Positions 1-64,000 of a DNA stretch of 64,000 nucleotides are shown piece by piece. Origin of the DNA: a virus; the IMG/VR virus record IMGVR_UViG_3300009183_008543, positions 32,001 to 96,000 of that record. One strand, given 5' to 3'. The notes below the pieces were generated by a model. The model saw only the letters and a list, made by a program, of their open reading frames with translations. It had not been told where the DNA came from and did not search any database. The position numbers and the translations under genes were made by a program. Position 1 is the stretch's first letter. Every line of letters starts with the position of its first letter.

Positions 1-285
1 TACAGCCCTATATCTTCTTTCGCCACCAACGAGTTGGATCTTGCCTTCTTCTTGCATCCACCTGCAAATTATAGGAACCATCAACCCTTTATCTTTAATA
101 TCTTCACGAAGAACTTCTGATAGTTCACTATCAATCAAATCGTTTTGACCCTGCTCGGTATATCTTCGAGGATTCTCGAATCCATATTTACCAGAGTTAC
201 TATCATTCTCGGCAATTTCAATCAGATCAAAAGGAACAAGATACAGAGTTCCATGAAGATGCTTAATGCTGTCTGGAAGATTCAT
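1..285 (-). CDS. ParB/Srx N-terminal domain protein (runs off the window edge)
   Basis: Absent from the ORF track. Manual translation from ATG 285 (AAGGAG upstream): MNLPDSIKHLHGTLYLVPFDLIEIAE...NPRRY...LREDIKDKGLMVPIICRW...IQLVGGERRYRAV. It has the ParB NPR, GL-x-x-PI and GERR motifs. Confidence 0.85.
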   Translation of the reverse strand, partial: MNLPDSIKHLHGTLYLVPFDLIEIAENDSNSGKYGFENPRRYTEQGQNDLIDSELSEVLREDIKDKGLMVPIICRWMQEEGKIQLVGGERRYRAV

Positions 286-368
286 ACTGACACTCCTTCG
301 CATAATGGGATTGACATCCGTTTCAAAAAACCACTCAAATTACCTACAACGGCAAATTGATCTGAGCT

Positions 369-397
369 AGAATATTCTCATTTGCCAAAGTTGTCAA
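369..397 (-). promoter_or_regulatory. Sigma70-type promoter upstream of the ParB-domain gene
   Basis: Minus strand TTGACA (392-397), 17-nt spacer, TATTCT (369-374). Confidence 0.65.
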
Positions 398-474
398 TAC
401 CAACAATCTTTTTATTTTAAAATTTAAATTTTTGACAATTAATGAATTTTATGTGAGTCGTATAGATCTAACAA

Positions 475-1419
475 TCACTTTTTTTTGTGAGAAGAAATCT
501 CAGAAACCCAAAATGAAAGATCTAGCTTTTCCCATTTGAAATTTGACCATGCATCTACATATGACCGCAATTTTATTGATAAATCGTGACTATTAAGCTT
601 AGAAAACGCATTCCAATCATCAACTTCCCAAACAGGAAGACCATCATAAATTCCATTTATTGGGAGCTTCTGTATCACAGGTATTCTACCAAGTGACAAA
701 ACCTCCCAAACTCTGTGGGTATCGTATCCTTCCCCGGCAGGGCAAATTACGAAAGCGGAAGATTTCATCGATAGCCAAAAATTACATCTACTGGAAAGTG
801 ACAACCATTTTATCCATTTTACCTCACGCAAAGATTCGTATATTGGAATACGAATACTCGCTCGCCTCTTTGGTGTGTTCATAGCCAAATGAAAATTAGC
901 TAAAACAGGAATAGCATCACAATTTGATATTGGTAAAATATTATTACGCAGTTCGATCAGTTCTCTCTCCTGATCCTCCGCAGTCATGCCTTTGTTGCCC
1001 CAAGGATGATCAGAAACAGATCTAAATAAAGTGTGGTAGTCAATTCCTATTGGTATAGAACCAAACTTAAATCCAAGGCAATTATTCTGTGTATAGACTG
1101 CCAGAACCTTGTCACTATCCAGCAGTCTCTGAATTGTCTCATCTGAATAGTCATATGGCATAATCTTATCATCACCATTAACTACTATCACCATAGGATT
1201 GGAAAATCTATCAAGTAGTTTTGAAAATCTGGCTACCTCATTGCCATGTACAAATACAGTATTTCCATAGAGATTATCGGCTTTCCAACCGTGTGTGACA
1301 TCATTATTTTTATATTTTGGAGGTTGATCACAGGAAAGTGCTATGCCAATGGAACTGACGATGGAGCATAGATGTTCTGTATGTTTTAAACCCACCGCCT
1401 CTTGATTATTCCGTAGCAT
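475..1419 (-). CDS. Exostosin/GT47-like glycosyltransferase
   Basis: C-terminal motif SAFVICPAGEGYDTHRVWEVLSLGRIPV, typical of exostosin-family proteins. Confidence 0.75.
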   Translation of the reverse strand: MLRNNQEAVGLKHTEHLCSIVSSIGIALSCDQPPKYKNNDVTHGWKADNLYGNTVFVHGNEVARFSKLLDRFSNPMVIVVNGDDKIMPYDYSDETIQRLLDSDKVLAVYTQNNCLGFKFGSIPIGIDYHTLFRSVSDHPWGNKGMTAEDQERELIELRNNILPISNCDAIPVLANFHLAMNTPKRRASIRIPIYESLREVKWIKWLSLSSRCNFWLSMKSSAFVICPAGEGYDTHRVWEVLSLGRIPVIQKLPINGIYDGLPVWEVDDWNAFSKLNSHDLSIKLRSYVDAWSNFKWEKLDLSFWVSEISSHKKK

Positions 1420-1432
1420 TATGTGTCCATAA

Positions 1433-1630
1433 TCACATTTTATTTGATTTATATAAATTATTTATAGCTTTTGTAATTGCATTTTCCTTTGTAGAAAAAA
1501 CAATTGCTCCACAAAAACCACAAATTAAATTCAAATCATCATCAAAAGAAAAGCTTTTGTCTCTAAGATGCTTACAGCAACTAGGACAACTTTTTTCTTT
1601 TGGTATGTGATTTTCCAGAAATGATGTCAT
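1433..1630 (-). CDS. Small zinc-ribbon protein
   Basis: CPSC...CGFC pairs. Probable start MTSFLE at 1630, overlapping the end of csrA. Confidence 0.5.
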   Translation of the reverse strand: MTSFLENHIPKEKSCPSCCKHLRDKSFSFDDDLNLICGFCGAIVFSTKENAITKAINNLYKSNKM

Positions 1631-1775
1631 CTTGTATTTCTTTCCTAAATACAGGTATATCAGTAGGAGCATCAATGCCAAGTCTAACCTTTCCATTGGC
1701 TGCTTCAACTAAAGTTACGATGATATTATTATTGATTACTATACTTTGATTTACTTTTCTAGATAAAATAAGCAT
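1581..1775 (-). CDS. csrA: Carbon storage regulator CsrA (RNA-binding translational regulator)
   Basis: MLILSRKVNQSIVINNNIIVTLVE...KVRLGIDAPTDIPVFRKEI matches the CsrA consensus (MLILTR...VRLGI-x-AP-x-x-V-x-I-x-R-x-EI). Confidence 0.95.
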   Translation of the reverse strand: MLILSRKVNQSIVINNNIIVTLVEAANGKVRLGIDAPTDIPVFRKEIQDDIISGKSHTKRKKLS

Positions 1776-1834
1776 GGTTTGTCCGTCCTTGAAAACCTTT
1801 TTTATAACTCATTACAATCATAACCATACAAACG

Positions 1835-1868
1835 AAAAAAGGCAACAGCATAATGCTGTTGCCTTTTT
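1835..1868. terminator. Bidirectional intrinsic terminator
   Basis: AAAAAAGGCAACAGCA-TAA-TGCTGTTGCCTTTTT perfect inverted repeat with A/T tails. Confidence 0.8.
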
Positions 1869-1884
1869 ATTTATGTTAATTAAA

Positions 1885-2043
1885 TTAGAAGAGTCTTTGA
1901 TTACATACAGTAACAGCAGCAACATAAGCTCCCCTCATGGCGCTACAAAGAACATTCAATTTAGGGCAACTTGGGTAAAAGTATCTCCAAGTAGCTACAG
2001 TATAAGTCGCTTGACCTTGATATTCGCCTGTTTTACAACGCAT
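1885..2043 (-). CDS. Small hypothetical protein (52 aa)
   Basis: Absent from the ORF track. GGAGG RBS, then MRCKTGEYQGQATYTVATWRYFYPSCPKLNVLCSAMRGAYVAAVTVCNQRLF, followed directly by the terminator. Confidence 0.6.
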   Translation of the reverse strand: MRCKTGEYQGQATYTVATWRYFYPSCPKLNVLCSAMRGAYVAAVTVCNQRLF

Positions 2044-2067
2044 AGTTCCTCCAGTATTGTAGAAAAG

Positions 2068-2901
2068 TTAATCTATACTATTTATCTCTGAGGATTTTAT
2101 ATTTATTGATTCATAATATTCATTGCGTGTCTTTCGCAAAATTTCTTTCAATTTTGGCGATAAGTTGTTTGTTGTGCCATTTCCTTCATGGTTTATCCAT
2201 GAAGATCCAGCAATAGCTTGTTTATAACCTTTATCTCTCATGCGAGATGCAAATTCATGAGATTCACAACCAGCCAATGAAATATTGTTGAACAATCCAA
2301 CATGCTTGAAAATATCTCTATGTGCCAAAGAACAAAACATAGGAAGATATTCACTTTCATTTAAAATATAATCATCCGACTTTTGTGATCGTTCGGTCAC
2401 TAAATGACTCATATTTTCATCAAAATAATTGCTTCTAGCAGAAACCATTTTTATTCCATTGTCTTTCATTCTTTTTAATGTTCCTCCCAAGTTAGACAAC
2501 CAAGCTGGTCCCACTGGAATGGCATCGGAATGCATTATGCAAACATAAGGAATCCAATCATTTTTTCTATTTTGAAGAGCGAAATTTACTGCGGCACCAA
2601 AACCTTCATGCTCATTTTTTCTATAACAAACTAATCCATCTATTTTTTTTGAAGCTAATTCTTTGATAAATCCATGATTGGGAGAACCATCATCAATCAA
2701 AGTTATTTGATATCTATTGCTAGTCACAGTGGCAAAAATCGCCTCAATTAGATTGACAACCTTATGATACAATGTATGAAAAGGAATAATAATTTCTACT
2801 GAAGACATTAGGCGTGGATCAGGACTACTAAAATTATTAGAAGTCATTCTACCTTCCATAAACCCATCTGAGCCAACTTCTTGTTTTTCATCCATGTCCA
2901 A
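2068..2901 (-). CDS. Glycosyltransferase family 2 protein
   Basis: IIIPF, LIDDGS, N-x-x-x-GFGAAVN, MHSD and WINHEG motifs of the GT-A fold. Confidence 0.8.
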   Translation of the reverse strand: MDMDEKQEVGSDGFMEGRMTSNNFSSPDPRLMSSVEIIIPFHTLYHKVVNLIEAIFATVTSNRYQITLIDDGSPNHGFIKELASKKIDGLVCYRKNEHEGFGAAVNFALQNRKNDWIPYVCIMHSDAIPVGPAWLSNLGGTLKRMKDNGIKMVSARSNYFDENMSHLVTERSQKSDDYILNESEYLPMFCSLAHRDIFKHVGLFNNISLAGCESHEFASRMRDKGYKQAIAGSSWINHEGNGTTNNLSPKLKEILRKTRNEYYESINIKSSEINSID

Positions 2902-3421
2902 TCTCCATTAAAATTTCATCTAAGGTTCTTTTGAATAAAATAAGGTCATTTAAGAAAAAATATTTTTGCTGATTTTCCTCTATCAAATTCAATAATTTTT
3001 CATTTTGCCTTCTAACTTCAAAAACATTTATAAGACAATTATATTCTTTTCTTTCATTAAGCATGAAACATTTTTTGTAATAAAAAATATCTTTATCTGA
3101 AAATTTATTGGTCAAAATTAAAATCAATTTATTGCAATCTTCTTGATTTCCAATTCCATTGATACAATCTATAATTTTTTTTGAAAAAAGATTGTTGTCT
3201 TTGCTCATAGAATAATTATCAATTTGAGCCATACTTTCACCATAACTTTTTGGTAAATTTTCATTGCCAGCAACGAAAATTTTTGCGTTCATACCAATTT
3301 TTGTTGCGAACAACATCAACATTTCTTTGATCTGTTTCAGAGCAGATTTACCATTAAGTATAAAATCATCCATGTCAAAGATAACACCGACATAAGTTGA
3401 TTTTTCAAATCCAGATAACAT
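2888..3421 (-). CDS. Hypothetical protein (possible degenerate vWA-like alpha/beta fold)
   Basis: Long ORF coupled to the GT2 gene, with VGVIFDM and KLILILT beta strands. Probable start MLSGF. Confidence 0.5.
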   Translation of the reverse strand: MLSGFEKSTYVGVIFDMDDFILNGKSALKQIKEMLMLFATKIGMNAKIFVAGNENLPKSYGESMAQIDNYSMSKDNNLFSKKIIDCINGIGNQEDCNKLILILTNKFSDKDIFYYKKCFMLNERKEYNCLINVFEVRRQNEKLLNLIEENQQKYFFLNDLILFKRTLDEILMEIGHG

Positions 3422-3489
3422 TTTTAATCTCCAGAACTCTATTAGATAAGCCGCTTTAGCCAAGATAAAAGAGAGTGAGGAACTGGAAA

Positions 3490-4353
3490 ATGATAGATAA
3501 TAAACAAATTAAAGAATATATTCGTGCATGTGAACATATGATTCGTTTTTTCAACAATATTTTAAATAAAAAAATAAAAGATAATGATAATAGTCACGGG
3601 AATCTGGCGGAACTTACAGACTTAAGAATCATGGCTAAATCAAAAGAATGGGCAGAGGCTTATGATGAGAAAATATGCTCAATTGATAATCTTAGAAAAT
3701 TTATTGAGACTATAAGCACACCTATAAGCAATAAAAGTATATTAGAGTTTGGATGCAACGACAACGAATTAGCTTCATTATTCAAAAATGAATGCGGAGC
3801 AAAAAAAGTTGTATCTTACGATCTTGAACTTTGCAAATTTAAACAAGAAAATATAAATGATCAAAAAATTATTTACACAGAAAATTTTCGAATTGTTCAA
3901 CAAAATGCTCCATATGACATCATTGTTGCAAATGATGTTTTAGATCATGTTGAAAATCCAGTTCATTGGCTAAAACAAATATCATTATTGATGGAAGAAA
4001 ATTCAAGATTATTCGTTCGATTTCATCCCTATACATCTCGCAATGGAACTCATCTTGGAAATCAAATAAACAAAGCATATATTCATTTGATTTTTTCTGA
4101 TGATGAATTGGCAACCTTTGGAGTTTCAAATAAATTTACTAAAGAAATTGTTGATCTTCAAGTTTCTTACAAAAAATTCATAGAAGCATCTGGTCTTAAG
4201 ATAATCAAACATAGTGTCAAAAAGAATCCTGTAGATATTATCTTTTCAACAGATAATAGAATTGTAAATAGACTTAGAAAGTATCTGCCGGTAGAAACAA
4301 ATATCAACGATGTTCTTGAAGTTGAATATATTGATTATGAATTGATGAAATAA
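3490..4353 (+). CDS. Class I SAM-dependent methyltransferase
   Basis: ILEFGC, VVSYD, YDIIVANDVLDHV and HPYTSRNGTHL motifs. The motif I glycine loop is diverged (GCNDN). Confidence 0.75.
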   Translation: MIDNKQIKEYIRACEHMIRFFNNILNKKIKDNDNSHGNLAELTDLRIMAKSKEWAEAYDEKICSIDNLRKFIETISTPISNKSILEFGCNDNELASLFKNECGAKKVVSYDLELCKFKQENINDQKIIYTENFRIVQQNAPYDIIVANDVLDHVENPVHWLKQISLLMEENSRLFVRFHPYTSRNGTHLGNQINKAYIHLIFSDDELATFGVSNKFTKEIVDLQVSYKKFIEASGLKIIKHSVKKNPVDIIFSTDNRIVNRLRKYLPVETNINDVLEVEYIDYELMK

Positions 4354-4965
4354 TCAAGCCTCGTCATTTTCTAATTCTATTAACCAATATGCCGCACCTA
4401 AAAAAGACTGCCAATCTTTGACAATATAATCACATTTTAAAGCATTGAATTTTGGTTTTTTTGGAATTCTCAACAAAGTCATATTTGCTTGAACTGGTGT
4501 TCTATTTGCTTTTTTAGTATTGCATTTTATACAAGCCAAAGCACAATTCTCCCAAGTTGTAAGACCGCCACGACTCCTTGGAATTATATGATCAATAGAA
4601 AGCTCTTCAGTTCCGGGTCTTTTCCCACAATACTGACACTGATACTGGTCTCTTTTGTATAGTGTTTTTCTGCAATAATAAGCCTTGCGATTTGGAATTT
4701 TATCATATCTCGTAAGCTGTATTACAGAAGGAATACGAAATGTCGCACTTACAGAACGAATAATTTCTTCGCCCTCTTTAGGCTTTGTTTTTGACCAATC
4801 ATTCCAGTTTAAAGTTTGAAAATCATTGGAACAATCAACTATTATGGCTTTTGGTTCACCATCTTTATATTCGCTGAATAATTTTATAAGAGCTTTCTCT
4901 AGCGTCAAAACCGCTACAGGTTTCCAAGAACGATTTAGAACTAAAACCTTTTTGTGAGCTATCAT
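4354..4965 (-). CDS. HNH endonuclease
   Basis: VLVLN-x-x-W-x-P, RDQYQCQYCG, SIDHIIPRSRGG-x-TTWENCALACIKCNTKKANRTP. Confidence 0.92.
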   Translation of the reverse strand: MIAHKKVLVLNRSWKPVAVLTLEKALIKLFSEYKDGEPKAIIVDCSNDFQTLNWNDWSKTKPKEGEEIIRSVSATFRIPSVIQLTRYDKIPNRKAYYCRKTLYKRDQYQCQYCGKRPGTEELSIDHIIPRSRGGLTTWENCALACIKCNTKKANRTPVQANMTLLRIPKKPKFNALKCDYIVKDWQSFLGAAYWLIELENDEA

Positions 4966-4986
4966 GAAATTATTTATGAGTTACGA

Positions 4987-5208
4987 TTACAAATCATCGT
5001 AATTATTTTCTTCTGGTGGTTTTATATCAAAACATTTTTTGAATAGAGTTGTTTGAAATTGTTTGACTAATTGAATTGACTCCTCTCTGTTGAAGCCAGA
5101 TTCGCACAAACTCTTGTGATAACTTCCTAAAAAGTTAGCAAGCTGTCCAATATTTGCAGCAGCTTGTTCAAAATCTGAAATTCTTTTAAAAAAATCTGAA
5201 TTATCCAT
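4987..5208 (-). CDS. Hypothetical protein
   Basis: GAGGAG RBS before MDNSDFF. Contains YHKSLCESGFNREESIQL, a pattern seen in small phage proteins. Confidence 0.6.
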   Translation of the reverse strand: MDNSDFFKRISDFEQAAANIGQLANFLGSYHKSLCESGFNREESIQLVKQFQTTLFKKCFDIKPPEENNYDDL

Positions 5209-6154
5209 TTTTCCACTCCTCGATTCTTGTCTTGGCGATTCGAACAGCATCTTCAAACCACTCTTTTGTTTTTTTAAAGTGATCAGGACTATACATTTTT
5301 CCTGATGTGTAACTTCTAAAATGATCTATATTATCATCATTTGTTCGTTGTTGATTTTCTTCACGACCAATAATGCGACAATTAATTTTGTTCTTTCGAA
5401 GAATATAATTTCCCAAGATTTCAGTATCTGGCCAATTTGGTCGCATAGGATCTGGCTTATATTCAACAATATCATATTCATTGCAAAGTCTACGCAAACT
5501 CCATGCAAAGCCAATTCTGTCCATTATCTTCATATTGTACATGCTGGCTGTGTGTGAAATCATACCTTTCCAATCGGCATGTGATCTTGGACTCAATTCA
5601 TAACCTACAACTGGACAATCTTCATCGCACATGGATAGCATATCTTCTAATAAATCTCTTCTTTTCAAGAATACATCTGCATGTGTTGCAAACATATGTT
5701 TGGTGCGACAAAGTGACATAGCCATATCCATAGCCATGGCAGGATAATCGCTCGGATGAATAACGCCATTTAATGCAATGGTATGAACCTCAACATCTTC
5801 GTCACGAAGTTTAAGAACCTCTTCAATGTGATCGCTTTGACTGCCAGTATCAATAATCATGATAAATGGCTTAACAGTTTGAAGTCTTAGTAGTTCAATA
5901 CAATACTTAAGAGTCTCAGAAGTGTTTAAACAAGGTATAACCGCAGTTACCTTATACTCCCAAGGTTTTTTTTTACAGTTTCCTTCCCATGGAGCAGATA
6001 CAGTCAATTCTCCATATATGGGAGATATTTCGACCCTTGAAAGCTCTACTTCTTTCCAGATCGATTCTGTTTTAACCCAAACAAATTTTTTGTTAGAATC
6101 AATTCTTTTTTGATTTTCACTTAATTCATTCCATCTTGAATAAGAAATTTTCAT
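5201..6154 (-). CDS. Glycosyltransferase family 2 protein
   Basis: VTAVIPCLN, LRLQT, IIDTGS and THADVF motifs. Confidence 0.75.
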   Translation of the reverse strand: MKISYSRWNELSENQKRIDSNKKFVWVKTESIWKEVELSRVEISPIYGELTVSAPWEGNCKKKPWEYKVTAVIPCLNTSETLKYCIELLRLQTVKPFIMIIDTGSQSDHIEEVLKLRDEDVEVHTIALNGVIHPSDYPAMAMDMAMSLCRTKHMFATHADVFLKRRDLLEDMLSMCDEDCPVVGYELSPRSHADWKGMISHTASMYNMKIMDRIGFAWSLRRLCNEYDIVEYKPDPMRPNWPDTEILGNYILRKNKINCRIIGREENQQRTNDDNIDHFRSYTSGKMYSPDHFKKTKEWFEDAVRIAKTRIEEWKNG

Positions 6155-6247
6155 GCAATTCTCTCTGGTAATATAATAAATAAGTATTTAACTTACATTT
6201 TTCAATTGAAAATTGTAAATATAAAAGTAAAAGAAAGGAAAAATAAT

Positions 6248-6535
6248 ATGAAAAAATTTAATGAATGGATGAGTTTTAGGCAAGAAGTCGAACCAAATGG
6301 TGGCGATTATAATTTCATTGGAACATATAACACAGAAAATCTACAAGGGCTAAAAGAAAAGAGCAACTTAGTAGAAATTGATAAGGCACTTGAATTTATT
6401 CCTAATTCTTATCGAAATCAATTTTCTGATGCTATTAGTTTATCTGCCGGAATTACACAAACCGAACAAAACAAAGAAATTGTTTGGATAACAAACAATG
6501 ACCAAGAAATTACATACTTGTTTGAAAAAAATTAA
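6248..6535 (+). CDS. Hypothetical phage protein with MKKFNEW N-terminus
   Basis: AAGGA RBS, upstream TAAATA, N-terminus MKKFNEWMSFRQE. Confidence 0.6.
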   Translation: MKKFNEWMSFRQEVEPNGGDYNFIGTYNTENLQGLKEKSNLVEIDKALEFIPNSYRNQFSDAISLSAGITQTEQNKEIVWITNNDQEITYLFEKN

Positions 6536-6538
6536 AAA

Positions 6539-6895
6539 TTATTTTTTAATATGAACAATACTGAATGGACTTTTTTCTTTTGATTTATTGTGTTTTTCAG
6601 TCTGAGGCTCTGGACCTTCTATGTGCCTTATATTAAATGGCTCTTTAGTGCCACTGTTTGGATTTTTATACTGTTTGTGTCCGGGAATATGGCGAATATC
6701 AAATGGTGGACCATCGCCATTATCGTACAGCCTATCATCTAAAGATATGTACAAAAAAGCATCTGCTGATCTAGGAATATAAGTTTGAAGTGGGTATAAC
6801 CCAATGCCACCATATCCCAAAGGGTATAAGCCAGTTTTTCCAGAAGTTTGACCTTCTTGTATTATCATCCAATTTTTAAATGACATTTTTTCCAT
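6539..6895 (-). CDS. Hypothetical phage protein with internal PF-x-I-x-HI repeats
   Basis: N-terminus MEKMSFKNWMIIQE. Repeats PFDIRHI, PFNIRHI, PFSIVHI and GLYPL twice. Confidence 0.65.
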   Translation of the reverse strand: MEKMSFKNWMIIQEGQTSGKTGLYPLGYGGIGLYPLQTYIPRSADAFLYISLDDRLYDNGDGPPFDIRHIPGHKQYKNPNSGTKEPFNIRHIEGPEPQTEKHNKSKEKSPFSIVHIKK

Positions 6896-6918
6896 ATGTT
6901 ATTTATGTTTCATTTTTC

Positions 6919-6951
6919 AAAAAAAAAGGAGATGTCCAAAAAGACATCTCC
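6919..6951 (-). terminator. Intrinsic terminator
   Basis: Minus strand GGAGATGTC-TTTTG-GACATCTCC followed by a T run. Confidence 0.8.
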
Positions 6952-6984
6952 AATGAGTAACAAGTTTTATAACCAAATAATTTT

Positions 6985-7257
6985 TTACTTGGTGCTAGGA
7001 GCAATAGCCTTTGGTTTTTCTGCACCTTTAGCTTCTTCTTTTTTCACATTATTTGCAGAAGTGCAACTAGAAGCACAGCGTCCAGACGAACAAGAACTCT
7101 TGCTTTGAAGAATTCGTCCACCAGATGTGCCACCAGATGTGCCACAAGATGAATTGCCACCACGAAGTTTTCCGCCCAAAAGTCCGCCACGACATCCTGC
7201 TTCAGCGGTATTTGCTACAAACGCAGTAGCCAAAGCCAAAACTACAAAAATCTTCAT
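6985..7257 (-). CDS. Secreted Gly/Ser/Cys-rich small protein
   Basis: AAGGAG RBS, signal peptide MKIFVVLALATAFVANTAEA, mature part GCRGGLLGG...SSCSSGRCASSC. Confidence 0.7.
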   Translation of the reverse strand: MKIFVVLALATAFVANTAEAGCRGGLLGGKLRGGNSSCGTSGGTSGGRILQSKSSCSSGRCASSCTSANNVKKEEAKGAEKPKAIAPSTK

Positions 7258-7347
7258 ATCAAACTCCTTTAAGAAAAATATGGCTAACATTAGCCACGCA
7301 CATAAGCATACCAACTATTATTGAATTATCAAATAAAATATTATGAT

Positions 7348-7572
7348 TTATTTATTTTGATGTGGAATCCATATACGGAACAGTATCCCAAACAATAGAT
7401 TTAATTCTAAAGCTTGTAAAAAACTAATTTCTTTAAGCCTATCTCCAGTAATATCTGGAATTATTGCATTCCATAGCCAGTAAACTGGCAGGGTTAGTAA
7501 AAATGCGTAAATTATGATTATACATATGACGGCAACAACAATAGCGATTGTTTGTTTTATATTCATTTTCAT
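7348..7572 (-). CDS. Small membrane protein
   Basis: Hydrophobic segments plus WLWNAIIP...EISFLQAL...LLFGILF, a pattern seen in small phage membrane proteins. Confidence 0.65.
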   Translation of the reverse strand: MKMNIKQTIAIVVAVICIIIIYAFLLTLPVYWLWNAIIPDITGDRLKEISFLQALELNLLFGILFRIWIPHQNK

Positions 7573-7590
7573 TTCTCTCTGTTTTGATGA

Positions 7591-7627
7591 AAAAAGCCTA
7601 CTACAAATTTATTGTAGTAGGCTTTTC
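7591..7627. terminator. Intrinsic terminator
   Basis: AAAAGCCTACTACAA-ATTTA-TTGTAGTAGGCTTTT inverted repeat. Confidence 0.8.
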
Positions 7628-7685
7628 ATTTTATGAAACAAATTATTTTAGCAAATATATAAATAATTGTAACCAAACAGTAAAG

Positions 7686-7910
7686 TTAAGATTCAATTAT
7701 AAAATCAAGATTGCCATTGTCTTCGATGGTATCGGTAAAGTTACCACCATCTAAAACACGACCAGCGATTTTTCTATTGGTTCCATTAACAATGGTCATG
7801 GCATGAACAGATCGTTGGATCGAGTTACCATTAGTAACAGATGTATCCAAAGATCCTTCAGTACCCAAATTCACCAAAACTGGTGACAAATTTACAGTAT
7901 AAGTAGCCAT
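7686..7910 (-). CDS. Hypothetical protein, possibly virion-associated
   Basis: Strong AAAGGAG RBS and its own terminator. Rich in T/V/N/G, starts MATYTV. Confidence 0.6.
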   Translation of the reverse strand: MATYTVNLSPVLVNLGTEGSLDTSVTNGNSIQRSVHAMTIVNGTNRKIAGRVLDGGNFTDTIEDNGNLDFIIES

Positions 7911-8009
7911 AATTTTTCTCCTTTTGCAAAAGTAAACTACTAAAATATATAAACTTTTTAAAGCCTATTTTGATTTGCAAAGTGTATATTTAAGTGAATT
8001 CGGTGAGAA

Positions 8010-8882
8010 TTAATTAGGAATCAACAAATTCATCTCTGCAAGCTTAGAGAAATAATATGAATAAGTGTTACTTCCTGTGTGAAATATACTTAAATTTGGA
8101 TTAAACTCTGAGATGGCTATGTCAGTTTCATCAAAAAAATCAGTAGATATATTGTTTTCCAAAGTGAATAGATTAAAAGAAAGTTCTTCTCTCGATCTCC
8201 CATCAGGACGAATTGCAAACATCATATCTGACATTGGATGCTTTTTATACATCAACTCATTGCAATATTTCAAAACACAAGAACCGTATTTTTTTATTAG
8301 TCCTTTGCGAAATAAAACAACTCCAGAGTTCATTGGAGAAATTACTTTTTTATGAAGTTTATTTTCAATAAGATAAGAAAACATTATATCAGTTTTATCT
8401 ATTCTTGAGGTATCTTGTTCTTTCAATAATGCTACCATTCGGCAAGCATAAATATCGGAATCTTTATATTTGGTAAAAACATAATCTATTGGCTTGAAAA
8501 TAAAAGTGTCCACATCAAGAAGAAGAACATTCTCTGTATCTATTCCTTCAAACAAACACCGTTGCATACTAACAAAATTCTGCGATCTATAAGGAAGCTT
8601 TTCAACAACACGCATGTCTATATTGCACAACTTAACAAGACCTTCGATGTTTTCAAAATTCCAAGCCATATATTTTTGAACAAGATTAGAGTCTAATGAT
8701 TTAAAAATTTCATTAGTTTCAGACCAAGAATCAACATTAGAATCCTTAACATAAATAAGTTGAATTGGGATTTGTGGATTTATTGATCTCAACAGACGAA
8801 CCGAAACTGAAAATATTGCGTGATAAAGAGGATTATCATTCAAAATATAAAGACAAGATGTATTATTCATATTTGCTTGCAT
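8010..8882 (-). CDS. GT8-like glycosyltransferase
   Basis: VLLLDVDTFIF (DxD) and MNSGVVLF motifs. Confidence 0.65.
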   Translation of the reverse strand: MQANMNNTSCLYILNDNPLYHAIFSVSVRLLRSINPQIPIQLIYVKDSNVDSWSETNEIFKSLDSNLVQKYMAWNFENIEGLVKLCNIDMRVVEKLPYRSQNFVSMQRCLFEGIDTENVLLLDVDTFIFKPIDYVFTKYKDSDIYACRMVALLKEQDTSRIDKTDIMFSYLIENKLHKKVISPMNSGVVLFRKGLIKKYGSCVLKYCNELMYKKHPMSDMMFAIRPDGRSREELSFNLFTLENNISTDFFDETDIAISEFNPNLSIFHTGSNTYSYYFSKLAEMNLLIPN

Positions 8883-9246
8883 TTCTTAAAAAGACAAATT
8901 TTGTTATTTCCGATTCATTAATCTGCCAGTAGCAGCCATTTTCATTAAATTCGCAATGATGCACTTTCATATTCATTCTTAAAGAGTATTCTGACTCAAT
9001 TTTTCTATTTAAAAAGACTTTTGCAAATATCCAGCCCTTTTCATCTGCGTGACTACACATTCCAGCACCAACAAATTCTTCTCCTAAATAAATAGGAACA
9101 AATCTTTTTGATTTGGACCACTTCTCAAAACACTTTTGATGTATACTAAAATTATGAGAATTCATTGTATCCACTTTAGCAAATGGAACAAAAATTTCAT
9201 CTTTAGTGCCTATAAAATTAAACAAAATTAAAAAAATACTAATCAT
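8863..9246 (-). CDS. Hypothetical protein
   Basis: ORF overlapping both neighbours in an operon-like run. Confidence 0.55.
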   Translation of the reverse strand: MISIFLILFNFIGTKDEIFVPFAKVDTMNSHNFSIHQKCFEKWSKSKRFVPIYLGEEFVGAGMCSHADEKGWIFAKVFLNRKIESEYSLRMNMKVHHCEFNENGCYWQINESEITKFVFLRNASKYE

Positions 9247-9427
9247 TAGGAATATCCAAAGAACATTTTCTAGATGTCATACCATTTTTACTCATTTCGT
9301 TGTCTTTTTTGTCTCTGCACTTAGGGCAGAATCTAATAGTCGCTTTGTCTGAACTATTAAATGTTTTGTTGCACCATCCAAGACAAGAAACAATTCCCTT
9401 GCGAGACACATCATTTTGTTTTTGCAT
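9239..9427 (-). CDS. Small zinc-finger protein
   Basis: CLGWC...FCPKC. GGAGG RBS before MQKQND. Confidence 0.6.
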   Translation of the reverse strand: MQKQNDVSRKGIVSCLGWCNKTFNSSDKATIRFCPKCRDKKDNEMSKNGMTSRKCSLDIPND

Positions 9428-9471
9428 AAATCCTCCTAATTTTTGCAAAATAACAAAAAATAGATATTTCA

Positions 9472-10203
9472 TCAAGATAATTGCGTCAATATATTCATAT
9501 ATTTTTTTATTTCTTCAAAACTCCAAGGAGTTCCAAATGGAATTCCATCTCTACGATTATCCACACCAACATCAAGTGTTTTGAGTTTTGGTTTACTGGC
9601 TCTAATAGTTTCTATCATCGTATCGAGTACTATTGGGTCTTTAATGAAAAAAGAAAAATTTTCTCTTATTTTATTTTCTTGATCTAAAGACATTCCATTG
9701 ATATCCTCTGCACAATAAGCTCCGTGTACATGTCCATATAGCATCCATGATCCGTACAATCTTTTGTTCCATGATCTGCATGGGTAATGATTCGTAAATA
9801 TTTGTTGCCCATTCACATTGAACATATATTGATCGGCACACTCAAAAAACTTTTCACAAACTTTTCTATCATCATGATTCCCAATAATAAGATGAACATT
9901 TTGACAATTAATTCTAGATCGCAAACTACCAACATATTTCTCTCTATCTTTGCTTCTAGAATAGCAAAAATCACCAATAATGATAAGTTTATCTCTTCTT
10001 CCAACAACAGCATTGATCGAATCAATAATCGCATCTGTCATCAATTGTGTAGATTCTTTAGAGATACTAATTTCAGACAAAGGTATTGATCCATTATCAA
10101 CCAATTCCATCAATCCAAGCTCTATTTGATTCATAAATGGTCTTTTAGAGTATTTGATAATATTTGAATGATTTAGATGCAAATCTGCGGTAAAAAACCA
10201 CAT
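9472..10203 (-). CDS. Calcineurin-like metallophosphoesterase
   Basis: FTADLHLNH, IGDF, GNHD, HYP, GHVH and DVGVD motifs. Confidence 0.9.
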   Translation of the reverse strand: MWFFTADLHLNHSNIIKYSKRPFMNQIELGLMELVDNGSIPLSEISISKESTQLMTDAIIDSINAVVGRRDKLIIIGDFCYSRSKDREKYVGSLRSRINCQNVHLIIGNHDDRKVCEKFFECADQYMFNVNGQQIFTNHYPCRSWNKRLYGSWMLYGHVHGAYCAEDINGMSLDQENKIRENFSFFIKDPIVLDTMIETIRASKPKLKTLDVGVDNRRDGIPFGTPWSFEEIKKYMNILTQLS

Positions 10204-10478
10204 TAGGTGATACTCCCATCAAAAAGACCTATAAATCTATATTTTTCAACGCCATTAACAAAATATATTGTTGTGGGATATAATTCGATTTTGTTATTGT
10301 AAGCGAGATCATGGTTTTCTTCCACATTTATCAATCCGCATTTAGCCTTAAGTCTTGCCTTTTTGAATAAATCAATTTGTAAAAAAGATGGTTTACCCCA
10401 TGGAACCCAAAATAAAACATACCATTCATTCTTTTTGATTAAATGAAAATTTTCATTTGTTATATTGACTAATTCCAT
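10203..10478 (-). CDS. Thioredoxin-fold protein lacking the CxxC motif
   Basis: ITNENF, FWVPWGKPS (in place of FWAPWCGPC), INVEENHDLA, YPTTIYFVNG. Confidence 0.75.
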   Translation of the reverse strand: MELVNITNENFHLIKKNEWYVLFWVPWGKPSFLQIDLFKKARLKAKCGLINVEENHDLAYNNKIELYPTTIYFVNGVEKYRFIGLFDGSIT

Positions 10479-11125
10479 AAAAAGCTAAATCCAAAATTAT
10501 TTATTATTTTTTTGCAGTCTGGAAGTATCAACTTATTCTTTATGACACTCAAATCCGCCCCTACAAACTCAGAATGCCATCCGTGTCTTATCAGCGTAGA
10601 GCTTCCATTCATAAAAACTTGGGGCAAAAACCCCTGATACTTAGTGAAACCAAACATAAATCTAATAATGGCATTTTTTGTTTCTTTTGCCAATCGACAT
10701 TCTGAATAATCTCCGAACAAACAATCTTCAAAATTTTGATTTTTTATATCGAAATTTAAACTACATCTAAGAAGCAATGTCAATAAAGATCTTTTCAACA
10801 CACAATCAAGCCAAAAATTTGATGGTGTCATCCAAATAATATTGATTTTATCTGTTCTTCTAAAATAAGAATATTGCATAGTTGTTCCAGACATGCAAAT
10901 TACTTCTTCAAATTTTGCTATAAAATTTGCAACATTTTCTGATTTAAAATCATGATGAGAGAAATAAAATCCAGACATATTTAATGACATTTTTCCTAAA
11001 AACTGTTCACGACAATGATCCCAAATAATAGGCTTAGGGCTTTCCTGATCACAAGCAAAGTAGCCAATTAGAGGGCAATTATAAATTAAATTAATCGTTT
11101 TTGATTCTAAAAATTTTGCTGGCAT
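10469..11125 (-). CDS. Hypothetical protein, paralog of 47918..48475
   Basis: Shares W-x-HCRE, PS-x-[FW]WL, RSL-x-T-x-LLR, NFE-x-x-L and GWH-x-x-F motifs with that protein. Probable start MPAKF. Confidence 0.7.
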   Translation of the reverse strand: MPAKFLESKTINLIYNCPLIGYFACDQESPKPIIWDHCREQFLGKMSLNMSGFYFSHHDFKSENVANFIAKFEEVICMSGTTMQYSYFRRTDKINIIWMTPSNFWLDCVLKRSLLTLLLRCSLNFDIKNQNFEDCLFGDYSECRLAKETKNAIIRFMFGFTKYQGFLPQVFMNGSSTLIRHGWHSEFVGADLSVIKNKLILPDCKKIINNFGFSFLWN

Positions 11126-11135
11126 ATTTACCAAA

Positions 11136-11798
11136 TTAATTGTTGAATTCCAACCGACAAGGTGATTTATCGGCAAATAATTTTCCAATCCATGCACTAT
11201 AGCTCTTAAGATATACAAGCATTGCATTGAACCATATCGAACACATCGATCTAGAATCCAAGCTAATATGATTTACTATTTCATTTATACTTTGAATTCT
11301 TTTTTCTAAGGAATTTTTCAAATTTAAACTTTCCCAAAGAAGTGATTTTATATTGTGTGGAACTTCTAAAAAATAAAGATCAAACATATAGACAAATGAT
11401 TCCCATAACATAAAACGAGCATCTTCTTTTGAATTTGCAAAAATCCAATTTGTATTAGACTTTTTAACTGCATAATACCAACTATAAATGAACTCCTCAT
11501 AATCATCATATTCAATCTTTTGACTTGATAAAGTTTTGAACAAAGTATTATGACTTACAAATTCATCATTCCTAATAGAATTCAATATTGGATATTGTAT
11601 TTTTTGAGGATATTTAAATTCAATGAAATAATTACCCGGACTTTTTGTTCTATTGTTCCAGCTAATGCTTATGTAAAGATAAGTATTTGATGTGGTAATA
11701 ACTGATGGTTTTGCTATAGCAAATGTATTATAACAATGATGAACAACAGATAGATTTTGAAGATTTTTTCGCTGTATATATTCTTCTAATATATTCAT
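11136..11798 (-). CDS. Hypothetical protein
   Basis: 220-aa ORF in a coupled gene run. Confidence 0.6.
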   Translation of the reverse strand: MNILEEYIQRKNLQNLSVVHHCYNTFAIAKPSVITTSNTYLYISISWNNRTKSPGNYFIEFKYPQKIQYPILNSIRNDEFVSHNTLFKTLSSQKIEYDDYEEFIYSWYYAVKKSNTNWIFANSKEDARFMLWESFVYMFDLYFLEVPHNIKSLLWESLNLKNSLEKRIQSINEIVNHISLDSRSMCSIWFNAMLVYLKSYSAWIGKLFADKSPCRLEFNN

Positions 11799-12487
11799 TT
11801 TTTACTTGGTGTTAATGCCTTGTCTAAAATTGGAAGATTAGGTTCAATAATATCAAGTTTGATTTCTGGCTTTGGTTCTGGTTTGATTTCTGCCTTAGTA
11901 TCTATTTTTTGACGAATTCCAACAAGTTCTTTTTGTACTTCTGAAATTAGATATTTAATTTCATTAAAACTATTTTTTTTATCTTTATTTGTTTCAAGTC
12001 TTTCAAAATAATCAATTGTCTTAATTTGTGAGTTTTTTATTTCTAGAGCCATAGCATTAAGCTCCTCAATCTTTTTAGATAAATCTTTTATTTTCCCATC
12101 AACTGCGGACATACTATTGCTATTTATCATCTTGATGTCATTGATTTGTTTTTTAATTGCAGAAAATGTTTCCAAAAAACTTGGATCATTATTTCCAGCC
12201 TTTGACTCCAATTGATATGAAATTAATTTTTCATCTTTATAATCATTGCACTTTTTATCACTATAGTCAAAATGCAAATCGCACAAGTTTCCTTGCTTTT
12301 CATAAATAAATATGATGGGAACTTTTTTGTTTAAAATTGGAATGGTTATCTTATCGCCATTTGGCAAAATAGATTCTGCATGCTTACATGACTTTATTTC
12401 TTCTTTATAATTTATCGTATATGTATAACTTTTAAGATTTTGATGCTCTGAAAAAATCATTCCGATAATAAGTGCATAATATATCAT
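11795..12487 (-). CDS. Hypothetical coiled-coil protein
   Basis: Hydrophobic N-terminus and heptad-rich central region. Confidence 0.6.
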   Translation of the reverse strand: MIYYALIIGMIFSEHQNLKSYTYTINYKEEIKSCKHAESILPNGDKITIPILNKKVPIIFIYEKQGNLCDLHFDYSDKKCNDYKDEKLISYQLESKAGNNDPSFLETFSAIKKQINDIKMINSNSMSAVDGKIKDLSKKIEELNAMALEIKNSQIKTIDYFERLETNKDKKNSFNEIKYLISEVQKELVGIRQKIDTKAEIKPEPKPEIKLDIIEPNLPILDKALTPSKK

Positions 12488-12705
12488 TTCAATTCCTCAA
12501 GAAATTTATTTTGAAAAGTAAAATCCTTCAGCCTAATCCAACATTTTGAATCCTCATCCCAAGTAATGGGATATTTTTTTGGTATGGATTCCAAAATATC
12601 AAATAAATGAGTTACATTACTAGCATGTTCTAACGATCTTTGAAAAATTAATGGATGTAATTTTGGATATCTTTTTCTCAATCCATCAACGATATTATTA
12701 TCCAT
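12484..12705 (-). CDS. Hypothetical protein
   Basis: Overlapping start and stop codons with both neighbours. Confidence 0.6.
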   Translation of the reverse strand: MDNNIVDGLRKRYPKLHPLIFQRSLEHASNVTHLFDILESIPKKYPITWDEDSKCWIRLKDFTFQNKFLEELK

Positions 12706-13000
12706 TCATTCTCTTTCCATTAAAGAAGTTTCTTGCACCATCTTTAGCTGTTTTCAAATTGTAAAATCTCCAAAAGGCACAAAAAATAACGCCACCTAAA
12801 ATTGACATAAAAAAGCCAGAAGGCTCATAAGGTGCTTTTCCAGAATTTATAACCCAATTTAAAAACCCACCAATCCACGATCCGCAAATTCCAATCAAAA
12901 TAGTTGGCAACAAACCAACTGGATCTGATCCGGGATGAATAATCTTTGCAATAAATCCAGTGATAAGCCCAAATATAGAAAAAATTATAATACTAAACAT
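12698..13000 (-). CDS. GlsB/YeaQ/YmgE family (transglycosylase-associated) membrane protein
   Basis: FGLITGFIAKIIHPG...TILIGICGSWIGGFL...GFFMSILGGVI. Confidence 0.85.
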   Translation of the reverse strand: MFSIIIFSIFGLITGFIAKIIHPGSDPVGLLPTILIGICGSWIGGFLNWVINSGKAPYEPSGFFMSILGGVIFCAFWRFYNLKTAKDGARNFFNGKRMNG

Positions 13001-13002
13001 TT

Positions 13003-13848
13003 TTACCTCTCTGCTTTCTTAATTGTTAAATAACTATCTGGTGTTACTCTTTCCTGTAAATCTTTCGACAAACCATTTACATATCTCACATATGTTTTCT
13101 GAAAATCATCCATAATTTTGAATCCCAAAACTTTTTCCGTAGCAACCTTCGATCCACTATGATGAGATGTTTTCAAAAAACTATGAAATCTTACTTCTCC
13201 GAATTCTTTACGCAACAATAAGCACAAAGCTGCAGATTGCGAAGAAAATACTTTTTGTCTATCTAAACTCAATTTCAAAAATTGATCTTCTTGTAAATTC
13301 AAGATACTCTCTAAATCAAACAACTTACTACTAGATAAAGAAGATAAATCAACTTTAATGTCTGATGTCAGACCATTCAATTGACACATACCTTTGATAG
13401 ACCAAATCGGAAACTTAAAATTGTTTACTTGTTCAAATTCTGCAAAAATAATTTGACTTAAATTAATTGGTAAAATTTTTGCAGGTTTATCGTCTAAAGC
13501 CAACCACATAGCCGTAATTTCAATTGATCCATCTTTTCTTCTAATCTCAACTTTTGAATCATTTAAATTAAACAACTTATTTAACATCGCAGAATCTGGA
13601 ACGCAAAAAATTCTACATTCTTTAGAAAATTTAACATCTGGCAAACCCCATCTTGTTAAGCACCAAACTTTGATGTCATCAAGATTGTTTTTCATCCATA
13701 GCCCATGATCGTCATCAATGCTTAGAATGGTGAAATTACTTGTGACATATCGATGCCACGCCAAATCTTTCAACAATTGATCATCTTGTGCAATAACAGA
13801 TGTATTGAAAAAAAACAACATAAACATTAAAACAAAAGTTTTTCTCAT
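13003..13848 (-). CDS. Secreted peptidase MA-like protein without HEXXH
   Basis: Signal peptide, YVTSNFTI, FPIWSIKG (P-x-W-x-x-EG position), FSSQSAAL (FYAQS position). The HEXXH position reads PINLSQ. Confidence 0.55.
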   Translation of the reverse strand: MRKTFVLMFMLFFFNTSVIAQDDQLLKDLAWHRYVTSNFTILSIDDDHGLWMKNNLDDIKVWCLTRWGLPDVKFSKECRIFCVPDSAMLNKLFNLNDSKVEIRRKDGSIEITAMWLALDDKPAKILPINLSQIIFAEFEQVNNFKFPIWSIKGMCQLNGLTSDIKVDLSSLSSSKLFDLESILNLQEDQFLKLSLDRQKVFSSQSAALCLLLRKEFGEVRFHSFLKTSHHSGSKVATEKVLGFKIMDDFQKTYVRYVNGLSKDLQERVTPDSYLTIKKAER

Positions 13849-13860
13849 AATAATTTATCC

Positions 13861-14847
13861 TCAATCAATTTTGTATATCCTATCTAATAGAGTTTTTGCT
13901 TCTTTTTTAGCATTGATTTGTTTAAAATAATGATTTGAAGAAGAAGAATTTTGATTTTTTATGATTCTTTTTAATAGCCATTTTCTTAAATTGAAAAAAT
14001 TATTATCGTATATATCAAAGGATCTTTGCCTGTATAAGCCAAAAAATGATAACATATCTGTTACTGAGTATCTTCTTTTTGATAAATTATTTAATGGAAA
14101 TATTTTTTTATTTTTAACATAATCAACAAAGTTTACAAATAATATAATCCAACACTTAGCATCTTTTCCACAAACAGTTCCTTCTGGACATCTAAATTCA
14201 ACCGTATTACGAATGTCTGTTTTGTTGTGTAAAGAATTATAAAAGTTGACAATATTTAAAGTTGATCTTTTAGCATTTGTTGCCGACAAAACATCCTCGC
14301 TTGGCTTGAAAAACTTGGCAATGTTGACGGCATCCAATGATGAATAAAGATGTGATATTACCCAATGTTTTATACTAGGATTTAAAAATTTACAATATTT
14401 ATTTTCCCATCTTGAAAAAGGCAAAGCATAAATTAAAACTTGTTCTATTGCCATCCAATACAAAAGAAGTCTGCCTATATCGTCTTCATCAAAGTCACTA
14501 ACATCAACATGAACATGAAGTCCACAAAATTTATTGACTTCGGCTTTATTTTGTTTCACCTTGTTTATAACATGAGAAACATGATTCACATCTTTTAATC
14601 CAGAACAAATATAACTTGCTATTTCGATTCCTAATGGACCTCCAGATCCACGAGGACCACAACTGGCATCATTTTTCACATGCCAATAATTATTTCTATA
14701 TGAAAGCGAATAACGAGTCGTTATTGCTTTTCTGTAAGAATTCTGCTCTATAATTTTCTTTATGTCTTTTTTAGATAAATTGTTCGACAACTCGAATTCA
14801 ACTCCGAATTTACGATTAGAATTAAATTTTTTATATTTTATTTTCAT
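13861..14847 (-). CDS. Putative amidoligase (COOH-NH2 ligase type 2)
   Basis: RKFGVEFE, WHVKNDAS, EIAS, CGLHVHVD and TVEFR motifs. Confidence 0.85.
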   Translation of the reverse strand: MKIKYKKFNSNRKFGVEFELSNNLSKKDIKKIIEQNSYRKAITTRYSLSYRNNYWHVKNDASCGPRGSGGPLGIEIASYICSGLKDVNHVSHVINKVKQNKAEVNKFCGLHVHVDVSDFDEDDIGRLLLYWMAIEQVLIYALPFSRWENKYCKFLNPSIKHWVISHLYSSLDAVNIAKFFKPSEDVLSATNAKRSTLNIVNFYNSLHNKTDIRNTVEFRCPEGTVCGKDAKCWIILFVNFVDYVKNKKIFPLNNLSKRRYSVTDMLSFFGLYRQRSFDIYDNNFFNLRKWLLKRIIKNQNSSSSNHYFKQINAKKEAKTLLDRIYKID

Positions 14848-14856
14848 TTATTTAAC

Positions 14857-15120
14857 TTAAACTAAGCCCCTATCATCTCGGCTTCTCCTTTGAACTTCAT
14901 CAAGCTCTTCTTCAAATTTTTGATCCCAAGACTTACCTCGATTACTTGTCGTGGCAGTCTTTTTTAATGTTCCAAAGTTTTCAAGAACATCAACAATGTC
15001 TGATATAAATTCTTTTTGTTCGTCACGAATCCTTACCAAGAAAGCACTTATAAAAAACAAAACTACTAAGTTTATTATAAGTAACAATATGATTACTATG
15101 CCAATAATTAAATCGTACAT
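14857..15120 (-). CDS. Single-pass membrane protein
   Basis: Long N-terminal hydrophobic helix and charged tail. Confidence 0.65.
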   Translation of the reverse strand: MYDLIIGIVIILLLIINLVVLFFISAFLVRIRDEQKEFISDIVDVLENFGTLKKTATTSNRGKSWDQKFEEELDEVQRRSRDDRGLV

Positions 15121-15123
15121 TTA

Positions 15124-18100
15124 TCACACATAAAATTGGGATTGTGGTTCGGGTCGAAGAGACGATATATCAATAATATTCGTGTCGAGACTAATATTTC
15201 TATCAAGTATTCTGCAAACAAAGTCATTGGCATCCCAATAAGTTCCCTTAAATATATTTAACTCATCATAATAACTGAATGTGTCTACATTAATTTTAAG
15301 ATCATTTGTAACATACTCTGGTCTAAAGTGAAAGTCAAATGTAAAATCTATTCCAAAACTTGTAAATTTATTGCATAAATCTTCTGATGGAAATAAAACA
15401 AAAAGTCTAGCATCTGTATTACTTCCTGTTTGCAAATTGATTCTTTTTGCATAAAGACCAAATTTCCACATAGATGATGATAAAACATCTTCTCCGTATT
15501 GAGATATACAAGACCAGTCAAAATTAATATGCCAAAGTTCCTGAGCATTAGAATTATCACTTCCTATGCCACGAAGATGCAATGAATATTGCCAACTATT
15601 TGTAATAGTATTATAAAACAACTGTAAAGATTCTGGTATCTTAAGATTATTTCGTAATAAAAAGTCTTGCAATATATTTGCACTGCCTAGATTGGTTCTC
15701 ATGTACAATGTTTCTGGTATCGCATCACAATTGCCACATGTGGTTGTTATGTTTTGCGTAATAGCAGCCAAATCTGTCACAAAATCTTCAGCATAAGCAA
15801 TTTCTAAAAAATCAATCTCAGTAATAACCCCCATGGATATATCATCGACATTTAATGGCGAATCATAAGTTCCAGACAAATAAATTGATCCACTACCATC
15901 AAATGCATAACCCGGAACAACATATTCCGAGTCTCCTCCCAAAGATATTGGCGATAATAAAGATGTATACCAAAAATCTCCAGCTATAGAATCTCTTGTA
16001 GATGCTGCATCTCCCAAAGTAATAGGAACCGAATCATCTACTGGAATTTCAAAAGATGCAATTCCAATGTCAATTGAACCATCCAAAATTATGGTTCCAC
16101 TTCCCTCATAAGATTGATATGGAGAAATTGCTTTCGCTGAACCACCAATTGAAACTGTACCCAAAGATTCAAATATGTAAATATTTCTTGAATATATAGA
16201 ATTTCCATAAACATACATTAATCCATCTACATATGGTTTAATCGGATAATCAGCACTTCCGTAAACCACAACTCCTGCATAAGATGGATATATATATCCT
16301 AATCCAGTAGACGCAAAACTCAATTTAAATTCGACCAATGACTCATTTGAAGTTGTAATACCACCAGAAGTATTATACTTATAATAAGGACTTACTGGTA
16401 TGGATTCGCCTTCTAAGGTTATAGATCCTGATGATTCGTAGTTGTAGTTTGATAGTGATATCAAAGCAGAATCATCTATATAAACATTTCCATCTCCCAC
16501 ATAAATATAAAATGCACATAAAACTTCAGAAGATCCAGAGGTTGAAATATTTCCGCTAGAAATATATTTTCTTTCTAAATTTGCTTGAGAATTTATTGTT
16601 ATTCCGCCAGATGCCTCGTAATACGACAATTCAATAATTCCAGTTTTTATGCCCATAGAAACTACTGTTGTTGCAACAATAGTGAATGGTATGCATTCTG
16701 GTATTTTTGAAAATGGAACTGAGACGAATTCATTGCTTGAAGGTACTGGCAGTCCATTTATTGCAATTCCTGTTGAACCTATGGCGACAAAAGAATTAAC
16801 AGGATGAATTGATCTTTGAATGTCTGCTATTGGCCAAGTCCAATTGACATCAGTTAAAAACTGGCAAACTTCTCCTAAATCTCTAGCAACAATCTCTTGA
16901 AACATTCTGTTCAAACCATTTGGTATTGCACAAAATGGAATATTATCACAATTGTAGTACTCAACACCAACAACCCTAAATGTTCTTAGTGGTAATTCTC
17001 CAACATTAAAATTAAATGTTTGACTAAATTCAAATTGTTTATAAATATCAAAATTAAAATCAAAATTAAAAAAAACAGAAACGGTTGGATTAGTATAAGC
17101 CACATAACTTAAAGATATCTTCCCATTTCCAACAAAATTAATACTTGAATTACAAATAGCATTTCCAGATATTAAAATTTCTCCAGAACCAACAAGTGGT
17201 ATTAGTGTGGTGAGAGAAATTTCTTCGCCAATAGACTCTGGAGATCCGTGAGAAATTGGTCTAAAATAATATTTTACTCCTGAAATCAAATTGGAAATAG
17301 TCACTCTATGTTCAAAAACCAAATTGCTATCTTCTACTGTCGAATATGCATATCCATAAGTAGGACTTTCACCTAAACCTGAGCGAGAAACAGTATCGTA
17401 AACAACACGACTAGTCGAAGGAGTATTCGTAATCCAAGATATTGTTATCAAAGTAGTCGTTGAAGTAGCTTTTGAAATAGCTGAGACTGCACTTATTACT
17501 GGAGGCTCTTTTGGACTTATGGAGCTTTCATAGCTCAGAATAACTCCTCCATCAGCAATGACGCTAAGATTTAAATTAACAATAGCTGTTCCAAATATTA
17601 TAATATTTTCAGAATCAGAAATAAAAGTCAAAGCATATTCGAATAAACTATTTGCGTCATTTGTGCCACTTGGAGTTGTAACCAACACACTTGCAGAACC
17701 AAGAACATTAGAATCTGTGATCGCAATGATAGTATTCGAGTCCACGACTGTAAATTCGATAACAGCAATGCCACCAATTGTGACTTCTGTAGTTCCCGTA
17801 AAATTTTCTCCAGTAATCGTAATCGAAGTTCCGCCAGATATAGAGCCATTAGACGGATAAACGCTGGTTACTGTAGGTGGCACTTCAATGTATTCGAATA
17901 AGCTATTTGCGTCATTTGTACCACTTGGCGTTGCGACCAACACACTTGAAGAACCAAGAACATTGGCACCTGTGATAGCAGTGATAGTAGTCGAATCCAC
18001 GACTGTAAACTCGGTAACAGCAATGCCACCAATTGTAACTTCTGTAGTTCCAGTAAAATTTTCTCCAGTAATTTCAATTGAAGTTCCACCCAATGTTGAT

Positions 18101-21100
18101 CCGCCAGAGGGAGAAACGCTGACTACTGTAGGTGGCACTTCAACATATTCGAACAAACTATTTGCATCATTTGTACCACTTGGCACTATAACTAACACGC
18201 TAGAAGTTCCAGCAACATTAACATCTGTGGTTGCAGTGATGGTGGTCGGATTAACTACTGTGAACTCAGTAACAGCAATGCCACCAATTGTAACTTCTGT
18301 AGTTCCCGTAAAATTTTCACCAGTAATCGTAATGAAAGTTCCGCCCAATGTTGATCCACTAGATGGAGAGACGCTGGCTACTGTGGGAGCATTTTCAATG
18401 TATTCGAACAAAATATTTGCGTCATTTGTACCACCTAGCGTTGTAACTAACACACTTGCGGGACCAGCAATATTAACATCTGTGGTTGCAGTTATAGTGG
18501 TCGAGTCAACAACTGTAAACTCAATAACGGCAACACCGCCAATTGTAACTGATATCACATCAGCAAAATAAGTTCCAGTAATCGTAATTAAAGCACCACC
18601 TGATGTAAATCCACTAGATGGAGAAACGCTTGCTACTGTTGGAGAAGTTTCAATATATTCGAAAAAACTATTCGCATCATTTGTGCCACTTGGCGTTGTA
18701 ACCAACACACTTGAAGAACCAGCGACATTGGCATCTGTGGTTGCAGTTATAGTGGTTGAGTCAACGACTGTAAACTCAATAACGGCAACGCCACCAATTG
18801 TAACTGATATCACATCAGCAAAATAAGTTCCAGTAATCGTAATCGAAGTTCCGCCTAATATAGAACCACTAGACGGAGACACGCTCGACACTGTCGGAGT
18901 AGTTTCGACATATTCGAACAAACTATTTGCTTCATTTGTGCCACTTGGAGTTGTGACCAACACACTTGCGGAACCAACAACATTGGCACTTGTGGTCGCA
19001 ACAATGGCTGTAGAATTCACGACTGTAAATTCGGCAACAGCAACGCCACCAATTGTGACTTCTGTCGCATCAGTAAAATAAGTTCCAATAATTGCAATCG
19101 AAGTTCCGCCTAATGTTGATCCACTAGACGGAGACACGCTTGACACTGTCGGAGTAGTAACAACATATTCGAACAAACTATTTGCTTCATTTGTGCCACT
19201 TGGAGTTGTGACCAACACACTTGCGGAACCAGCAACATTGACATCTGTGGTAGCAGTAATGGTGGTCGAGTCAACAACTGTAAATTCAGTGACGGCAACG
19301 CCACCAATTGTGACTGCTGTCGCATCGGTAAAATAAGTTCCAGTAATCGTAATAGAAGTTCCACCCAATGTCGATCCACTAGAAGGAGACACGCTTGAAA
19401 CTACGGGCAGTACTAAAACATATTCGAACAAGCTATTTGCATCATTTGTACCGCTTGGAGTTGTGACCAACACACTTGCGGAACCAGCAACATTGACATC
19501 TGTGGTTGCAGTTATAGTAGTCGAGTCAACAACTGTAAATTCAGTGACGGCAACGCCACCAATTGTAACTGCTGTCGCATCGGTAAAATAAGTTCCAGTA
19601 ATCGTAATCGAAGTTCCACCTAATGTCGATCCACTAGACGGAGACACACTTGCTATTTCTGAAATAGGTAATGTATAAAGGAAAATAGTTGTTTCGTCAT
19701 TTGTACCGCTTGGAGTTGTGACCAACACACTTGCGGAACCAGCAACATTGGCATCTGTGGTTGCAGTTATAGTAGTCGAGTCAACAACTGTAAATTCAGT
19801 GACGGCAACGCCACCAATTGTGACTGCTGTCGCATCGGTAAAATAAGTTCCAGTAATCGTAATTGAAGTTCCGCCTAATGTTGATCCACTAGACGGAGAA
19901 ACGCTTGATACTGTAGGAGCAGTTTCGATATATTCGAACAAACTATTTGCATCATTTGTACCGCTTGGAGTTGTGACCAACACACTTGCGGAACCAACAA
20001 CATTGACATCTGTGGTTGCAGTTATAGTGTTCGAGTCAACGACTGTAAATTCAGTGACTGCAATACCACCAATTGTAACTTCTGTAGTTCCCGTGAAATT
20101 TTCTCCAGTAATCGTAATCGAAGTTCCTCCCAATGTCGATCCACTAGAAGGAGAGACGCTTGATACTGTAGGAGAAGTTTCAATATATTCGAACAAGCTA
20201 TTTGCGTCATTTGTACCGCTTGGAGTTGTGACCAACACACTTGCGGAACCAACAACATTAGCATCTGTGGTTGCGTTAATGGTAGTCGAGTTCACGACTG
20301 TAAATTCAGTAACCGCAATACCACCAATTGTAACTTCTGTAGTTCCCGTGAAATTAGTTCCAGTAATCGTAATAAAAGTTCCGCCTAATGTAGATCCTCT
20401 ATATGGAGAAACACTGGCTACTGTAGGTGGAACAACAGAATAGGTAAACAAACTATTTGCACTATTTGTGCCACTTGGAGTTGTGATCAACACACTTACA
20501 ATTCCAGCAGATCTAGCAGATATGATTGCTGTTATGGTGGTTGAGTTTACGACAGTAAAAATAGAAACTGGAGAGCCACCGATTGTAACTGCTGTTGCTC
20601 CAGTGAAATTTGCTCCAGTAATCGTAATGGAAGTTCCGCCCAATGTTGATCCGCTAGAAGGAGAGACGCTTGATACTGTGGGAGCAGGAGCCACATAAGT
20701 GAACCAGTGATTTATGTTTCCATCACTTGTTCCTCCTCCAGTTGTAACCAACACACTTGCAAGACCAGCAACATTTGCCGGGGTAATTGCGGTAATAAAG
20801 GTTGGACCAATAACGGTAAGTCCTATTCTGCAAAAAGATGTCAGAAAGTTCTTGCTTGGACCTATTTGCCCTCTGGCTAAAAAAGAAAAAGAAATTAAAT
20901 CGTTGACATTCACCATTAAAGAGTCAGAAGCTTGTACATTGGCAGAAGCGCCGACATATACTCCGTTGACTTGAACCGAAGCTAAAATGGCGTTAGTATG
21001 ATCCCCATATGGCCAAGATATGCTGATATATAAATGTCCAGCCTTGACAACTTTTAGCGTTGCCCTTAATGATACTGGACTAGAGGTTGGGTAATCAGTT

Positions 21101-24100
21101 CCAAGAAAAAAATCACTATCTACTTCATACAAAAAAGCAGGATTACTAGAATAGACAGTCTCAAAAGGCATTATGACTTTGGTCGAGTTCACAACGGTAA
21201 AACCAGTGGCGGCAATGCCACCAATGGTAACTGCTGTTGTTCCCGTTAAATTAGTTCCATTGATCGTAATGAAAGTTCCACCCAATGTTGATCCGCTGGA
21301 TGGAGAAATGCTGTTTATGGAAGGGGGAGGAGCCACATAAGTGAACAAACTGTTTGCACTATTTGTGCCTCCTGCTGTTGTGACCAACACGCTCGCAGTT
21401 CCAGCAGTTCTGGAACCTATTTTGGCGTTTATGGTGGTCGAATTGACAACTGTAAAGGTAATGACCGAAACGCCACCAATGGTTACTGCTGTCGCTCCCG
21501 TTAAATTAGTCCCAGTAATCGCAATCGAAGTTCCGCCCGATATGGAACCACTAGATGGAGAAACGCTTGCTACTGTGGGAGCAGGAACCACATAAGTGAA
21601 CAAGCTGTTTGCACCATTACCACCTCCATCTGTTATGATCAATACGCTTGCAGTTCCAGCAGATCTAGCAGATGTGGTTGCCGTTATGGTGGTTGAGTCA
21701 ACAACGATAAAACTGGCGACTGAAAATCCTCCGATTGAAACTGCTTTCACCCCCGTGAAATTTACTCCAGTAATCGTAATCGAAGTTCCACCCAATGTTG
21801 ATCCGCTAGAAGGAGAAACACTTGATACTGTGGGAGCAGGAACAATATAAGCGAATAAGATATTTGCGTTACTTGCACCTCCAACTGTTGTGACCAATAC
21901 ACTTGCTGTTTCGGCAGTTCCAGAAGATCTAGAAGATATTGTTGCCGTTATGGTGGTTGAGTTCACAACAATGAAACTGGCAACGGCAACTCCTCCAACT
22001 GTGACTGATATCACATCGGCAAAATAAGTTCCAGTAATCGCAATTAAAGTTCCTCCGAATGTTGATCCGCCAGATGGGAAAACTCTGGTTACTACAGGAG
22101 CAGGAACGATATATTCGAACAAGCTATTTGGACTATTTGTGCCACTCGGAGTAGCTACTAGCAGACTTGCATAGCCAGCAACATTGGCTGCTATAGTAGC
22201 GGTGATGGTCGTTGAGTTCACAACGGTAAAACTAGTAACAGAGATGTCGCCAATGGCAACTGCTGTCGCTCCCGTGAAATTTGCTCCAGCAATCGTAACC
22301 GAAGTTCCTCCGAATGTTGATCCGCTAGACGGAGAAACGCTTGCTACTGTAGGAGCAGGAATATAAGTAAACAAACTGTTTGTGTCATTTGTGCCACTTG
22401 GCGTTGTGACCAGAACACTTGCAGTTCCAGCAACATTAGCAGCTATGATGGCGGTGATAATAGTCGAGTTTACAACGGTAAAACTAGTGACAGAGATGCC
22501 ACCAATGGTAACTGCTGTCGCTCCTGTAAAATCTGTTCCGGTAATCGTAATTGAAATTCCGCCTGATGTGAAACCAGTAGATGGAGAGATGCCGACTACA
22601 GTAGGTGGCACTACGGCATAAGTAAACAAGCTAGTTCCAGTATTTGTGCCACCCGCTGTTGTGACCAATACACTTACAATACCAGCAGATCTAGCGGACG
22701 CAATTGCGGTGATAGTAGTTGAATTCACAACGGTAAAACTACTAGCTAAAACTCCACCGATTATAATTGCTGTCGCTCCTGTGAAATTTGCTCCAGTAAT
22801 CGTAATCGAAGTTCCGCCCAATGTTGATCCACTAGACGGAGAAATACTTGCTACTGTGGGAGTAGGAATCACATAAGTCAATAGGCTGTTCGCACCATTT
22901 GTTCCACTTGGTGTTGTGACCAAGACGCTTACAGTTCCAGCAGATCTGGCGGATGTGATTGCCGTTATGGTAGTTGAGTTCACAACAATAACGCTAGTGG
23001 CTAAAACTTCACCGATTGCAACTGCTGTTGTTCCCGTGAAATTCGTTCCAGTAATCGTGATCGAAGTTCCTCCGAATGTAGAAGCGTTAGACGGAGAAAC
23101 GCCGGCTACTGTAGGTGAAACAACAGAATAAGTAAACAAACTATTTGCACTATTTGTGCCACTTGGAGTTGTGATCAACACACTTACGATTCCAGCAGAT
23201 CTAGCGGATATGATTGCTGTTATAGTGGTTGAGTTTACGACAGTAAAACTAGCGACAGAAACGCTTCCAATCGTAACTGCTGTTGCTCCAGTGAAGCTAG
23301 TTCCAGTAATCGTAATGGAAGTTCCGCCCAATGTCGATCCACCAGATGGAGAAATGCTGGCTACTGTAGGAGCAGGAACGGCATAAGTGAAAAAACTGTT
23401 TGTACCATTTGTTCCACTCGGAGTCGTGATCAAAACACTTGCAGTTCCAGCAGATCTAGCGGATGTGGTTGCCGTTATGGTGGTCGAATTCACAACGGTA
23501 AAACTAGTAACAGAGATGCCACCAATCACAACCCCTGTTGCTCCAGTGAAATTAGCTCCAGTAATCGTAATAGAAGTTCCGCCAAATGTTGATCCACTAG
23601 ATGGAGAAATGCTGGCTACTGTAGGTGGTATTACAACATAAGTAAATAAGCTGTTTGCATGACTTATCCCACCCGCTGTTGTAACCATTACACTTGAAGC
23701 ACCAACAGGTCCAGCTGGTACGATTGCCGTTATGCTGGTTGAGTTAACAACGATAAAACTAGCGACTGGAAATCCTCCAATTGTTACCGCTGTAGCTCCC
23801 GTGAAATTTACTCCAATAATTGCAATGGAAGTTCCACCCAATGTTGATCCACTAGATGGAGAAAAACTAGATATTATAGGTGGAACTACAATATAAGTAA
23901 ACAAGCTATTTGCACCATTTCTACCACTAGGTGTTGTCACCAAAACACTTGAAATTCCAGCAAATCTAGCTCCTATGTTGGCGGTTATGGTGTTCGAGTT
24001 CACAACCGTAAATCCAGTGGCGGCTACGCCACCGATTGTTACCGCTGTCGCTCCTATAAAACTGGTTCCTGTAATCGTAATGGAAGTTCCACCCAATGTT

Positions 24101-27100
24101 GATCCACTGGATGGAGAAACGCCAGATACTGTAGGTGGTATTGCGACATAAGTGAACAGGTTGGTCACTGTAGGTGACCCAGATCCAAGAATGTTATAAA
24201 CTATTACATTTACATTTCCAAAAGATCTAGCTGCCGTGACTGCTGTGATGGTGGTGGAATTCACAACAGTAAAACTAGTGACTTGAACACCACCAATTCT
24301 CACATCTGTTACTCCAATTAGGTCGGTTCCAGTAATCGTAATGAAAGTTCCACCTAGTGTTGATCCACTAGACGGAGAAACGCTGGTTACTGTAGGTATC
24401 ATGATGGCGTAAGCAAACAAGTTGTTTGGATTATTCATGCCACTAGGCGTTAAGACAAGAACACTTGCAGTACCAACGGGATATAAATCTCCTCCATATC
24501 CTGCTCTGGTAGCGGTGATGGCTGTGATGGTGGTCGAATTTACAACAATAAAGCTAGCAACTGAAATTCCAATCGTAACTGCTGTTGCTCCAGTAAAGTT
24601 AGATCCAGTAATCGTAATGGAAGTGCCTCCCAATACGAAACCGCTAGATGGAGAAACGCTGGTTACGGTAGGAGGAATTGCAGCATAAGTAAATAATGTT
24701 GCTCCGGTATTAGTGCCACTAGGAGTCGTAATATATATACTTGCGTTTCCAGCATACCTAGGAGCTATAGTGGCTGTGATGGTAGTTAAGCTTATGACAG
24801 TAAAACTAGTTACCGAAACTCCACCAACAGTAACCGCTGTCGCTCCAATAAAATCAGTTCCAGTAATCGTAATGACAGTTCCACCTAATGTTGATCCACT
24901 CACTGGTAAAAAATTAGTTATAGATGGAGGAATTGCAACATAAGTAAACAAGCTGTTTGCATTATTTGTGCCACTTGCCGTTGTGACTAATATACTTGCG
25001 GCTCCAGCAGATCCAGCAGATGTTGTTGCCGTTATAGTGGTTGAGTTCACAACGGTAAAACTAGTGACTGGAACGCCACCAACAGTAACTGCCGTAGTTC
25101 CCGTAAAATTAGCTCCGTTAATTGCAATTAAAGTTCCACCTAATTTTGATCCACTAGATGGAAAAACGATGTATGGTGTTGGTGAGGAAACAGTCAAATC
25201 GTATACTGCCAAAGAACTTGTGTATTTAGTTGGATTTAATTTCGTATTTAAAACAGAAACATAAACATTTGCACCGTCTGGTGAAACAAAAATATTTTCA
25301 GGATTTTCATACGATGAAACATTTTGCTGAACTGTATTGATTTTAGTCAACGAACCATTTGAAACATTTCTGTTTAAAATTATAATTTTTCTGTACCCAG
25401 ATAGATTCACTCCAACATAAAAATTCTTTCCATTAGGAGAAATGCAAACAGAAGTGCAAGAACCAGAACCGGCAGGAGATGTCAAATTCAAATCGAATGT
25501 TGTACTGACAGTCAACCAGCTACCACCAGTGGTTTCTGAAATACAATCGAATATTGAAATCTTATCGTTATTGTTTACATAAACAAATCTGCTATCTGAA
25601 GAAATTGCGACATCGTTGATTATATTTCCAATCTGTGGTAGATCTCGCCTAATCCCGAAACTAATAGTTCCAGCTGGTTGCAACTGCGAAACTTGATCTT
25701 GAATGATACCTAAAGCCGAAATTGAACCTCCTCCACTGATGTAAATACGCAAACCATCAGGAGAAGCATAAACTCCATTGATTCCACTTCCATAATTGTT
25801 TCTTTTTTGACCACCATAATACTTAAGGCTGAATGCATTGGAAAATAACAAATCTCGGTTCATGCTGAAATTGCCAATCAAAACACCTGTGATGGAATCC
25901 CTCTTGAACATGGCGATTGAAACATAATTAGCAGGATCATCAAGGTTGTTGGGAGCCGTTGTTTCGCCTCCTTGACCATTGCAAGCCACATAAACATATT
26001 TTCCGTTAGGCGTTATGCAAATCGCAGCAGGATTGATATTAGCCCAAGGGCTTTTTATTCCGGTAGAAATCCTAGATGTTCCTTCGATCAATAATCCCGT
26101 CAAAGCATCTCTGTAAAACATAGAAATCTTATCTCGATGCAAAACATACAAATTTTTCCCATCTGGAGATGCACATATATCGACAGGTAGCGAACCAACA
26201 GATGTGTTTGAATCCAAACTAAACAAACCAGTACTAAAATTTTTAGAATAAATAGATATTTTACTGTCAAAATTGCTGTTAAAAGTAAGTGCGTAAATAT
26301 TCATTCCATCTGGAGAAATACAACTTTTTAAGCCACTAAAATCGTTTGCGACTATTTGTTTTTGTGACAGCCATGGTTTTGATTCAGATTCAAAGTAAGT
26401 TAAATTTTTATCGATAGTTATATTTGTATTTTGGGATGTAACAGAAATCGCAGCATTTCCGAGAGTTTTTGGAGGCACTAGAACAGCAATGATTTTTGAG
26501 TCAATACCGTAAAATGTAGTGGCTGTTATACCTCCAACGGCAACAGCGGTTACTCCAGAAAAATTAGGACCAGTAATATAAACCAATTCATTGCCCAATG
26601 TGGAAACACCAGATGGGTAAATGTCAACAGACGCAAGTGCGTTTGCCTCATATTGAAAAATATTGATATTATTTGTGACATTTGTTCCATTGGGCGTTGT
26701 CACCAAAACTATTGCAGGTCCAGCAACATTGACTGGTACAATTGCGGTTATAGTGATCGAATTGACAACTTTAAAGCCAGTATCAGCAATGCCTCCAATT
26801 GTCACTGCTGTCGCTCCAGTGAAATAAGCACCAGTAATCGTAATAGAAGTTCCGCCCAATGTCGATCCGCTAGACGGAAAAACGCTAGTTATCTGAGGTA
26901 AAGGAGAAAGTGTCGATTCTCCATTTCCTCTATTGAACATTGAAATCGTTTTTTCGCCATTACTGATGGAATAAAGACTGTCTCCTGCAGCGTTTATGAC
27001 ATAAACGCTGTTTCCGTCTGACGAAATAATGATATCTACTGGATAGATCCCAGTAGGAATATCTATTGATTTCCCAAAAGAACCTGTTTGTGGATTTACG

Positions 27101-28083
27101 CCAAAATTAGAAATAAGACTTTTTTCATATAAGTCATATCCTACTTCTGAAAATGGTCTGATTATTTCGCCATATCTTGAGGGTAAGTTCAATGAACCAG
27201 AAAGACCGTAAAAATTATTGCCATCCGGTGAAACTGAAATTTTTACAGTCGAACGCTGGTTATATCCATGATAGGCTCCATTATGAACATAACTGGTTGT
27301 ATTCAGAGCATAGGGTCCACCATAGAAAACACCAAAAGCCCATATCGTACTTTTCTTCTGGAATCTGAAAACATTGTTGCTTTCATAAAAACTCACATAG
27401 ATAAATTTCCCATCCGGAGAGAAAAACAAATCATCGGGACTCTGTTTTTCCGGAAGCCACTGGTAAGGATCTGCGTTGAATACCGAACCTTGGCTTATTT
27501 TTCCGTTCAAGGTATTTCTGTAATGAACTCCAATCTTATTGCTCACATTATCTGTCGCACAAAGATAATCTCCGGCTGGCGAAATGGCGATTTTAACTAG
27601 CGCCATGCCTATAGAATAAAATGTTTCGACATAAGTCAATAGACCAGTTCCTGTATTGCGATTGCAAACAAAAAAAGCATTGGATATACCATTGCCAAAA
27701 TAAATATTTTTATCGTCTGGCGAGATCGCACTGCAAATTCCCCCATATCCAAACAAAGCGGAGTAAGTCAACAAGCCAGTTGAAATGTTTCTATCGTAAA
27801 TCCTTGTCTGACCTGTTCCAATTACATAAACATTTTTTCCGTCTTGAGAAATCAAAAGTTTGGAATAGCTTGAAACTGGGTTTGCTGGATCTACTGGAGT
27901 CGTGCTGTTTAAAGTTAAAGTTCCAGTCAAAGTGTCACGATTGTAGATTAAAATCACAGAAGAATTGGAACTGTTGACATAGACATTTTTGCCGTCAGAA
28001 GAGATGCATCCAGATGTGGGCGCATCTCCAGCCGATATCACTCCATTTTCAATCAGATACCCAAGACTCCATCTGTCTGCCAT
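15124..28083 (-). CDS. Giant 4319-aa adhesin/fibre-like protein: beta-propeller, 2 IPT, beta-propeller, 28 IPT/TIG, Fn3-like domain, short beta repeats, C-terminal domain
   Basis: SPDGKN-x-YV lactonase-type propeller blades. About 85-aa repeats PTV-x-SVSPSSGSTLGGTSITITG...FTY. ISWITNTPSTSRVVY...YYFRPIS Fn3-like domain. No signal peptide. Confidence 0.88.
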   Translation of the reverse strand: MADRWSLGYLIENGVISAGDAPTSGCISSDGKNVYVNSSNSSVILIYNRDTLTGTLTLNSTTPVDPANPVSSYSKLLISQDGKNVYVIGTGQTRIYDRNISTGLLTYSALFGYGGICSAISPDDKNIYFGNGISNAFFVCNRNTGTGLLTYVETFYSIGMALVKIAISPAGDYLCATDNVSNKIGVHYRNTLNGKISQGSVFNADPYQWLPEKQSPDDLFFSPDGKFIYVSFYESNNVFRFQKKSTIWAFGVFYGGPYALNTTSYVHNGAYHGYNQRSTVKISVSPDGNNFYGLSGSLNLPSRYGEIIRPFSEVGYDLYEKSLISNFGVNPQTGSFGKSIDIPTGIYPVDIIISSDGNSVYVINAAGDSLYSISNGEKTISMFNRGNGESTLSPLPQITSVFPSSGSTLGGTSITITGAYFTGATAVTIGGIADTGFKVVNSITITAIVPVNVAGPAIVLVTTPNGTNVTNNINIFQYEANALASVDIYPSGVSTLGNELVYITGPNFSGVTAVAVGGITATTFYGIDSKIIAVLVPPKTLGNAAISVTSQNTNITIDKNLTYFESESKPWLSQKQIVANDFSGLKSCISPDGMNIYALTFNSNFDSKISIYSKNFSTGLFSLDSNTSVGSLPVDICASPDGKNLYVLHRDKISMFYRDALTGLLIEGTSRISTGIKSPWANINPAAICITPNGKYVYVACNGQGGETTAPNNLDDPANYVSIAMFKRDSITGVLIGNFSMNRDLLFSNAFSLKYYGGQKRNNYGSGINGVYASPDGLRIYISGGGSISALGIIQDQVSQLQPAGTISFGIRRDLPQIGNIINDVAISSDSRFVYVNNNDKISIFDCISETTGGSWLTVSTTFDLNLTSPAGSGSCTSVCISPNGKNFYVGVNLSGYRKIIILNRNVSNGSLTKINTVQQNVSSYENPENIFVSPDGANVYVSVLNTKLNPTKYTSSLAVYDLTVSSPTPYIVFPSSGSKLGGTLIAINGANFTGTTAVTVGGVPVTSFTVVNSTTITATTSAGSAGAASILVTTASGTNNANSLFTYVAIPPSITNFLPVSGSTLGGTVITITGTDFIGATAVTVGGVSVTSFTVISLTTITATIAPRYAGNASIYITTPSGTNTGATLFTYAAIPPTVTSVSPSSGFVLGGTSITITGSNFTGATAVTIGISVASFIVVNSTTITAITATRAGYGGDLYPVGTASVLVLTPSGMNNPNNLFAYAIMIPTVTSVSPSSGSTLGGTFITITGTDLIGVTDVRIGGVQVTSFTVVNSTTITAVTAARSFGNVNVIVYNILGSGSPTVTNLFTYVAIPPTVSGVSPSSGSTLGGTSITITGTSFIGATAVTIGGVAATGFTVVNSNTITANIGARFAGISSVLVTTPSGRNGANSLFTYIVVPPIISSFSPSSGSTLGGTSIAIIGVNFTGATAVTIGGFPVASFIVVNSTSITAIVPAGPVGASSVMVTTAGGISHANSLFTYVVIPPTVASISPSSGSTFGGTSITITGANFTGATGVVIGGISVTSFTVVNSTTITATTSARSAGTASVLITTPSGTNGTNSFFTYAVPAPTVASISPSGGSTLGGTSITITGTSFTGATAVTIGSVSVASFTVVNSTTITAIISARSAGIVSVLITTPSGTNSANSLFTYSVVSPTVAGVSPSNASTFGGTSITITGTNFTGTTAVAIGEVLATSVIVVNSTTITAITSARSAGTVSVLVTTPSGTNGANSLLTYVIPTPTVASISPSSGSTLGGTSITITGANFTGATAIIIGGVLASSFTVVNSTTITAIASARSAGIVSVLVTTAGGTNTGTSLFTYAVVPPTVVGISPSTGFTSGGISITITGTDFTGATAVTIGGISVTSFTVVNSTIITAIIAANVAGTASVLVTTPSGTNDTNSLFTYIPAPTVASVSPSSGSTFGGTSVTIAGANFTGATAVAIGDISVTSFTVVNSTTITATIAANVAGYASLLVATPSGTNSPNSLFEYIVPAPVVTRVFPSGGSTFGGTLIAITGTYFADVISVTVGGVAVASFIVVNSTTITATISSRSSGTAETASVLVTTVGGASNANILFAYIVPAPTVSSVSPSSGSTLGGTSITITGVNFTGVKAVSIGGFSVASFIVVDSTTITATTSARSAGTASVLIITDGGGNGANSLFTYVVPAPTVASVSPSSGSISGGTSIAITGTNLTGATAVTIGGVSVITFTVVNSTTINAKIGSRTAGTASVLVTTAGGTNSANSLFTYVAPPPSINSISPSSGSTLGGTFITINGTNLTGTTAVTIGGIAATGFTVVNSTKVIMPFETVYSSNPAFLYEVDSDFFLGTDYPTSSPVSLRATLKVVKAGHLYISISWPYGDHTNAILASVQVNGVYVGASANVQASDSLMVNVNDLISFSFLARGQIGPSKNFLTSFCRIGLTVIGPTFITAITPANVAGLASVLVTTGGGTSDGNINHWFTYVAPAPTVSSVSPSSGSTLGGTSITITGANFTGATAVTIGGSPVSIFTVVNSTTITAIISARSAGIVSVLITTPSGTNSANSLFTYSVVPPTVASVSPYRGSTLGGTFITITGTNFTGTTEVTIGGIAVTEFTVVNSTTINATTDANVVGSASVLVTTPSGTNDANSLFEYIETSPTVSSVSPSSGSTLGGTSITITGENFTGTTEVTIGGIAVTEFTVVDSNTITATTDVNVVGSASVLVTTPSGTNDANSLFEYIETAPTVSSVSPSSGSTLGGTSITITGTYFTDATAVTIGGVAVTEFTVVDSTTITATTDANVAGSASVLVTTPSGTNDETTIFLYTLPISEIASVSPSSGSTLGGTSITITGTYFTDATAVTIGGVAVTEFTVVDSTTITATTDVNVAGSASVLVTTPSGTNDANSLFEYVLVLPVVSSVSPSSGSTLGGTSITITGTYFTDATAVTIGGVAVTEFTVVDSTTITATTDVNVAGSASVLVTTPSGTNEANSLFEYVVTTPTVSSVSPSSGSTLGGTSIAIIGTYFTDATEVTIGGVAVAEFTVVNSTAIVATTSANVVGSASVLVTTPSGTNEANSLFEYVETTPTVSSVSPSSGSILGGTSITITGTYFADVISVTIGGVAVIEFTVVDSTTITATTDANVAGSSSVLVTTPSGTNDANSFFEYIETSPTVASVSPSSGFTSGGALITITGTYFADVISVTIGGVAVIEFTVVDSTTITATTDVNIAGPASVLVTTLGGTNDANILFEYIENAPTVASVSPSSGSTLGGTFITITGENFTGTTEVTIGGIAVTEFTVVNPTTITATTDVNVAGTSSVLVIVPSGTNDANSLFEYVEVPPTVVSVSPSGGSTLGGTSIEITGENFTGTTEVTIGGIAVTEFTVVDSTTITAITGANVLGSSSVLVATPSGTNDANSLFEYIEVPPTVTSVYPSNGSISGGTSITITGENFTGTTEVTIGGIAVIEFTVVDSNTIIAITDSNVLGSASVLVTTPSGTNDANSLFEYALTFISDSENIIIFGTAIVNLNLSVIADGGVILSYESSISPKEPPVISAVSAISKATSTTTLITISWITNTPSTSRVVYDTVSRSGLGESPTYGYAYSTVEDSNLVFEHRVTISNLISGVKYYFRPISHGSPESIGEEISLTTLIPLVGSGEILISGNAICNSSINFVGNGKISLSYVAYTNPTVSVFFNFDFNFDIYKQFEFSQTFNFNVGELPLRTFRVVGVEYYNCDNIPFCAIPNGLNRMFQEIVARDLGEVCQFLTDVNWTWPIADIQRSIHPVNSFVAIGSTGIAINGLPVPSSNEFVSVPFSKIPECIPFTIVATTVVSMGIKTGIIELSYYEASGGITINSQANLERKYISSGNISTSGSSEVLCAFYIYVGDGNVYIDDSALISLSNYNYESSGSITLEGESIPVSPYYKYNTSGGITTSNESLVEFKLSFASTGLGYIYPSYAGVVVYGSADYPIKPYVDGLMYVYGNSIYSRNIYIFESLGTVSIGGSAKAISPYQSYEGSGTIILDGSIDIGIASFEIPVDDSVPITLGDAASTRDSIAGDFWYTSLLSPISLGGDSEYVVPGYAFDGSGSIYLSGTYDSPLNVDDISMGVITEIDFLEIAYAEDFVTDLAAITQNITTTCGNCDAIPETLYMRTNLGSANILQDFLLRNNLKIPESLQLFYNTITNSWQYSLHLRGIGSDNSNAQELWHINFDWSCISQYGEDVLSSSMWKFGLYAKRINLQTGSNTDARLFVLFPSEDLCNKFTSFGIDFTFDFHFRPEYVTNDLKINVDTFSYYDELNIFKGTYWDANDFVCRILDRNISLDTNIIDISSLRPEPQSQFYV
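17630..25190 (-). repeat. Tandem array of 28 IPT/TIG coding repeats, period about 255 nt
   Basis: Recurrent plus-strand motifs such as gtaatcgtaat-gaagttcc-cc-aatgttgatcc-ctaga-ggaga at about 255-nt spacing. Counted by eye. Confidence 0.9.
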
Positions 28084-28108
28084 AACAATTGTTTCCTCTA
28101 TATGAAAA

Positions 28109-28834
28109 TCATACCTTCTTTTCTATTTCTGAAAACTTTTCTAATATATCAGCAATAAGTGGATGGCGAACTATATTGCATGGCTTGAATTTTATAACTC
28201 CAATTTTGCCAATTTCGCTCATTTTATTTACAACATCTGTTAACATAAAATTTCCATTTCTAATGTCTGATTGATCTGGATCTCCTGTGATAATCATTTT
28301 GCTATTCTTACCAAACCTTGTCATAAATAATTTAATTTGTGTTGTAGTTGCATTTTGAGCTTCATCGAAAATACATATAGCATCATTGAATGTTCTTCCC
28401 CTACAATATGCTATTGGTGCTATCTCTATAGCTTTATTTATAATTTCTTTTTCTGGACTTTCCTTTCCAATGCATCTGTCCATACAATCATACATTGGCA
28501 TCATGTATGGATTTAGCTTTTCTTCAAACGAGCCGGGAAGAAAACCAAGTGACTCACCAGATTCAACCACAGGTCTTGTAAGAACTATTTTTTCTCTCTT
28601 TTTCGCAAGAACTTCGCTAATAGCAAAGGCACAAGCTAATTGACTTTTCCCTGTTCCAGCTGGACCGATAAGAAATAAAACATCATATTGATCGAATGCA
28701 GCCCACGCATCTCTTTGAGCAGTATTTAAAAATTCAAATTTAAATCCAGACTCTACCTTACTTGCGTGTTTTGGTATATGTGGTTCATATTGTTTAGGTT
28801 TTCTATCTGTCTTCTTTTTTTTATATCTTGGCAT
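28109..28834 (-). CDS. phoH: PhoH family ATPase
   Basis: GPAGTGKS, LTRPVVE, LGFLPG, RGRTF, DEAQN, TGDPDQSD, IVRHPL. Probable start MPRYKK. Confidence 0.93.
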   Translation of the reverse strand: MPRYKKKKTDRKPKQYEPHIPKHASKVESGFKFEFLNTAQRDAWAAFDQYDVLFLIGPAGTGKSQLACAFAISEVLAKKREKIVLTRPVVESGESLGFLPGSFEEKLNPYMMPMYDCMDRCIGKESPEKEIINKAIEIAPIAYCRGRTFNDAICIFDEAQNATTTQIKLFMTRFGKNSKMIITGDPDQSDIRNGNFMLTDVVNKMSEIGKIGVIKFKPCNIVRHPLIADILEKFSEIEKKV

Positions 28835-28911
28835 TGATGGTGTCCATAAAAGGTAACTTGATAATCTATATATATCGATAGACAACACAAATAATGAAGC
28901 ATAGGAAATTC

Positions 28912-29352
28912 ATGATCAATTTAAATTTCAAAATGTTTTTTGAATCAGAAAAAAATGGTGATTTAAAAAAATTACTTAAAAAGATTCCTTCGAGCCACAA
29001 AGAACTGGTTAAAGATTTTAAGTTCAAATATACAAAAAATAACACCATAAATAGTAAGAATAAACATATAGGCGTGATTCACAAAGATAAAATTGAAGTT
29101 GCAGCACCATGGAATTACGGAAGGGAATTCACTACTCTTCACGAAATAGCACATATGGTTTGGGCATATAAGATGACAAATAAACTAAAAAAAGAATGGT
29201 CTAATATTGTAAAAAAAACCAAAAATAAACCACAAGATACAGATGAAGAGCTTTTCTGTCATTCTTATGCACAATATTATGCGAAGAATAAGTTGTTGAA
29301 ATTTGATATTCCAGAATGGAATAAATTTATCTCTAAAAAAATACCCGCTTAA
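28912..29352 (+). CDS. Zinc metallopeptidase-like protein
   Basis: TTLHEIAHMVW (HEXXH) with downstream EELFC. N-terminus MINLNFKMFFESE. Confidence 0.7.
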   Translation: MINLNFKMFFESEKNGDLKKLLKKIPSSHKELVKDFKFKYTKNNTINSKNKHIGVIHKDKIEVAAPWNYGREFTTLHEIAHMVWAYKMTNKLKKEWSNIVKKTKNKPQDTDEELFCHSYAQYYAKNKLLKFDIPEWNKFISKKIPA

Positions 29353-30074
29353 AGAGGTCTTGACTGCGTTTGACTTATCAATCTTGGTAATACAGAAACT
29401 GCCTCTTCTTGTAATTTTTCATATTCATTAATTCCAAGAGAGAAAATCTTATAGTGATGCAAGACTGGTGTACGCATAATTTGAGGTTTATGACCACGAG
29501 ATTGTGCTTTCATAGTCATTACAAAACTTGTTCCAATTTGTGGCAATTCTTCTGGCCAAGGTCCAATATCGCTCCAACAATCCCTTGTCATCATGATGCA
29601 ATGATCCATAATGAATCCTACATCTTGACTTCCAACTGTATAGGTTTGCGTATCAAGACCTATAAATCCAGATGATGTAGATTCAGCTACATTCAACAAA
29701 AGATCTAACCAACTTGGATTTGTAATAACAATATCACAATGCATAAAGATAAGATATTTAGAATTTTTATCAGATGCATTGGCACCCTTATTACAAGCTG
29801 CCGACCAATAAAGATTCTTTTCATTACGAACTACCTTAACAGTTCCTTCGATTTCATCAAGAAACTGTTGAGATTCTTTTTCGCTTCCATTATCAACAAC
29901 AATAATTTCATAATTAGAATTAAAACTAGTCACACAAATGCTTTGCAAAAGCAAATTGAGATATTCTGGTCTGTCTTTATGAACAACAATAATAGAAATT
30001 TGTTCATCGCTATAATTTTTCAATGAAACTGTCAGATCTGATCTTGATGTGTCTAAAATGCTTCCAGAACTCAT
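29349..30074 (-). CDS. Glycosyltransferase family 2 protein
   Basis: ISIIVV, YEIIVVDNGS, N-x-YWSAACNKGA, FMHCD. Confidence 0.85.
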   Translation of the reverse strand: MSSGSILDTSRSDLTVSLKNYSDEQISIIVVHKDRPEYLNLLLQSICVTSFNSNYEIIVVDNGSEKESQQFLDEIEGTVKVVRNEKNLYWSAACNKGANASDKNSKYLIFMHCDIVITNPSWLDLLLNVAESTSSGFIGLDTQTYTVGSQDVGFIMDHCIMMTRDCWSDIGPWPEELPQIGTSFVMTMKAQSRGHKPQIMRTPVLHHYKIFSLGINEYEKLQEEAVSVLPRLISQTQSRPL

Positions 30075-30076
30075 AA

Positions 30077-30289
30077 TTAATTCTCCACTTCAATTTCAAA
30101 CACCGCACGGATACAGACACACTGAACTGGTCCTGTTGGAGTTTGAATTGTTTCTGCGTATTGTTTTGCTAATTTATTTACAGCCTCTTCTGCCTTATTT
30201 CTGGCACTAAAGGCTCTTTCTGGCTTTACAACAATGTATTCGCCTTCTACTTGTCTTGCGACACTGATAATTGCATAAAATTTTTCCAT
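30077..30289 (-). CDS. Hypothetical protein
   Basis: 70-aa ORF in the gene run. Confidence 0.6.
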   Translation of the reverse strand: MEKFYAIISVARQVEGEYIVVKPERAFSARNKAEEAVNKLAKQYAETIQTPTGPVQCVCIRAVFEIEVEN

Positions 30290-30309
30290 AAAATAATTGA
30301 GTATGTTAT

Positions 30310-30888
30310 TTAAAATTCATCATTTGAAATTTCTTTTAATCCATAAGGAATTTTAATTTCTTCTTTTTTTTGCACAATTTCTTCTTGTTTTTGATCTTTT
30401 AAAATTTCTTCTTGTTTCGGAAAAATTTCAATTTCTTCTTGTTTTGAAACAATTTCTTCTTGTTTTTGAGTTTTATTTATTTCTGGCATGTCCATTTCAT
30501 CAAAATCATTTTTTATGCTTTTGATTGATGGCAAAGACATATTTTTTGGCTCTGGTTTTTTAAAATCGTCATTTAACGAATCTAATTTTTTGTAATTACT
30601 ATCACCTAATTCGCCAATAAATAAAGGACGACTTTTATGAGCAGCCTTCTGAGCAATTGCAAGATTATTTTGAAAGTTCTTCCCAAAATTAGAATAAGCA
30701 CTGTGTGGATATTTGCTTACCATTTTTTTAAGTTCTTCTTTTACTGTTTCATCGTAACCTCTCTTATCAATCCAAGCAAATATTTTATCTAATGTTAAAA
30801 TCCTAAAGTCACGATTTGGCTGTGTATCTTGATCATTTTTTAATTGCGTTACCTTAAATTTCATTGATTCTGCTGAGTGATCTGGCAT
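30310..30888 (-). CDS. Hypothetical protein with KQEEI repeats
   Basis: Five K[QK]EEI units near the C-terminus. Confidence 0.65.
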   Translation of the reverse strand: MPDHSAESMKFKVTQLKNDQDTQPNRDFRILTLDKIFAWIDKRGYDETVKEELKKMVSKYPHSAYSNFGKNFQNNLAIAQKAAHKSRPLFIGELGDSNYKKLDSLNDDFKKPEPKNMSLPSIKSIKNDFDEMDMPEINKTQKQEEIVSKQEEIEIFPKQEEILKDQKQEEIVQKKEEIKIPYGLKEISNDEF

Positions 30889-30894
30889 AATTTC

Positions 30895-31215
30895 CTACTT
30901 TTTTGTTTTTTCATTTTGAACTGAAATATTTTCCATATCAGGAGTAAGACCAAAAAACGATTTGTCTCCCTGTCTTGCATGACTCATATTTTCAAAAATA
31001 TGTGCTGGAATTGCAAAATCTAAACTTTCTATCGAATTAGAACAATGTTTTACAAGTTCATTTTCTATAAATTCTTTTTTTTGCTGATCCATGCTTCCGA
31101 CAAAGAATACTTTTTTAGAAGTGTGTTCAAAAAAAACCAACACAGATTCCGAAGAATCTTCTTCTTTTAATGTTATTTGGAATGGAGTCAACATATTTAT
31201 TTCTGATATTTGCAT
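30895..31215 (-). CDS. Hypothetical protein
   Basis: Probable start MQISE avoids overlap with the divergent gene. Confidence 0.55.
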   Translation of the reverse strand: MQISEINMLTPFQITLKEEDSSESVLVFFEHTSKKVFFVGSMDQQKKEFIENELVKHCSNSIESLDFAIPAHIFENMSHARQGDKSFFGLTPDMENISVQNEKTKK

Positions 31216-31235
31216 TGTAACTCGTAAATATAAAC

Positions 31236-31580
31236 ATGAAAAGTAATTTTTCCATGTACTGTAGATTACAAGAGTTATGTGAATCTCACTCTTTGTATAT
31301 TCCAGAAAATTTTGATTGGGTAAAACCATATTTGAGCTTACTGCCCAATTATGATTTGCAATTGCCCATTATAACCAGAAAGTCAAAGATTCACATGATT
31401 CAAAGAAATAAGAATCCAATAACAATACATTTCGAGAACGGAGGAAAAATGTATTGTAGTCACGATGAATTTCTTCGTTTGCCAAAAAATCTGGAGCTTG
31501 GGAAAACAATTGAATACACTCTTTTTGATCGTGGTTTCGATAAGCCCATGATCATAAAATCTTTTAAAATTATTTCTTAA
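31236..31580 (+). CDS. Hypothetical phage protein
   Basis: N-terminus MKSNFSMYCRLQE. TAAATA lies 5 nt upstream of the ATG. Confidence 0.65.
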   Translation: MKSNFSMYCRLQELCESHSLYIPENFDWVKPYLSLLPNYDLQLPIITRKSKIHMIQRNKNPITIHFENGGKMYCSHDEFLRLPKNLELGKTIEYTLFDRGFDKPMIIKSFKIIS

Positions 31581-31773
31581 TCTTATTGATATCAATCTTA
31601 TCTGGATCAAATCCGGGAGAAAAAGGCGAAGGAGAGTATTCCCTTTGTAACTTTTGAATAACTCTATCCGCTACTTTATCTACAATGATTTTATTGCAAA
31701 CCAATAAAATAAAAATAAATGAAGCAATAATAACCACCGGAATAAACAATTTGTTTTCTGTAATGTCTTTCAT
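31570..31773 (-). CDS. Small single-pass membrane protein
   Basis: AGGAG RBS and one transmembrane helix. Confidence 0.65.
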   Translation of the reverse strand: MKDITENKLFIPVVIIASFIFILLVCNKIIVDKVADRVIQKLQREYSPSPFSPGFDPDKIDINKIKK

Positions 31774-31789
31774 AAGTCTCCTATATTAT

Positions 31790-32836
31790 CTATAAATATT
31801 TTTTTGTTTTTTCAATCCAATCTTGTCTTCTTTTGGAAACATGCTTTTCTTCAAATTCTGTAAGCTTTGCAACAATATCTTCATATTCTTGAGGCATATT
31901 TCTAGGAACATCAAGCTTTGGTATTATAAACATATCGCCCAATACAGATTTGCCACCCGGCAACCCCTTTCCAGCAATTCTAATTTGAGAATTTGGATAA
32001 GTTCCAGATGGTATCTTTGCTACTATTTTTTCTTTATAAACAGTTGGAACCTCTACTTCAAATCCCTTATAAAGTTGAGGATATGTACATGGCATTTCAA
32101 TAATTATATGATTGTCATGTCTCTGAAAAATTTCATGCTTCAATACATTTACCAAAATGATAAGATCACCAGCAGAACCTCTCTTTTCTCGACAAGGCTC
32201 ACCTTGTCCAGAAAATTTCATCATGCCATCAACAGCACCCGCTGCTATATTAATTTGTATTTCTGCAGATTCTTGTTCTTTTGAAAAACTAGATCCAGAA
32301 CACACATCACAAGATTCTGCACTTATTTTTCCAGAACCGGCACAAGTCGAACATTGAGTTTGCAAATTAAAATTTGGCTCTATTTTGACAAATTGCAGAC
32401 CACTTCCATTACATTTATTACATGTCTGAATAGATTTAGAACCACTACCAGAACATGTATTGCAAATCTTACTTTTTGTCACACTAATTGTTTTGGAACA
32501 ACCAGATGCAATTTCTTCTAAAGTTACATCAACTTTAGATTGTATATTTCTACCTTTAAATGTTGATCTTCCAAAAATATCATTCATGGTTTGTGAAAAA
32601 CCATGCGACCATTCATTATTTGATCCAGAAAAACCAAATTGATCAAAATGACCCTTTTTACGAGGATCATTTAAAATGTCATAGGCTTCTTGAACATCAC
32701 GAAATTTTTTTTCGGCATCAAGAACGCCTATATTTCTATCTGGATGATATTGTTTTGCCAACTTTCTGTAGGCATTTTGAATATCATCAGAATTAGAATT
32801 TCTGGAGAGACCCAGTATTTGATAAGGGTCATTCAT
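31790..32836 (-). CDS. dnaJ: DnaJ co-chaperone
   Basis: J domain with YHPDRN, four CxxCxGx[GS] zinc motifs, and a C-terminal GDL/GKGLP domain. Confidence 0.93.
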   Translation of the reverse strand: MNDPYQILGLSRNSNSDDIQNAYRKLAKQYHPDRNIGVLDAEKKFRDVQEAYDILNDPRKKGHFDQFGFSGSNNEWSHGFSQTMNDIFGRSTFKGRNIQSKVDVTLEEIASGCSKTISVTKSKICNTCSGSGSKSIQTCNKCNGSGLQFVKIEPNFNLQTQCSTCAGSGKISAESCDVCSGSSFSKEQESAEIQINIAAGAVDGMMKFSGQGEPCREKRGSAGDLIILVNVLKHEIFQRHDNHIIIEMPCTYPQLYKGFEVEVPTVYKEKIVAKIPSGTYPNSQIRIAGKGLPGGKSVLGDMFIIPKLDVPRNMPQEYEDIVAKLTEFEEKHVSKRRQDWIEKTKKYL

Positions 32837-32847
32837 ATAATAATTTC

Positions 32848-33186
32848 CTACTCAGACAAAACCGCCCTAATTGCCATAGGTTCCATCAAAAAAGTATCTC
32901 TATGTGTTCCGTTTACATTTGGAGATAAAACACCAGCACCACTAATAAGAACTCTATCACCAACCTTAAAGCCCCAAGATTCATCATAGGTTGGTCCTAC
33001 AGCCTTTACATAGCCTTGGAGTGGAACCTTAGGATCAGTTCCATCAGATAGCTTAAGAACAGTATTCATGAGTTCTTGTGCAGTTAAAACTTCAACAAGG
33101 ATTTGAGATCCGCAAGGTTTAACTCCCTTGATAGAAGACGAACAAGATAAAGCCATTCCATCTGCTCCAACAATTTTCTTAGTCAT
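32848..33186 (-). CDS. groES: GroES/Cpn10-like co-chaperonin
   Basis: VKPCGSQILVE...GYVKAVGP...FKVGDRVL...IRAVL. No groEL nearby. Confidence 0.75.
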   Translation of the reverse strand: MTKKIVGADGMALSCSSSIKGVKPCGSQILVEVLTAQELMNTVLKLSDGTDPKVPLQGYVKAVGPTYDESWGFKVGDRVLISGAGVLSPNVNGTHRDTFLMEPMAIRAVLSE

Positions 33187-33238
33187 ATAAATGCCCTTTG
33201 TAAAAATTCCTGATTATTATTTGTTATAGTAACTTTTA

Positions 33239-33475
33239 TTATATTTCTTCGCTACTAAAATAATGAAAATTTGGCAATATTGGTGCTGTAGTCAAAGTTA
33301 TTTTTCCAACTGAATCAACAATATCTCCTGATGGGAGTTTTTTATAAAAGTCTTCCACTAAATTATCACAAAAATTATCAATTAGGTCTAAATGACCAAA
33401 ACATCCTTCTTGATATACTGATTTCACAAAAGATAAAAGTTCTTCTTTGTTTATAAGTTTGCAATCCTTATTCAT
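33239..33475 (-). CDS. Hypothetical protein
   Basis: GAGG RBS, 78 aa. Confidence 0.55.
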   Translation of the reverse strand: MNKDCKLINKEELLSFVKSVYQEGCFGHLDLIDNFCDNLVEDFYKKLPSGDIVDSVGKITLTTAPILPNFHYFSSEEI

Positions 33476-33482
33476 ATAATCC

Positions 33483-34691
33483 TCACAGCCAATAAGTAAT
33501 AAAATAACACTTGTGATCTTTTTCAGCCACTATGATTGGATAAAAAATATTATTTTGAATCATATAACGATCAAAATCAAGCTTGCAATCGTTATAATCT
33601 TTATGTCTTCTTTCACAACCATTCAAATCAACAAAACCATAATGAGACTCATATTCTGGAATCTTAACTGATGGAACAATTATTCCAAAAAAATCAAAAA
33701 TAGGTTTATTTCCAACTTCTGGAAAATTATCTAATGTATTAAAAACGCCATTTACATTATCGGTTACAATAGATTTGAAATAAGATAAAGGATAAATAAT
33801 TGGCTGATATTCAAAGGCATCTAAATTTGAATCGCCAATAAATTTAACTCCCTGCAAATAATCATTTTTTATACTTATTTTTAAATTATCAGAAGAAAAT
33901 TGATAATCTATGTTTTCAACCTTCATTTCAAAGCCAATATTTCTTGCCAATATAATAGCAGATGAAGACATTGTTATTCTGTTGAATCCAAAGTATGTAT
34001 TATATACATGATCTTGAATATTTATAAGGTTTTTTCTAATCTCTTGAGCCAACATCAAACAACCCATTTGTTCGTATCTATCAGCCTTAATTTCCATGTC
34101 TTTTAATTCAGAAAACAAAGATTCATCGAAACGCAAGTGCTTATAAAAATCTTGCGAGTGACTTGTATAATAACTAATTCCTTTTTTATAAACTCCATGC
34201 AAATCAATAAATTGCATCTTCTTTTGACATCTTATTTTTTCAATTTTATCTCTATCGTTGACAAAGCGAACATTACATCTATTTTTTTCTGGTTCATCTA
34301 TTTTCATGATAGAGTTATATTTTTTTTCAATATAATTTATTGAATGTTCCATCAAAATATTTTGAACATGTGCAAATTCTTTTTTTTTCAATAATTTATA
34401 AGATATAATTATTTCATTTATAAAATGCGAAAGATCACTTTTATCTTTAAATGATCCATCATAGCAATTTGAAAGGTCTGGATGTTTTCTATCGATTGAA
34501 GAAAAAAAAGCATACATCTTCTTACCAATACTTCCAAACAATGATTCAATCAATTGCTCGTCACAAGACAAAATTTTATCTATAATCTTACAATCAGACT
34601 TTTTTAATTTTAAATTATTCTTTGTTCGATTGAGTCTTTTACAAAACTCTTCAAAAAAAGCTTTTGTATTATCTGACAAAATATTATTCAT
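33483..34691 (-). CDS. Hypothetical protein
   Basis: 402-aa ORF with no recognisable motif. Confidence 0.7.
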   Translation of the reverse strand: MNNILSDNTKAFFEEFCKRLNRTKNNLKLKKSDCKIIDKILSCDEQLIESLFGSIGKKMYAFFSSIDRKHPDLSNCYDGSFKDKSDLSHFINEIIISYKLLKKKEFAHVQNILMEHSINYIEKKYNSIMKIDEPEKNRCNVRFVNDRDKIEKIRCQKKMQFIDLHGVYKKGISYYTSHSQDFYKHLRFDESLFSELKDMEIKADRYEQMGCLMLAQEIRKNLINIQDHVYNTYFGFNRITMSSSAIILARNIGFEMKVENIDYQFSSDNLKISIKNDYLQGVKFIGDSNLDAFEYQPIIYPLSYFKSIVTDNVNGVFNTLDNFPEVGNKPIFDFFGIIVPSVKIPEYESHYGFVDLNGCERRHKDYNDCKLDFDRYMIQNNIFYPIIVAEKDHKCYFITYWL

Positions 34692-34698
34692 TTGTGCC

Positions 34699-35256
34699 TC
34701 ATGATTTGGAAAATATACTACAAATCATTTTTGAGCCATCAAATTTTGGTGCAATTTCCACTTGACTTTCTTTAGCTAAACCATCGATCAACTTTTGCAT
34801 CAAAATAATTCCACCTTCACGATGATTCATTTCCCTGCCTTTGAATTTTATTACAAACTGCACCTTATAACCATCTTCAAGAAACTTTCTTGCCTGACTA
34901 AGCTTTGTTTCAATATCTCCACACGCAATTGCTGGACGCAATCTAATTTCTTTATACTGAACAGTTGCTTCTCTTTGCTTTTTTGCCGCCTCTTTTTCCT
35001 TCAGCTTCTTTTCATATTTAAATTTTCCATAATCCATTATTTTACATATAGGTGGAGATGTATTTGCAACTACTTCGACTAAATCTAAACCAGCTTCATC
35101 GGCAATTTTTCTGGCATAGTCTGTATTTACGATTCCAAGCTGTTCATCTCCATTTGAAAGTCTAACTTGTGGTACTTTTATTTGAAAATTTATTCTTAAC
35201 TCACCGGGCTTTAAAAAATTGTTATTGTCTGGTCTTCGATAATTCGAATGATACAT
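34699..35256 (-). CDS. infC: Translation initiation factor IF-3
   Basis: RINFQI...VRL...GLDLVEV...PPICKIMDYGKFKYE...KEIRLRP...ARKFLEDGYKV...FKGRE. Confidence 0.95.
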   Translation of the reverse strand: MYHSNYRRPDNNNFLKPGELRINFQIKVPQVRLSNGDEQLGIVNTDYARKIADEAGLDLVEVVANTSPPICKIMDYGKFKYEKKLKEKEAAKKQREATVQYKEIRLRPAIACGDIETKLSQARKFLEDGYKVQFVIKFKGREMNHREGGIILMQKLIDGLAKESQVEIAPKFDGSKMICSIFSKS

Positions 35257-36767
35257 TAATTTTTTCCTTCATTGAAATTCAAATTTATAATACTAAGCTC
35301 TTTAGATTTTAGGCACTGATTGATTATACTTTCTAAATCAGTCTCGGAATTGGCTGCATAGCCATTTCCAGATCCATAAAAATCTCTAAACATTTTGAAA
35401 TTAAATCCAGTGTTTCCCAAAACGATAATGATTGGGTTTAACTTAAATTTCAATATGGTCGGTAACTCTAACATAGATATTTTAAATGAATTCTCATCAA
35501 TAATAACTATTGGTCTCAATTCTTGCTTTGCTAATTGAACTCCCAAACATCCGGGAATGGCAAATCCACTAGAATATTTGAATGCTGGACTGAAAAATCT
35601 ACTTTGTCTAACTTTAATCTTTGATGCATATATGAGATAATCGCCAGCATCAGATATTACAGTAAGATTCTTATCATTTGCCATAAGTTGATCTATAAAT
35701 GAAAATAATTTTGAATATTTTTTACAATCATTTTCATTTAAAGTTTTATAATCAACAACTTTTTTGGCGAATGATTTTGCAAATAAAGAATTACAAAAAT
35801 CTATAAATGTAACATTGTTATAAACATGATTTTTTATATACAATCCATCGGTAGAACAAAAAACAACTTGCCTTTTAGCAAATCTTGGAGATTCAAATCC
35901 TAAAGTCATATCAGCAATACATTCTCCAAAAACCAACAAACAATCACTACTATCAATCATTTCAATTACTTTTGCATCAGAAGATTTCCCGCAATAAACT
36001 CCACAAAATAAAGGATGATTTTCATCAATCGATGATTTTCCCAATAGCGTTGTCATAAATGGAATATTATACTTTTCAGCAAAACGAACCAATCTATCAC
36101 TTAATCCATAACGAACAACTTGAACTCCAACTAAAATAACTGGTTTATTTGATGATTCAAGCCAAATAGAAGTCTCTTCTATGGCATCACTTAAAGTTTC
36201 CGCATCACTTAATTTTGTGCTTGGTGTGCCTTGACGATAAACATCGTATTTTATTGGTGTGTTTGCAATATCGACTGGTAATTCCAAATAAATTGGTTGT
36301 TTTTTATTTTGTAGATCTTCAATAGCAGAATCTATCGCAAATCCAGCTTTTGTTGCATCATCTAATATTATTGAATTACATGTTATATTTTTAAATATTT
36401 TTTGCTGGTTATCAAAGCTTTTTACCAAATGATGAAGAATAAAATCTTTATTTCTATTTTTTATAGATGGAGAAATAGAAACAACTAAAATAGGAGATTT
36501 TTCTGCGTAGGCTCCAGCAATAGAATTACATAATTTTAATGCACCAGCATTGTAATTTGCACAAACACAACCGACTCCATTTATTCTTGCATATGTATCT
36601 GCAGAAAATCCAGAGCCTGTTTCATCAACATTATTTATGAATTGAATTTTATTGCTTAATTTTATATTTTCAATAAATGGATTGCCGTCTTGTCTAGAAA
36701 CTCCAAATATGTGTTTTACACCTAGATTTTCTAGTCTTTCAATAAGAAATTCAGAGACAGAAGGCAT
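35256..36767 (-). CDS. Indolepyruvate/pyruvate decarboxylase-like ThDP-family protein with degenerate cofactor motif
   Basis: FLIERLENLGVKHIFGV, E...ADTYARING, GAYAEKSP, LHH, PIYLELPVD, LLGKSSIDENHP. The GDG...NN motif reads IDENSF...LGNT. Confidence 0.85.
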   Translation of the reverse strand: MPSVSEFLIERLENLGVKHIFGVSRQDGNPFIENIKLSNKIQFINNVDETGSGFSADTYARINGVGCVCANYNAGALKLCNSIAGAYAEKSPILVVSISPSIKNRNKDFILHHLVKSFDNQQKIFKNITCNSIILDDATKAGFAIDSAIEDLQNKKQPIYLELPVDIANTPIKYDVYRQGTPSTKLSDAETLSDAIEETSIWLESSNKPVILVGVQVVRYGLSDRLVRFAEKYNIPFMTTLLGKSSIDENHPLFCGVYCGKSSDAKVIEMIDSSDCLLVFGECIADMTLGFESPRFAKRQVVFCSTDGLYIKNHVYNNVTFIDFCNSLFAKSFAKKVVDYKTLNENDCKKYSKLFSFIDQLMANDKNLTVISDAGDYLIYASKIKVRQSRFFSPAFKYSSGFAIPGCLGVQLAKQELRPIVIIDENSFKISMLELPTILKFKLNPIIIVLGNTGFNFKMFRDFYGSGNGYAANSETDLESIINQCLKSKELSIINLNFNEGKN

Positions 36768-36786
36768 AGGCTATTCTCCTACACTA

Positions 36787-37542
36787 CTATGACAACTCAT
36801 TACTTGGACTATCATATATCTTAATTTTATATCCCTCTGTATCGACAGGGAACCTTCTGATCCACTCAACATTTTGAGGAAGGCTGCAATTATAGTCAAC
36901 CAAACTAGGATCAGTAAAACTTGGTGTCGCCATTGCAGCTACAGCTACAGGAGTTACCATTTTCATAAGTTTAAATTCTAAAAAATAACAACCCGGCAAA
37001 CATGTGTCTGCTGGTTGCCAATTATAAACCAAGAAACTTTCTGTAAATACATCTTTTTTAGTTGTTCCGTCAATATTGATAATGTCTTCCATTGCCATTT
37101 CTGTGACTGCCGAAACATTTGTGAATTTTATAATCTTTAAAGATTGTCCTTTTTTCCAAGATTGTACCAAAGTTCCATGATAGCCTCTTTCGACTTGAAC
37201 ATAATAATTTGATTCATCGAAAGCAGTTACCAACAAATGTTCGGATTGTCTTGGTCTATCGATTACTATTACATCTCCAATCATGATTTGATTAAAGCCA
37301 ATATTATCAGCCAAAGAAATGTAAGTATCTGAATCTGAAATAGATGACTTAATCTTTCCATTTGCCCACATACTGGCTTCTAACACCAAATCTGTGAGGT
37401 CCAAAGGTCCATCACAATCTTCGACTTTAATTCGCAAGTCAGGCTTTGTGTCATTCCTGCGAATTTTAAAGTCTGGACAATCATTAGTGCCACAATTATA
37501 TTGATCAATGCATCCAGTATTTGTATTTGATGTACATCCCAT
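36787..37542 (-). CDS. Putative virion structural protein (BppU N-terminal-like Ig fold with an insertion)
   Basis: FKIRRNDTKP...PLDLTD...VYNWQPADT...GCYFLEF...RFP...YKIKI pattern. Upstream CATAAATA. Confidence 0.55.
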   Translation of the reverse strand: MGCTSNTNTGCIDQYNCGTNDCPDFKIRRNDTKPDLRIKVEDCDGPLDLTDLVLEASMWANGKIKSSISDSDTYISLADNIGFNQIMIGDVIVIDRPRQSEHLLVTAFDESNYYVQVERGYHGTLVQSWKKGQSLKIIKFTNVSAVTEMAMEDIINIDGTTKKDVFTESFLVYNWQPADTCLPGCYFLEFKLMKMVTPVAVAAMATPSFTDPSLVDYNCSLPQNVEWIRRFPVDTEGYKIKIYDSPSNELS

Positions 37543-37546
37543 AAAT

Positions 37547-37969
37547 CTATTTATGCGTGTTTGACAATATATCTTTTGAGCGCATGAAAAAAATATAATC
37601 TCTCATCCAATTAAGATTGCCAACATAGGCAAAAATCTCAATTTCTAATGTCGAACACAAAGAAATAACTTCATCGTTAATTTTGAGCGTTTGGAAAAAA
37701 ATTATTTTTTTTACATAGGAATTAGCCAGCATTTGAATTGATTTGTAATCTGGCGTATATGTAAAAAATACCTCTTTGCATTCTGGAATTCCAGTTGTTG
37801 AAGCCATGAATAGCTCCGGATCTAATGAATCTTTTTCAGATTCTCCAGTACAAATATTGAAGTTGTCAAAATAATCAACAAACAAAATACACTTTCCATG
37901 AATTGTTCTAGATGCACTTAAAAGTGCTATTCCCATATAATAATCATTATCACGAACTTTTATGCTCAT
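37547..37969 (-). CDS. dCMP deaminase-like protein lacking zinc ligands
   Basis: DYYMGIALLSASRT N-terminus. The HAE position reads DPE and PCxxC reads PDYKS, followed by VKKIIF. Confidence 0.6.
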   Translation of the reverse strand: MSIKVRDNDYYMGIALLSASRTIHGKCILFVDYFDNFNICTGESEKDSLDPELFMASTTGIPECKEVFFTYTPDYKSIQMLANSYVKKIIFFQTLKINDEVISLCSTLEIEIFAYVGNLNWMRDYIFFMRSKDILSNTHK

Positions 37970-38376
37970 TAACTCGCCACCGTCTGTAAAAATTCGACTT
38001 CTAAATTTTTATATCCCTTTTTCTTTACAAATGACTTAATGGCATTTCTCTGCTCTTCATTCATCAATTTGAAACAAAGTTGCTTGCAGATTGGAACTCT
38101 AATTACATAATTTTCATGTAATTTCAAATAACAGCTATAACCAATATAACCAATACTGATAAAGTCAACACATTCACGCAAATAGGAATCTGATGTGCAA
38201 TCATAAGGATAACCACTTATAGCCGTTCCTTGATAACATGGAATATGCATAAGATTATTATTCTTTTGATTTTCATCTGTGAATACAGCAACCAAATATG
38301 TCTTCTTTGTGCAATCTAAACTTAGATTGATGGATTTTTTTTGACTCGACAACAATGTCTTTATGTTAAAACTCAT
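37969..38376 (-). CDS. Hypothetical protein
   Basis: 135-aa ORF directly downstream of a sigma70-like promoter. Confidence 0.6.
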   Translation of the reverse strand: MSFNIKTLLSSQKKSINLSLDCTKKTYLVAVFTDENQKNNNLMHIPCYQGTAISGYPYDCTSDSYLRECVDFISIGYIGYSCYLKLHENYVIRVPICKQLCFKLMNEEQRNAIKSFVKKKGYKNLEVEFLQTVAS

Positions 38377-38382
38377 AATATC

Positions 38383-38412
38383 ATTGTATAGCTAGAACCA
38401 CATTTCAGTCAA
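38383..38412 (-). promoter_or_regulatory. Sigma70-type promoter, probably giving a leaderless transcript
   Basis: TTGACT (38407-38412), 18 nt, TACAAT (38383-38388). The ATG lies 6 nt downstream with no Shine-Dalgarno (SD) sequence. Confidence 0.5.
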
Positions 38413-38446
38413 TATGACACCATAAAAGTAAAGATTGTTGATCAAA

Positions 38447-38965
38447 TTAAGATGATCTTTTGTCTTTCTTGTCTACTTCTGTTTTTTTCTTTGTTTTATT
38501 TAATTCTATTTTTTTCTTAGGCTTATCTTGTTTCGATATTTTTGCCTTATTCTCTTTTTTGTCTTTTTTGTCTTCTTCTTTATCTTTGTCTTCTTCTTTA
38601 TCTGTAACCTTAACGCCATGCTTCTTCATTATCTTTTTAATCTTTTCTTGAGATTCAGACTTTTTCTTGGCAAGTTGTAATTCCCAAAGATCTTTAGCCA
38701 AAGATTCTACTGACTTTATAAATGCATCTATATTAGGATTAACTAACTTTGAAGCAGATGCCTCCCTAATATACCTTTTCTTTCTTTTCTTTTTTTTGTG
38801 GCTTCGCTTTAAAGCTTTGGTAAGCCTTTCGACTTGCCAAGGAGGTGGTGTTCCGTGGCTGAATATATCAGCAACAGGAGGAGCCAAACCTAATGAGGCT
38901 TGTGTTTTAAGCCTTGTTGCTGGACTTGATTCTCGTATTTTTACCCAATCAGAAAATTTAATCAT
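38447..38965 (-). CDS. Lys-rich hypothetical phage protein
   Basis: N-terminus MIKFSDWVKIRE, with highly basic tracts. Confidence 0.65.
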   Translation of the reverse strand: MIKFSDWVKIRESSPATRLKTQASLGLAPPVADIFSHGTPPPWQVERLTKALKRSHKKKKRKKRYIREASASKLVNPNIDAFIKSVESLAKDLWELQLAKKKSESQEKIKKIMKKHGVKVTDKEEDKDKEEDKKDKKENKAKISKQDKPKKKIELNKTKKKTEVDKKDKRSS

Positions 38966-38975
38966 AGTGAACTAG

Positions 38976-39293
38976 TTATACTTTTGGCAATGAAGTTATA
39001 GAAAATTTTCCATTTTCTATTTTTACCAAAAAGTCAAAATCTAATTCTTTTTTAGCTTTAGCATGAGCTTCCTGTAATTTAAGCAAAGCATTCCACATAA
39101 TTTTCATATATCGTTCTTGGCAATATATTCCAGTATGATCGACAAAGTTTCTATAATTCCCAAAGAGAAAAATGTATCTTAAAAAAGAAATCTGAATATT
39201 TGTTGTAAAATATTTCAGCAGATACTTTTTTTCTCTTGGAAATTCATAGTTTTCAAAATCTCCAGCGATAAATATCGCATCTTCCTTAGACAT
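38976..39293 (-). CDS. Hypothetical protein
   Basis: 105-aa coupled ORF. Confidence 0.6.
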   Translation of the reverse strand: MSKEDAIFIAGDFENYEFPREKKYLLKYFTTNIQISFLRYIFLFGNYRNFVDHTGIYCQERYMKIMWNALLKLQEAHAKAKKELDFDFLVKIENGKFSITSLPKV

Positions 39294-39693
39294 TAATTTG
39301 AATGCCCTTTACAAATTTCAAATACATTAGCATCATACCGCCAACAAATTGCTGTGGCACTCCTGCCTTACTTATAACAGATATTGATTCCGCAACCATT
39401 TTAATGTCAGGGGCGACATCTCCATTCATCTTGGTATCTTCTTCTGAAATATTACGCATACATTCGTAGGCTATATCGACACTATCGATCAACGATGTTG
39501 ACAAAACCATTGAAACTTTCTTTTCGTTTGTGACCATATACTTAGGAATCTTACCACCACAATGCATACTCTTATCTTCAAAGAATTTGTCTATACATTC
39601 TTTGACAAATTTATGAATACTTTGAGTTATTGGGTCTGAAGATTGATCGCTATTGTCTTCGAAAAAATCGTCTTCAAAAAAATCGTCACGCAT
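39286..39693 (-). CDS. Hypothetical protein
   Basis: AAGGAG RBS. Acidic N-terminus DDFFEDDFFED. Confidence 0.6.
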   Translation of the reverse strand: MRDDFFEDDFFEDNSDQSSDPITQSIHKFVKECIDKFFEDKSMHCGGKIPKYMVTNEKKVSMVLSTSLIDSVDIAYECMRNISEEDTKMNGDVAPDIKMVAESISVISKAGVPQQFVGGMMLMYLKFVKGIQINV

Positions 39694-39779
39694 GTGTGCT
39701 TACTCCTTGCAGCTAGGGTGATATTTGTTTGGTATTTAATCCTATATTTCAACCAAACAAAATTTATAGACTTGGTAAG

Positions 39780-39787
39780 TATAAATA
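39780..39787 (+). promoter_or_regulatory. T4-type late promoter motif TATAAATA
   Basis: Exact TATAAATA upstream of the GAGGTG RBS of the lipoprotein gene. Confidence 0.5.
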
Positions 39788-39805
39788 ACAAAGAGGTGAT
39801 GTCAA

Positions 39806-40294
39806 ATGAAAAATATTATTTTATCAATCATTTTATGTTTTAGCTTAGTTGGATGCTCCAATTTCAATCCACGCATGCAAAATAAAATTGATAATAAGAA
39901 TGGTAAAATAGATGAAATAAAGAATAATCAAAATGGACTCATGCTTGAGCTTGGAAAACTTAGGCAAGATGCAGAAATTCAAAATAGTCAACTTAAAGAA
40001 GTTCAGCAAGGTATGCTAAATTTAAATGCCACAGGAATTCGCAATGAAAATAAAGGAGTTCAAATTTTACAAGGAGATGGAGCTTTGATACTAATATTTG
40101 CTTTAGGAACTGTTGCTATGTTGCTCTTCTATAAGAGAAAGTCAGATAAAAATGAAAAAATTGCAAATATCATGGCTAAAGAAGTGATGTTGCTAAATGA
40201 TCAAAAACTAAATGATAAAATTTTAAATTTATCCATAAAAACAAAACTAGAAAAAGATGTTTACAAGATGATGTTCAAACATATTAGGAAATAA
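39806..40294 (+). CDS. Lipoprotein with coiled coil and a second membrane anchor (spanin-like)
   Basis: Lipobox SLVG-C, coiled coil, then transmembrane ALILIFALGTVAMLLFY. Confidence 0.65.
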   Translation: MKNIILSIILCFSLVGCSNFNPRMQNKIDNKNGKIDEIKNNQNGLMLELGKLRQDAEIQNSQLKEVQQGMLNLNATGIRNENKGVQILQGDGALILIFALGTVAMLLFYKRKSDKNEKIANIMAKEVMLLNDQKLNDKILNLSIKTKLEKDVYKMMFKHIRK

Positions 40295-40576
40295 TTACTT
40301 AACATCAAATCCCTGCAAAACTGTTTTTAGCTTTATAAATCCAGAACAATTATCTCCCAAAGGAACTCCATCAAGATAAGGATTATTTCCTTTTGATTTA
40401 GAATTTGCAATAAAATCATCCACATCAGTATCAATCATATGCCTTTTCTGCTTTATCAATTTCAAACAATAGTATTTCGAATGATCCGAATCATCTTGTT
40501 CTAAGTATCTGCATTGATCTGATGGGTTAGAAAAATCTCCATAACAAACATGCTTTATTTGCTTTAGGCTCAACAT
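40295..40576 (-). CDS. Hypothetical protein with four spaced Cys
   Basis: AGGAG RBS before MLSLKQ. VC...QCRYL...YCLK...DNCSG. Confidence 0.6.
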   Translation of the reverse strand: MLSLKQIKHVCYGDFSNPSDQCRYLEQDDSDHSKYYCLKLIKQKRHMIDTDVDDFIANSKSKGNNPYLDGVPLGDNCSGFIKLKTVLQGFDVK

Positions 40577-40580
40577 ATAA

Positions 40581-41081
40581 TCAACTCCTATGAATAGAAA
40601 TTTGTTTTCCAATTTGTGAAATTAGAATTCCATTAGCATGATCTATTTCGTGCTGACATATAATGCATTTGAATCCAGAAACCTCTTCATCAACATCAAT
40701 AAGATTCAATGTCGGATCTGTGGGAGAAACCACTAGCTTCTTGCCTTTTAATTTTATCTTTGGAAACCTTAATACTTCATATTGCTTTAATGTTCCATCA
40801 TCATTTCGAAGTGACAAACAACCTTCTAAATAATTTATTTTTTCGCCTATCCCATCATAACTGCAATTTACAAGATATTCAAAACCAATATCTTTGATGG
40901 CGATAAAAAAATTATACGGCACATTGACTTGTGTTGCAGATAAGCCAACACCTCTATTTTTTACGCAAAGTTCCTCCATATGAATTGCCAATTTATAAAT
41001 ATCCATCAAATCATCTAATGGAATATCTTTGCCAATTGGTATTTCTTCTGGAGGAATTAATTTAAGATTTTTAAAATCCAT
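40581..41081 (-). CDS. def: Peptide deformylase
   Basis: All three motifs present: GVGLSATQV, EGCLS, QHEIDHANG. Confidence 0.93.
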   Translation of the reverse strand: MDFKNLKLIPPEEIPIGKDIPLDDLMDIYKLAIHMEELCVKNRGVGLSATQVNVPYNFFIAIKDIGFEYLVNCSYDGIGEKINYLEGCLSLRNDDGTLKQYEVLRFPKIKLKGKKLVVSPTDPTLNLIDVDEEVSGFKCIICQHEIDHANGILISQIGKQISIHRS

Positions 41082-41083
41082 TA

Positions 41084-41347
41084 TTATTCTTTAATAGATG
41101 TTAATGTTCCTACAACAGCTTCCACTCTTTGAGATAGCCAATCCTTAAGTGCTACATCATTTTTGCGAAGATCCTTAGGAACTTTCAATATTACCATGTC
41201 AACATTATCTTCTTCATTTAAAAATTTGTCTGCCAAATCTCTTACCAATTTAGAAACAGATACATTTCTTTTCTTGGCAACCGATTTAAGCTTTTCTTGA
41301 ATGTCCGTATCCATGGACAAACTAAGAATATTTCCTTTTTTACTCAT
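41084..41347 (-). CDS. Ribbon-helix-helix (CopG-like) DNA-binding protein
   Basis: LSLSMDTDIQEKLKSVAKKRNVSVSKLVRDL. Confidence 0.75.
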   Translation of the reverse strand: MSKKGNILSLSMDTDIQEKLKSVAKKRNVSVSKLVRDLADKFLNEEDNVDMVILKVPKDLRKNDVALKDWLSQRVEAVVGTLTSIKE

Positions 41348-41352
41348 GTTAC

Positions 41353-41637
41353 CTACTTCTTTTTCTTGTTTGTGCGATTGTCTTTCTTTTCCGTTTTTCG
41401 ATTCGGGAAATTCTCACGCAATTTTACTTTCAAACGCTGAAGTTCTGCATCTCTCTTTTTCTTACGCTTCTTGCGTCTCTCGCTTTCATAGAACTCATGT
41501 TCTTTATAATCATGTAAAATTCCAGCATCGGTAACAGCTTTTTTAAATGTAGCGAACATTCTTCTAAACGCTGTTTCTCTTTCATCTCTAGAACAATTAG
41601 GATGCAAGTCACGCATCTCAACTCTAACAAGCCTCAT
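41353..41637 (-). CDS. rpsU: Ribosomal protein bS21 homolog
   Basis: FRRMFATFKKAVTDAGILHDYKEHEFYES...RKKRKKKRDA matches bS21 (FKR-x-V-x-x-x-GIL-x-E-x-x-x-REFYEKP). GAGGT RBS. Confidence 0.85.
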   Translation of the reverse strand: MRLVRVEMRDLHPNCSRDERETAFRRMFATFKKAVTDAGILHDYKEHEFYESERRKKRKKKRDAELQRLKVKLRENFPNRKTEKKDNRTNKKKK

Positions 41638-41645
41638 AAAACACC

Positions 41646-42782
41646 TCAATCTCTGTTAATTTTCAACAATTTAATGCCTAATTTCAAAGGCTCTATCTCA
41701 CGAACCACTTCCTCGTATGAAACCTTTTCATATATTTCGGATGTCATCGGCCAGTTATCACGATCCAACTCTGGTAAAAATAGATTTAATCTACTAACGA
41801 TGCATTGCAGAATGTCCTGATTCCACATTTCTATAGTTCCATCAGTTATAATAGTGCTAAATGTAAAAATATGCTGCTTTGGAAGTTCCAAAGAAGATAA
41901 ATCTTCCACTTCATAATCTTTAAGATTGTTATATCTAGATCTTTCATCTATACAAAGAAATGGAGTTCTAGCCATCATAGCGAAACGAGAAATCCCATTA
42001 AATACATCAAGTACACAACCAGATGTACGCATGGCGGATAAAACCTTAGTGATATCCTTATCATTAAAAAACAAACAATCATCTATAAATTCTGGCGATA
42101 TATCATATGAAAAATTGCTTTGCCATATGACTGGCACAAATCCATTAGCGATGAGCTTTTTGGTAAGTGCTATCCAGAAATCTTTTTTAGACCTAACATT
42201 TGTAGACTTTCCATTGTGCCATAATTTGCAAAATATAGTTGGAGAAAACAAAACCTTAAATCCAGCCCTATTGTTGATTTGCCTTACAAATTCTTTTCCA
42301 AGAATTGAACTTGAAGGAACAAAAGGAAGAAAAACTTCTATATCTTTTTCTGTAAACTCTTTTTTCAATCCATTAAAATAATTGACAGAAATCTCTTTTA
42401 TATCAATGACATTTCTGAAAAACTCATTCAAATTTCTTTTATATACAGTTATAATATCGCATGTATTTTCGAAGCCAATGGCTTTTTCATATATGCGACT
42501 TATTTGACCTTCATCTGAAAATCCCCAATACTCATCAACATATGGGAACAAACCAGCCATTCCCGGATAAGAACAAAGAATAAAATATTTTGATGTTTTG
42601 TTCTTTTTTCTAAATACATGCAGAAACAAAGAAGATAAAATAAACAAAGTGCAAAAATCGCCAAAAAATGGAATAATGCAAACATCACCAAAATCAGTTG
42701 GAATGTTTTTCTCTTCATATCTTTCACGAACAAATCCATTTCGTTGCGATGCTCTTTTAAGAAAATCTGATACATTATTCAA
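41646..42782 (-). CDS. Putative GT-B fold (GT9-like) glycosyltransferase
   Basis: FFGDF...LFPYVDEYW...DFWIALTKKL...VLDVFNGISRFAMMARTP, the architecture of GT9 heptosyltransferases. Confidence 0.5.
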   Translation of the reverse strand: MNNVSDFLKRASQRNGFVRERYEEKNIPTDFGDVCIIPFFGDFCTLFILSSLFLHVFRKKNKTSKYFILCSYPGMAGLFPYVDEYWGFSDEGQISRIYEKAIGFENTCDIITVYKRNLNEFFRNVIDIKEISVNYFNGLKKEFTEKDIEVFLPFVPSSSILGKEFVRQINNRAGFKVLFSPTIFCKLWHNGKSTNVRSKKDFWIALTKKLIANGFVPVIWQSNFSYDISPEFIDDCLFFNDKDITKVLSAMRTSGCVLDVFNGISRFAMMARTPFLCIDERSRYNNLKDYEVEDLSSLELPKQHIFTFSTIITDGTIEMWNQDILQCIVSRLNLFLPELDRDNWPMTSEIYEKVSYEEVVREIEPLKLGIKLLKINRD

Positions 42783-42783
42783 T

Positions 42784-43998
42784 TTATACTTTCCTCCACC
42801 AATAATCTAGTTTTTCTGTGTTCATTCTCACCATGTCGGGATTGTCTATCATTGCTATTTTTGTTTCAAAATTTCCAGATGTAATTTCTTGAATTGCTTC
42901 TTTGGCAACTTTAATTCCTTGATCTTCGTCATTTGTCAATTTGAAAAAATTTGCAATAACTATCTTCTTTTTGTCATAGTCAGTAGTCAAAATAACACGC
43001 ATTCCTTCCTGACCATGACCAACTAATTGATCTGCACTCTCGAAAAGTATCCATGGTGTTTTTACCATTGATGCAAGGCGAGTTGATGCTGTGTAAAACT
43101 GTATAGTAAATTTACATTGAGATAATATTGCCAAAGTAAACTCTAAATCTCTTGCCTCTTGCCTATTTGTAAAATCAACTATTGAATCATCTGGACATGG
43201 ATATACACTTTGTTTTTCACCCATCCAAATTGGGTTATATCCCATCGATTTAAGCAAATTGATAAGGCTCTTATAAAATTCAATACTTAAATTTCTTCCA
43301 TATCGCTTTCTGTTTCTAGCAAAAATAGCAACAGAATTTTCTCGCATGATAAGTTTCGCTTGTTCCTTCTTGCCTTCGCTTGGTTTTGGCGTTGAAACAA
43401 ATCTTTTTTTACTTACACCCAAATCACCAAACAAAGGCTTCACCAAATTGGTGCTTGAACATTTATCACACTTTGTATCAATGTGATTGTGCGATACAAA
43501 ATAATTCTTACATTCAGTGCAAAAATATTGCACACACAATTGAGCCATAGAACTGCCAGTAACCACACGACCAAATTGACTTAACTTAATTTCAAACTTA
43601 CTTATATTTCTTGAATCATTACGAAAAGCATCAGAATATTCACGCAACCATTGGTGGTCTTCATCTAACTCCCAATACTCATCAGCTATCTTACTATAAA
43701 GAAATTGTCTTCCATACCAACCGACCACTATCACATAACAATCTGGATTTGCATGAATTATTTGAGGCAAACAAAAGCATATTCCTATAGTCTCGACTCC
43801 AAATTCGTAAAAAGATGGAACCAACAATATCTTCCTGTTGTCGGTTGGTTTAACTCTATTGGTAAATTTATGAATGTGAAAGTTAAGAGATTCTAACTTT
43901 CTTTCTGGTATCATTTTAATTCTACTACCAGAAGCATAATCATAAGCTGGTAGTAATTTTAATTTTTTATTGGGAGTTGTTTTGCTATTTGACCACAT
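42784..43998 (-). CDS. Putative GT-B fold (GT9-like) glycosyltransferase with inserted zinc ribbon
   Basis: EFGVE...IADEYW...RNLSIEFYKSLI...LAILSQCKF...RLASMVKTP. Insert CTEC...CDKC. The start may be further downstream (43914). Confidence 0.55.
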   Translation of the reverse strand: MWSNSKTTPNKKLKLLPAYDYASGSRIKMIPERKLESLNFHIHKFTNRVKPTDNRKILLVPSFYEFGVETIGICFCLPQIIHANPDCYVIVVGWYGRQFLYSKIADEYWELDEDHQWLREYSDAFRNDSRNISKFEIKLSQFGRVVTGSSMAQLCVQYFCTECKNYFVSHNHIDTKCDKCSSTNLVKPLFGDLGVSKKRFVSTPKPSEGKKEQAKLIMRENSVAIFARNRKRYGRNLSIEFYKSLINLLKSMGYNPIWMGEKQSVYPCPDDSIVDFTNRQEARDLEFTLAILSQCKFTIQFYTASTRLASMVKTPWILFESADQLVGHGQEGMRVILTTDYDKKKIVIANFFKLTNDEDQGIKVAKEAIQEITSGNFETKIAMIDNPDMVRMNTEKLDYWWRKV

Positions 43999-44138
43999 TT
44001 AGGACACCTAAATCTTCTGAATTGCTTGCATTTAGTACAAGACTTATATTCAAACAAATCCTTAACTTGCTCTGGCTCATTGTCTACGACTCTTGACCAG
44101 CTACATTTGACGCATTTTATAATATGTCTGTTAGCCAT
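43959..44138 (-). CDS. Small zinc-finger protein (59 aa, three CxxC)
   Basis: Absent from the ORF track. MANRHIIKCVKCSWSRVVDNEPEQVKDLFEYKSCTKCKQFRRFRCPKCGQIAKQLPIKN. Its start overlaps the upstream stop codon. Confidence 0.7.
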   Translation of the reverse strand: MANRHIIKCVKCSWSRVVDNEPEQVKDLFEYKSCTKCKQFRRFRCPKCGQIAKQLPIKN

Positions 44139-44532
44139 ATGTAAACCTATTAGACTTAAGCCAATCTGAAAATTTTATATCTTCTCCATTTTGAGCGAAA
44201 ATAAAATCAATAATGTAAAAGTCAGATGACTTCGAAATGATTATCATCCGAGGTTTTTCTACTTTATTTAAGAAATTAATGATTTTATTTTTCGCAGAAG
44301 ATTTTATCTTTAGCGGTGTTTTTCCATAAATACATGATAATTCTCCATTTGAAGTGAAAGAAACTTCAAATGCATCATCGACAATTCTAATGCTTTTAAC
44401 TTTGTATGATTTTCCAAAATTTTCAATAATAGAAGATTTTTTATAATAACCAATACCATTTACAGCACAATAAAGATGAGCAGATATGAGAACAAATAGA
44501 ATTATCAATAAAAAATTTCTTTTACTCATCAT
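44131..44532 (-). CDS. Membrane-anchored hypothetical protein
   Basis: N-terminal hydrophobic helix. Confidence 0.6.
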   Translation of the reverse strand: MMSKRNFLLIILFVLISAHLYCAVNGIGYYKKSSIIENFGKSYKVKSIRIVDDAFEVSFTSNGELSCIYGKTPLKIKSSAKNKIINFLNKVEKPRMIIISKSSDFYIIDFIFAQNGEDIKFSDWLKSNRFTYG

Positions 44533-44546
44533 ATCCGCATAAGTTT

Positions 44547-45149
44547 TTACTTTTTGGTGTCTATAGTGCTGCCGTTGAGAGAATCGCTCAACTTATCAAT
44601 TTCTTTAAACATCTTGTCAATTGCAGATTGTGCGCTCTTAGAATCTTTTCCAAGAGTTTCATTTTTCTGCATTTCTGACAACATGGAATGAAGTTTTGAT
44701 TTGAGTTCAATCAAATCATCTAAAAGCTTTCCATTTGTGAAATTGTTTTCTGGCTTAATCTTGTTGTCTTTTCCAATAGTATTTGGATAAACAGGATTGT
44801 TTGTATTAGCCATTTTTTTGCTATAACTCTTGATCTTTTTTTTGCTTGGAGTTTTCTCCTCAGTCAAAAAAACATCAGATTCATCAGATTGATCGGAATA
44901 AGAATTATCAGAATAAGATTCCTTATTAGAAAAAGATGAATCGCCAAGCGTTACCATAACATCTTTCCAATTAGAAATATCTGAATCTGTAATTTCAGTA
45001 TCTTTTCCTGTCATCTGACCAAAAAAGTCAACTTCTTTATTGTTGTTATTTGTTTGTTGTTTTGGCTTTACATCATCAAAGATGCCAGCAGCCAAAGCTT
45101 TATCCCATTGTGCGCTTAATTTATCAATATCATCTTTAAAACTAGACAT
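44547..45149 (-). CDS. Hypothetical acidic/coiled-coil protein
   Basis: Probable start MSSFKDD. C-terminal helical region. Confidence 0.65.
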   Translation of the reverse strand: MSSFKDDIDKLSAQWDKALAAGIFDDVKPKQQTNNNNKEVDFFGQMTGKDTEITDSDISNWKDVMVTLGDSSFSNKESYSDNSYSDQSDESDVFLTEEKTPSKKKIKSYSKKMANTNNPVYPNTIGKDNKIKPENNFTNGKLLDDLIELKSKLHSMLSEMQKNETLGKDSKSAQSAIDKMFKEIDKLSDSLNGSTIDTKK

Positions 45150-45270
45150 TCTTTTCACCATTCTTTCTTCCAAGCAGTTTGTCAACCAATTGTTTAACCC
45201 AGTCTGGTTGAGGTAAAAAATTCCATCCTATTATCAATCCAGCCACAAAACACAATATGTAAGTAACCAT
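45142..45270 (-). CDS. Small membrane peptide (42 aa)
   Basis: Absent from the ORF track. AAGGAG RBS, MVTYILCFVAGLIIGWNFLPQPDWVKQLVDKLLGRKNGEKNV. Confidence 0.65.
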   Translation of the reverse strand: MVTYILCFVAGLIIGWNFLPQPDWVKQLVDKLLGRKNGEKNV

Positions 45271-45347
45271 ATGACTCCTTCATGTTTAATTTATATATTG
45301 TTTGTTTTTTGATATTCCCTTACAATTAAATAATAAAGGAGAAAAAA

Positions 45348-46298
45348 ATGCCTCACGATCATATGATTTTTTCTGTAGAAGAATGCGAAAACGCAACACT
45401 AATTCCCGAAAAAAATACAGCAATAATAGCCACATATCAAGGTCCGATAAAACTTCTCATGCTGACACTATTCAGCCTCCTTCTTAGGAGTAATCAAAAA
45501 TATCTTGAACACATCATAGTTTGCATCAATGGTCCAGACACAAGATGTGGAGACCCATCACTTCAAGACAAAAAACAGAAATTCCTTGAAGAACTAAGAA
45601 ATATGAAGTGGGAAAACAAAGACATGCCATTGACCGTCATAAGGGCATGGAGCAGAGTTGGACATAGCCAAGCACTAGAAATGGCAATTCCTTGGGTTCA
45701 TACAGAATACTACACAATCATGCATGATGACATCGTTGTGTTGGAAAATGATTGGTGCGAAGAAGCTAATGAAATATTTAAAGATCCCAAGGTTGCCATT
45801 GTACAAAATGGAGTTCCATATTTTGGAGCATGTGCTGAAATAGTCATGGATAAAACCATGAATTGGATTGAAACGGCACATATGAACTCCACATTCATCA
45901 TGTGTAAAAAATCAATTCTCACAGAATTAGGATGCAGATGGTATGGATATTATATTAAAAAAGATTACAGTATGAAGAATATAAATTATAAAGAATATAA
46001 AAACAAAAATATACAGTACAAATCAAATATTGAATTTCCGAAAGAAAATAGCGACTACAATGGTATAAGTTTTGACATAGGATCTTGGGTAATGTACAAA
46101 ATAAAAAACAATAATTACAAAATTGAAATTTTTTCAAATAAAAAAATAGAACATTTTTGGAGTGCCAGTTGGACTCCAGATAAAAATTATCTTGAGAACA
46201 CGGAAATCCAATACAAAAATGTGTTCGAAAGTATTGAAAAAGAAATAAACAACCATCCTCAGTTCGCAGAACTTTACAAAAAATACAATAATTCTTAA
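45348..46298 (+). CDS. Glycosyltransferase family 2 protein
   Basis: AIIATY, GHSQALE, TEYYTIMHDDIVV, FDIG, IEHFWSAS. AAAGGAG RBS. Confidence 0.75.
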   Translation: MPHDHMIFSVEECENATLIPEKNTAIIATYQGPIKLLMLTLFSLLLRSNQKYLEHIIVCINGPDTRCGDPSLQDKKQKFLEELRNMKWENKDMPLTVIRAWSRVGHSQALEMAIPWVHTEYYTIMHDDIVVLENDWCEEANEIFKDPKVAIVQNGVPYFGACAEIVMDKTMNWIETAHMNSTFIMCKKSILTELGCRWYGYYIKKDYSMKNINYKEYKNKNIQYKSNIEFPKENSDYNGISFDIGSWVMYKIKNNNYKIEIFSNKKIEHFWSASWTPDKNYLENTEIQYKNVFESIEKEINNHPQFAELYKKYNNS

Positions 46299-46308
46299 GG
46301 AGTTAAAT

Positions 46309-47964
46309 ATGCTTACATACATCAAAGAACTTGCCATAATACCACAAGATACATGTGAAAAACTTGCTGTTGTTGTCACATACAACCGTAAAGAATTTGT
46401 ATCTAAATGGTTGAAAGCTTGGAACAATGCAGAGCATTATGGCGTTAAACTAGCTGTAATTCATACATTTGAAGGCGATAAACCAAAACAAGATGAAATG
46501 GAAAATATACTTCAATATAAACCAACCTATTATATTCCAGTACATAATAGCATATTAAGAGATTTTGGACCACTTATGATGGTTCTGAAAAATCTCACAG
46601 AACTTCCAAATTGGGAATATCTCTTCTGGTTCACAGACGATATGCTTCCGATGAGAAGAACATTCCTTCGTCCTTTTGTTGAAAAAATAATCTCACCAGA
46701 TGTTGGACTTGTAGCTCAATGTTATGAACCAAAAACTACATCTGGTGGCGGTGGACACATAAGAACCATAGCCTATGCGACAAAAAGAGAAGTAACCGAC
46801 AAGCTTAAACTTCCAGATCCAAAAATACAAGGTGGAAATTGCGGATTTGCATTTGAATACCACGCAGGAAGCCACATACTAGAACAAGTGACTAATCTAG
46901 GATATAGATTCGAATTAGCACATGGTGGTCTTCCCGATTCTTTAGGCTATCAGCATTGGACTTCATTCCTTGATTGGATGTGGGATTGTCATCTTCTTGG
47001 TTCTTGGACAGAATATTTGGATGTTTATGAAGAACAATTCAAATCAATTCAAAGGATTGAACATGCCTCTGGTAAAATTGAAACTTTACTTTCTATTGGC
47101 GAATGCGAAAAAAGAACTTTAAGTCAAAAAAAATTATCATTTTTGATCGAATCCTCTTATTTTTCATCTTCGTGTGATTTTGTCACTTGTATTGCTTCTA
47201 TTTTAAACAATTTCCCAAACAAATATCTAGAAGAAATAATCATCGGAATTCATGGAAATGATGAAGATGTATTAGATCAAAAACAAATAATTTTACAAGA
47301 AATTAAAAAAAATTGTTCAACCATACCAATCTCTTTTATTCGAACATCTAATGGAACTAAATCATCAATAATAAAAGATCAACTTGTATTGATGTGTAAA
47401 AGTGAATCTTATGCACTTCTAGATGACACGGTAAAAATTGAAAAAGGAGATTGGGAAAAGCATATGGATAATTTTTTCTCAAATGATAATTTAGCAATTA
47501 TTTGTTGGCAAAGAAATAATGCCACAAAACTTAAATGCGAAAATGAAAAAATGCAAATGCCAAGTATATCCGATAAATTCATTATATGTAAAAAACATAT
47601 AATGAAAGAAATTAATGCAAGTTGGGAAGATTATGAAATTGAATTTAAATTTGGAATAAGCAATTTTGTCAGTTATAATAAATTTATACAATGGCATGAA
47701 AAAAATAAAAGTATAATTAGCAGACGACCAGAAGAAGACAAGTATTTTGAAAAAATTGTATTAAAAAGCGGTTCATTTGTAATTGATAAAATTATAAATA
47801 ACAATTACACAATTGATAAAATTGATGCAGAAATGATTGTTGAAATAAAAGAATCAGATTGTGGAATTTTTAGAAACACAGAAATAAACAATAATTTTTT
47901 TGTTAATATTAAAAACATCATTGAGATAGAAAAGTTAAATTCTCAGGAACAAGTAATTTCTTAA
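46309..47964 (+). CDS. Two-domain glycosyltransferase-like protein
   Basis: N-terminal GT-A-like domain (VVVTYNR, RDFG, WFTDD, HIRT). The C-terminal half is a diverged copy of the upstream GT2. Confidence 0.65.
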   Translation: MLTYIKELAIIPQDTCEKLAVVVTYNRKEFVSKWLKAWNNAEHYGVKLAVIHTFEGDKPKQDEMENILQYKPTYYIPVHNSILRDFGPLMMVLKNLTELPNWEYLFWFTDDMLPMRRTFLRPFVEKIISPDVGLVAQCYEPKTTSGGGGHIRTIAYATKREVTDKLKLPDPKIQGGNCGFAFEYHAGSHILEQVTNLGYRFELAHGGLPDSLGYQHWTSFLDWMWDCHLLGSWTEYLDVYEEQFKSIQRIEHASGKIETLLSIGECEKRTLSQKKLSFLIESSYFSSSCDFVTCIASILNNFPNKYLEEIIIGIHGNDEDVLDQKQIILQEIKKNCSTIPISFIRTSNGTKSSIIKDQLVLMCKSESYALLDDTVKIEKGDWEKHMDNFFSNDNLAIICWQRNNATKLKCENEKMQMPSISDKFIICKKHIMKEINASWEDYEIEFKFGISNFVSYNKFIQWHEKNKSIISRRPEEDKYFEKIVLKSGSFVIDKIINNNYTIDKIDAEMIVEIKESDCGIFRNTEINNNFFVNIKNIIEIEKLNSQEQVIS

Positions 47965-48475
47965 GGCTTTCTTCAGTTACAATTACTTCTCCAAATTGTC
48001 TGTGCCATCCTCGTCTCTTGCCCTTATATACAGTATTTCCTTCAAGGAAATACTGTATAGCCTTACGAGTTCTTTCAGCATAAAAGTTGCTATAAAGAGC
48101 CTCTTCAAAATTATCTAAAGAAATATCATAGGAACTAGAAGATCTCAATAAAATTGTAAATAAGGATCTTCTCATCGTGTATTTCAGCCACCACTTACTT
48201 GGCTTTACATACATAATATGTTTTTTTTGAGTAGGACCAAAAATACTTTTTTCTTGAACATTTAAAATCGTTTCTATTTTTTCAAAAAAAGCATTTAGTG
48301 ATTTATTTCTTGAGACTGGATGAGCATAAAAAAATAGTTTGGCATTATACATTTGATTGTGCCAAATCTCTCTGCAATGATACCAATTCTTGACAACATA
48401 TCTTTCGTTTTTTATTCCATTCGGTTTCCCGAAAGAACCAATAGAAGGACGATATACAGTATCGATTAAAATCAT
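47918..48475 (-). CDS. Hypothetical protein, paralog of 10469..11125
   Basis: WYHCRE, PSKWWL, RRSLFTILLR, NFEEALY, GWHRQF. Confidence 0.7.
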   Translation of the reverse strand: MILIDTVYRPSIGSFGKPNGIKNERYVVKNWYHCREIWHNQMYNAKLFFYAHPVSRNKSLNAFFEKIETILNVQEKSIFGPTQKKHIMYVKPSKWWLKYTMRRSLFTILLRSSSSYDISLDNFEEALYSNFYAERTRKAIQYFLEGNTVYKGKRRGWHRQFGEVIVTEESLKKLLVPENLTFLSQ

Positions 48476-48485
48476 ATCACCAATA

Positions 48486-48965
48486 TTATTCGCTTTTTTC
48501 TTTGTCATCAATGCTATCTACGATTTTTGCTGTTATTTTACACTTTTTATTCGATGCGTCTAAAAACTCATCCATGTTTTTTACATTTATCAATACCCAA
48601 TGAGGATCATTTGAAGGAAAATTTTCTTTTTGTGTATAATAAAAAGATTCCAAAGTATATTTGTAAACCTTTTTTTCAACATCTTCTTTAGTCATTCCAT
48701 AAACAAGATCATCACAAACTTCTCTTACTATACGAATAGATTCCTTTTCTGTGGCACAACCAAGATTCCTCATTACAGAAACAGCTGCTTCTGCTTTGTC
48801 TTTATGCAACAAATCAATTATATTTTTCTTCATAAGACCATCAATAAATTCAGCAATTGCGGTATACTTTACCATAATCTGACCTTTTTGTGGCTTATGT
48901 CTTCTGACATCAAAAAAATACTGCTCAAAGTTATTCTCATCAATAATCAATTCTGAATCGCTCAT
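48486..48965 (-). CDS. Hypothetical protein
   Basis: GAGG RBS, directly downstream of dnaE. Confidence 0.65.
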   Translation of the reverse strand: MSDSELIIDENNFEQYFFDVRRHKPQKGQIMVKYTAIAEFIDGLMKKNIIDLLHKDKAEAAVSVMRNLGCATEKESIRIVREVCDDLVYGMTKEDVEKKVYKYTLESFYYTQKENFPSNDPHWVLINVKNMDEFLDASNKKCKITAKIVDSIDDKEKSE

Positions 48966-48966
48966 A

Positions 48967-51684
48967 TTATTCCTCTAAACACTTTTCAAATTGTTTCAAA
49001 ACTTCATCATCCGTTTGATATTTTTCATCATCAGAGGCAGGGTTTTTCAACACAATAACCCTAAAATCTAACTCCTTAGTTGGATATTTCTGTTGCCATC
49101 TTTTGTTTGGATCTCTCAGATTCCTTTCTAATGAATACCCATTAAATCCTCCAGATGGCGGAGAAAGCCTCACTCTAAGTAAGTTATCTTTCTTTAATTC
49201 TTCTTCCCATCTAAAAACATCTTCTTCCCAAAAGAATATTCTGTTTTTTTCTCCCATAGCATCTTCGGCTTCTATAGAGATATAATCTTTTCCATTTTTG
49301 GTTTTGTTTTTTTTTGTAGACAAAACTTTAATCTCGACAGGAACAATGCAATTTTCATGTTCCCGCAAAATTTGAAATGTATACCCCTTAAAATCAGAGC
49401 TTTTCTCCAAGTCATGTTCCCATGCAAATCCATAATATTTCAACTCACAAGATGAAACGCTTCTCAATTCTTTGGCAAATGTTTTATCTATCTGATGATC
49501 ATCGGAATTGAAATCAACAAGTTTTGGCAAATCAAAAACCTTAGATTCATCAAACTTTTTAATCGCCCTTTGTCTTCTTGCCCATATTTTTTTCAATTCT
49601 TTTAACTTATTGTAAGTTTTCTTGACCAACATTTTTTTATAAAATCTTTCAGTCTGAACTTCTACAAAGTCATCAGTGCCTTTGACCTTAATATATTCAA
49701 CCTCAATTCTTCTTTCTCCAGTAGTACTTTCGACAATTTTTTCAGTTTCTATGATTTCATCAATATCATATTTTTTCCATTCTGGATCATCGAAAACATT
49801 ATCGCCAACCAAATCAGTTAACTTTCTAGATTCTCCAACACAAATTTTAGAAAAATCTTCTTCGTAATTTTCCATGCCGTCTATAAATCTTTTTCTCTTG
49901 TCCTCTATTTTTTTAACAGCAGATTTATAATGTTCGTAAAATTTCCAAAGCGTAATTGGATCAGCATCTTTGAAGCAACGCAATCCAACAAGTGCTTTTA
50001 ATATGCTAGCATCTGTTCCAAACTTAAAAAGAAAATCTTCAAAATTTGCATATGGCTGATTATCAACAATTTTTTTCGCTGGTATTTCTCCTACGCCTTT
50101 AATGTTTGACAATCCATAATAGATAACATCATCAACAAGAGAAAAGGTTTCTTTAGACTTATTTATATCGACCTTTTCCATCTCAACATCATGCCGTCTT
50201 GCCTCTATCTTGTAGTCCTTTATTTTATCGCTCAATGTTTCGCAGCTAAGAACAGCAGCGTAAAATTCTTGAGGATGATGAGCCTTTAGATATAATAATC
50301 GAGAAGAAACATAGGTATAAGCAACGGAATGACTCATATTGAAGCCATATTCTGCGAAAGATTTTATCTGTTCCCACAAGCTCTGAACTTCTTCCTGAGT
50401 AGCATCTAGATTTTTTTGTCCATTTTCAATAAACATAATTTCATATTTCTTAAAAGCTTCTGCCTTCTTTTTAGAAATAGCTTTTCTTACAACTTCACAA
50501 TCTCTTAAAGGAATTTCACCAACAATATTTAAAATTTTCATAATCTGTTCTTGAAAAACCATAACTCCATATGTGTTTCCAAGAATAGGCTCAATCAATG
50601 GATGTAAGGTGTATTCTTCTTCTTCTTTTTTTCTTTTCGTATATCTTTCATGCATTAACATGCCAAGAGGACCGGGGCGATACAAAGCCGTATATGCAAC
50701 TAAATCTTCAAATCTATCAACACCACCAGCTTTTACCAATCTTCTTATGCCTTCTGAATCAAATTGAAATATGCATTTCAAATCACCTTCATTTGCCATA
50801 GCCAAAGATTTTTGATCATTTCTCCAAGAAGAAACATCTGTCCAATCAGAGTCATCATTGTTAGCACATATGCTTTTTATATTTTTTCTTTTTTTGACCA
50901 ATTCGCAACATGTAGATATTTGTTTTAAATTAGAAATTACAAGCAAATCGAATTTCACCAAACCTACTGGTTGTAAGTCTTGACCATTAAGACCTTCCAC
51001 CCAAGCAGATGCTTGCGGATTATCTTTTCTTTTTACTAATGGAACCATATCGGACAAAGGAACTGAACTTATAATCAAACCTCCAGCATGTTGACCCATA
51101 CCTCTATTTCTATTGATTAACTTGTGTGCTGCCGCAGTTGCTTCGGGATGATCTTCACAATATTTTTTCAATTTTGGATACAATTCCATGGCAGATTCCC
51201 ATGTCATAACATTTCCATCTTCATCTTTTGAATCAAGATTCTTGGTAAGTTCAAGTATTTCTTCTCTAGGATTGTCGTGAACCCGTGCCATATCAATCAA
51301 GGCACTCTTCATTCCGAAGGTTGTATAGTTGCTAATATTACAAACATATTCTTCACCAAAAGTTTCTAAAGCCCACTTGTTTTTTAAATAATCACGAACT
51401 TCAGACAAATAATCCACATCAATATCTGGCATATCGCCTTGGACAAATTTTGGATCAACATCGACATTAAAATCATCACATATACCAAGAAGCCAAGGAA
51501 CAATGATATTGTTTGTATTTTTAAATTTATTTTTCTCGCTAAATAATTTCAAAAAATATTCAGCTTTTCCTTGAACATCTATTTCTCGAAGCTCCCACTC
51601 AAGCCTTTTGCGATATTTTTCTCCAAGATTTCTTTTGTCGAAAACATGCCACAAACCTTTTTCTAATTTTTGAAAAGCATTCAT
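48967..51684 (-). CDS. dnaE: DNA polymerase III alpha subunit (family C) lacking the PHP domain
   Basis: MPDIDVD, HAGGLII, GLVKFDLL, IFQFDS, ALYRPGPL, TYGVMVFQEQIM, FAEYGFNMSHSVAY, GLSNIKGVG and a C-terminal OB fold. GGAG RBS before ATG 51684. Confidence 0.93.
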   Translation of the reverse strand: MNAFQKLEKGLWHVFDKRNLGEKYRKRLEWELREIDVQGKAEYFLKLFSEKNKFKNTNNIIVPWLLGICDDFNVDVDPKFVQGDMPDIDVDYLSEVRDYLKNKWALETFGEEYVCNISNYTTFGMKSALIDMARVHDNPREEILELTKNLDSKDEDGNVMTWESAMELYPKLKKYCEDHPEATAAAHKLINRNRGMGQHAGGLIISSVPLSDMVPLVKRKDNPQASAWVEGLNGQDLQPVGLVKFDLLVISNLKQISTCCELVKKRKNIKSICANNDDSDWTDVSSWRNDQKSLAMANEGDLKCIFQFDSEGIRRLVKAGGVDRFEDLVAYTALYRPGPLGMLMHERYTKRKKEEEEYTLHPLIEPILGNTYGVMVFQEQIMKILNIVGEIPLRDCEVVRKAISKKKAEAFKKYEIMFIENGQKNLDATQEEVQSLWEQIKSFAEYGFNMSHSVAYTYVSSRLLYLKAHHPQEFYAAVLSCETLSDKIKDYKIEARRHDVEMEKVDINKSKETFSLVDDVIYYGLSNIKGVGEIPAKKIVDNQPYANFEDFLFKFGTDASILKALVGLRCFKDADPITLWKFYEHYKSAVKKIEDKRKRFIDGMENYEEDFSKICVGESRKLTDLVGDNVFDDPEWKKYDIDEIIETEKIVESTTGERRIEVEYIKVKGTDDFVEVQTERFYKKMLVKKTYNKLKELKKIWARRQRAIKKFDESKVFDLPKLVDFNSDDHQIDKTFAKELRSVSSCELKYYGFAWEHDLEKSSDFKGYTFQILREHENCIVPVEIKVLSTKKNKTKNGKDYISIEAEDAMGEKNRIFFWEEDVFRWEEELKKDNLLRVRLSPPSGGFNGYSLERNLRDPNKRWQQKYPTKELDFRVIVLKNPASDDEKYQTDDEVLKQFEKCLEE

Positions 51685-51758
51685 AAGTAACTCCAAATAA
51701 AATGAATTAATATTGTATCACGAAATCTAAATAAATCTAGTCAACAAAAGGAGCATAT

Positions 51759-52130
51759 ATGAATTCATCAAAAGAACAGATATTAAAACTTTCTGGTTTG
51801 ATAAACGAACAACAAGCAGAATTGTCAATTGAAGAATTTGCAGAAAAAAGACATGCTGGTGCAGAAAAAATTGCAAATGCCGCAAAAGAAAAAGGTGGCG
51901 TTGCATTACTTACCTATGATCATTTTCATGTCAAATTACCTTATTACAAAAAAACATCAGAAGGAAAATTCAATCGTAAAAAACTTCAAGAAGAATATAA
52001 AGAGTTATGCTCTGAGCTTCATTCCTATATGGATGATATCGCAAGTATAGACCAATCTAAATTTCAAAAATTAGTTGGCAAAATAGAAGTTGTAGGAGAA
52101 TTGCTTATAAAAAACAAAAAGAGCCTCTAG
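51759..52130 (+). CDS. Hypothetical phage protein
   Basis: AAGGAG RBS, upstream CTAAATA, N-terminal QILKLSGLINE. Confidence 0.7.
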   Translation: MNSSKEQILKLSGLINEQQAELSIEEFAEKRHAGAEKIANAAKEKGGVALLTYDHFHVKLPYYKKTSEGKFNRKKLQEEYKELCSELHSYMDDIASIDQSKFQKLVGKIEVVGELLIKNKKSL

Positions 52131-52154
52131 AAAACTAGAGACTCTTTTTTTTTT
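52116..52154. terminator. Bidirectional intrinsic terminator
   Basis: AAAAAGAGCCTCTAG-AAAA-CTAGAGACTCTTTTTTTT. The single mismatch is a G-U pair on the minus strand. Confidence 0.8.
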
Positions 52155-52358
52155 GACTTCGATTTAAAGTTGCTCAAGATCCGATCCCGATCTCGATTAA
52201 TTTTGGCGAGTTACTAAGGAATGTGTGGAAAACTAAAACCCACACTTGAAAGTCAACACAACTTTATTCTTTCAGTCTATCTCTGTGCCAGAGTCTCAAA
52301 TTTGCCAAATTTAAGAATAAGAGTTTTGCACTTTAGTTTATTTAAAGAACACGAAGTC
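52155..52358. ncRNA. Candidate structured RNA of unknown family
   Basis: Nested complementary segments: GACTTCG/CGAAGTC, TAAAGTTGC/GCACTTTA, TTAATTTTGGCGAG/TTTGCCAAATTTAA, GTGTGG/CCACAC, TTGAAAG/CTTTCAG, CTCTG/CAGAG, AGATC/GATCT. Confidence 0.4.
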
Positions 52359-52372
52359 GTGGCTAAGATTGA

Positions 52373-52879
52373 TTACTTATTTTCTGGTAATGGTTTAAAT
52401 TCAATAATAGGCTTTGAATCTTTTATAGGATCAACTTGTGGCTTCGAAGAGTCTGTAGCCTTGCTTGGCATCGTCTTTTTTGGATTTTGACTAGCTCCGC
52501 TAACAGCAGGACAATTCATATCATCACAAGCTTTGTGATAACCTTCTTCATAGGAAATGGTTCGAACATAGTCAACTTGATCCATTCCACGATAATATCC
52601 ACTATGCCAAATTGAAGAAATTTCATTTTCTTCTGGTTTTACATTATTGACAATAGATAATATTCCTTCAATCTTTCCTTGTCCTTTTGCATTTTCCATC
52701 ATGCCATCACGATGACTATTTATTTGACTGTATAATAACTCTGTGTAACCGCTTTGTTGCAAACGATCTTTTTGATCCATCAAGTTAGTAATATCCTTAT
52801 ATGTGTCAATTCGATAAATTTGATACGCATTGACAATCAAAGAAAATCCCAAAACAGTACACAAAACATAATTGCTCAT
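52373..52879 (-). CDS. Membrane-anchored hypothetical protein
   Basis: GAGGAG RBS, N-terminal transmembrane helix, WHSGYYRG...YEEGYHKA motifs. Confidence 0.7.
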   Translation of the reverse strand: MSNYVLCTVLGFSLIVNAYQIYRIDTYKDITNLMDQKDRLQQSGYTELLYSQINSHRDGMMENAKGQGKIEGILSIVNNVKPEENEISSIWHSGYYRGMDQVDYVRTISYEEGYHKACDDMNCPAVSGASQNPKKTMPSKATDSSKPQVDPIKDSKPIIEFKPLPENK

Positions 52880-53026
52880 CCCACTCTCCTCAAATTAAAT
52901 AGTCCTTAAATTCAGTAACGAAAAGTAAAATATCACATTTTTTTTTTAAAATCAAGTCATTGAGACAATTATTTTCATATTTCTTCCTTATATATAAGGA
53001 AAGACATTCCGTAAGAGGAGATTACC

Positions 53027-53995
53027 ATGGCGTTTAAGAAATTTAGAGAATATTTAAAAGACGAAAAAAATATCGTTGAAAAACCAGAAGTGCAAAAAGT
53101 TCCCGACTATAAAGGACCTTCTAGCTCTGCTCCACCACAAGCAAAAATGGATAAAAATGCTGGTGGTCATGGTTACAAGGGTTCTGCAAAGCCTTACAGT
53201 GCAGGGAAAAATGCTGCCAATCCAAACAAATCAGAAAAAGGATTTGCACACGAAGGCGACAAAGATCTGAAATATGAACCTAAAGTCGATGTCGATACTA
53301 AAGATCCAGCAAAAGGCGAAGAACTTAAATCTTGGCATAAATCCAAAAGTGTATCTGAATGGCTCCAAAAAACACGCAAATTAAGCAATGCTGGCTTTAT
53401 AAAAGGAATGCAAAATGAAGGTATTGCCTATGGAGTTATAAAAGAAACTATAACCGAATGTGCAAAATCAAATAGAAATGTCGCTCAACTTGTCATGGAA
53501 ATGAAACGAAATAAATTGCTTAAATCTTTGATTTCTGAGATTTGCAGTCACGAATCTGCAATTCCTGCGATTCTTTCAGAAATCAAAAAAAATAGTTTGT
53601 TCTTAAAGTACTTAAATGAATTTCATGATATGGACCATGATGAAAATAATAGTGATGATGAAGAACCTATGGAAATGGATGATGAAGAACCTATGGAAAT
53701 GGATGATGATGAATCCATGGGTGATGACGATGAATCCATGGGTGATGACGATGAATCCATGGGTGATGATGATGAATCCATGGGCGATGACGATGAATCC
53801 ATGGATGATGACGATGAATCCATGGGTGATGATGATGAATCCATGGGTGATGATGATGAATCCATGGGTGATGACGATGAATCCATGGGCGATGATGATG
53901 ACGAATCTGCTCTTTCCAACCCAATTGGAAAACACCATGCAAGAAAAGCATTGAAAAAAATGGGACCACCACCCGGTCCTTCTAGTGAATTCTAA
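53027..53995 (+). CDS. Hypothetical phage protein with acidic MGDDDES repeat tail
   Basis: GAGGAG RBS, N-terminus MAFKKFREYL, acidic tandem repeat near the C-terminus. Confidence 0.75.
   Translation: MAFKKFREYLKDEKNIVEKPEVQKVPDYKGPSSSAPPQAKMDKNAGGHGYKGSAKPYSAGKNAANPNKSEKGFAHEGDKDLKYEPKVDVDTKDPAKGEELKSWHKSKSVSEWLQKTRKLSNAGFIKGMQNEGIAYGVIKETITECAKSNRNVAQLVMEMKRNKLLKSLISEICSHESAIPAILSEIKKNSLFLKYLNEFHDMDHDENNSDDEEPMEMDDEEPMEMDDDESMGDDDESMGDDDESMGDDDESMGDDDESMDDDDESMGDDDESMGDDDESMGDDDESMGDDDDESALSNPIGKHHARKALKKMGPPPGPSSEF
53655..53908 (+). repeat. Coding minisatellite: about 9 x 21 nt (MGDDDES) preceded by 2 x 24 nt (DDEEPMEM)
   Basis: Repeated gatgaatccatggg(t/c)gatga(c/t). Confidence 0.95.
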
Positions 53996-54028
53996 AAAAA
54001 GCAAGCTCCGAAAGGGGCTTACTTTTTT
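53995..54028 (+). terminator. Intrinsic terminator
   Basis: AAGCTCC-GAAA-GGGGCTT stem-loop followed by ACTTTTTT. Confidence 0.75.
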
Positions 54029-54060
54029 ATAGCAGGAGGCTTTATCATAGCAGGAGGCTA
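54029..54060 (+). promoter_or_regulatory. Tandem ATAGCAGGAGGCT repeat; candidate paired CsrA sites overlapping the RBS
   Basis: Exact 13-nt direct repeat (54029-54041 and 54047-54059). Each copy can fold as AGC-AGGAG-GCT, placing GGA in the loop. Confidence 0.45.
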
Positions 54061-54753
54061 ATGATTTTACATGGAAGTAAAGAAAAAATCTTAATTTGTA
54101 TGCCCACCTATCACTCTAAAATGGAGTGGCTTGTTCGATCTGTAGATTCATTGCACTTTCAAACATATAAGAATTTTGATTGCTATGTTGTAAAAGATGG
54201 ATGCTCAGAATCATGCACATTTACCAATTTTGAAAAAACATGTATTGAATGTGCAGATTGCAAAAAAACAAGAATATTTTTTGAAAAAGTTTGCAAGGCA
54301 GATTCTAGATTTAAATTTTTTACATTGCCAATACATCATAGCGGTGCAGGTTGGGGTCCAAGAAATTTTGCCATCATGAATACACATCACAATTACATTG
54401 GATATCTTGATGATGATAATTGGTATGAAAAAGATCATATAGAATTACTTTATAAAACAATAACTGAAACCAAAAGCGACATGTGCTACACAGGAACCAG
54501 ACTTTACGATCACAACAAAAAAGTTGTCGGAGAAAGAATTCATAATGATATTCCAAAAGCTGGTTATATAGATACTTCTGAGATTATGCACACTAGATAC
54601 CTTATAGAAAAACACGGAGGTTGGCGCTATGTAAAAAAGTGCAATGATTGGGATATAGTTTCAAGATGGGTTCCCGATGTGAAATGGAGTCACACCAACA
54701 AGGTAACACTTAATTTCTTTCTGAGGGATGGATGCGGAATACACAGGAAATAA
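54061..54753 (+). CDS. Glycosyltransferase family 2 protein
   Basis: ICMPTY, SLHFQTYKNF, VVKDGC, GPRNFAI, YIGYLDDDNWY, IDTSEIMH, DWD. Confidence 0.88.
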   Translation: MILHGSKEKILICMPTYHSKMEWLVRSVDSLHFQTYKNFDCYVVKDGCSESCTFTNFEKTCIECADCKKTRIFFEKVCKADSRFKFFTLPIHHSGAGWGPRNFAIMNTHHNYIGYLDDDNWYEKDHIELLYKTITETKSDMCYTGTRLYDHNKKVVGERIHNDIPKAGYIDTSEIMHTRYLIEKHGGWRYVKKCNDWDIVSRWVPDVKWSHTNKVTLNFFLRDGCGIHRK

Positions 54754-56012
54754 AACAGTTCATCCAGAAGTGGAAAAACTTCACCGATCCTTCCACGCAA
54801 ATTCCTTACGACTACAAACCAATATGCAAAGATTTACTTCTACACGATGAAGAACTTGTTGTCGAAACAATAGACATACTGAAAAGAAACATATCGTCTT
54901 GGGCAGAAAAAAATTCCGAAATTTATGAAAGTAAAAAAGCCTTTACTTTTTTGGAAAAAAAAGATCTCAACGATAAAAGCAAATGGTATGTAAAATCCTT
55001 GGAAAAGGAATCCATGCCAATGAAAAGTAGCGGAAGCACCACTGGCGAGGGATTTGAATACTTGCGATGGGAACCTTTCCTTTATTTCATCGAAGGAGAA
55101 AACCACTACGACCTTATTCTGGATGAGTACGAAATACCACAGAACCCACACATCATGTACTTTTTTAATTCCTCGTTCGGAAGTGGTCCAAGACACATAA
55201 ACAACACATCGAAAAGCAAGAACTTCATGGAACACCACGGAACGAAAAGAACCGCAATGGTTCATTATGCAAACACAAAACTCCAAAAAGAAAAAGAAGA
55301 AGTATTCCAAAAATATCTACTCAAGTATTTAAATGCAAAAAAAATGGATGTAATATTCGCTCCCGGTCCACAAATAAAAAAAATATGCTCTTATATAAAA
55401 AAGGAAAACTATAAGGGTAAACTGTGCAACTTGTTAAGTAATAGCAATGAGAAACTTCTAGATGAGGATGCTAAGTTCCTTCTGGAAAACAAATATGTAT
55501 CACATATATGCGACCACATGCGGTGTTGGGATGGTGGTGCTTCATTCTTCACATGCAAAGACAAGAACTATCACTTGATGGACAACCTTTCTTGGTGTGT
55601 CGAAAACGAAGAAAGACTTATATCAACCGATTACTTCTCCTTGGCTTGTCCTTTCGTAAAATTCTGGAATGGCGATAGGTGCAAGATAGGCGAGAAATAC
55701 CAGAGATGTTCTTGCGGAAGGTTGTACAGAGATTTTAAATTCTTAGAGAATCGACCCTTCGCCATAAAAGGGCATTCGATCAACGAGTATAAGAAAAAGC
55801 TCATGGAAACTGGTCTTACAGAGATAAAACAGGTGAATTGCGGAAATGATTTCATAGAGATCGTATCTAATAAGGAAATAGATCCATCCAAGAAAGATGA
55901 AGTTGCCAAAATATTTAAGTCTCACAAGTTGAGATTCAAGGTTATTCCAGACCAAATATTGGCATCGCAAAAAGTACAGAACAGAAATCCATCTGGAAAG
56001 GATGGAGACTAA
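54732..56012 (+). CDS. Phenylacetate-CoA ligase/CapK-like adenylate-forming protein
   Basis: KSSGSTTGE P-loop, YHLMD...VE, LISTD, PFVKFWNGD, CSCGR. Confidence 0.7.
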   Translation: MRNTQEIKQFIQKWKNFTDPSTQIPYDYKPICKDLLLHDEELVVETIDILKRNISSWAEKNSEIYESKKAFTFLEKKDLNDKSKWYVKSLEKESMPMKSSGSTTGEGFEYLRWEPFLYFIEGENHYDLILDEYEIPQNPHIMYFFNSSFGSGPRHINNTSKSKNFMEHHGTKRTAMVHYANTKLQKEKEEVFQKYLLKYLNAKKMDVIFAPGPQIKKICSYIKKENYKGKLCNLLSNSNEKLLDEDAKFLLENKYVSHICDHMRCWDGGASFFTCKDKNYHLMDNLSWCVENEERLISTDYFSLACPFVKFWNGDRCKIGEKYQRCSCGRLYRDFKFLENRPFAIKGHSINEYKKKLMETGLTEIKQVNCGNDFIEIVSNKEIDPSKKDEVAKIFKSHKLRFKVIPDQILASQKVQNRNPSGKDGD

Positions 56013-59000
56013 ATGATAGATCCAAAACTGGTAGAAAATTGGAATATAATTTTCGCACTTGCCGACAAAGCTTGTGGGCATTTCGCAACATATGAAGCAA
56101 TAGTCCTTGTGCCACGACCTTGTACCGGAGGGTCAAGTGCTTATTGGACTCTTGGTACTTCTTGTCCAGATGGTTGCACATCTTCTCCTCCTTCTGAATT
56201 GCCAACAAATCCTCCATGCGATCCTAATTACCCTGATAATGGAACGGAAAATGACATAATCGGGTGCTGCGGAGGGATAGTTGAAGTCGAATGCACTGGA
56301 ACCTGCTGTAACTGTGGTGGAGTTCAATGCGAACCATCAGAGACATGCTGCGACAATGTTTGCGTGGACTTGCAAACGGATCATGACCATTGTGGCGGTT
56401 GCCCTATAGTTTGCGAACCTTCAGAAAGCTGCAAGAATGGTGTTTGCAAAGGCGCTTGTGCTTCGAGCAACTGCTCATGGACTTGGAGCGAAGGCTGTCA
56501 GGCTGATTGTGCTTATGTCCTCCTTGATGGTGTGTATGTGCAGAATCAATTTTGCACAGAAGGATCAAATTGCATTTGTCCTGCCGCTCCTGCCGTAACC
56601 GAATCATCACCACTTTATGTATACATTTCTTGTGTTGGAAATCCAAGACCATCGGGTGTTTGGTCACAGACTTCGACATGCCCACAGGGATGCACCTGTC
56701 CAGAAGAAGCACCAACGACAAATGGAACGACAAATGGTCAAGTTATAACCCATGAATGCGTCAGTTGCTCCCCTCCATGCGGAGAAGGACAAGACTGCTG
56801 CGGTGGCGAATGCAAAAACATATATGAAGACAGCAATAATTGTGATGGTTGCGGAAATGTTTGCCCTGAAGCAACACCAACTTGCTGCAATGGCGAGTGC
56901 TGTGTGTCAAACAATTGTTGTTCGGTTGATGGAACAAATACTTGTATTGATGTTATGAATGATCCAAATCATTGTGGTGATTGCATAACATTTTGCAGCG
57001 GTCCAGAAACTACAACGCCACAAAAGTGTTGCCATGGCGAATGCAAATTCACAGAAACAGATAATGAAAATTGCGGATCTTGTGACTTTCCTTGTCCTGT
57101 CGGATACACATGCTGTTTTGGTGTATGCAAAGAACTATATGGTGATGATCGCTTGAACTGTGGCGATTGTGGTAAAACTTGCCCTGTCGGAGAGTTTTGT
57201 AAAGATGGCAATTGCGTAGACCCTTGTACGCTGGAGGAATGCTCATACACATGGGATGCACAAACATGCACATTCATGTACAATAACCCAAATGGGTATA
57301 AAATATGTTCTGGAACTGCGGTCATGAAATGGGTTCCAACTGGACCTCCTAGCGACCCTGATTCAATAACTGGTACATGTCCGGGTCGTTGGGATACAGT
57401 AGTTCCATGCGAATATTCAGATAACTGCGGTTGTATAAATGGGTATGGGTTTGAACAAACTATTGGACCATGCTGGGAATATACACAAGAATGCTATTGT
57501 GGTCAGAGAAATGATGTAATCACTCCATGTGGCGCAATTTTCCCTGTTCTAGATCCAGTTATAGGTTGGGCAGGAGGAACATGGGAACAGTTAACCGACT
57601 GCGATGGTTGTCCAAAACCAGTAGATCCTCCTGCAATACCAGCCTGTATGGGACAAACTTACAGTTTCAACTGTGCAGGATCTTGGATCTACAGACCATG
57701 CCCAAGCTGCGTATGCCCAATAAACGAGCCACTTCGAGAAGGAACACCAAATGAAAAAGTTTCTTCTCCCTGTAAAAACTGTGATCCAGCTTGTGGTGCC
57801 AATCAAAAGTGTTGCAATCATGTTTGTAAAAACATACTTACAGATGTTCGTAATTGCGGAGATTGCGGAAGAGATTGCGGATCTGCTGCGGGAACCGCTT
57901 GCTGTAGGGGAACATGCGTAAACACACTTACAGAAGAACTTTACTGCGGAGGTTGCAATACCGTTTGTGCATGGTCAGAAACTTGTTGCAATGGTTTTTG
58001 CAAAGATACTCACACAGACCCTGCTAACTGTGGTAGTTGCGGACATCCTTGTGCTGCTGGCGAAGTTTGCTGTAATAGTTTTTGCGTAAACACAAATACC
58101 GACAGAAATAACTGTGGAAGTTGCCCATTTGTATGTCCCAACGCAGATAAGTGCATTGACGGAAGATGCGTTCCATGCGACCCCCCATGTCTAGAAGCTG
58201 GAACCGCTTGCTGCAACAATTCATGCATCGACATATTGTCTGACGAGAACAACTGCGGTGGTTGCAACATACCCTGTGCTGGCAAATGCTGCAATGGGTC
58301 TTGCGTATTAGATTTGAACACCATGTACAACTGTGGTGATTGCGGAATAGCGTGTCCGCAAATGATCAACCAGATCAATCTGTGGCAGTGCTGCAATGGT
58401 CAGTGCAAGAATCTAAAAACTGATCCAGAAAACTGCGGTTTTTGCGGAAGAGTATGTCAAGAGCCTCCGGGTGACACATTTAAAGTTCCAAAATGTTTCT
58501 TGGGAAACTGTGCAGAACCAGAATGTGTATGTTTGGGAGGGGAAACCCCCGGACCTGACGATGTTGTTTTCGTATCCACATGCCTTGGGAACACGATAAG
58601 CTGTGAGGGGTCTTGTTATTTTGAGAATGTGGGCGGAAGTTGGGTTCTTCATGAAGAGCCGGGCGGAACTGGATTTTCTGGATCTTGCGGAAAAGAACCA
58701 GACTACACATATTGTGTTGATGACAAATATGCCTGTGTTGGAGATATATATTATTGCGTAAAACCCATAGAAGGACAAGATATGCCAACTTATTGTATAC
58801 CAAAACCATCATTTGACCCATTAGCACAAGCACTAATCGGATCGTATATCGGAGCAGAAAACTGTGCTGCTGGTTGCAGCGGGGATGGAAGCTGTCCAGA
58901 CGGTTGTGCAAACGGATTGACCTGTTGTAATACGGAATGCGTGGACACGCAAACGGACAGTGCCAATTGCGGTGGTTGTGGTGGCGGTCCTTGTGCCTCT

Positions 59001-62000
59001 GATGAGACTTGCAAAGACGGAGCTTGCACGGGTTGCCCTTCTCCATGTGCCGAAGACGAATCGTGCTGCGAAGGAGGAACGACATGCTGCAAGGTCTGCT
59101 GTAATGATGGGTGTTGTGCGGATACCGATCATTGCGGAGAAGGTGGTGCATGCACTCCATGCGAATGTACCGCTGGACAAACCTGCTGCGGTCCTAATTG
59201 TTGCGATCCGGGAAAAGAATGCTGTGGTTCTGGAAGTAGTGCAACATGTTGCACCGGAGATCAATACTGCGATGGAACTGGACACTGCGCATCATGCAAC
59301 CCAGTATGCTACCCGAACGAAACATGCTGCGGTGCGTCTGGATGTATAGCAAACAAGTGTGGCGACTGTCCTAATTCGTGTCCAGAAGGAATAGTTTGCT
59401 GCGGTCTTCCTCACCACGAGGTGTGTTGCGGCGAAGGTCAAACTTGTGTCGATAATAAATGTTACGGATGTACGCCTCCTTGTTCGGAAAGTCAAGATTG
59501 CTGCGATGAGGTGTGTACCGAACTTGGAACCGACACAGATTGTACTGGTTGCGGTGCAGCTTGCGGAGAAGGAACAAAATGTTGCGGTGGCTCATGCATA
59601 GATGTGATGGATGATGTGAACAATTGTGGTGGTTGCGGTGTCGTGTGCGAGGAAGATGGTGCAACTCCTCTTTGCTGCGATGGAACTCCGACAGCAAATG
59701 GAACGAATGAAAATTGCTTGAGTTGCGGAGACACAGCCGATCCAGACAATGCGACAAACCCTACATCATGCTGTCCTAAAGCAGTTGTTGTTGCTGGCGC
59801 TCCAGACACCTCGACTTTCTTTGTTACCGCTACAAACAGTGACGACAAGAATTGCGGTGGTTGCGGAAATGTTGCTGACACATCGCCACAAGTGCAAGAA
59901 AAATGCTGTGCGGGTGAAATCGTTAGCCTTTTGACTGATCCAGACAACTGTGGAGGGTGTGGCGTTAGGGTTGTTGATCCTATGAGTTGCTGTCCAAGTT
60001 GGGGTCCGCCAAATCAGTTTGGCGATCTACCAACACCAACCTCTGGTCCAGTAAACACACAAACAGACAACGACCATTGCGGCGGTTGCAACATCCCATG
60101 CAATCCAATAGAAACTGGTGATGACTGCCCACCTCCCGGCGCTCCACCAACGACAAAATGCAAGGATGGCACATGTGTGCCATGCGGAACATGCAAGCTT
60201 CCGACAGAACAACAACAAGCACAATTGTTGGGATCTCAACCAACTGTATGGGGGTCACACACGACCATACCATGCACCTATGACGGATGTCCTATGCCGG
60301 TAACCGATCCGCCAACTCCTGCCCCTCCGGGGAAAACATGCTTCGGTGGCTGTGACTACAAAGCGGTAGGAAATGTTGGAAACCTGTCATGGGAACTGGT
60401 TGGTTGCGAATGCTACGACTCTTGCACACTTCCAGAATGCAACGCCTCAAATCCACATGCCACTCCATGTCCAAGTGTTGGAACCTGTTCTGGAGAAGGA
60501 CCTTGCGGCGGATGCCTTTATGACGACTATGACCATCCTTCTGCATACAAATGCTTCGCGCCATGGGGTCATGATACTGTTAGCTGCGGGAGTCTCTATA
60601 ACTATAGTAGTACATTTGGCTATTGCTGTACGAAAGACGCAAATCATCCAAATGGCGGAGTTCTATGTCTTAGTGGCAGTTGTTCAGGTGCTGCGGGAGA
60701 CTGCGAACCTTGCGGCGGATCATGTGCCGCAGGACTTACATGTTGCGGGGTTTTTCCGAATGATGTGTGTTTGAACCTGAAAACGGATGAAAGTCATTGC
60801 GGATCATGTACGAATGTTTGTGCCGCAGGAGAGACATGCTGTAATAGCTCATGTAAAAATACCAACACAGACAATAACAATTGTGGCGGTTGCGGTATAA
60901 AATGCAGTGGAGTTTCGGAATGTTGCAATGGCAGCTGCAAAGTTCTAAACACTCCAACTAATTGTGGTGCTTGCGGAATAGTATGTACTGTCCTTGAACC
61001 ACTCTGTTGCAACAATAACTGCACACCGTCTGATGAATTCAACTGCGGAGGGTGCGGAAGAACATGTGATGCTGGTGAAAAATGTTGTGATGGTGAATGC
61101 ACAGAGGTGATGGGCGATGACGAATCTAACTGCGGTGATTGTGGCTTTACTTGTGCTTCTAGTGGAACTTGCTGCTCTGGCGAATGTATCGAAAACCAAT
61201 GCGGAACATGTCCTACTGCATGTACCGAAGGTCAGGGATGTTGTGGTACGCCTCCAAATCTAACTTGCACCGATCTTGGAACAGACGAAAACTGTATCAG
61301 TTGTGGCAATGCTTGCGCTGCAGGAACGAAATGTTGCTTTGATGGAGTTGAAAACTTATGCATATCAGTAATGGGTGCTGATAAAAATAACTGTGGCGAT
61401 TGTAACATAATTTGTGAAAATAATGAACGATGTGAAGACGGTGTATGCATAAATTTAAGTGAAGGGTGTGATCCGGAATGTGTTGAGGGAGAAGAATGTT
61501 GCGAAGGAACTGCCTGTTGTAGTCTGCCAGAATTTCAATGTTGCTCTGGCTCATGTACTGCCGTTTTCTCTTTCCAAACAGATAGTTCCAACTGCGGAAG
61601 TTGTGGAAACGCTTGTGCTGCTGGCGAGCAATGTTGCAATGGCGATTGTATTGCCACTAGCTCTTTCCAAACAGATGAATCTAATTGCGGAACTTGTGGT
61701 AACGCTTGTTCCGGAAGCCAAACTTGTTGCTCTGGCTCATGTATCGCCACTAGCTCTCTCCAAACAGATGAAGCAAACTGCGGAACTTGCGGAAACGCTT
61801 GTGGTGCTGGTGAAACATGTTGCTCTGGTGTTTGTAAAGCACTTCAAACAGATGAAGCTAATTGCGGAACTTGCGGAAACGCTTGTGGTGCTGGTCAAGA
61901 ATGTTGTAGTGGTGTTTGCAAAGCCGTACAAACTGATAGTTCCAACTGCGGAACTTGCGGAAACGCTTGTTCCGGAAGCCAAACATGTTGCTCTGGATCA

Positions 62001-63977
62001 TGTATCGCCACTAGCTCTCTCCAAACAGATGAAGCAAACTGCGGAACTTGCGGAAACACTTGTTCCGGAAGCCAAACATGTTGCTCTGGATCATGTATCG
62101 CCACTAGCTCTCTCCAAACAGATGAAGCAAACTGCGGAACTTGCGGAAACGCTTGTGCTGCTGGTGAACTATGTTGTTCTGGTGTTTGCAAAGCCGTACA
62201 AACAGATGAAGCTAATTGCGGAACTTGCGGAAACGCTTGTGCTGCTGGCGAACTATGTTGTTCTGGTGTTTGCAAAGCCGTACAAACAGATGAAGCTAAT
62301 TGCGGAACTTGCGGAAACGCTTGTTCCGGAAGCCAAACTTGCTGCTCTGGATCATGTATCGCCACTATCTCTCTCCAAACAGATGAAGCAAACTGCGGAA
62401 CTTGCGGAAACACTTGTTCCGGAAGCCAAACATGTTGCTCTGGCTCATGTATCGCCACTAGCTCTCTCCAAACAGATGAAGCAAACTGCGGAACTTGTGG
62501 TAACGCCTGTAGTGCTGGCGAACTATGTTGTGGTGGTGTTTGTAAAATCGTACAAATAGATGAAGCTAACTGCGGAACTTGTGGTAACACTTGTGGTCTT
62601 GGTCAAGAATGTTGTAGTGGTGTTTGTAAATCATTACAAACAGATGAATTTAATTGCGGAACTTGCGGAAACACTTGTGGTGCTGGCGAACTATGTTGTT
62701 CTGGTGTTTGCAAAACCGTACAAACAGATGTAATAAACTGCGGAACTTGTGGTAACACTTGTGGTCTTGGTCAAGAATGTTGTAGTGGTGTTTGCACAGT
62801 ATTTCAAATAGATGAAGACAATTGCGGAAGTTGTGGAAACGCTTGTGCTGCTGGAGAAACTTGTTGTAATAGCGTTTGCACAGTATTACAAACAGATGAA
62901 GGTAATTGCGGAATTTGCGGAAACATGTGTGGTGCTGGTCAAGAATGTTGCTCTGGTGTTTGTAAATCAGTACAAACAGATGAAGCTAATTGCGGAACTT
63001 GTGGAACTGTATGTGGTGCTGGTCAAGAATGTTGCTCTGGTGTTTGCAAATCAATACAAACAGATGAAGAAAATTGTGGAACATGTGGAACTGCATGTGC
63101 TTCTGGCTACACATGTTGCTCTGGTGTTTGTAGAAACACAGCAACCGATCTCAGCAATTGTGGAACATGCGGAAGCTCTTGTAGCGGAACATGTTGCAAC
63201 GGCTTTTGCAAAGCGACATATGAGGATGAATTAAATTGTGGTGATTGCGGAATAGAATGTGCTGTTGGCGAAACATGTTGCTATAGCATCCTTTTGAACA
63301 CTGGAGTTTGCAAAGCCGTACTAACAGATGAAGCTAATTGTGGAACTTGTGGAAACACTTGTGCTGCTGGTTACACATGTTGCTCTGGTGTCTGCAAAGC
63401 ACTTCAAACAGATGAAGCTAATTGCGGAACTTGCGGAAGTGTATGTTCTGCTGGCTACACATGTTGTGATGGTGTCTGCAAAGCACTTCAAACAGATGAA
63501 GCAAACTGTGGAACTTGCGGAAACGCTTGTGCTGCTGGAGAAACTTGTTGCTCTGGTGTTTGTGCAAATACAGAAACAAGTTCATCTAATTGTGGATCTT
63601 GCGGACACGCTTGTGCTGCTGGAGAAACTTGCGAAGAAGGAATTTGCTCTCTGCCTCCACTAACAATAAAATTAGTTTTCCGTGCTTTCGCATGTGCAAG
63701 TAATTTTTCAAATCTTTCAAGTGAGCTTTCTGCTGGATCTAGAAGTGTTAGCTTCACAATCACTGTCAGTGGAACTACTTTTGCCAGTGGTTCTGTTTCA
63801 AACATTGGACCCGGAGGAGTTGCAGCAACCTTAGCATCAATTACGATTCCAACAGGAACATCATTTAATATAAATATAAGTGGATATGCTGGATCTGCAA
63901 TTATTGGTAGTACTAGAGCATCTGGTCAACTGACTTATACTGGTGCTGTTAAAACTGCAGATAATAATGCATGTTAA
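56013..63977 (+). CDS. Giant 2654-aa cysteine-rich protein with Stig1/MXAN_6577-like repeats
   Basis: Dozens of C-x-x-L-x-TD-x-x-NCG-x-CG-x-x-C...CC-x-G-x-C units, an almost Cys-free beta-rich C-terminal region of about 105 aa, and no clear signal peptide. Confidence 0.88.
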   Translation: MIDPKLVENWNIIFALADKACGHFATYEAIVLVPRPCTGGSSAYWTLGTSCPDGCTSSPPSELPTNPPCDPNYPDNGTENDIIGCCGGIVEVECTGTCCNCGGVQCEPSETCCDNVCVDLQTDHDHCGGCPIVCEPSESCKNGVCKGACASSNCSWTWSEGCQADCAYVLLDGVYVQNQFCTEGSNCICPAAPAVTESSPLYVYISCVGNPRPSGVWSQTSTCPQGCTCPEEAPTTNGTTNGQVITHECVSCSPPCGEGQDCCGGECKNIYEDSNNCDGCGNVCPEATPTCCNGECCVSNNCCSVDGTNTCIDVMNDPNHCGDCITFCSGPETTTPQKCCHGECKFTETDNENCGSCDFPCPVGYTCCFGVCKELYGDDRLNCGDCGKTCPVGEFCKDGNCVDPCTLEECSYTWDAQTCTFMYNNPNGYKICSGTAVMKWVPTGPPSDPDSITGTCPGRWDTVVPCEYSDNCGCINGYGFEQTIGPCWEYTQECYCGQRNDVITPCGAIFPVLDPVIGWAGGTWEQLTDCDGCPKPVDPPAIPACMGQTYSFNCAGSWIYRPCPSCVCPINEPLREGTPNEKVSSPCKNCDPACGANQKCCNHVCKNILTDVRNCGDCGRDCGSAAGTACCRGTCVNTLTEELYCGGCNTVCAWSETCCNGFCKDTHTDPANCGSCGHPCAAGEVCCNSFCVNTNTDRNNCGSCPFVCPNADKCIDGRCVPCDPPCLEAGTACCNNSCIDILSDENNCGGCNIPCAGKCCNGSCVLDLNTMYNCGDCGIACPQMINQINLWQCCNGQCKNLKTDPENCGFCGRVCQEPPGDTFKVPKCFLGNCAEPECVCLGGETPGPDDVVFVSTCLGNTISCEGSCYFENVGGSWVLHEEPGGTGFSGSCGKEPDYTYCVDDKYACVGDIYYCVKPIEGQDMPTYCIPKPSFDPLAQALIGSYIGAENCAAGCSGDGSCPDGCANGLTCCNTECVDTQTDSANCGGCGGGPCASDETCKDGACTGCPSPCAEDESCCEGGTTCCKVCCNDGCCADTDHCGEGGACTPCECTAGQTCCGPNCCDPGKECCGSGSSATCCTGDQYCDGTGHCASCNPVCYPNETCCGASGCIANKCGDCPNSCPEGIVCCGLPHHEVCCGEGQTCVDNKCYGCTPPCSESQDCCDEVCTELGTDTDCTGCGAACGEGTKCCGGSCIDVMDDVNNCGGCGVVCEEDGATPLCCDGTPTANGTNENCLSCGDTADPDNATNPTSCCPKAVVVAGAPDTSTFFVTATNSDDKNCGGCGNVADTSPQVQEKCCAGEIVSLLTDPDNCGGCGVRVVDPMSCCPSWGPPNQFGDLPTPTSGPVNTQTDNDHCGGCNIPCNPIETGDDCPPPGAPPTTKCKDGTCVPCGTCKLPTEQQQAQLLGSQPTVWGSHTTIPCTYDGCPMPVTDPPTPAPPGKTCFGGCDYKAVGNVGNLSWELVGCECYDSCTLPECNASNPHATPCPSVGTCSGEGPCGGCLYDDYDHPSAYKCFAPWGHDTVSCGSLYNYSSTFGYCCTKDANHPNGGVLCLSGSCSGAAGDCEPCGGSCAAGLTCCGVFPNDVCLNLKTDESHCGSCTNVCAAGETCCNSSCKNTNTDNNNCGGCGIKCSGVSECCNGSCKVLNTPTNCGACGIVCTVLEPLCCNNNCTPSDEFNCGGCGRTCDAGEKCCDGECTEVMGDDESNCGDCGFTCASSGTCCSGECIENQCGTCPTACTEGQGCCGTPPNLTCTDLGTDENCISCGNACAAGTKCCFDGVENLCISVMGADKNNCGDCNIICENNERCEDGVCINLSEGCDPECVEGEECCEGTACCSLPEFQCCSGSCTAVFSFQTDSSNCGSCGNACAAGEQCCNGDCIATSSFQTDESNCGTCGNACSGSQTCCSGSCIATSSLQTDEANCGTCGNACGAGETCCSGVCKALQTDEANCGTCGNACGAGQECCSGVCKAVQTDSSNCGTCGNACSGSQTCCSGSCIATSSLQTDEANCGTCGNTCSGSQTCCSGSCIATSSLQTDEANCGTCGNACAAGELCCSGVCKAVQTDEANCGTCGNACAAGELCCSGVCKAVQTDEANCGTCGNACSGSQTCCSGSCIATISLQTDEANCGTCGNTCSGSQTCCSGSCIATSSLQTDEANCGTCGNACSAGELCCGGVCKIVQIDEANCGTCGNTCGLGQECCSGVCKSLQTDEFNCGTCGNTCGAGELCCSGVCKTVQTDVINCGTCGNTCGLGQECCSGVCTVFQIDEDNCGSCGNACAAGETCCNSVCTVLQTDEGNCGICGNMCGAGQECCSGVCKSVQTDEANCGTCGTVCGAGQECCSGVCKSIQTDEENCGTCGTACASGYTCCSGVCRNTATDLSNCGTCGSSCSGTCCNGFCKATYEDELNCGDCGIECAVGETCCYSILLNTGVCKAVLTDEANCGTCGNTCAAGYTCCSGVCKALQTDEANCGTCGSVCSAGYTCCDGVCKALQTDEANCGTCGNACAAGETCCSGVCANTETSSSNCGSCGHACAAGETCEEGICSLPPLTIKLVFRAFACASNFSNLSSELSAGSRSVSFTITVSGTTFASGSVSNIGPGGVAATLASITIPTGTSFNINISGYAGSAIIGSTRASGQLTYTGAVKTADNNAC
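61540..63645 (+). repeat. Tandem array of about 24 highly similar 84/93-nt coding repeats
   Basis: caaacagatgaagc-aa-tgcggaacttgcggaaac recurs at 84- or 93-nt spacing (28 or 31 aa). Confidence 0.92.
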
Positions 63978-64000
63978 AAAAACAGGCTTGAAAATCAAGC
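63978..64000. terminator. Probable terminator, truncated by the window end
   Basis: GCTTGA-AAA-TCAAGC inverted repeat directly after the stop codon. Confidence 0.45.

Follow-up and report, generated by a model that had tools for sequence, protein, structure and literature searches.

Viral pseudoenzymes reviewed in PMC7605207 include the pseudo-glutamine amidotransferases of herpesviruses, a poxvirus pseudokinase and a leporipoxvirus pseudo-SOD decoy; the inert SOD is described as a decoy in a reference passage of the review. According to that review, viral pseudoenzymes cooperate with or compete against cellular enzymes. The word 'phage' has no occurrence in its text. Like the proteins covered there, the four phage proteins analysed here are virus-encoded, retained homologues of cellular enzymes that would lack catalytic capacity. 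However, the eukaryotic-virus proteins of the review have demonstrated partners, and the phage families (thioredoxin, ThDP decarboxylase, dCMP deaminase and clan MA peptidase) differ from those reviewed. The four are encoded in a window of 64,000 nucleotides, the whole stretch of DNA that was analysed, which lies within a 136 kb fragment from a low-GC freshwater huge phage.

The DNA polymerase of T7 and the assembly of filamentous phages use thioredoxin, and the redox cysteines are dispensable. The role proposed for the thioredoxin-like protein of the window is similar in that the fold would be a binding module in a phage process, but T7 and filamentous phages use the active thioredoxin of the host whereas the window phage has its own copy, in which both cysteines and the C-terminal helix are lost. 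ADAT3 is the inactive CDA-fold paralogue in the ADAT2/ADAT3 tRNA deaminase heterodimer. The role proposed for the deaminase-like protein is similar, as a CDA-fold paralogue without catalytic competence that is retained to pair with or bind something else, but ADAT3 retains its Zn site. TAF2 of TFIID has an M1 aminopeptidase fold without peptidase function, and its likeness to the MA-like protein lies in the reuse of a clan MA fold as scaffold or binding module.

Gene context of the four enzyme look-alikes

All four look-alikes are uninterrupted ORFs on the minus strand in tightly packed gene runs. The thioredoxin-like gene (10203..10478) shares base 10203 with a metallophosphoesterase gene (9472..10203, minus strand), assigned by Pfam, PHROG and a motif check, in which the motifs are intact. 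Directly upstream of the MA-like gene (13003..13848) an Amidoligase_2 protein is encoded (13861..14847, minus strand; Pfam E 3.2e-25), and this arrangement is found in 22 of 29 related loci. The ThDP-like gene (35256..36767) has base 35256 in common with a gene for a translation initiation factor IF3 homologue (34699..35256, minus strand; Pfam IF3_N and IF3_C, and synteny), and base 37969 is common to the deaminase-like gene (37547..37969) and the ORF upstream of it. Between the deaminase-like and ThDP-like genes lies the gene for a conserved 251-aa protein with no assigned function (36787..37542, minus strand), which occupies the same intergenic place in nearly all relatives according to the synteny table; its PHROG matches to tail proteins are weak. 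The first-pass annotation had described the four families as uninterrupted ORFs in coupled gene runs, and this is confirmed.

It had also stated that other enzymes of the window (PDF, PhoH, HNH and phosphoesterase) keep all their motifs. In a motif-by-motif check of three controls, this holds for PDF (GVGLSATQ, EGCLS and HEIDH), PhoH (GPAGTGKS and IFDE) and the phosphoesterase (DLH, GD, GNHD and GHVH). For HNH the basis is a full-length Pfam match only, and about 10 further enzyme-family ORFs lie outside the check.

Folds and missing residues

The four fold assignments and the four motif losses claimed earlier hold on examination with AF2, Foldseek, Pfam and BLASTP. The 91-aa thioredoxin-like protein matches Pfam Thioredoxin (PF00085) at E=0.001 and 19.5 bits, under the 23.5 cut-off. 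BLASTP against intact phage orthologues gave E values of 7e-7 and 4e-5, and a profile made from four orthologues, intact ones included, retrieved 298 thioredoxin-fold chains of the PDB at E<=0.001. Alignment to intact orthologues places WGKPS where WCGPC is expected and the CxxC redox motif is missing, so that both the motif change and the thioredoxin homology reported in the first pass are seen. The single Cys is residue 47, and no Cys is present near the active site. The PT of the cis-Pro loop is retained, P68 and T69 being invariant in the alignment at the level of sequence rather than conformation, and the C-terminal end is shorter than in intact orthologues. The motif FWVPWG(K/N)PSF is common to the window protein, L046/L047 and L048. 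Intact versions (WCGPC, WCPPC or WCSPC) are encoded at the same gene position in L049, L050, L061, L063/64, L067, L072 and L006; at 10 loci the homologues of g252 and of the phosphoesterase abut without a thioredoxin ORF between them. The window protein would serve as a redox-independent binding subunit.

The MA-like gene encodes a protein of 281 aa, predicted to be exported on the strength of a hydrophobic, signal-like segment at its N-terminus. Pfam and PHROG searches of the window protein gave no match, and a profile search of the family against PDB sequences returned no peptidase; PF13485 was matched by 2 of 45 family members, weakly (E >= 0.094). The AF2 model (pLDDT 93.3) has its best Foldseek matches among M9, M61, M1 and M30 peptidases (E 1.6e-5, TMq 0.58). 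In VIA it aligns with Vibrio collagenase over 223 residues (Z 16.5, rmsd 3.9), and the best 50 VIA matches listed are, without exception, clan MA peptidases or TAF2 (7edx_B, Z 10.6; 6mzc_B, Z 9.7). In contrast to TAF2, the phage protein is small, has a signal-like N-terminus and finds its nearest structural counterparts in M9 collagenase catalytic domains; its language-model neighbours are Peptidase_MA_2 clusters (0.95, a lead only). HExxH was sought in 30 locus proteins (the window and 29 related loci) and in 120 database homologues and was found in none, and the absence of this motif, claimed earlier for the window protein, thus extends to all 150 sequences. AEFEQ at residues 136-140 lies on a long helix, which we infer to be the counterpart of the HExxH helix without a residue-by-residue alignment. 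CRIFC is conserved at 78-82, and Glu137, Glu215 and Cys78/Cys82 are nearly invariant in the family. The third zinc ligand of clan MA peptidases is a Glu on a downstream helix, for which Glu215 would at most be a candidate. The protein would be an exported module that binds its substrate and does not cleave it, perhaps as a partner of the neighbouring amidoligase.

The 503-aa ThDP-like protein belongs to the 2-keto acid decarboxylase-like ThDP family. Pfam TPP_enzyme_N, M and C all exceed the cut-off, indicating PYR, middle and PP domains, with TPP_enzyme_C matched over positions 1-86 of its 151 only. The best PDB match is the alpha-keto acid decarboxylase 6vgs (E 3.7e-58). With lactococcal KdcA and with indolepyruvate and pyruvate decarboxylases (6vgs, 2vbf, 1ovm, 1pvd) the protein shares the PYR-MID-PP order, the PYR Glu and the HH dyad; it is unlike them in its degenerate GDG..NN site, in a deleted loop and in the loss of a Met. 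GDGS of 6vgs is replaced by DENS and NNDGY by GNTGF, and in comparison with intact phage versions IDENSF stands for GDGAFQ, LGNTGF for LNNxGY and GVSRQ for GVPGD. The absence of GDG...NN noted in the first pass is therefore confirmed by both alignments, the window having DEN...GN. About 17-25 residues of the loop after NN, including the TTER segment, are deleted, and the C-terminal end falls about 40 residues short of that of intact phage orthologues. A large hydrophobic residue holds the ThDP cofactor in the V conformation; we take this to be the SMG Met found at position 400 in 23 of 23 intact sequences, which is gone in 9 of 10 dead ones and is Ser in the window. E49, the Glu of the PYR domain that activates the cofactor, and the HH dyad (H112/H113) are retained, and are invariant in the alignment except in L026-L028 (SNH), a nuance that the first-pass annotation had missed.

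GDG[AS]F is present in 23 of the 33 ThDP sequences that have the region and absent in 10, at the same gene position as in the window. The replacements in dead forms vary by lineage: DEN in the window, and GQN, SEN, GEE, SED and DDQ elsewhere. The PP domains of dead forms have identities of 0.53-0.55 in three of four within-clade pairs and of 0.70 in the fourth and closest (window-L014), while PYR and MID reach 0.71-0.80; between intact sequences the PP domain is conserved about as well as the rest. RNA-library contigs identical to the window span parts of the gene, a weak observation as DNA carry-over is possible. The protein would no longer bind ThDP-Mg; its PYR and middle domains, which are better conserved, would serve to form oligomers or to bind a ligand.

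For the 140-aa deaminase-like protein there was no Pfam match at E<=1. Its AF2 model (pLDDT 93.6) has human dCMP deaminase 2w4l as best Foldseek match (E 1.1e-6, TMq 0.64); dCMP deaminases of S. mutans, cyanophage S-TIM5 and T4 and the ADAT2/ADAT3 structures 7bv5 and 7nz7 are also among the matches. A profile of the window protein and one relative finds members with HAE and PCxxC intact, which pass Pfam PF00383. In the window HAE has become DPE, with the His gone and the Glu kept, and PCxxC has become PDYKS; all three Zn ligands are lost, with varied residues in their place. The first-pass claim of a dCMP deaminase fold lacking HAE and PCxxC is upheld with the qualification that the Glu of HAE remains, as it does in most dead members. 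Among 69 family members 24 are intact, 10 partial and 35 dead. Dead forms have several origins, with at least six changes required on well-supported branches. The family-specific C-terminal motif GNLNWMRD is kept, and its Trp is the sole invariant residue of the family. A catalysis-independent function would sit in this GNLNWxRD element, which is better conserved family-wide than the Zn site and probably forms a surface that binds a partner or a ligand.

Selection on the altered forms and ages of the losses

Selection was examined by NG86 in L003, L016 and L017 at dS of 0.05-0.30. The dN/dS values are 0.065-0.086 for the ThDP-like gene, 0.016-0.119 for the deaminase-like gene and 0.019-0.113 for neighbouring genes. 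The MA-like gene gave 0.075 (L052-L057, dS 0.58) against 0.054-0.089 for adjoining genes. These three genes have thus been under purifying selection after the loss, with dN/dS the same as in adjoining genes. The MA-like and ThDP-like genes are among the best conserved of their clusters (64% between window and G001). Of the four genes the deaminase-like one shows the weakest constraint, and it is the fastest-evolving of its cluster (36-39% between window and G001); at saturated dS its values are 0.37 (window-L014) and 0.84 (L014-L003), and the gene is missing in L004, L021 and L023. For the thioredoxin-like gene dS was saturated, pairs of dead forms being only 41-48% identical; constraint is suggested here by the unbroken ORFs of three dead forms, which carry an identical replacement motif, and by a rate like that of the intact pair L049-L050 (42%).

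Intact orthologues of the thioredoxin, ThDP and deaminase proteins occur in related phages at the same gene positions, and these three losses are therefore lineage-specific. They coincide in the clade of the window and G001/G003 (with L014), while thioredoxin and ThDP proteins are intact in G002, G004, G005, G007, G008 and LR756511.1. The losses are of different ages: absence of HExxH is family-wide in the MA-like protein, loss in the deaminase family is old and recurrent, and the ThDP and thioredoxin losses are recent. The deaminase-like loss is older than that of ThDP, and dead deaminase-like proteins are found beside intact ThDP proteins in L018-L020, L040 and G007.

Explanations for the altered enzymes

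The window probably holds four independent pseudoenzymes, each descended from an enzyme family, which have lost the residues required for the canonical chemistry of that family and are retained by purifying selection for another property of the fold. This reading is based on fold, homology and residue loss in all four, intact orthologues in three and low post-loss dN/dS in three; the term non-catalytic is drawn for each protein from the loss of motifs and is qualified to that extent. The four would keep binding or scaffold roles, and the losses would date from different times. If the genes were instead relaxed and heading for loss, with stops not yet acquired, their absence in some relatives (the deaminase-like gene at three loci, the thioredoxin ORF at 10) and the fast evolution of the deaminase-like gene would be expected. 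A near-identical strain (runs X3, X4) also has four non-synonymous changes to one synonymous in the ThDP-like gene (residues 265, 342, 350 and 360, three of them in a variable linker) and one to five in IF3, a ratio that opposes strong constraint in this very lineage, on small numbers. The first-pass annotation had associated close relatives having intact active sites with ordinary pseudogenisation. Such relatives exist for three families, but pseudogenisation does not follow, since conserved, unbroken ORFs encode the dead forms in every dead lineage sampled, at 41-74% identity. Its statement that this is not general decay agrees with the dead-clade dN/dS of 0.06-0.09 (ThDP-like), 0.02-0.12 (deaminase-like) and 0.075 (MA-like), with the thioredoxin replacement motif common to three lineages and with strain data in which no indels were seen. 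Ordinary decay is already largely refuted, and we regard it as highly improbable.

That the proteins are neo-functionalised enzymes, still catalytic but with a changed chemistry or a changed use of cofactors, is unlikely, but less so than decay. The retained Glu49 and His112-His113 of the ThDP-like protein, the Glu of HAE, the near-invariant residues of the MA-like family and the strong overall conservation of that family would fit altered chemistry, whereas the ThDP-Mg site replacements differ among dead lineages, the PP domain is relaxed, the Zn ligands are replaced variously and the thioredoxin-like protein lacks a Cys near its site. The first-pass annotation had proposed that the phage systematically makes host-derived enzymes into decoys, dominant-negative subunits or ligand sponges, genome-wide. 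Selected, non-catalytic-looking homologues are indeed present; a single strategy is not upheld as ages and phylogenetic spread differ, and we hold it to be distinctly unlikely. Oligomerisation is obligatory for ThDP enzymes and dCMP deaminases, which makes poisoning or hetero-oligomers mechanistically possible, and selection on the dead forms and the coincidence of three losses beside sister genomes with intact thioredoxin and ThDP proteins would also fit. But all three lie in one clade, and their co-occurrence is therefore a single phylogenetic observation; moreover, the MA-like state is family-wide, the deaminase-like loss came before that of ThDP, and the immediate ancestors are phage genes with long phage histories and not recent host captures. 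Pseudoenzymes make up roughly one in ten members within enzyme families, and the window's four among about 18 ORFs of enzyme families are not clearly above this share (binomial tail about 0.1 by our own arithmetic). Decoy pseudoenzymes do exist in eukaryotic viruses, as PMC7605207 indicates. That three losses are concentrated in this lineage is best taken as a trend of the lineage and not as a coordinated programme.

Under the reading of four independent pseudoenzymes, the selected look-alikes probably do a non-catalytic job so far undescribed for phages. More speculatively, and on balance doubtfully, this lineage may have serially made at least three of its own auxiliary enzymes (thioredoxin, 2-keto acid decarboxylase and dCMP-deaminase-like protein) into non-catalytic binders, the deaminase family having in GNLNW a core independent of deamination; the Zn site would then have been discarded at least six times because the function of the family sits in this invariant element. 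If this is true and the proteins act on host counterparts or metabolites, they would represent a class of phage-host interference undescribed for phages, which may operate by hetero-oligomer poisoning or by cofactor or nucleotide sensing.

Four enzyme folds with altered active sites

Four ORFs named in the first-pass annotation as enzyme folds stripped of their catalytic residues, in uninterrupted frames within coupled gene runs, were re-examined. All are real: they are uninterrupted, lie on the minus strand and belong to tightly packed, partly overlapping gene runs. The fold assignments hold, by Pfam, BLASTP or PDB alignment or by AF2 models with Foldseek matches, and so do the missing motifs: WGKPS in the thioredoxin (Trx)-like protein, no HExxH in the MA-like protein, DEN and GN in the ThDP-like protein, and DPE with PDYKS in the deaminase-like protein. 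The control enzymes PDF, PhoH and phosphoesterase retain their motifs. About 18 ORFs of the window belong to enzyme families by Pfam, and dead ones (lacking the family catalytic or cofactor motifs) number four.

The window comes from a 136,406-base IMG/VR record with a CheckV completeness estimate of 28%. Twelve studies of freshwater or lake metagenomes contain near-identical DNA; the closest GenBank relative is LR756511.1, a 595 kb uncultured phage (ThDP-like protein 41.8% identical over 98% of the length). The host is probably a freshwater Bacteroidota, on the sole ground of the bins in which homologues were found. Other genes encode IF3 (34699-35256, minus strand), PDF, DnaJ, a Cpn10-like protein and PhoH. 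IF3 and PDF are named in PMC7162821 on huge phages, and the window's gene content fits the phages described there. GC is ~0.30 except in two giant repeat-protein ORFs. One (15124-28083, minus strand, GC ~0.40-0.44 against ~0.30 around it) encodes 4319 aa with 30 IPT/TIG domain matches and an N-terminal lactonase-like beta-propeller match, and is probably a surface or fibre protein of giant size. The other (56013-63977, plus strand, GC 0.43-0.49) reaches the end region of the window and encodes 2654 aa; the Stig1 cysteine-rich repeat family, unusual in phage, is matched 23 times there (E 3.8e-156). At 48967-51696 (minus strand) lies a 909-aa DNA polymerase III alpha homologue, whose Pfam matches start at position 100 of the NTPase domain profile, with no PHP-domain match among those listed; DnaE may be truncated or split here. 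Glycosyltransferase-family ORFs are unusually many (2068-2901, 5201-6154, 8010-8882, 29349-30074, 45348-46298 and 54061-54753; by family match, five GT2-type and one mannosyltransferase-like), and a methyltransferase ORF lies at 3475-4353.

Trx-like and MA-like proteins

The Trx-like protein (10203-10478, minus strand) matches Pfam Thioredoxin below the cut-off (E 0.001), and its homology to thioredoxins of related phages is clear by BLASTP (E 7e-7 and 4e-5). Where these have WCGPC or WCSPC, it has WGKPS with no Cys nearby. The gene cluster that runs from amidoligase and MA-like genes to Trx and phosphoesterase is present in 29 IMG/VR loci. A Trx gene is found in ten of the 29, three dead and seven intact; in ten loci the Trx-flanking genes are direct neighbours, the Trx gene itself being absent. 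The dead loci, L046 (identical to L047) and L048, share the motif FWVPWG(K/N)PSF. Dead Trx pairs are 41-48% identical, all of them saturated, and an intact pair from phages of similar divergence is 42% identical.

The MA-like protein (13003-13848, minus strand, 281 aa) has no match in Pfam or PHROG. Structure searches with its AF2 model (pLDDT 93.3) gave matches to M9 collagenases and to peptidases of families M61, M1 and M30 (Foldseek E 1.6e-5; VIA Z 16.5, rmsd 3.9, 223 residues), and Peptidase_MA_2 clusters are the protein's language-model neighbours. Pfam gave two weak PF13485 matches on 45 family members, and the family profile gave chance-level matches only (reductases, a tape-measure protein) against PDB sequences. 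HExxH is absent from the window protein, from 29/29 loci and from 120/120 database homologues; the state without HExxH is ancestral to the whole family. Upstream of the MA-like gene, 22 of the 29 related loci (L046-L074) carry an Amidoligase_2 gene (13861-14847 in the window), which suggests a functional pair; yet a signal-like N-terminus is present on the MA-like protein and not on the ligase.

ThDP-like and deaminase-like proteins

All three ThDP-enzyme domains are matched by Pfam in the ThDP-like protein (35256-36767, minus strand). In its alignment with lactococcal keto acid decarboxylase (E 3.7e-58), GDGS is replaced by DENS and NNDGY by GNTGF. The cluster of deaminase-like gene, 251-aa protein gene (36787-37542, minus strand), ThDP enzyme gene and IF3 gene was found in three IMG/VR and 33 metagenome loci. 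The motif region is present in 33 sequences, of which 23 carry GVPGD, GDGAFQ and LNNxGY-TTER; the motifs are degenerate in ten (the window, L014, L003/15/16/17, L026, L027/28 and L036), in which the loop after NN is also absent. A Met present in all 23 intact proteins is absent in 9/10 degenerate ones. In a quick IQ-TREE maximum-likelihood tree, from which the partial sequences L029, L036, L037, L042 and L043 were left out, the dead forms make two clades within a 97%-supported clade that also contains the intact L004 and L023, indicating one or two losses. The PP domain of dead pairs is the less conserved part (0.53-0.55 vs 0.71-0.80 for PYR and middle domains in 3/4 within-clade pairs; 0.70 vs 0.77-0.79 for other domains in the closest pair, window and L014), and is not less conserved in intact pairs. 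This pattern is consistent with cofactor binding having been lost and another function retained.

The deaminase-like protein (37547-37969, minus strand) has no Pfam match. Structural matches to its AF2 model (pLDDT 93.6) include dCMP deaminases from human, a streptococcus, a cyanophage and T4. Of the five PDB entries ranked highest with a two-sequence profile, four were dCMP deaminases, none below E 0.14; against 1.84 billion representatives the profile retrieved 51 proteins at E <= 0.001, many with intact HAE and PCxxC and passing PF00383. In the window protein DPE stands for HAE and PDYKS for PCxxC. No significant match to the canonical deaminase of LR756511.1 came out of direct comparison (BLASTP E 0.12, hhalign probability 0.5), so homology rests on the GNLNW family and the fold. 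The 69 family sequences comprise 24 intact, 10 partial and 35 dead. In the tree, drawn after removal of six near-duplicates, the window protein belongs to a clade with 93% support whose 23 rows are without exception dead or partial; other dead members adjoin intact sisters, and the well-supported branches require a minimum of six changes. The Trp of the C-terminal GNLNWxRD motif is the sole invariant residue of the family (alignment A6), and the motif is more conserved than the catalytic site; to our knowledge no role has been described for it. In LR756511.1 (4762-5217 of its locus), L038 and L039, a canonical dCMP deaminase without GNLNW occupies the usual position of the GNLNW-type gene, as though one type of deaminase had taken the place of the other. 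Prediction of a complex between the deaminase-like protein and the phage's own canonical dCMP deaminase, run without controls, gave a score of 0.03 (mark 0.32), which says nothing either way.

Selection and the origin of the losses

Selection was assessed by NG86 dN/dS, dS above 1 being treated as saturated. Intact Trx, ThDP and deaminase forms do exist in close relatives, as ordinary pseudogenisation would have it, but the dead ThDP-like/deaminase-like clade is constrained. Among its close members L003, L016 and L017 (dS 0.05-0.30) the ThDP-like gene has a dN/dS of 0.065-0.086 and the deaminase-like gene one of 0.016-0.119, with 0.019-0.113 for the neighbouring 251-aa and IF3 genes. The MA-like value for L052-L057 is 0.075 (neighbours 0.054-0.089). 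Two results count against strong constraint. Window and L014 deaminase-like genes give 0.37 at saturated dS; and in a near-identical strain (DNA runs X3 and X4) the ThDP-like gene has four non-synonymous changes to one synonymous, where neighbour genes have almost only synonymous ones. The four changes cluster at 35690-35974 (residues 265-360). Two RNA libraries yielded window-identical contigs over parts of the ThDP-like and 251-aa genes, which weakly supports expression; the deaminase-like and IF3 genes are uncovered, which proves nothing.

The first-pass annotation saw in the four proteins a possible systematic repurposing of enzymes by the phage, as decoys, dominant-negative subunits of host oligomers, ligand sponges or structural proteins. 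This reading is partly supported: low dN/dS bears out selection on the ThDP-like, deaminase-like and MA-like genes, but a single strategy is not supported, the losses being of unlike age and three of them coinciding in one clade. The lineage-specific Trx, ThDP and deaminase losses come together in the window's clade, which makes the coincidence one observation, and in six other genomes both Trx and ThDP are intact. Deaminase loss occurs alongside intact ThDP enzymes (L018-L020, L040 and the related genome G007) and is older than ThDP loss. AT-drift was considered as the cause and rejected: GC is lowest in the window's clade (0.29-0.30), but dead forms also occur at higher GC, 0.375-0.384 for ThDP and 0.47 for Trx. 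Redundancy was considered too. Outside the window, the same genome record carries an intact canonical dCMP deaminase with HAE and PCSGC (~123.4-123.9 kb; L075 1390-1842, minus strand) and an exported protein of Trx fold, 148 aa long, in which a hydrophobic segment at the N-terminus accompanies the CxxC motif WCVWC (130.9-131.3 kb; L076 1498-1944, minus strand), so the dead copies are additional paralogues, not sole copies. Nothing specific supports the idea that redundancy permitted the loss; the related genome G004, with an intact GNLNW-type deaminase, also has a second PF00383 gene. We read the four proteins as real pseudoenzymes, independently arisen and selected, 'non-catalytic' being read from motif loss.

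Non-catalytic reuse of enzyme folds has parallels in ADAT3 and TAF2, the ThDP site of the transketolase-like TKTL1 carries a deletion, and T7 and f1 use thioredoxin redox-independently. As a class, pseudoenzymes are already known; those of eukaryotic viruses are the subject of a review, PMC7605207, the text of which does not contain 'phage'. No description of phage pseudoenzymes of this sort was found in the literature searched, the supplementary annotation tables of which may list such genes: the text of PMC7824862 lacks 'inactive' and 'pseudoenzyme', and that of PMC7162821 lacks 'inactive', 'thioredoxin', 'deaminase' and 'decarboxylase'. The proteins described here are concrete, testable phage cases, for three of which sister phages supply natural controls in the form of intact orthologues at the corresponding position, and the deaminase-like family is a case of a catalytic site less conserved than a C-terminal motif. 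Phage auxiliary 'metabolic' genes are routinely named, and entered in ecosystem models, by family alone. Annotation by name would call these decarboxylase, thioredoxin, deaminase and peptidase homologues enzymes or 'hypothetical', yet the four appear to lack the family chemistry and remain under selection.
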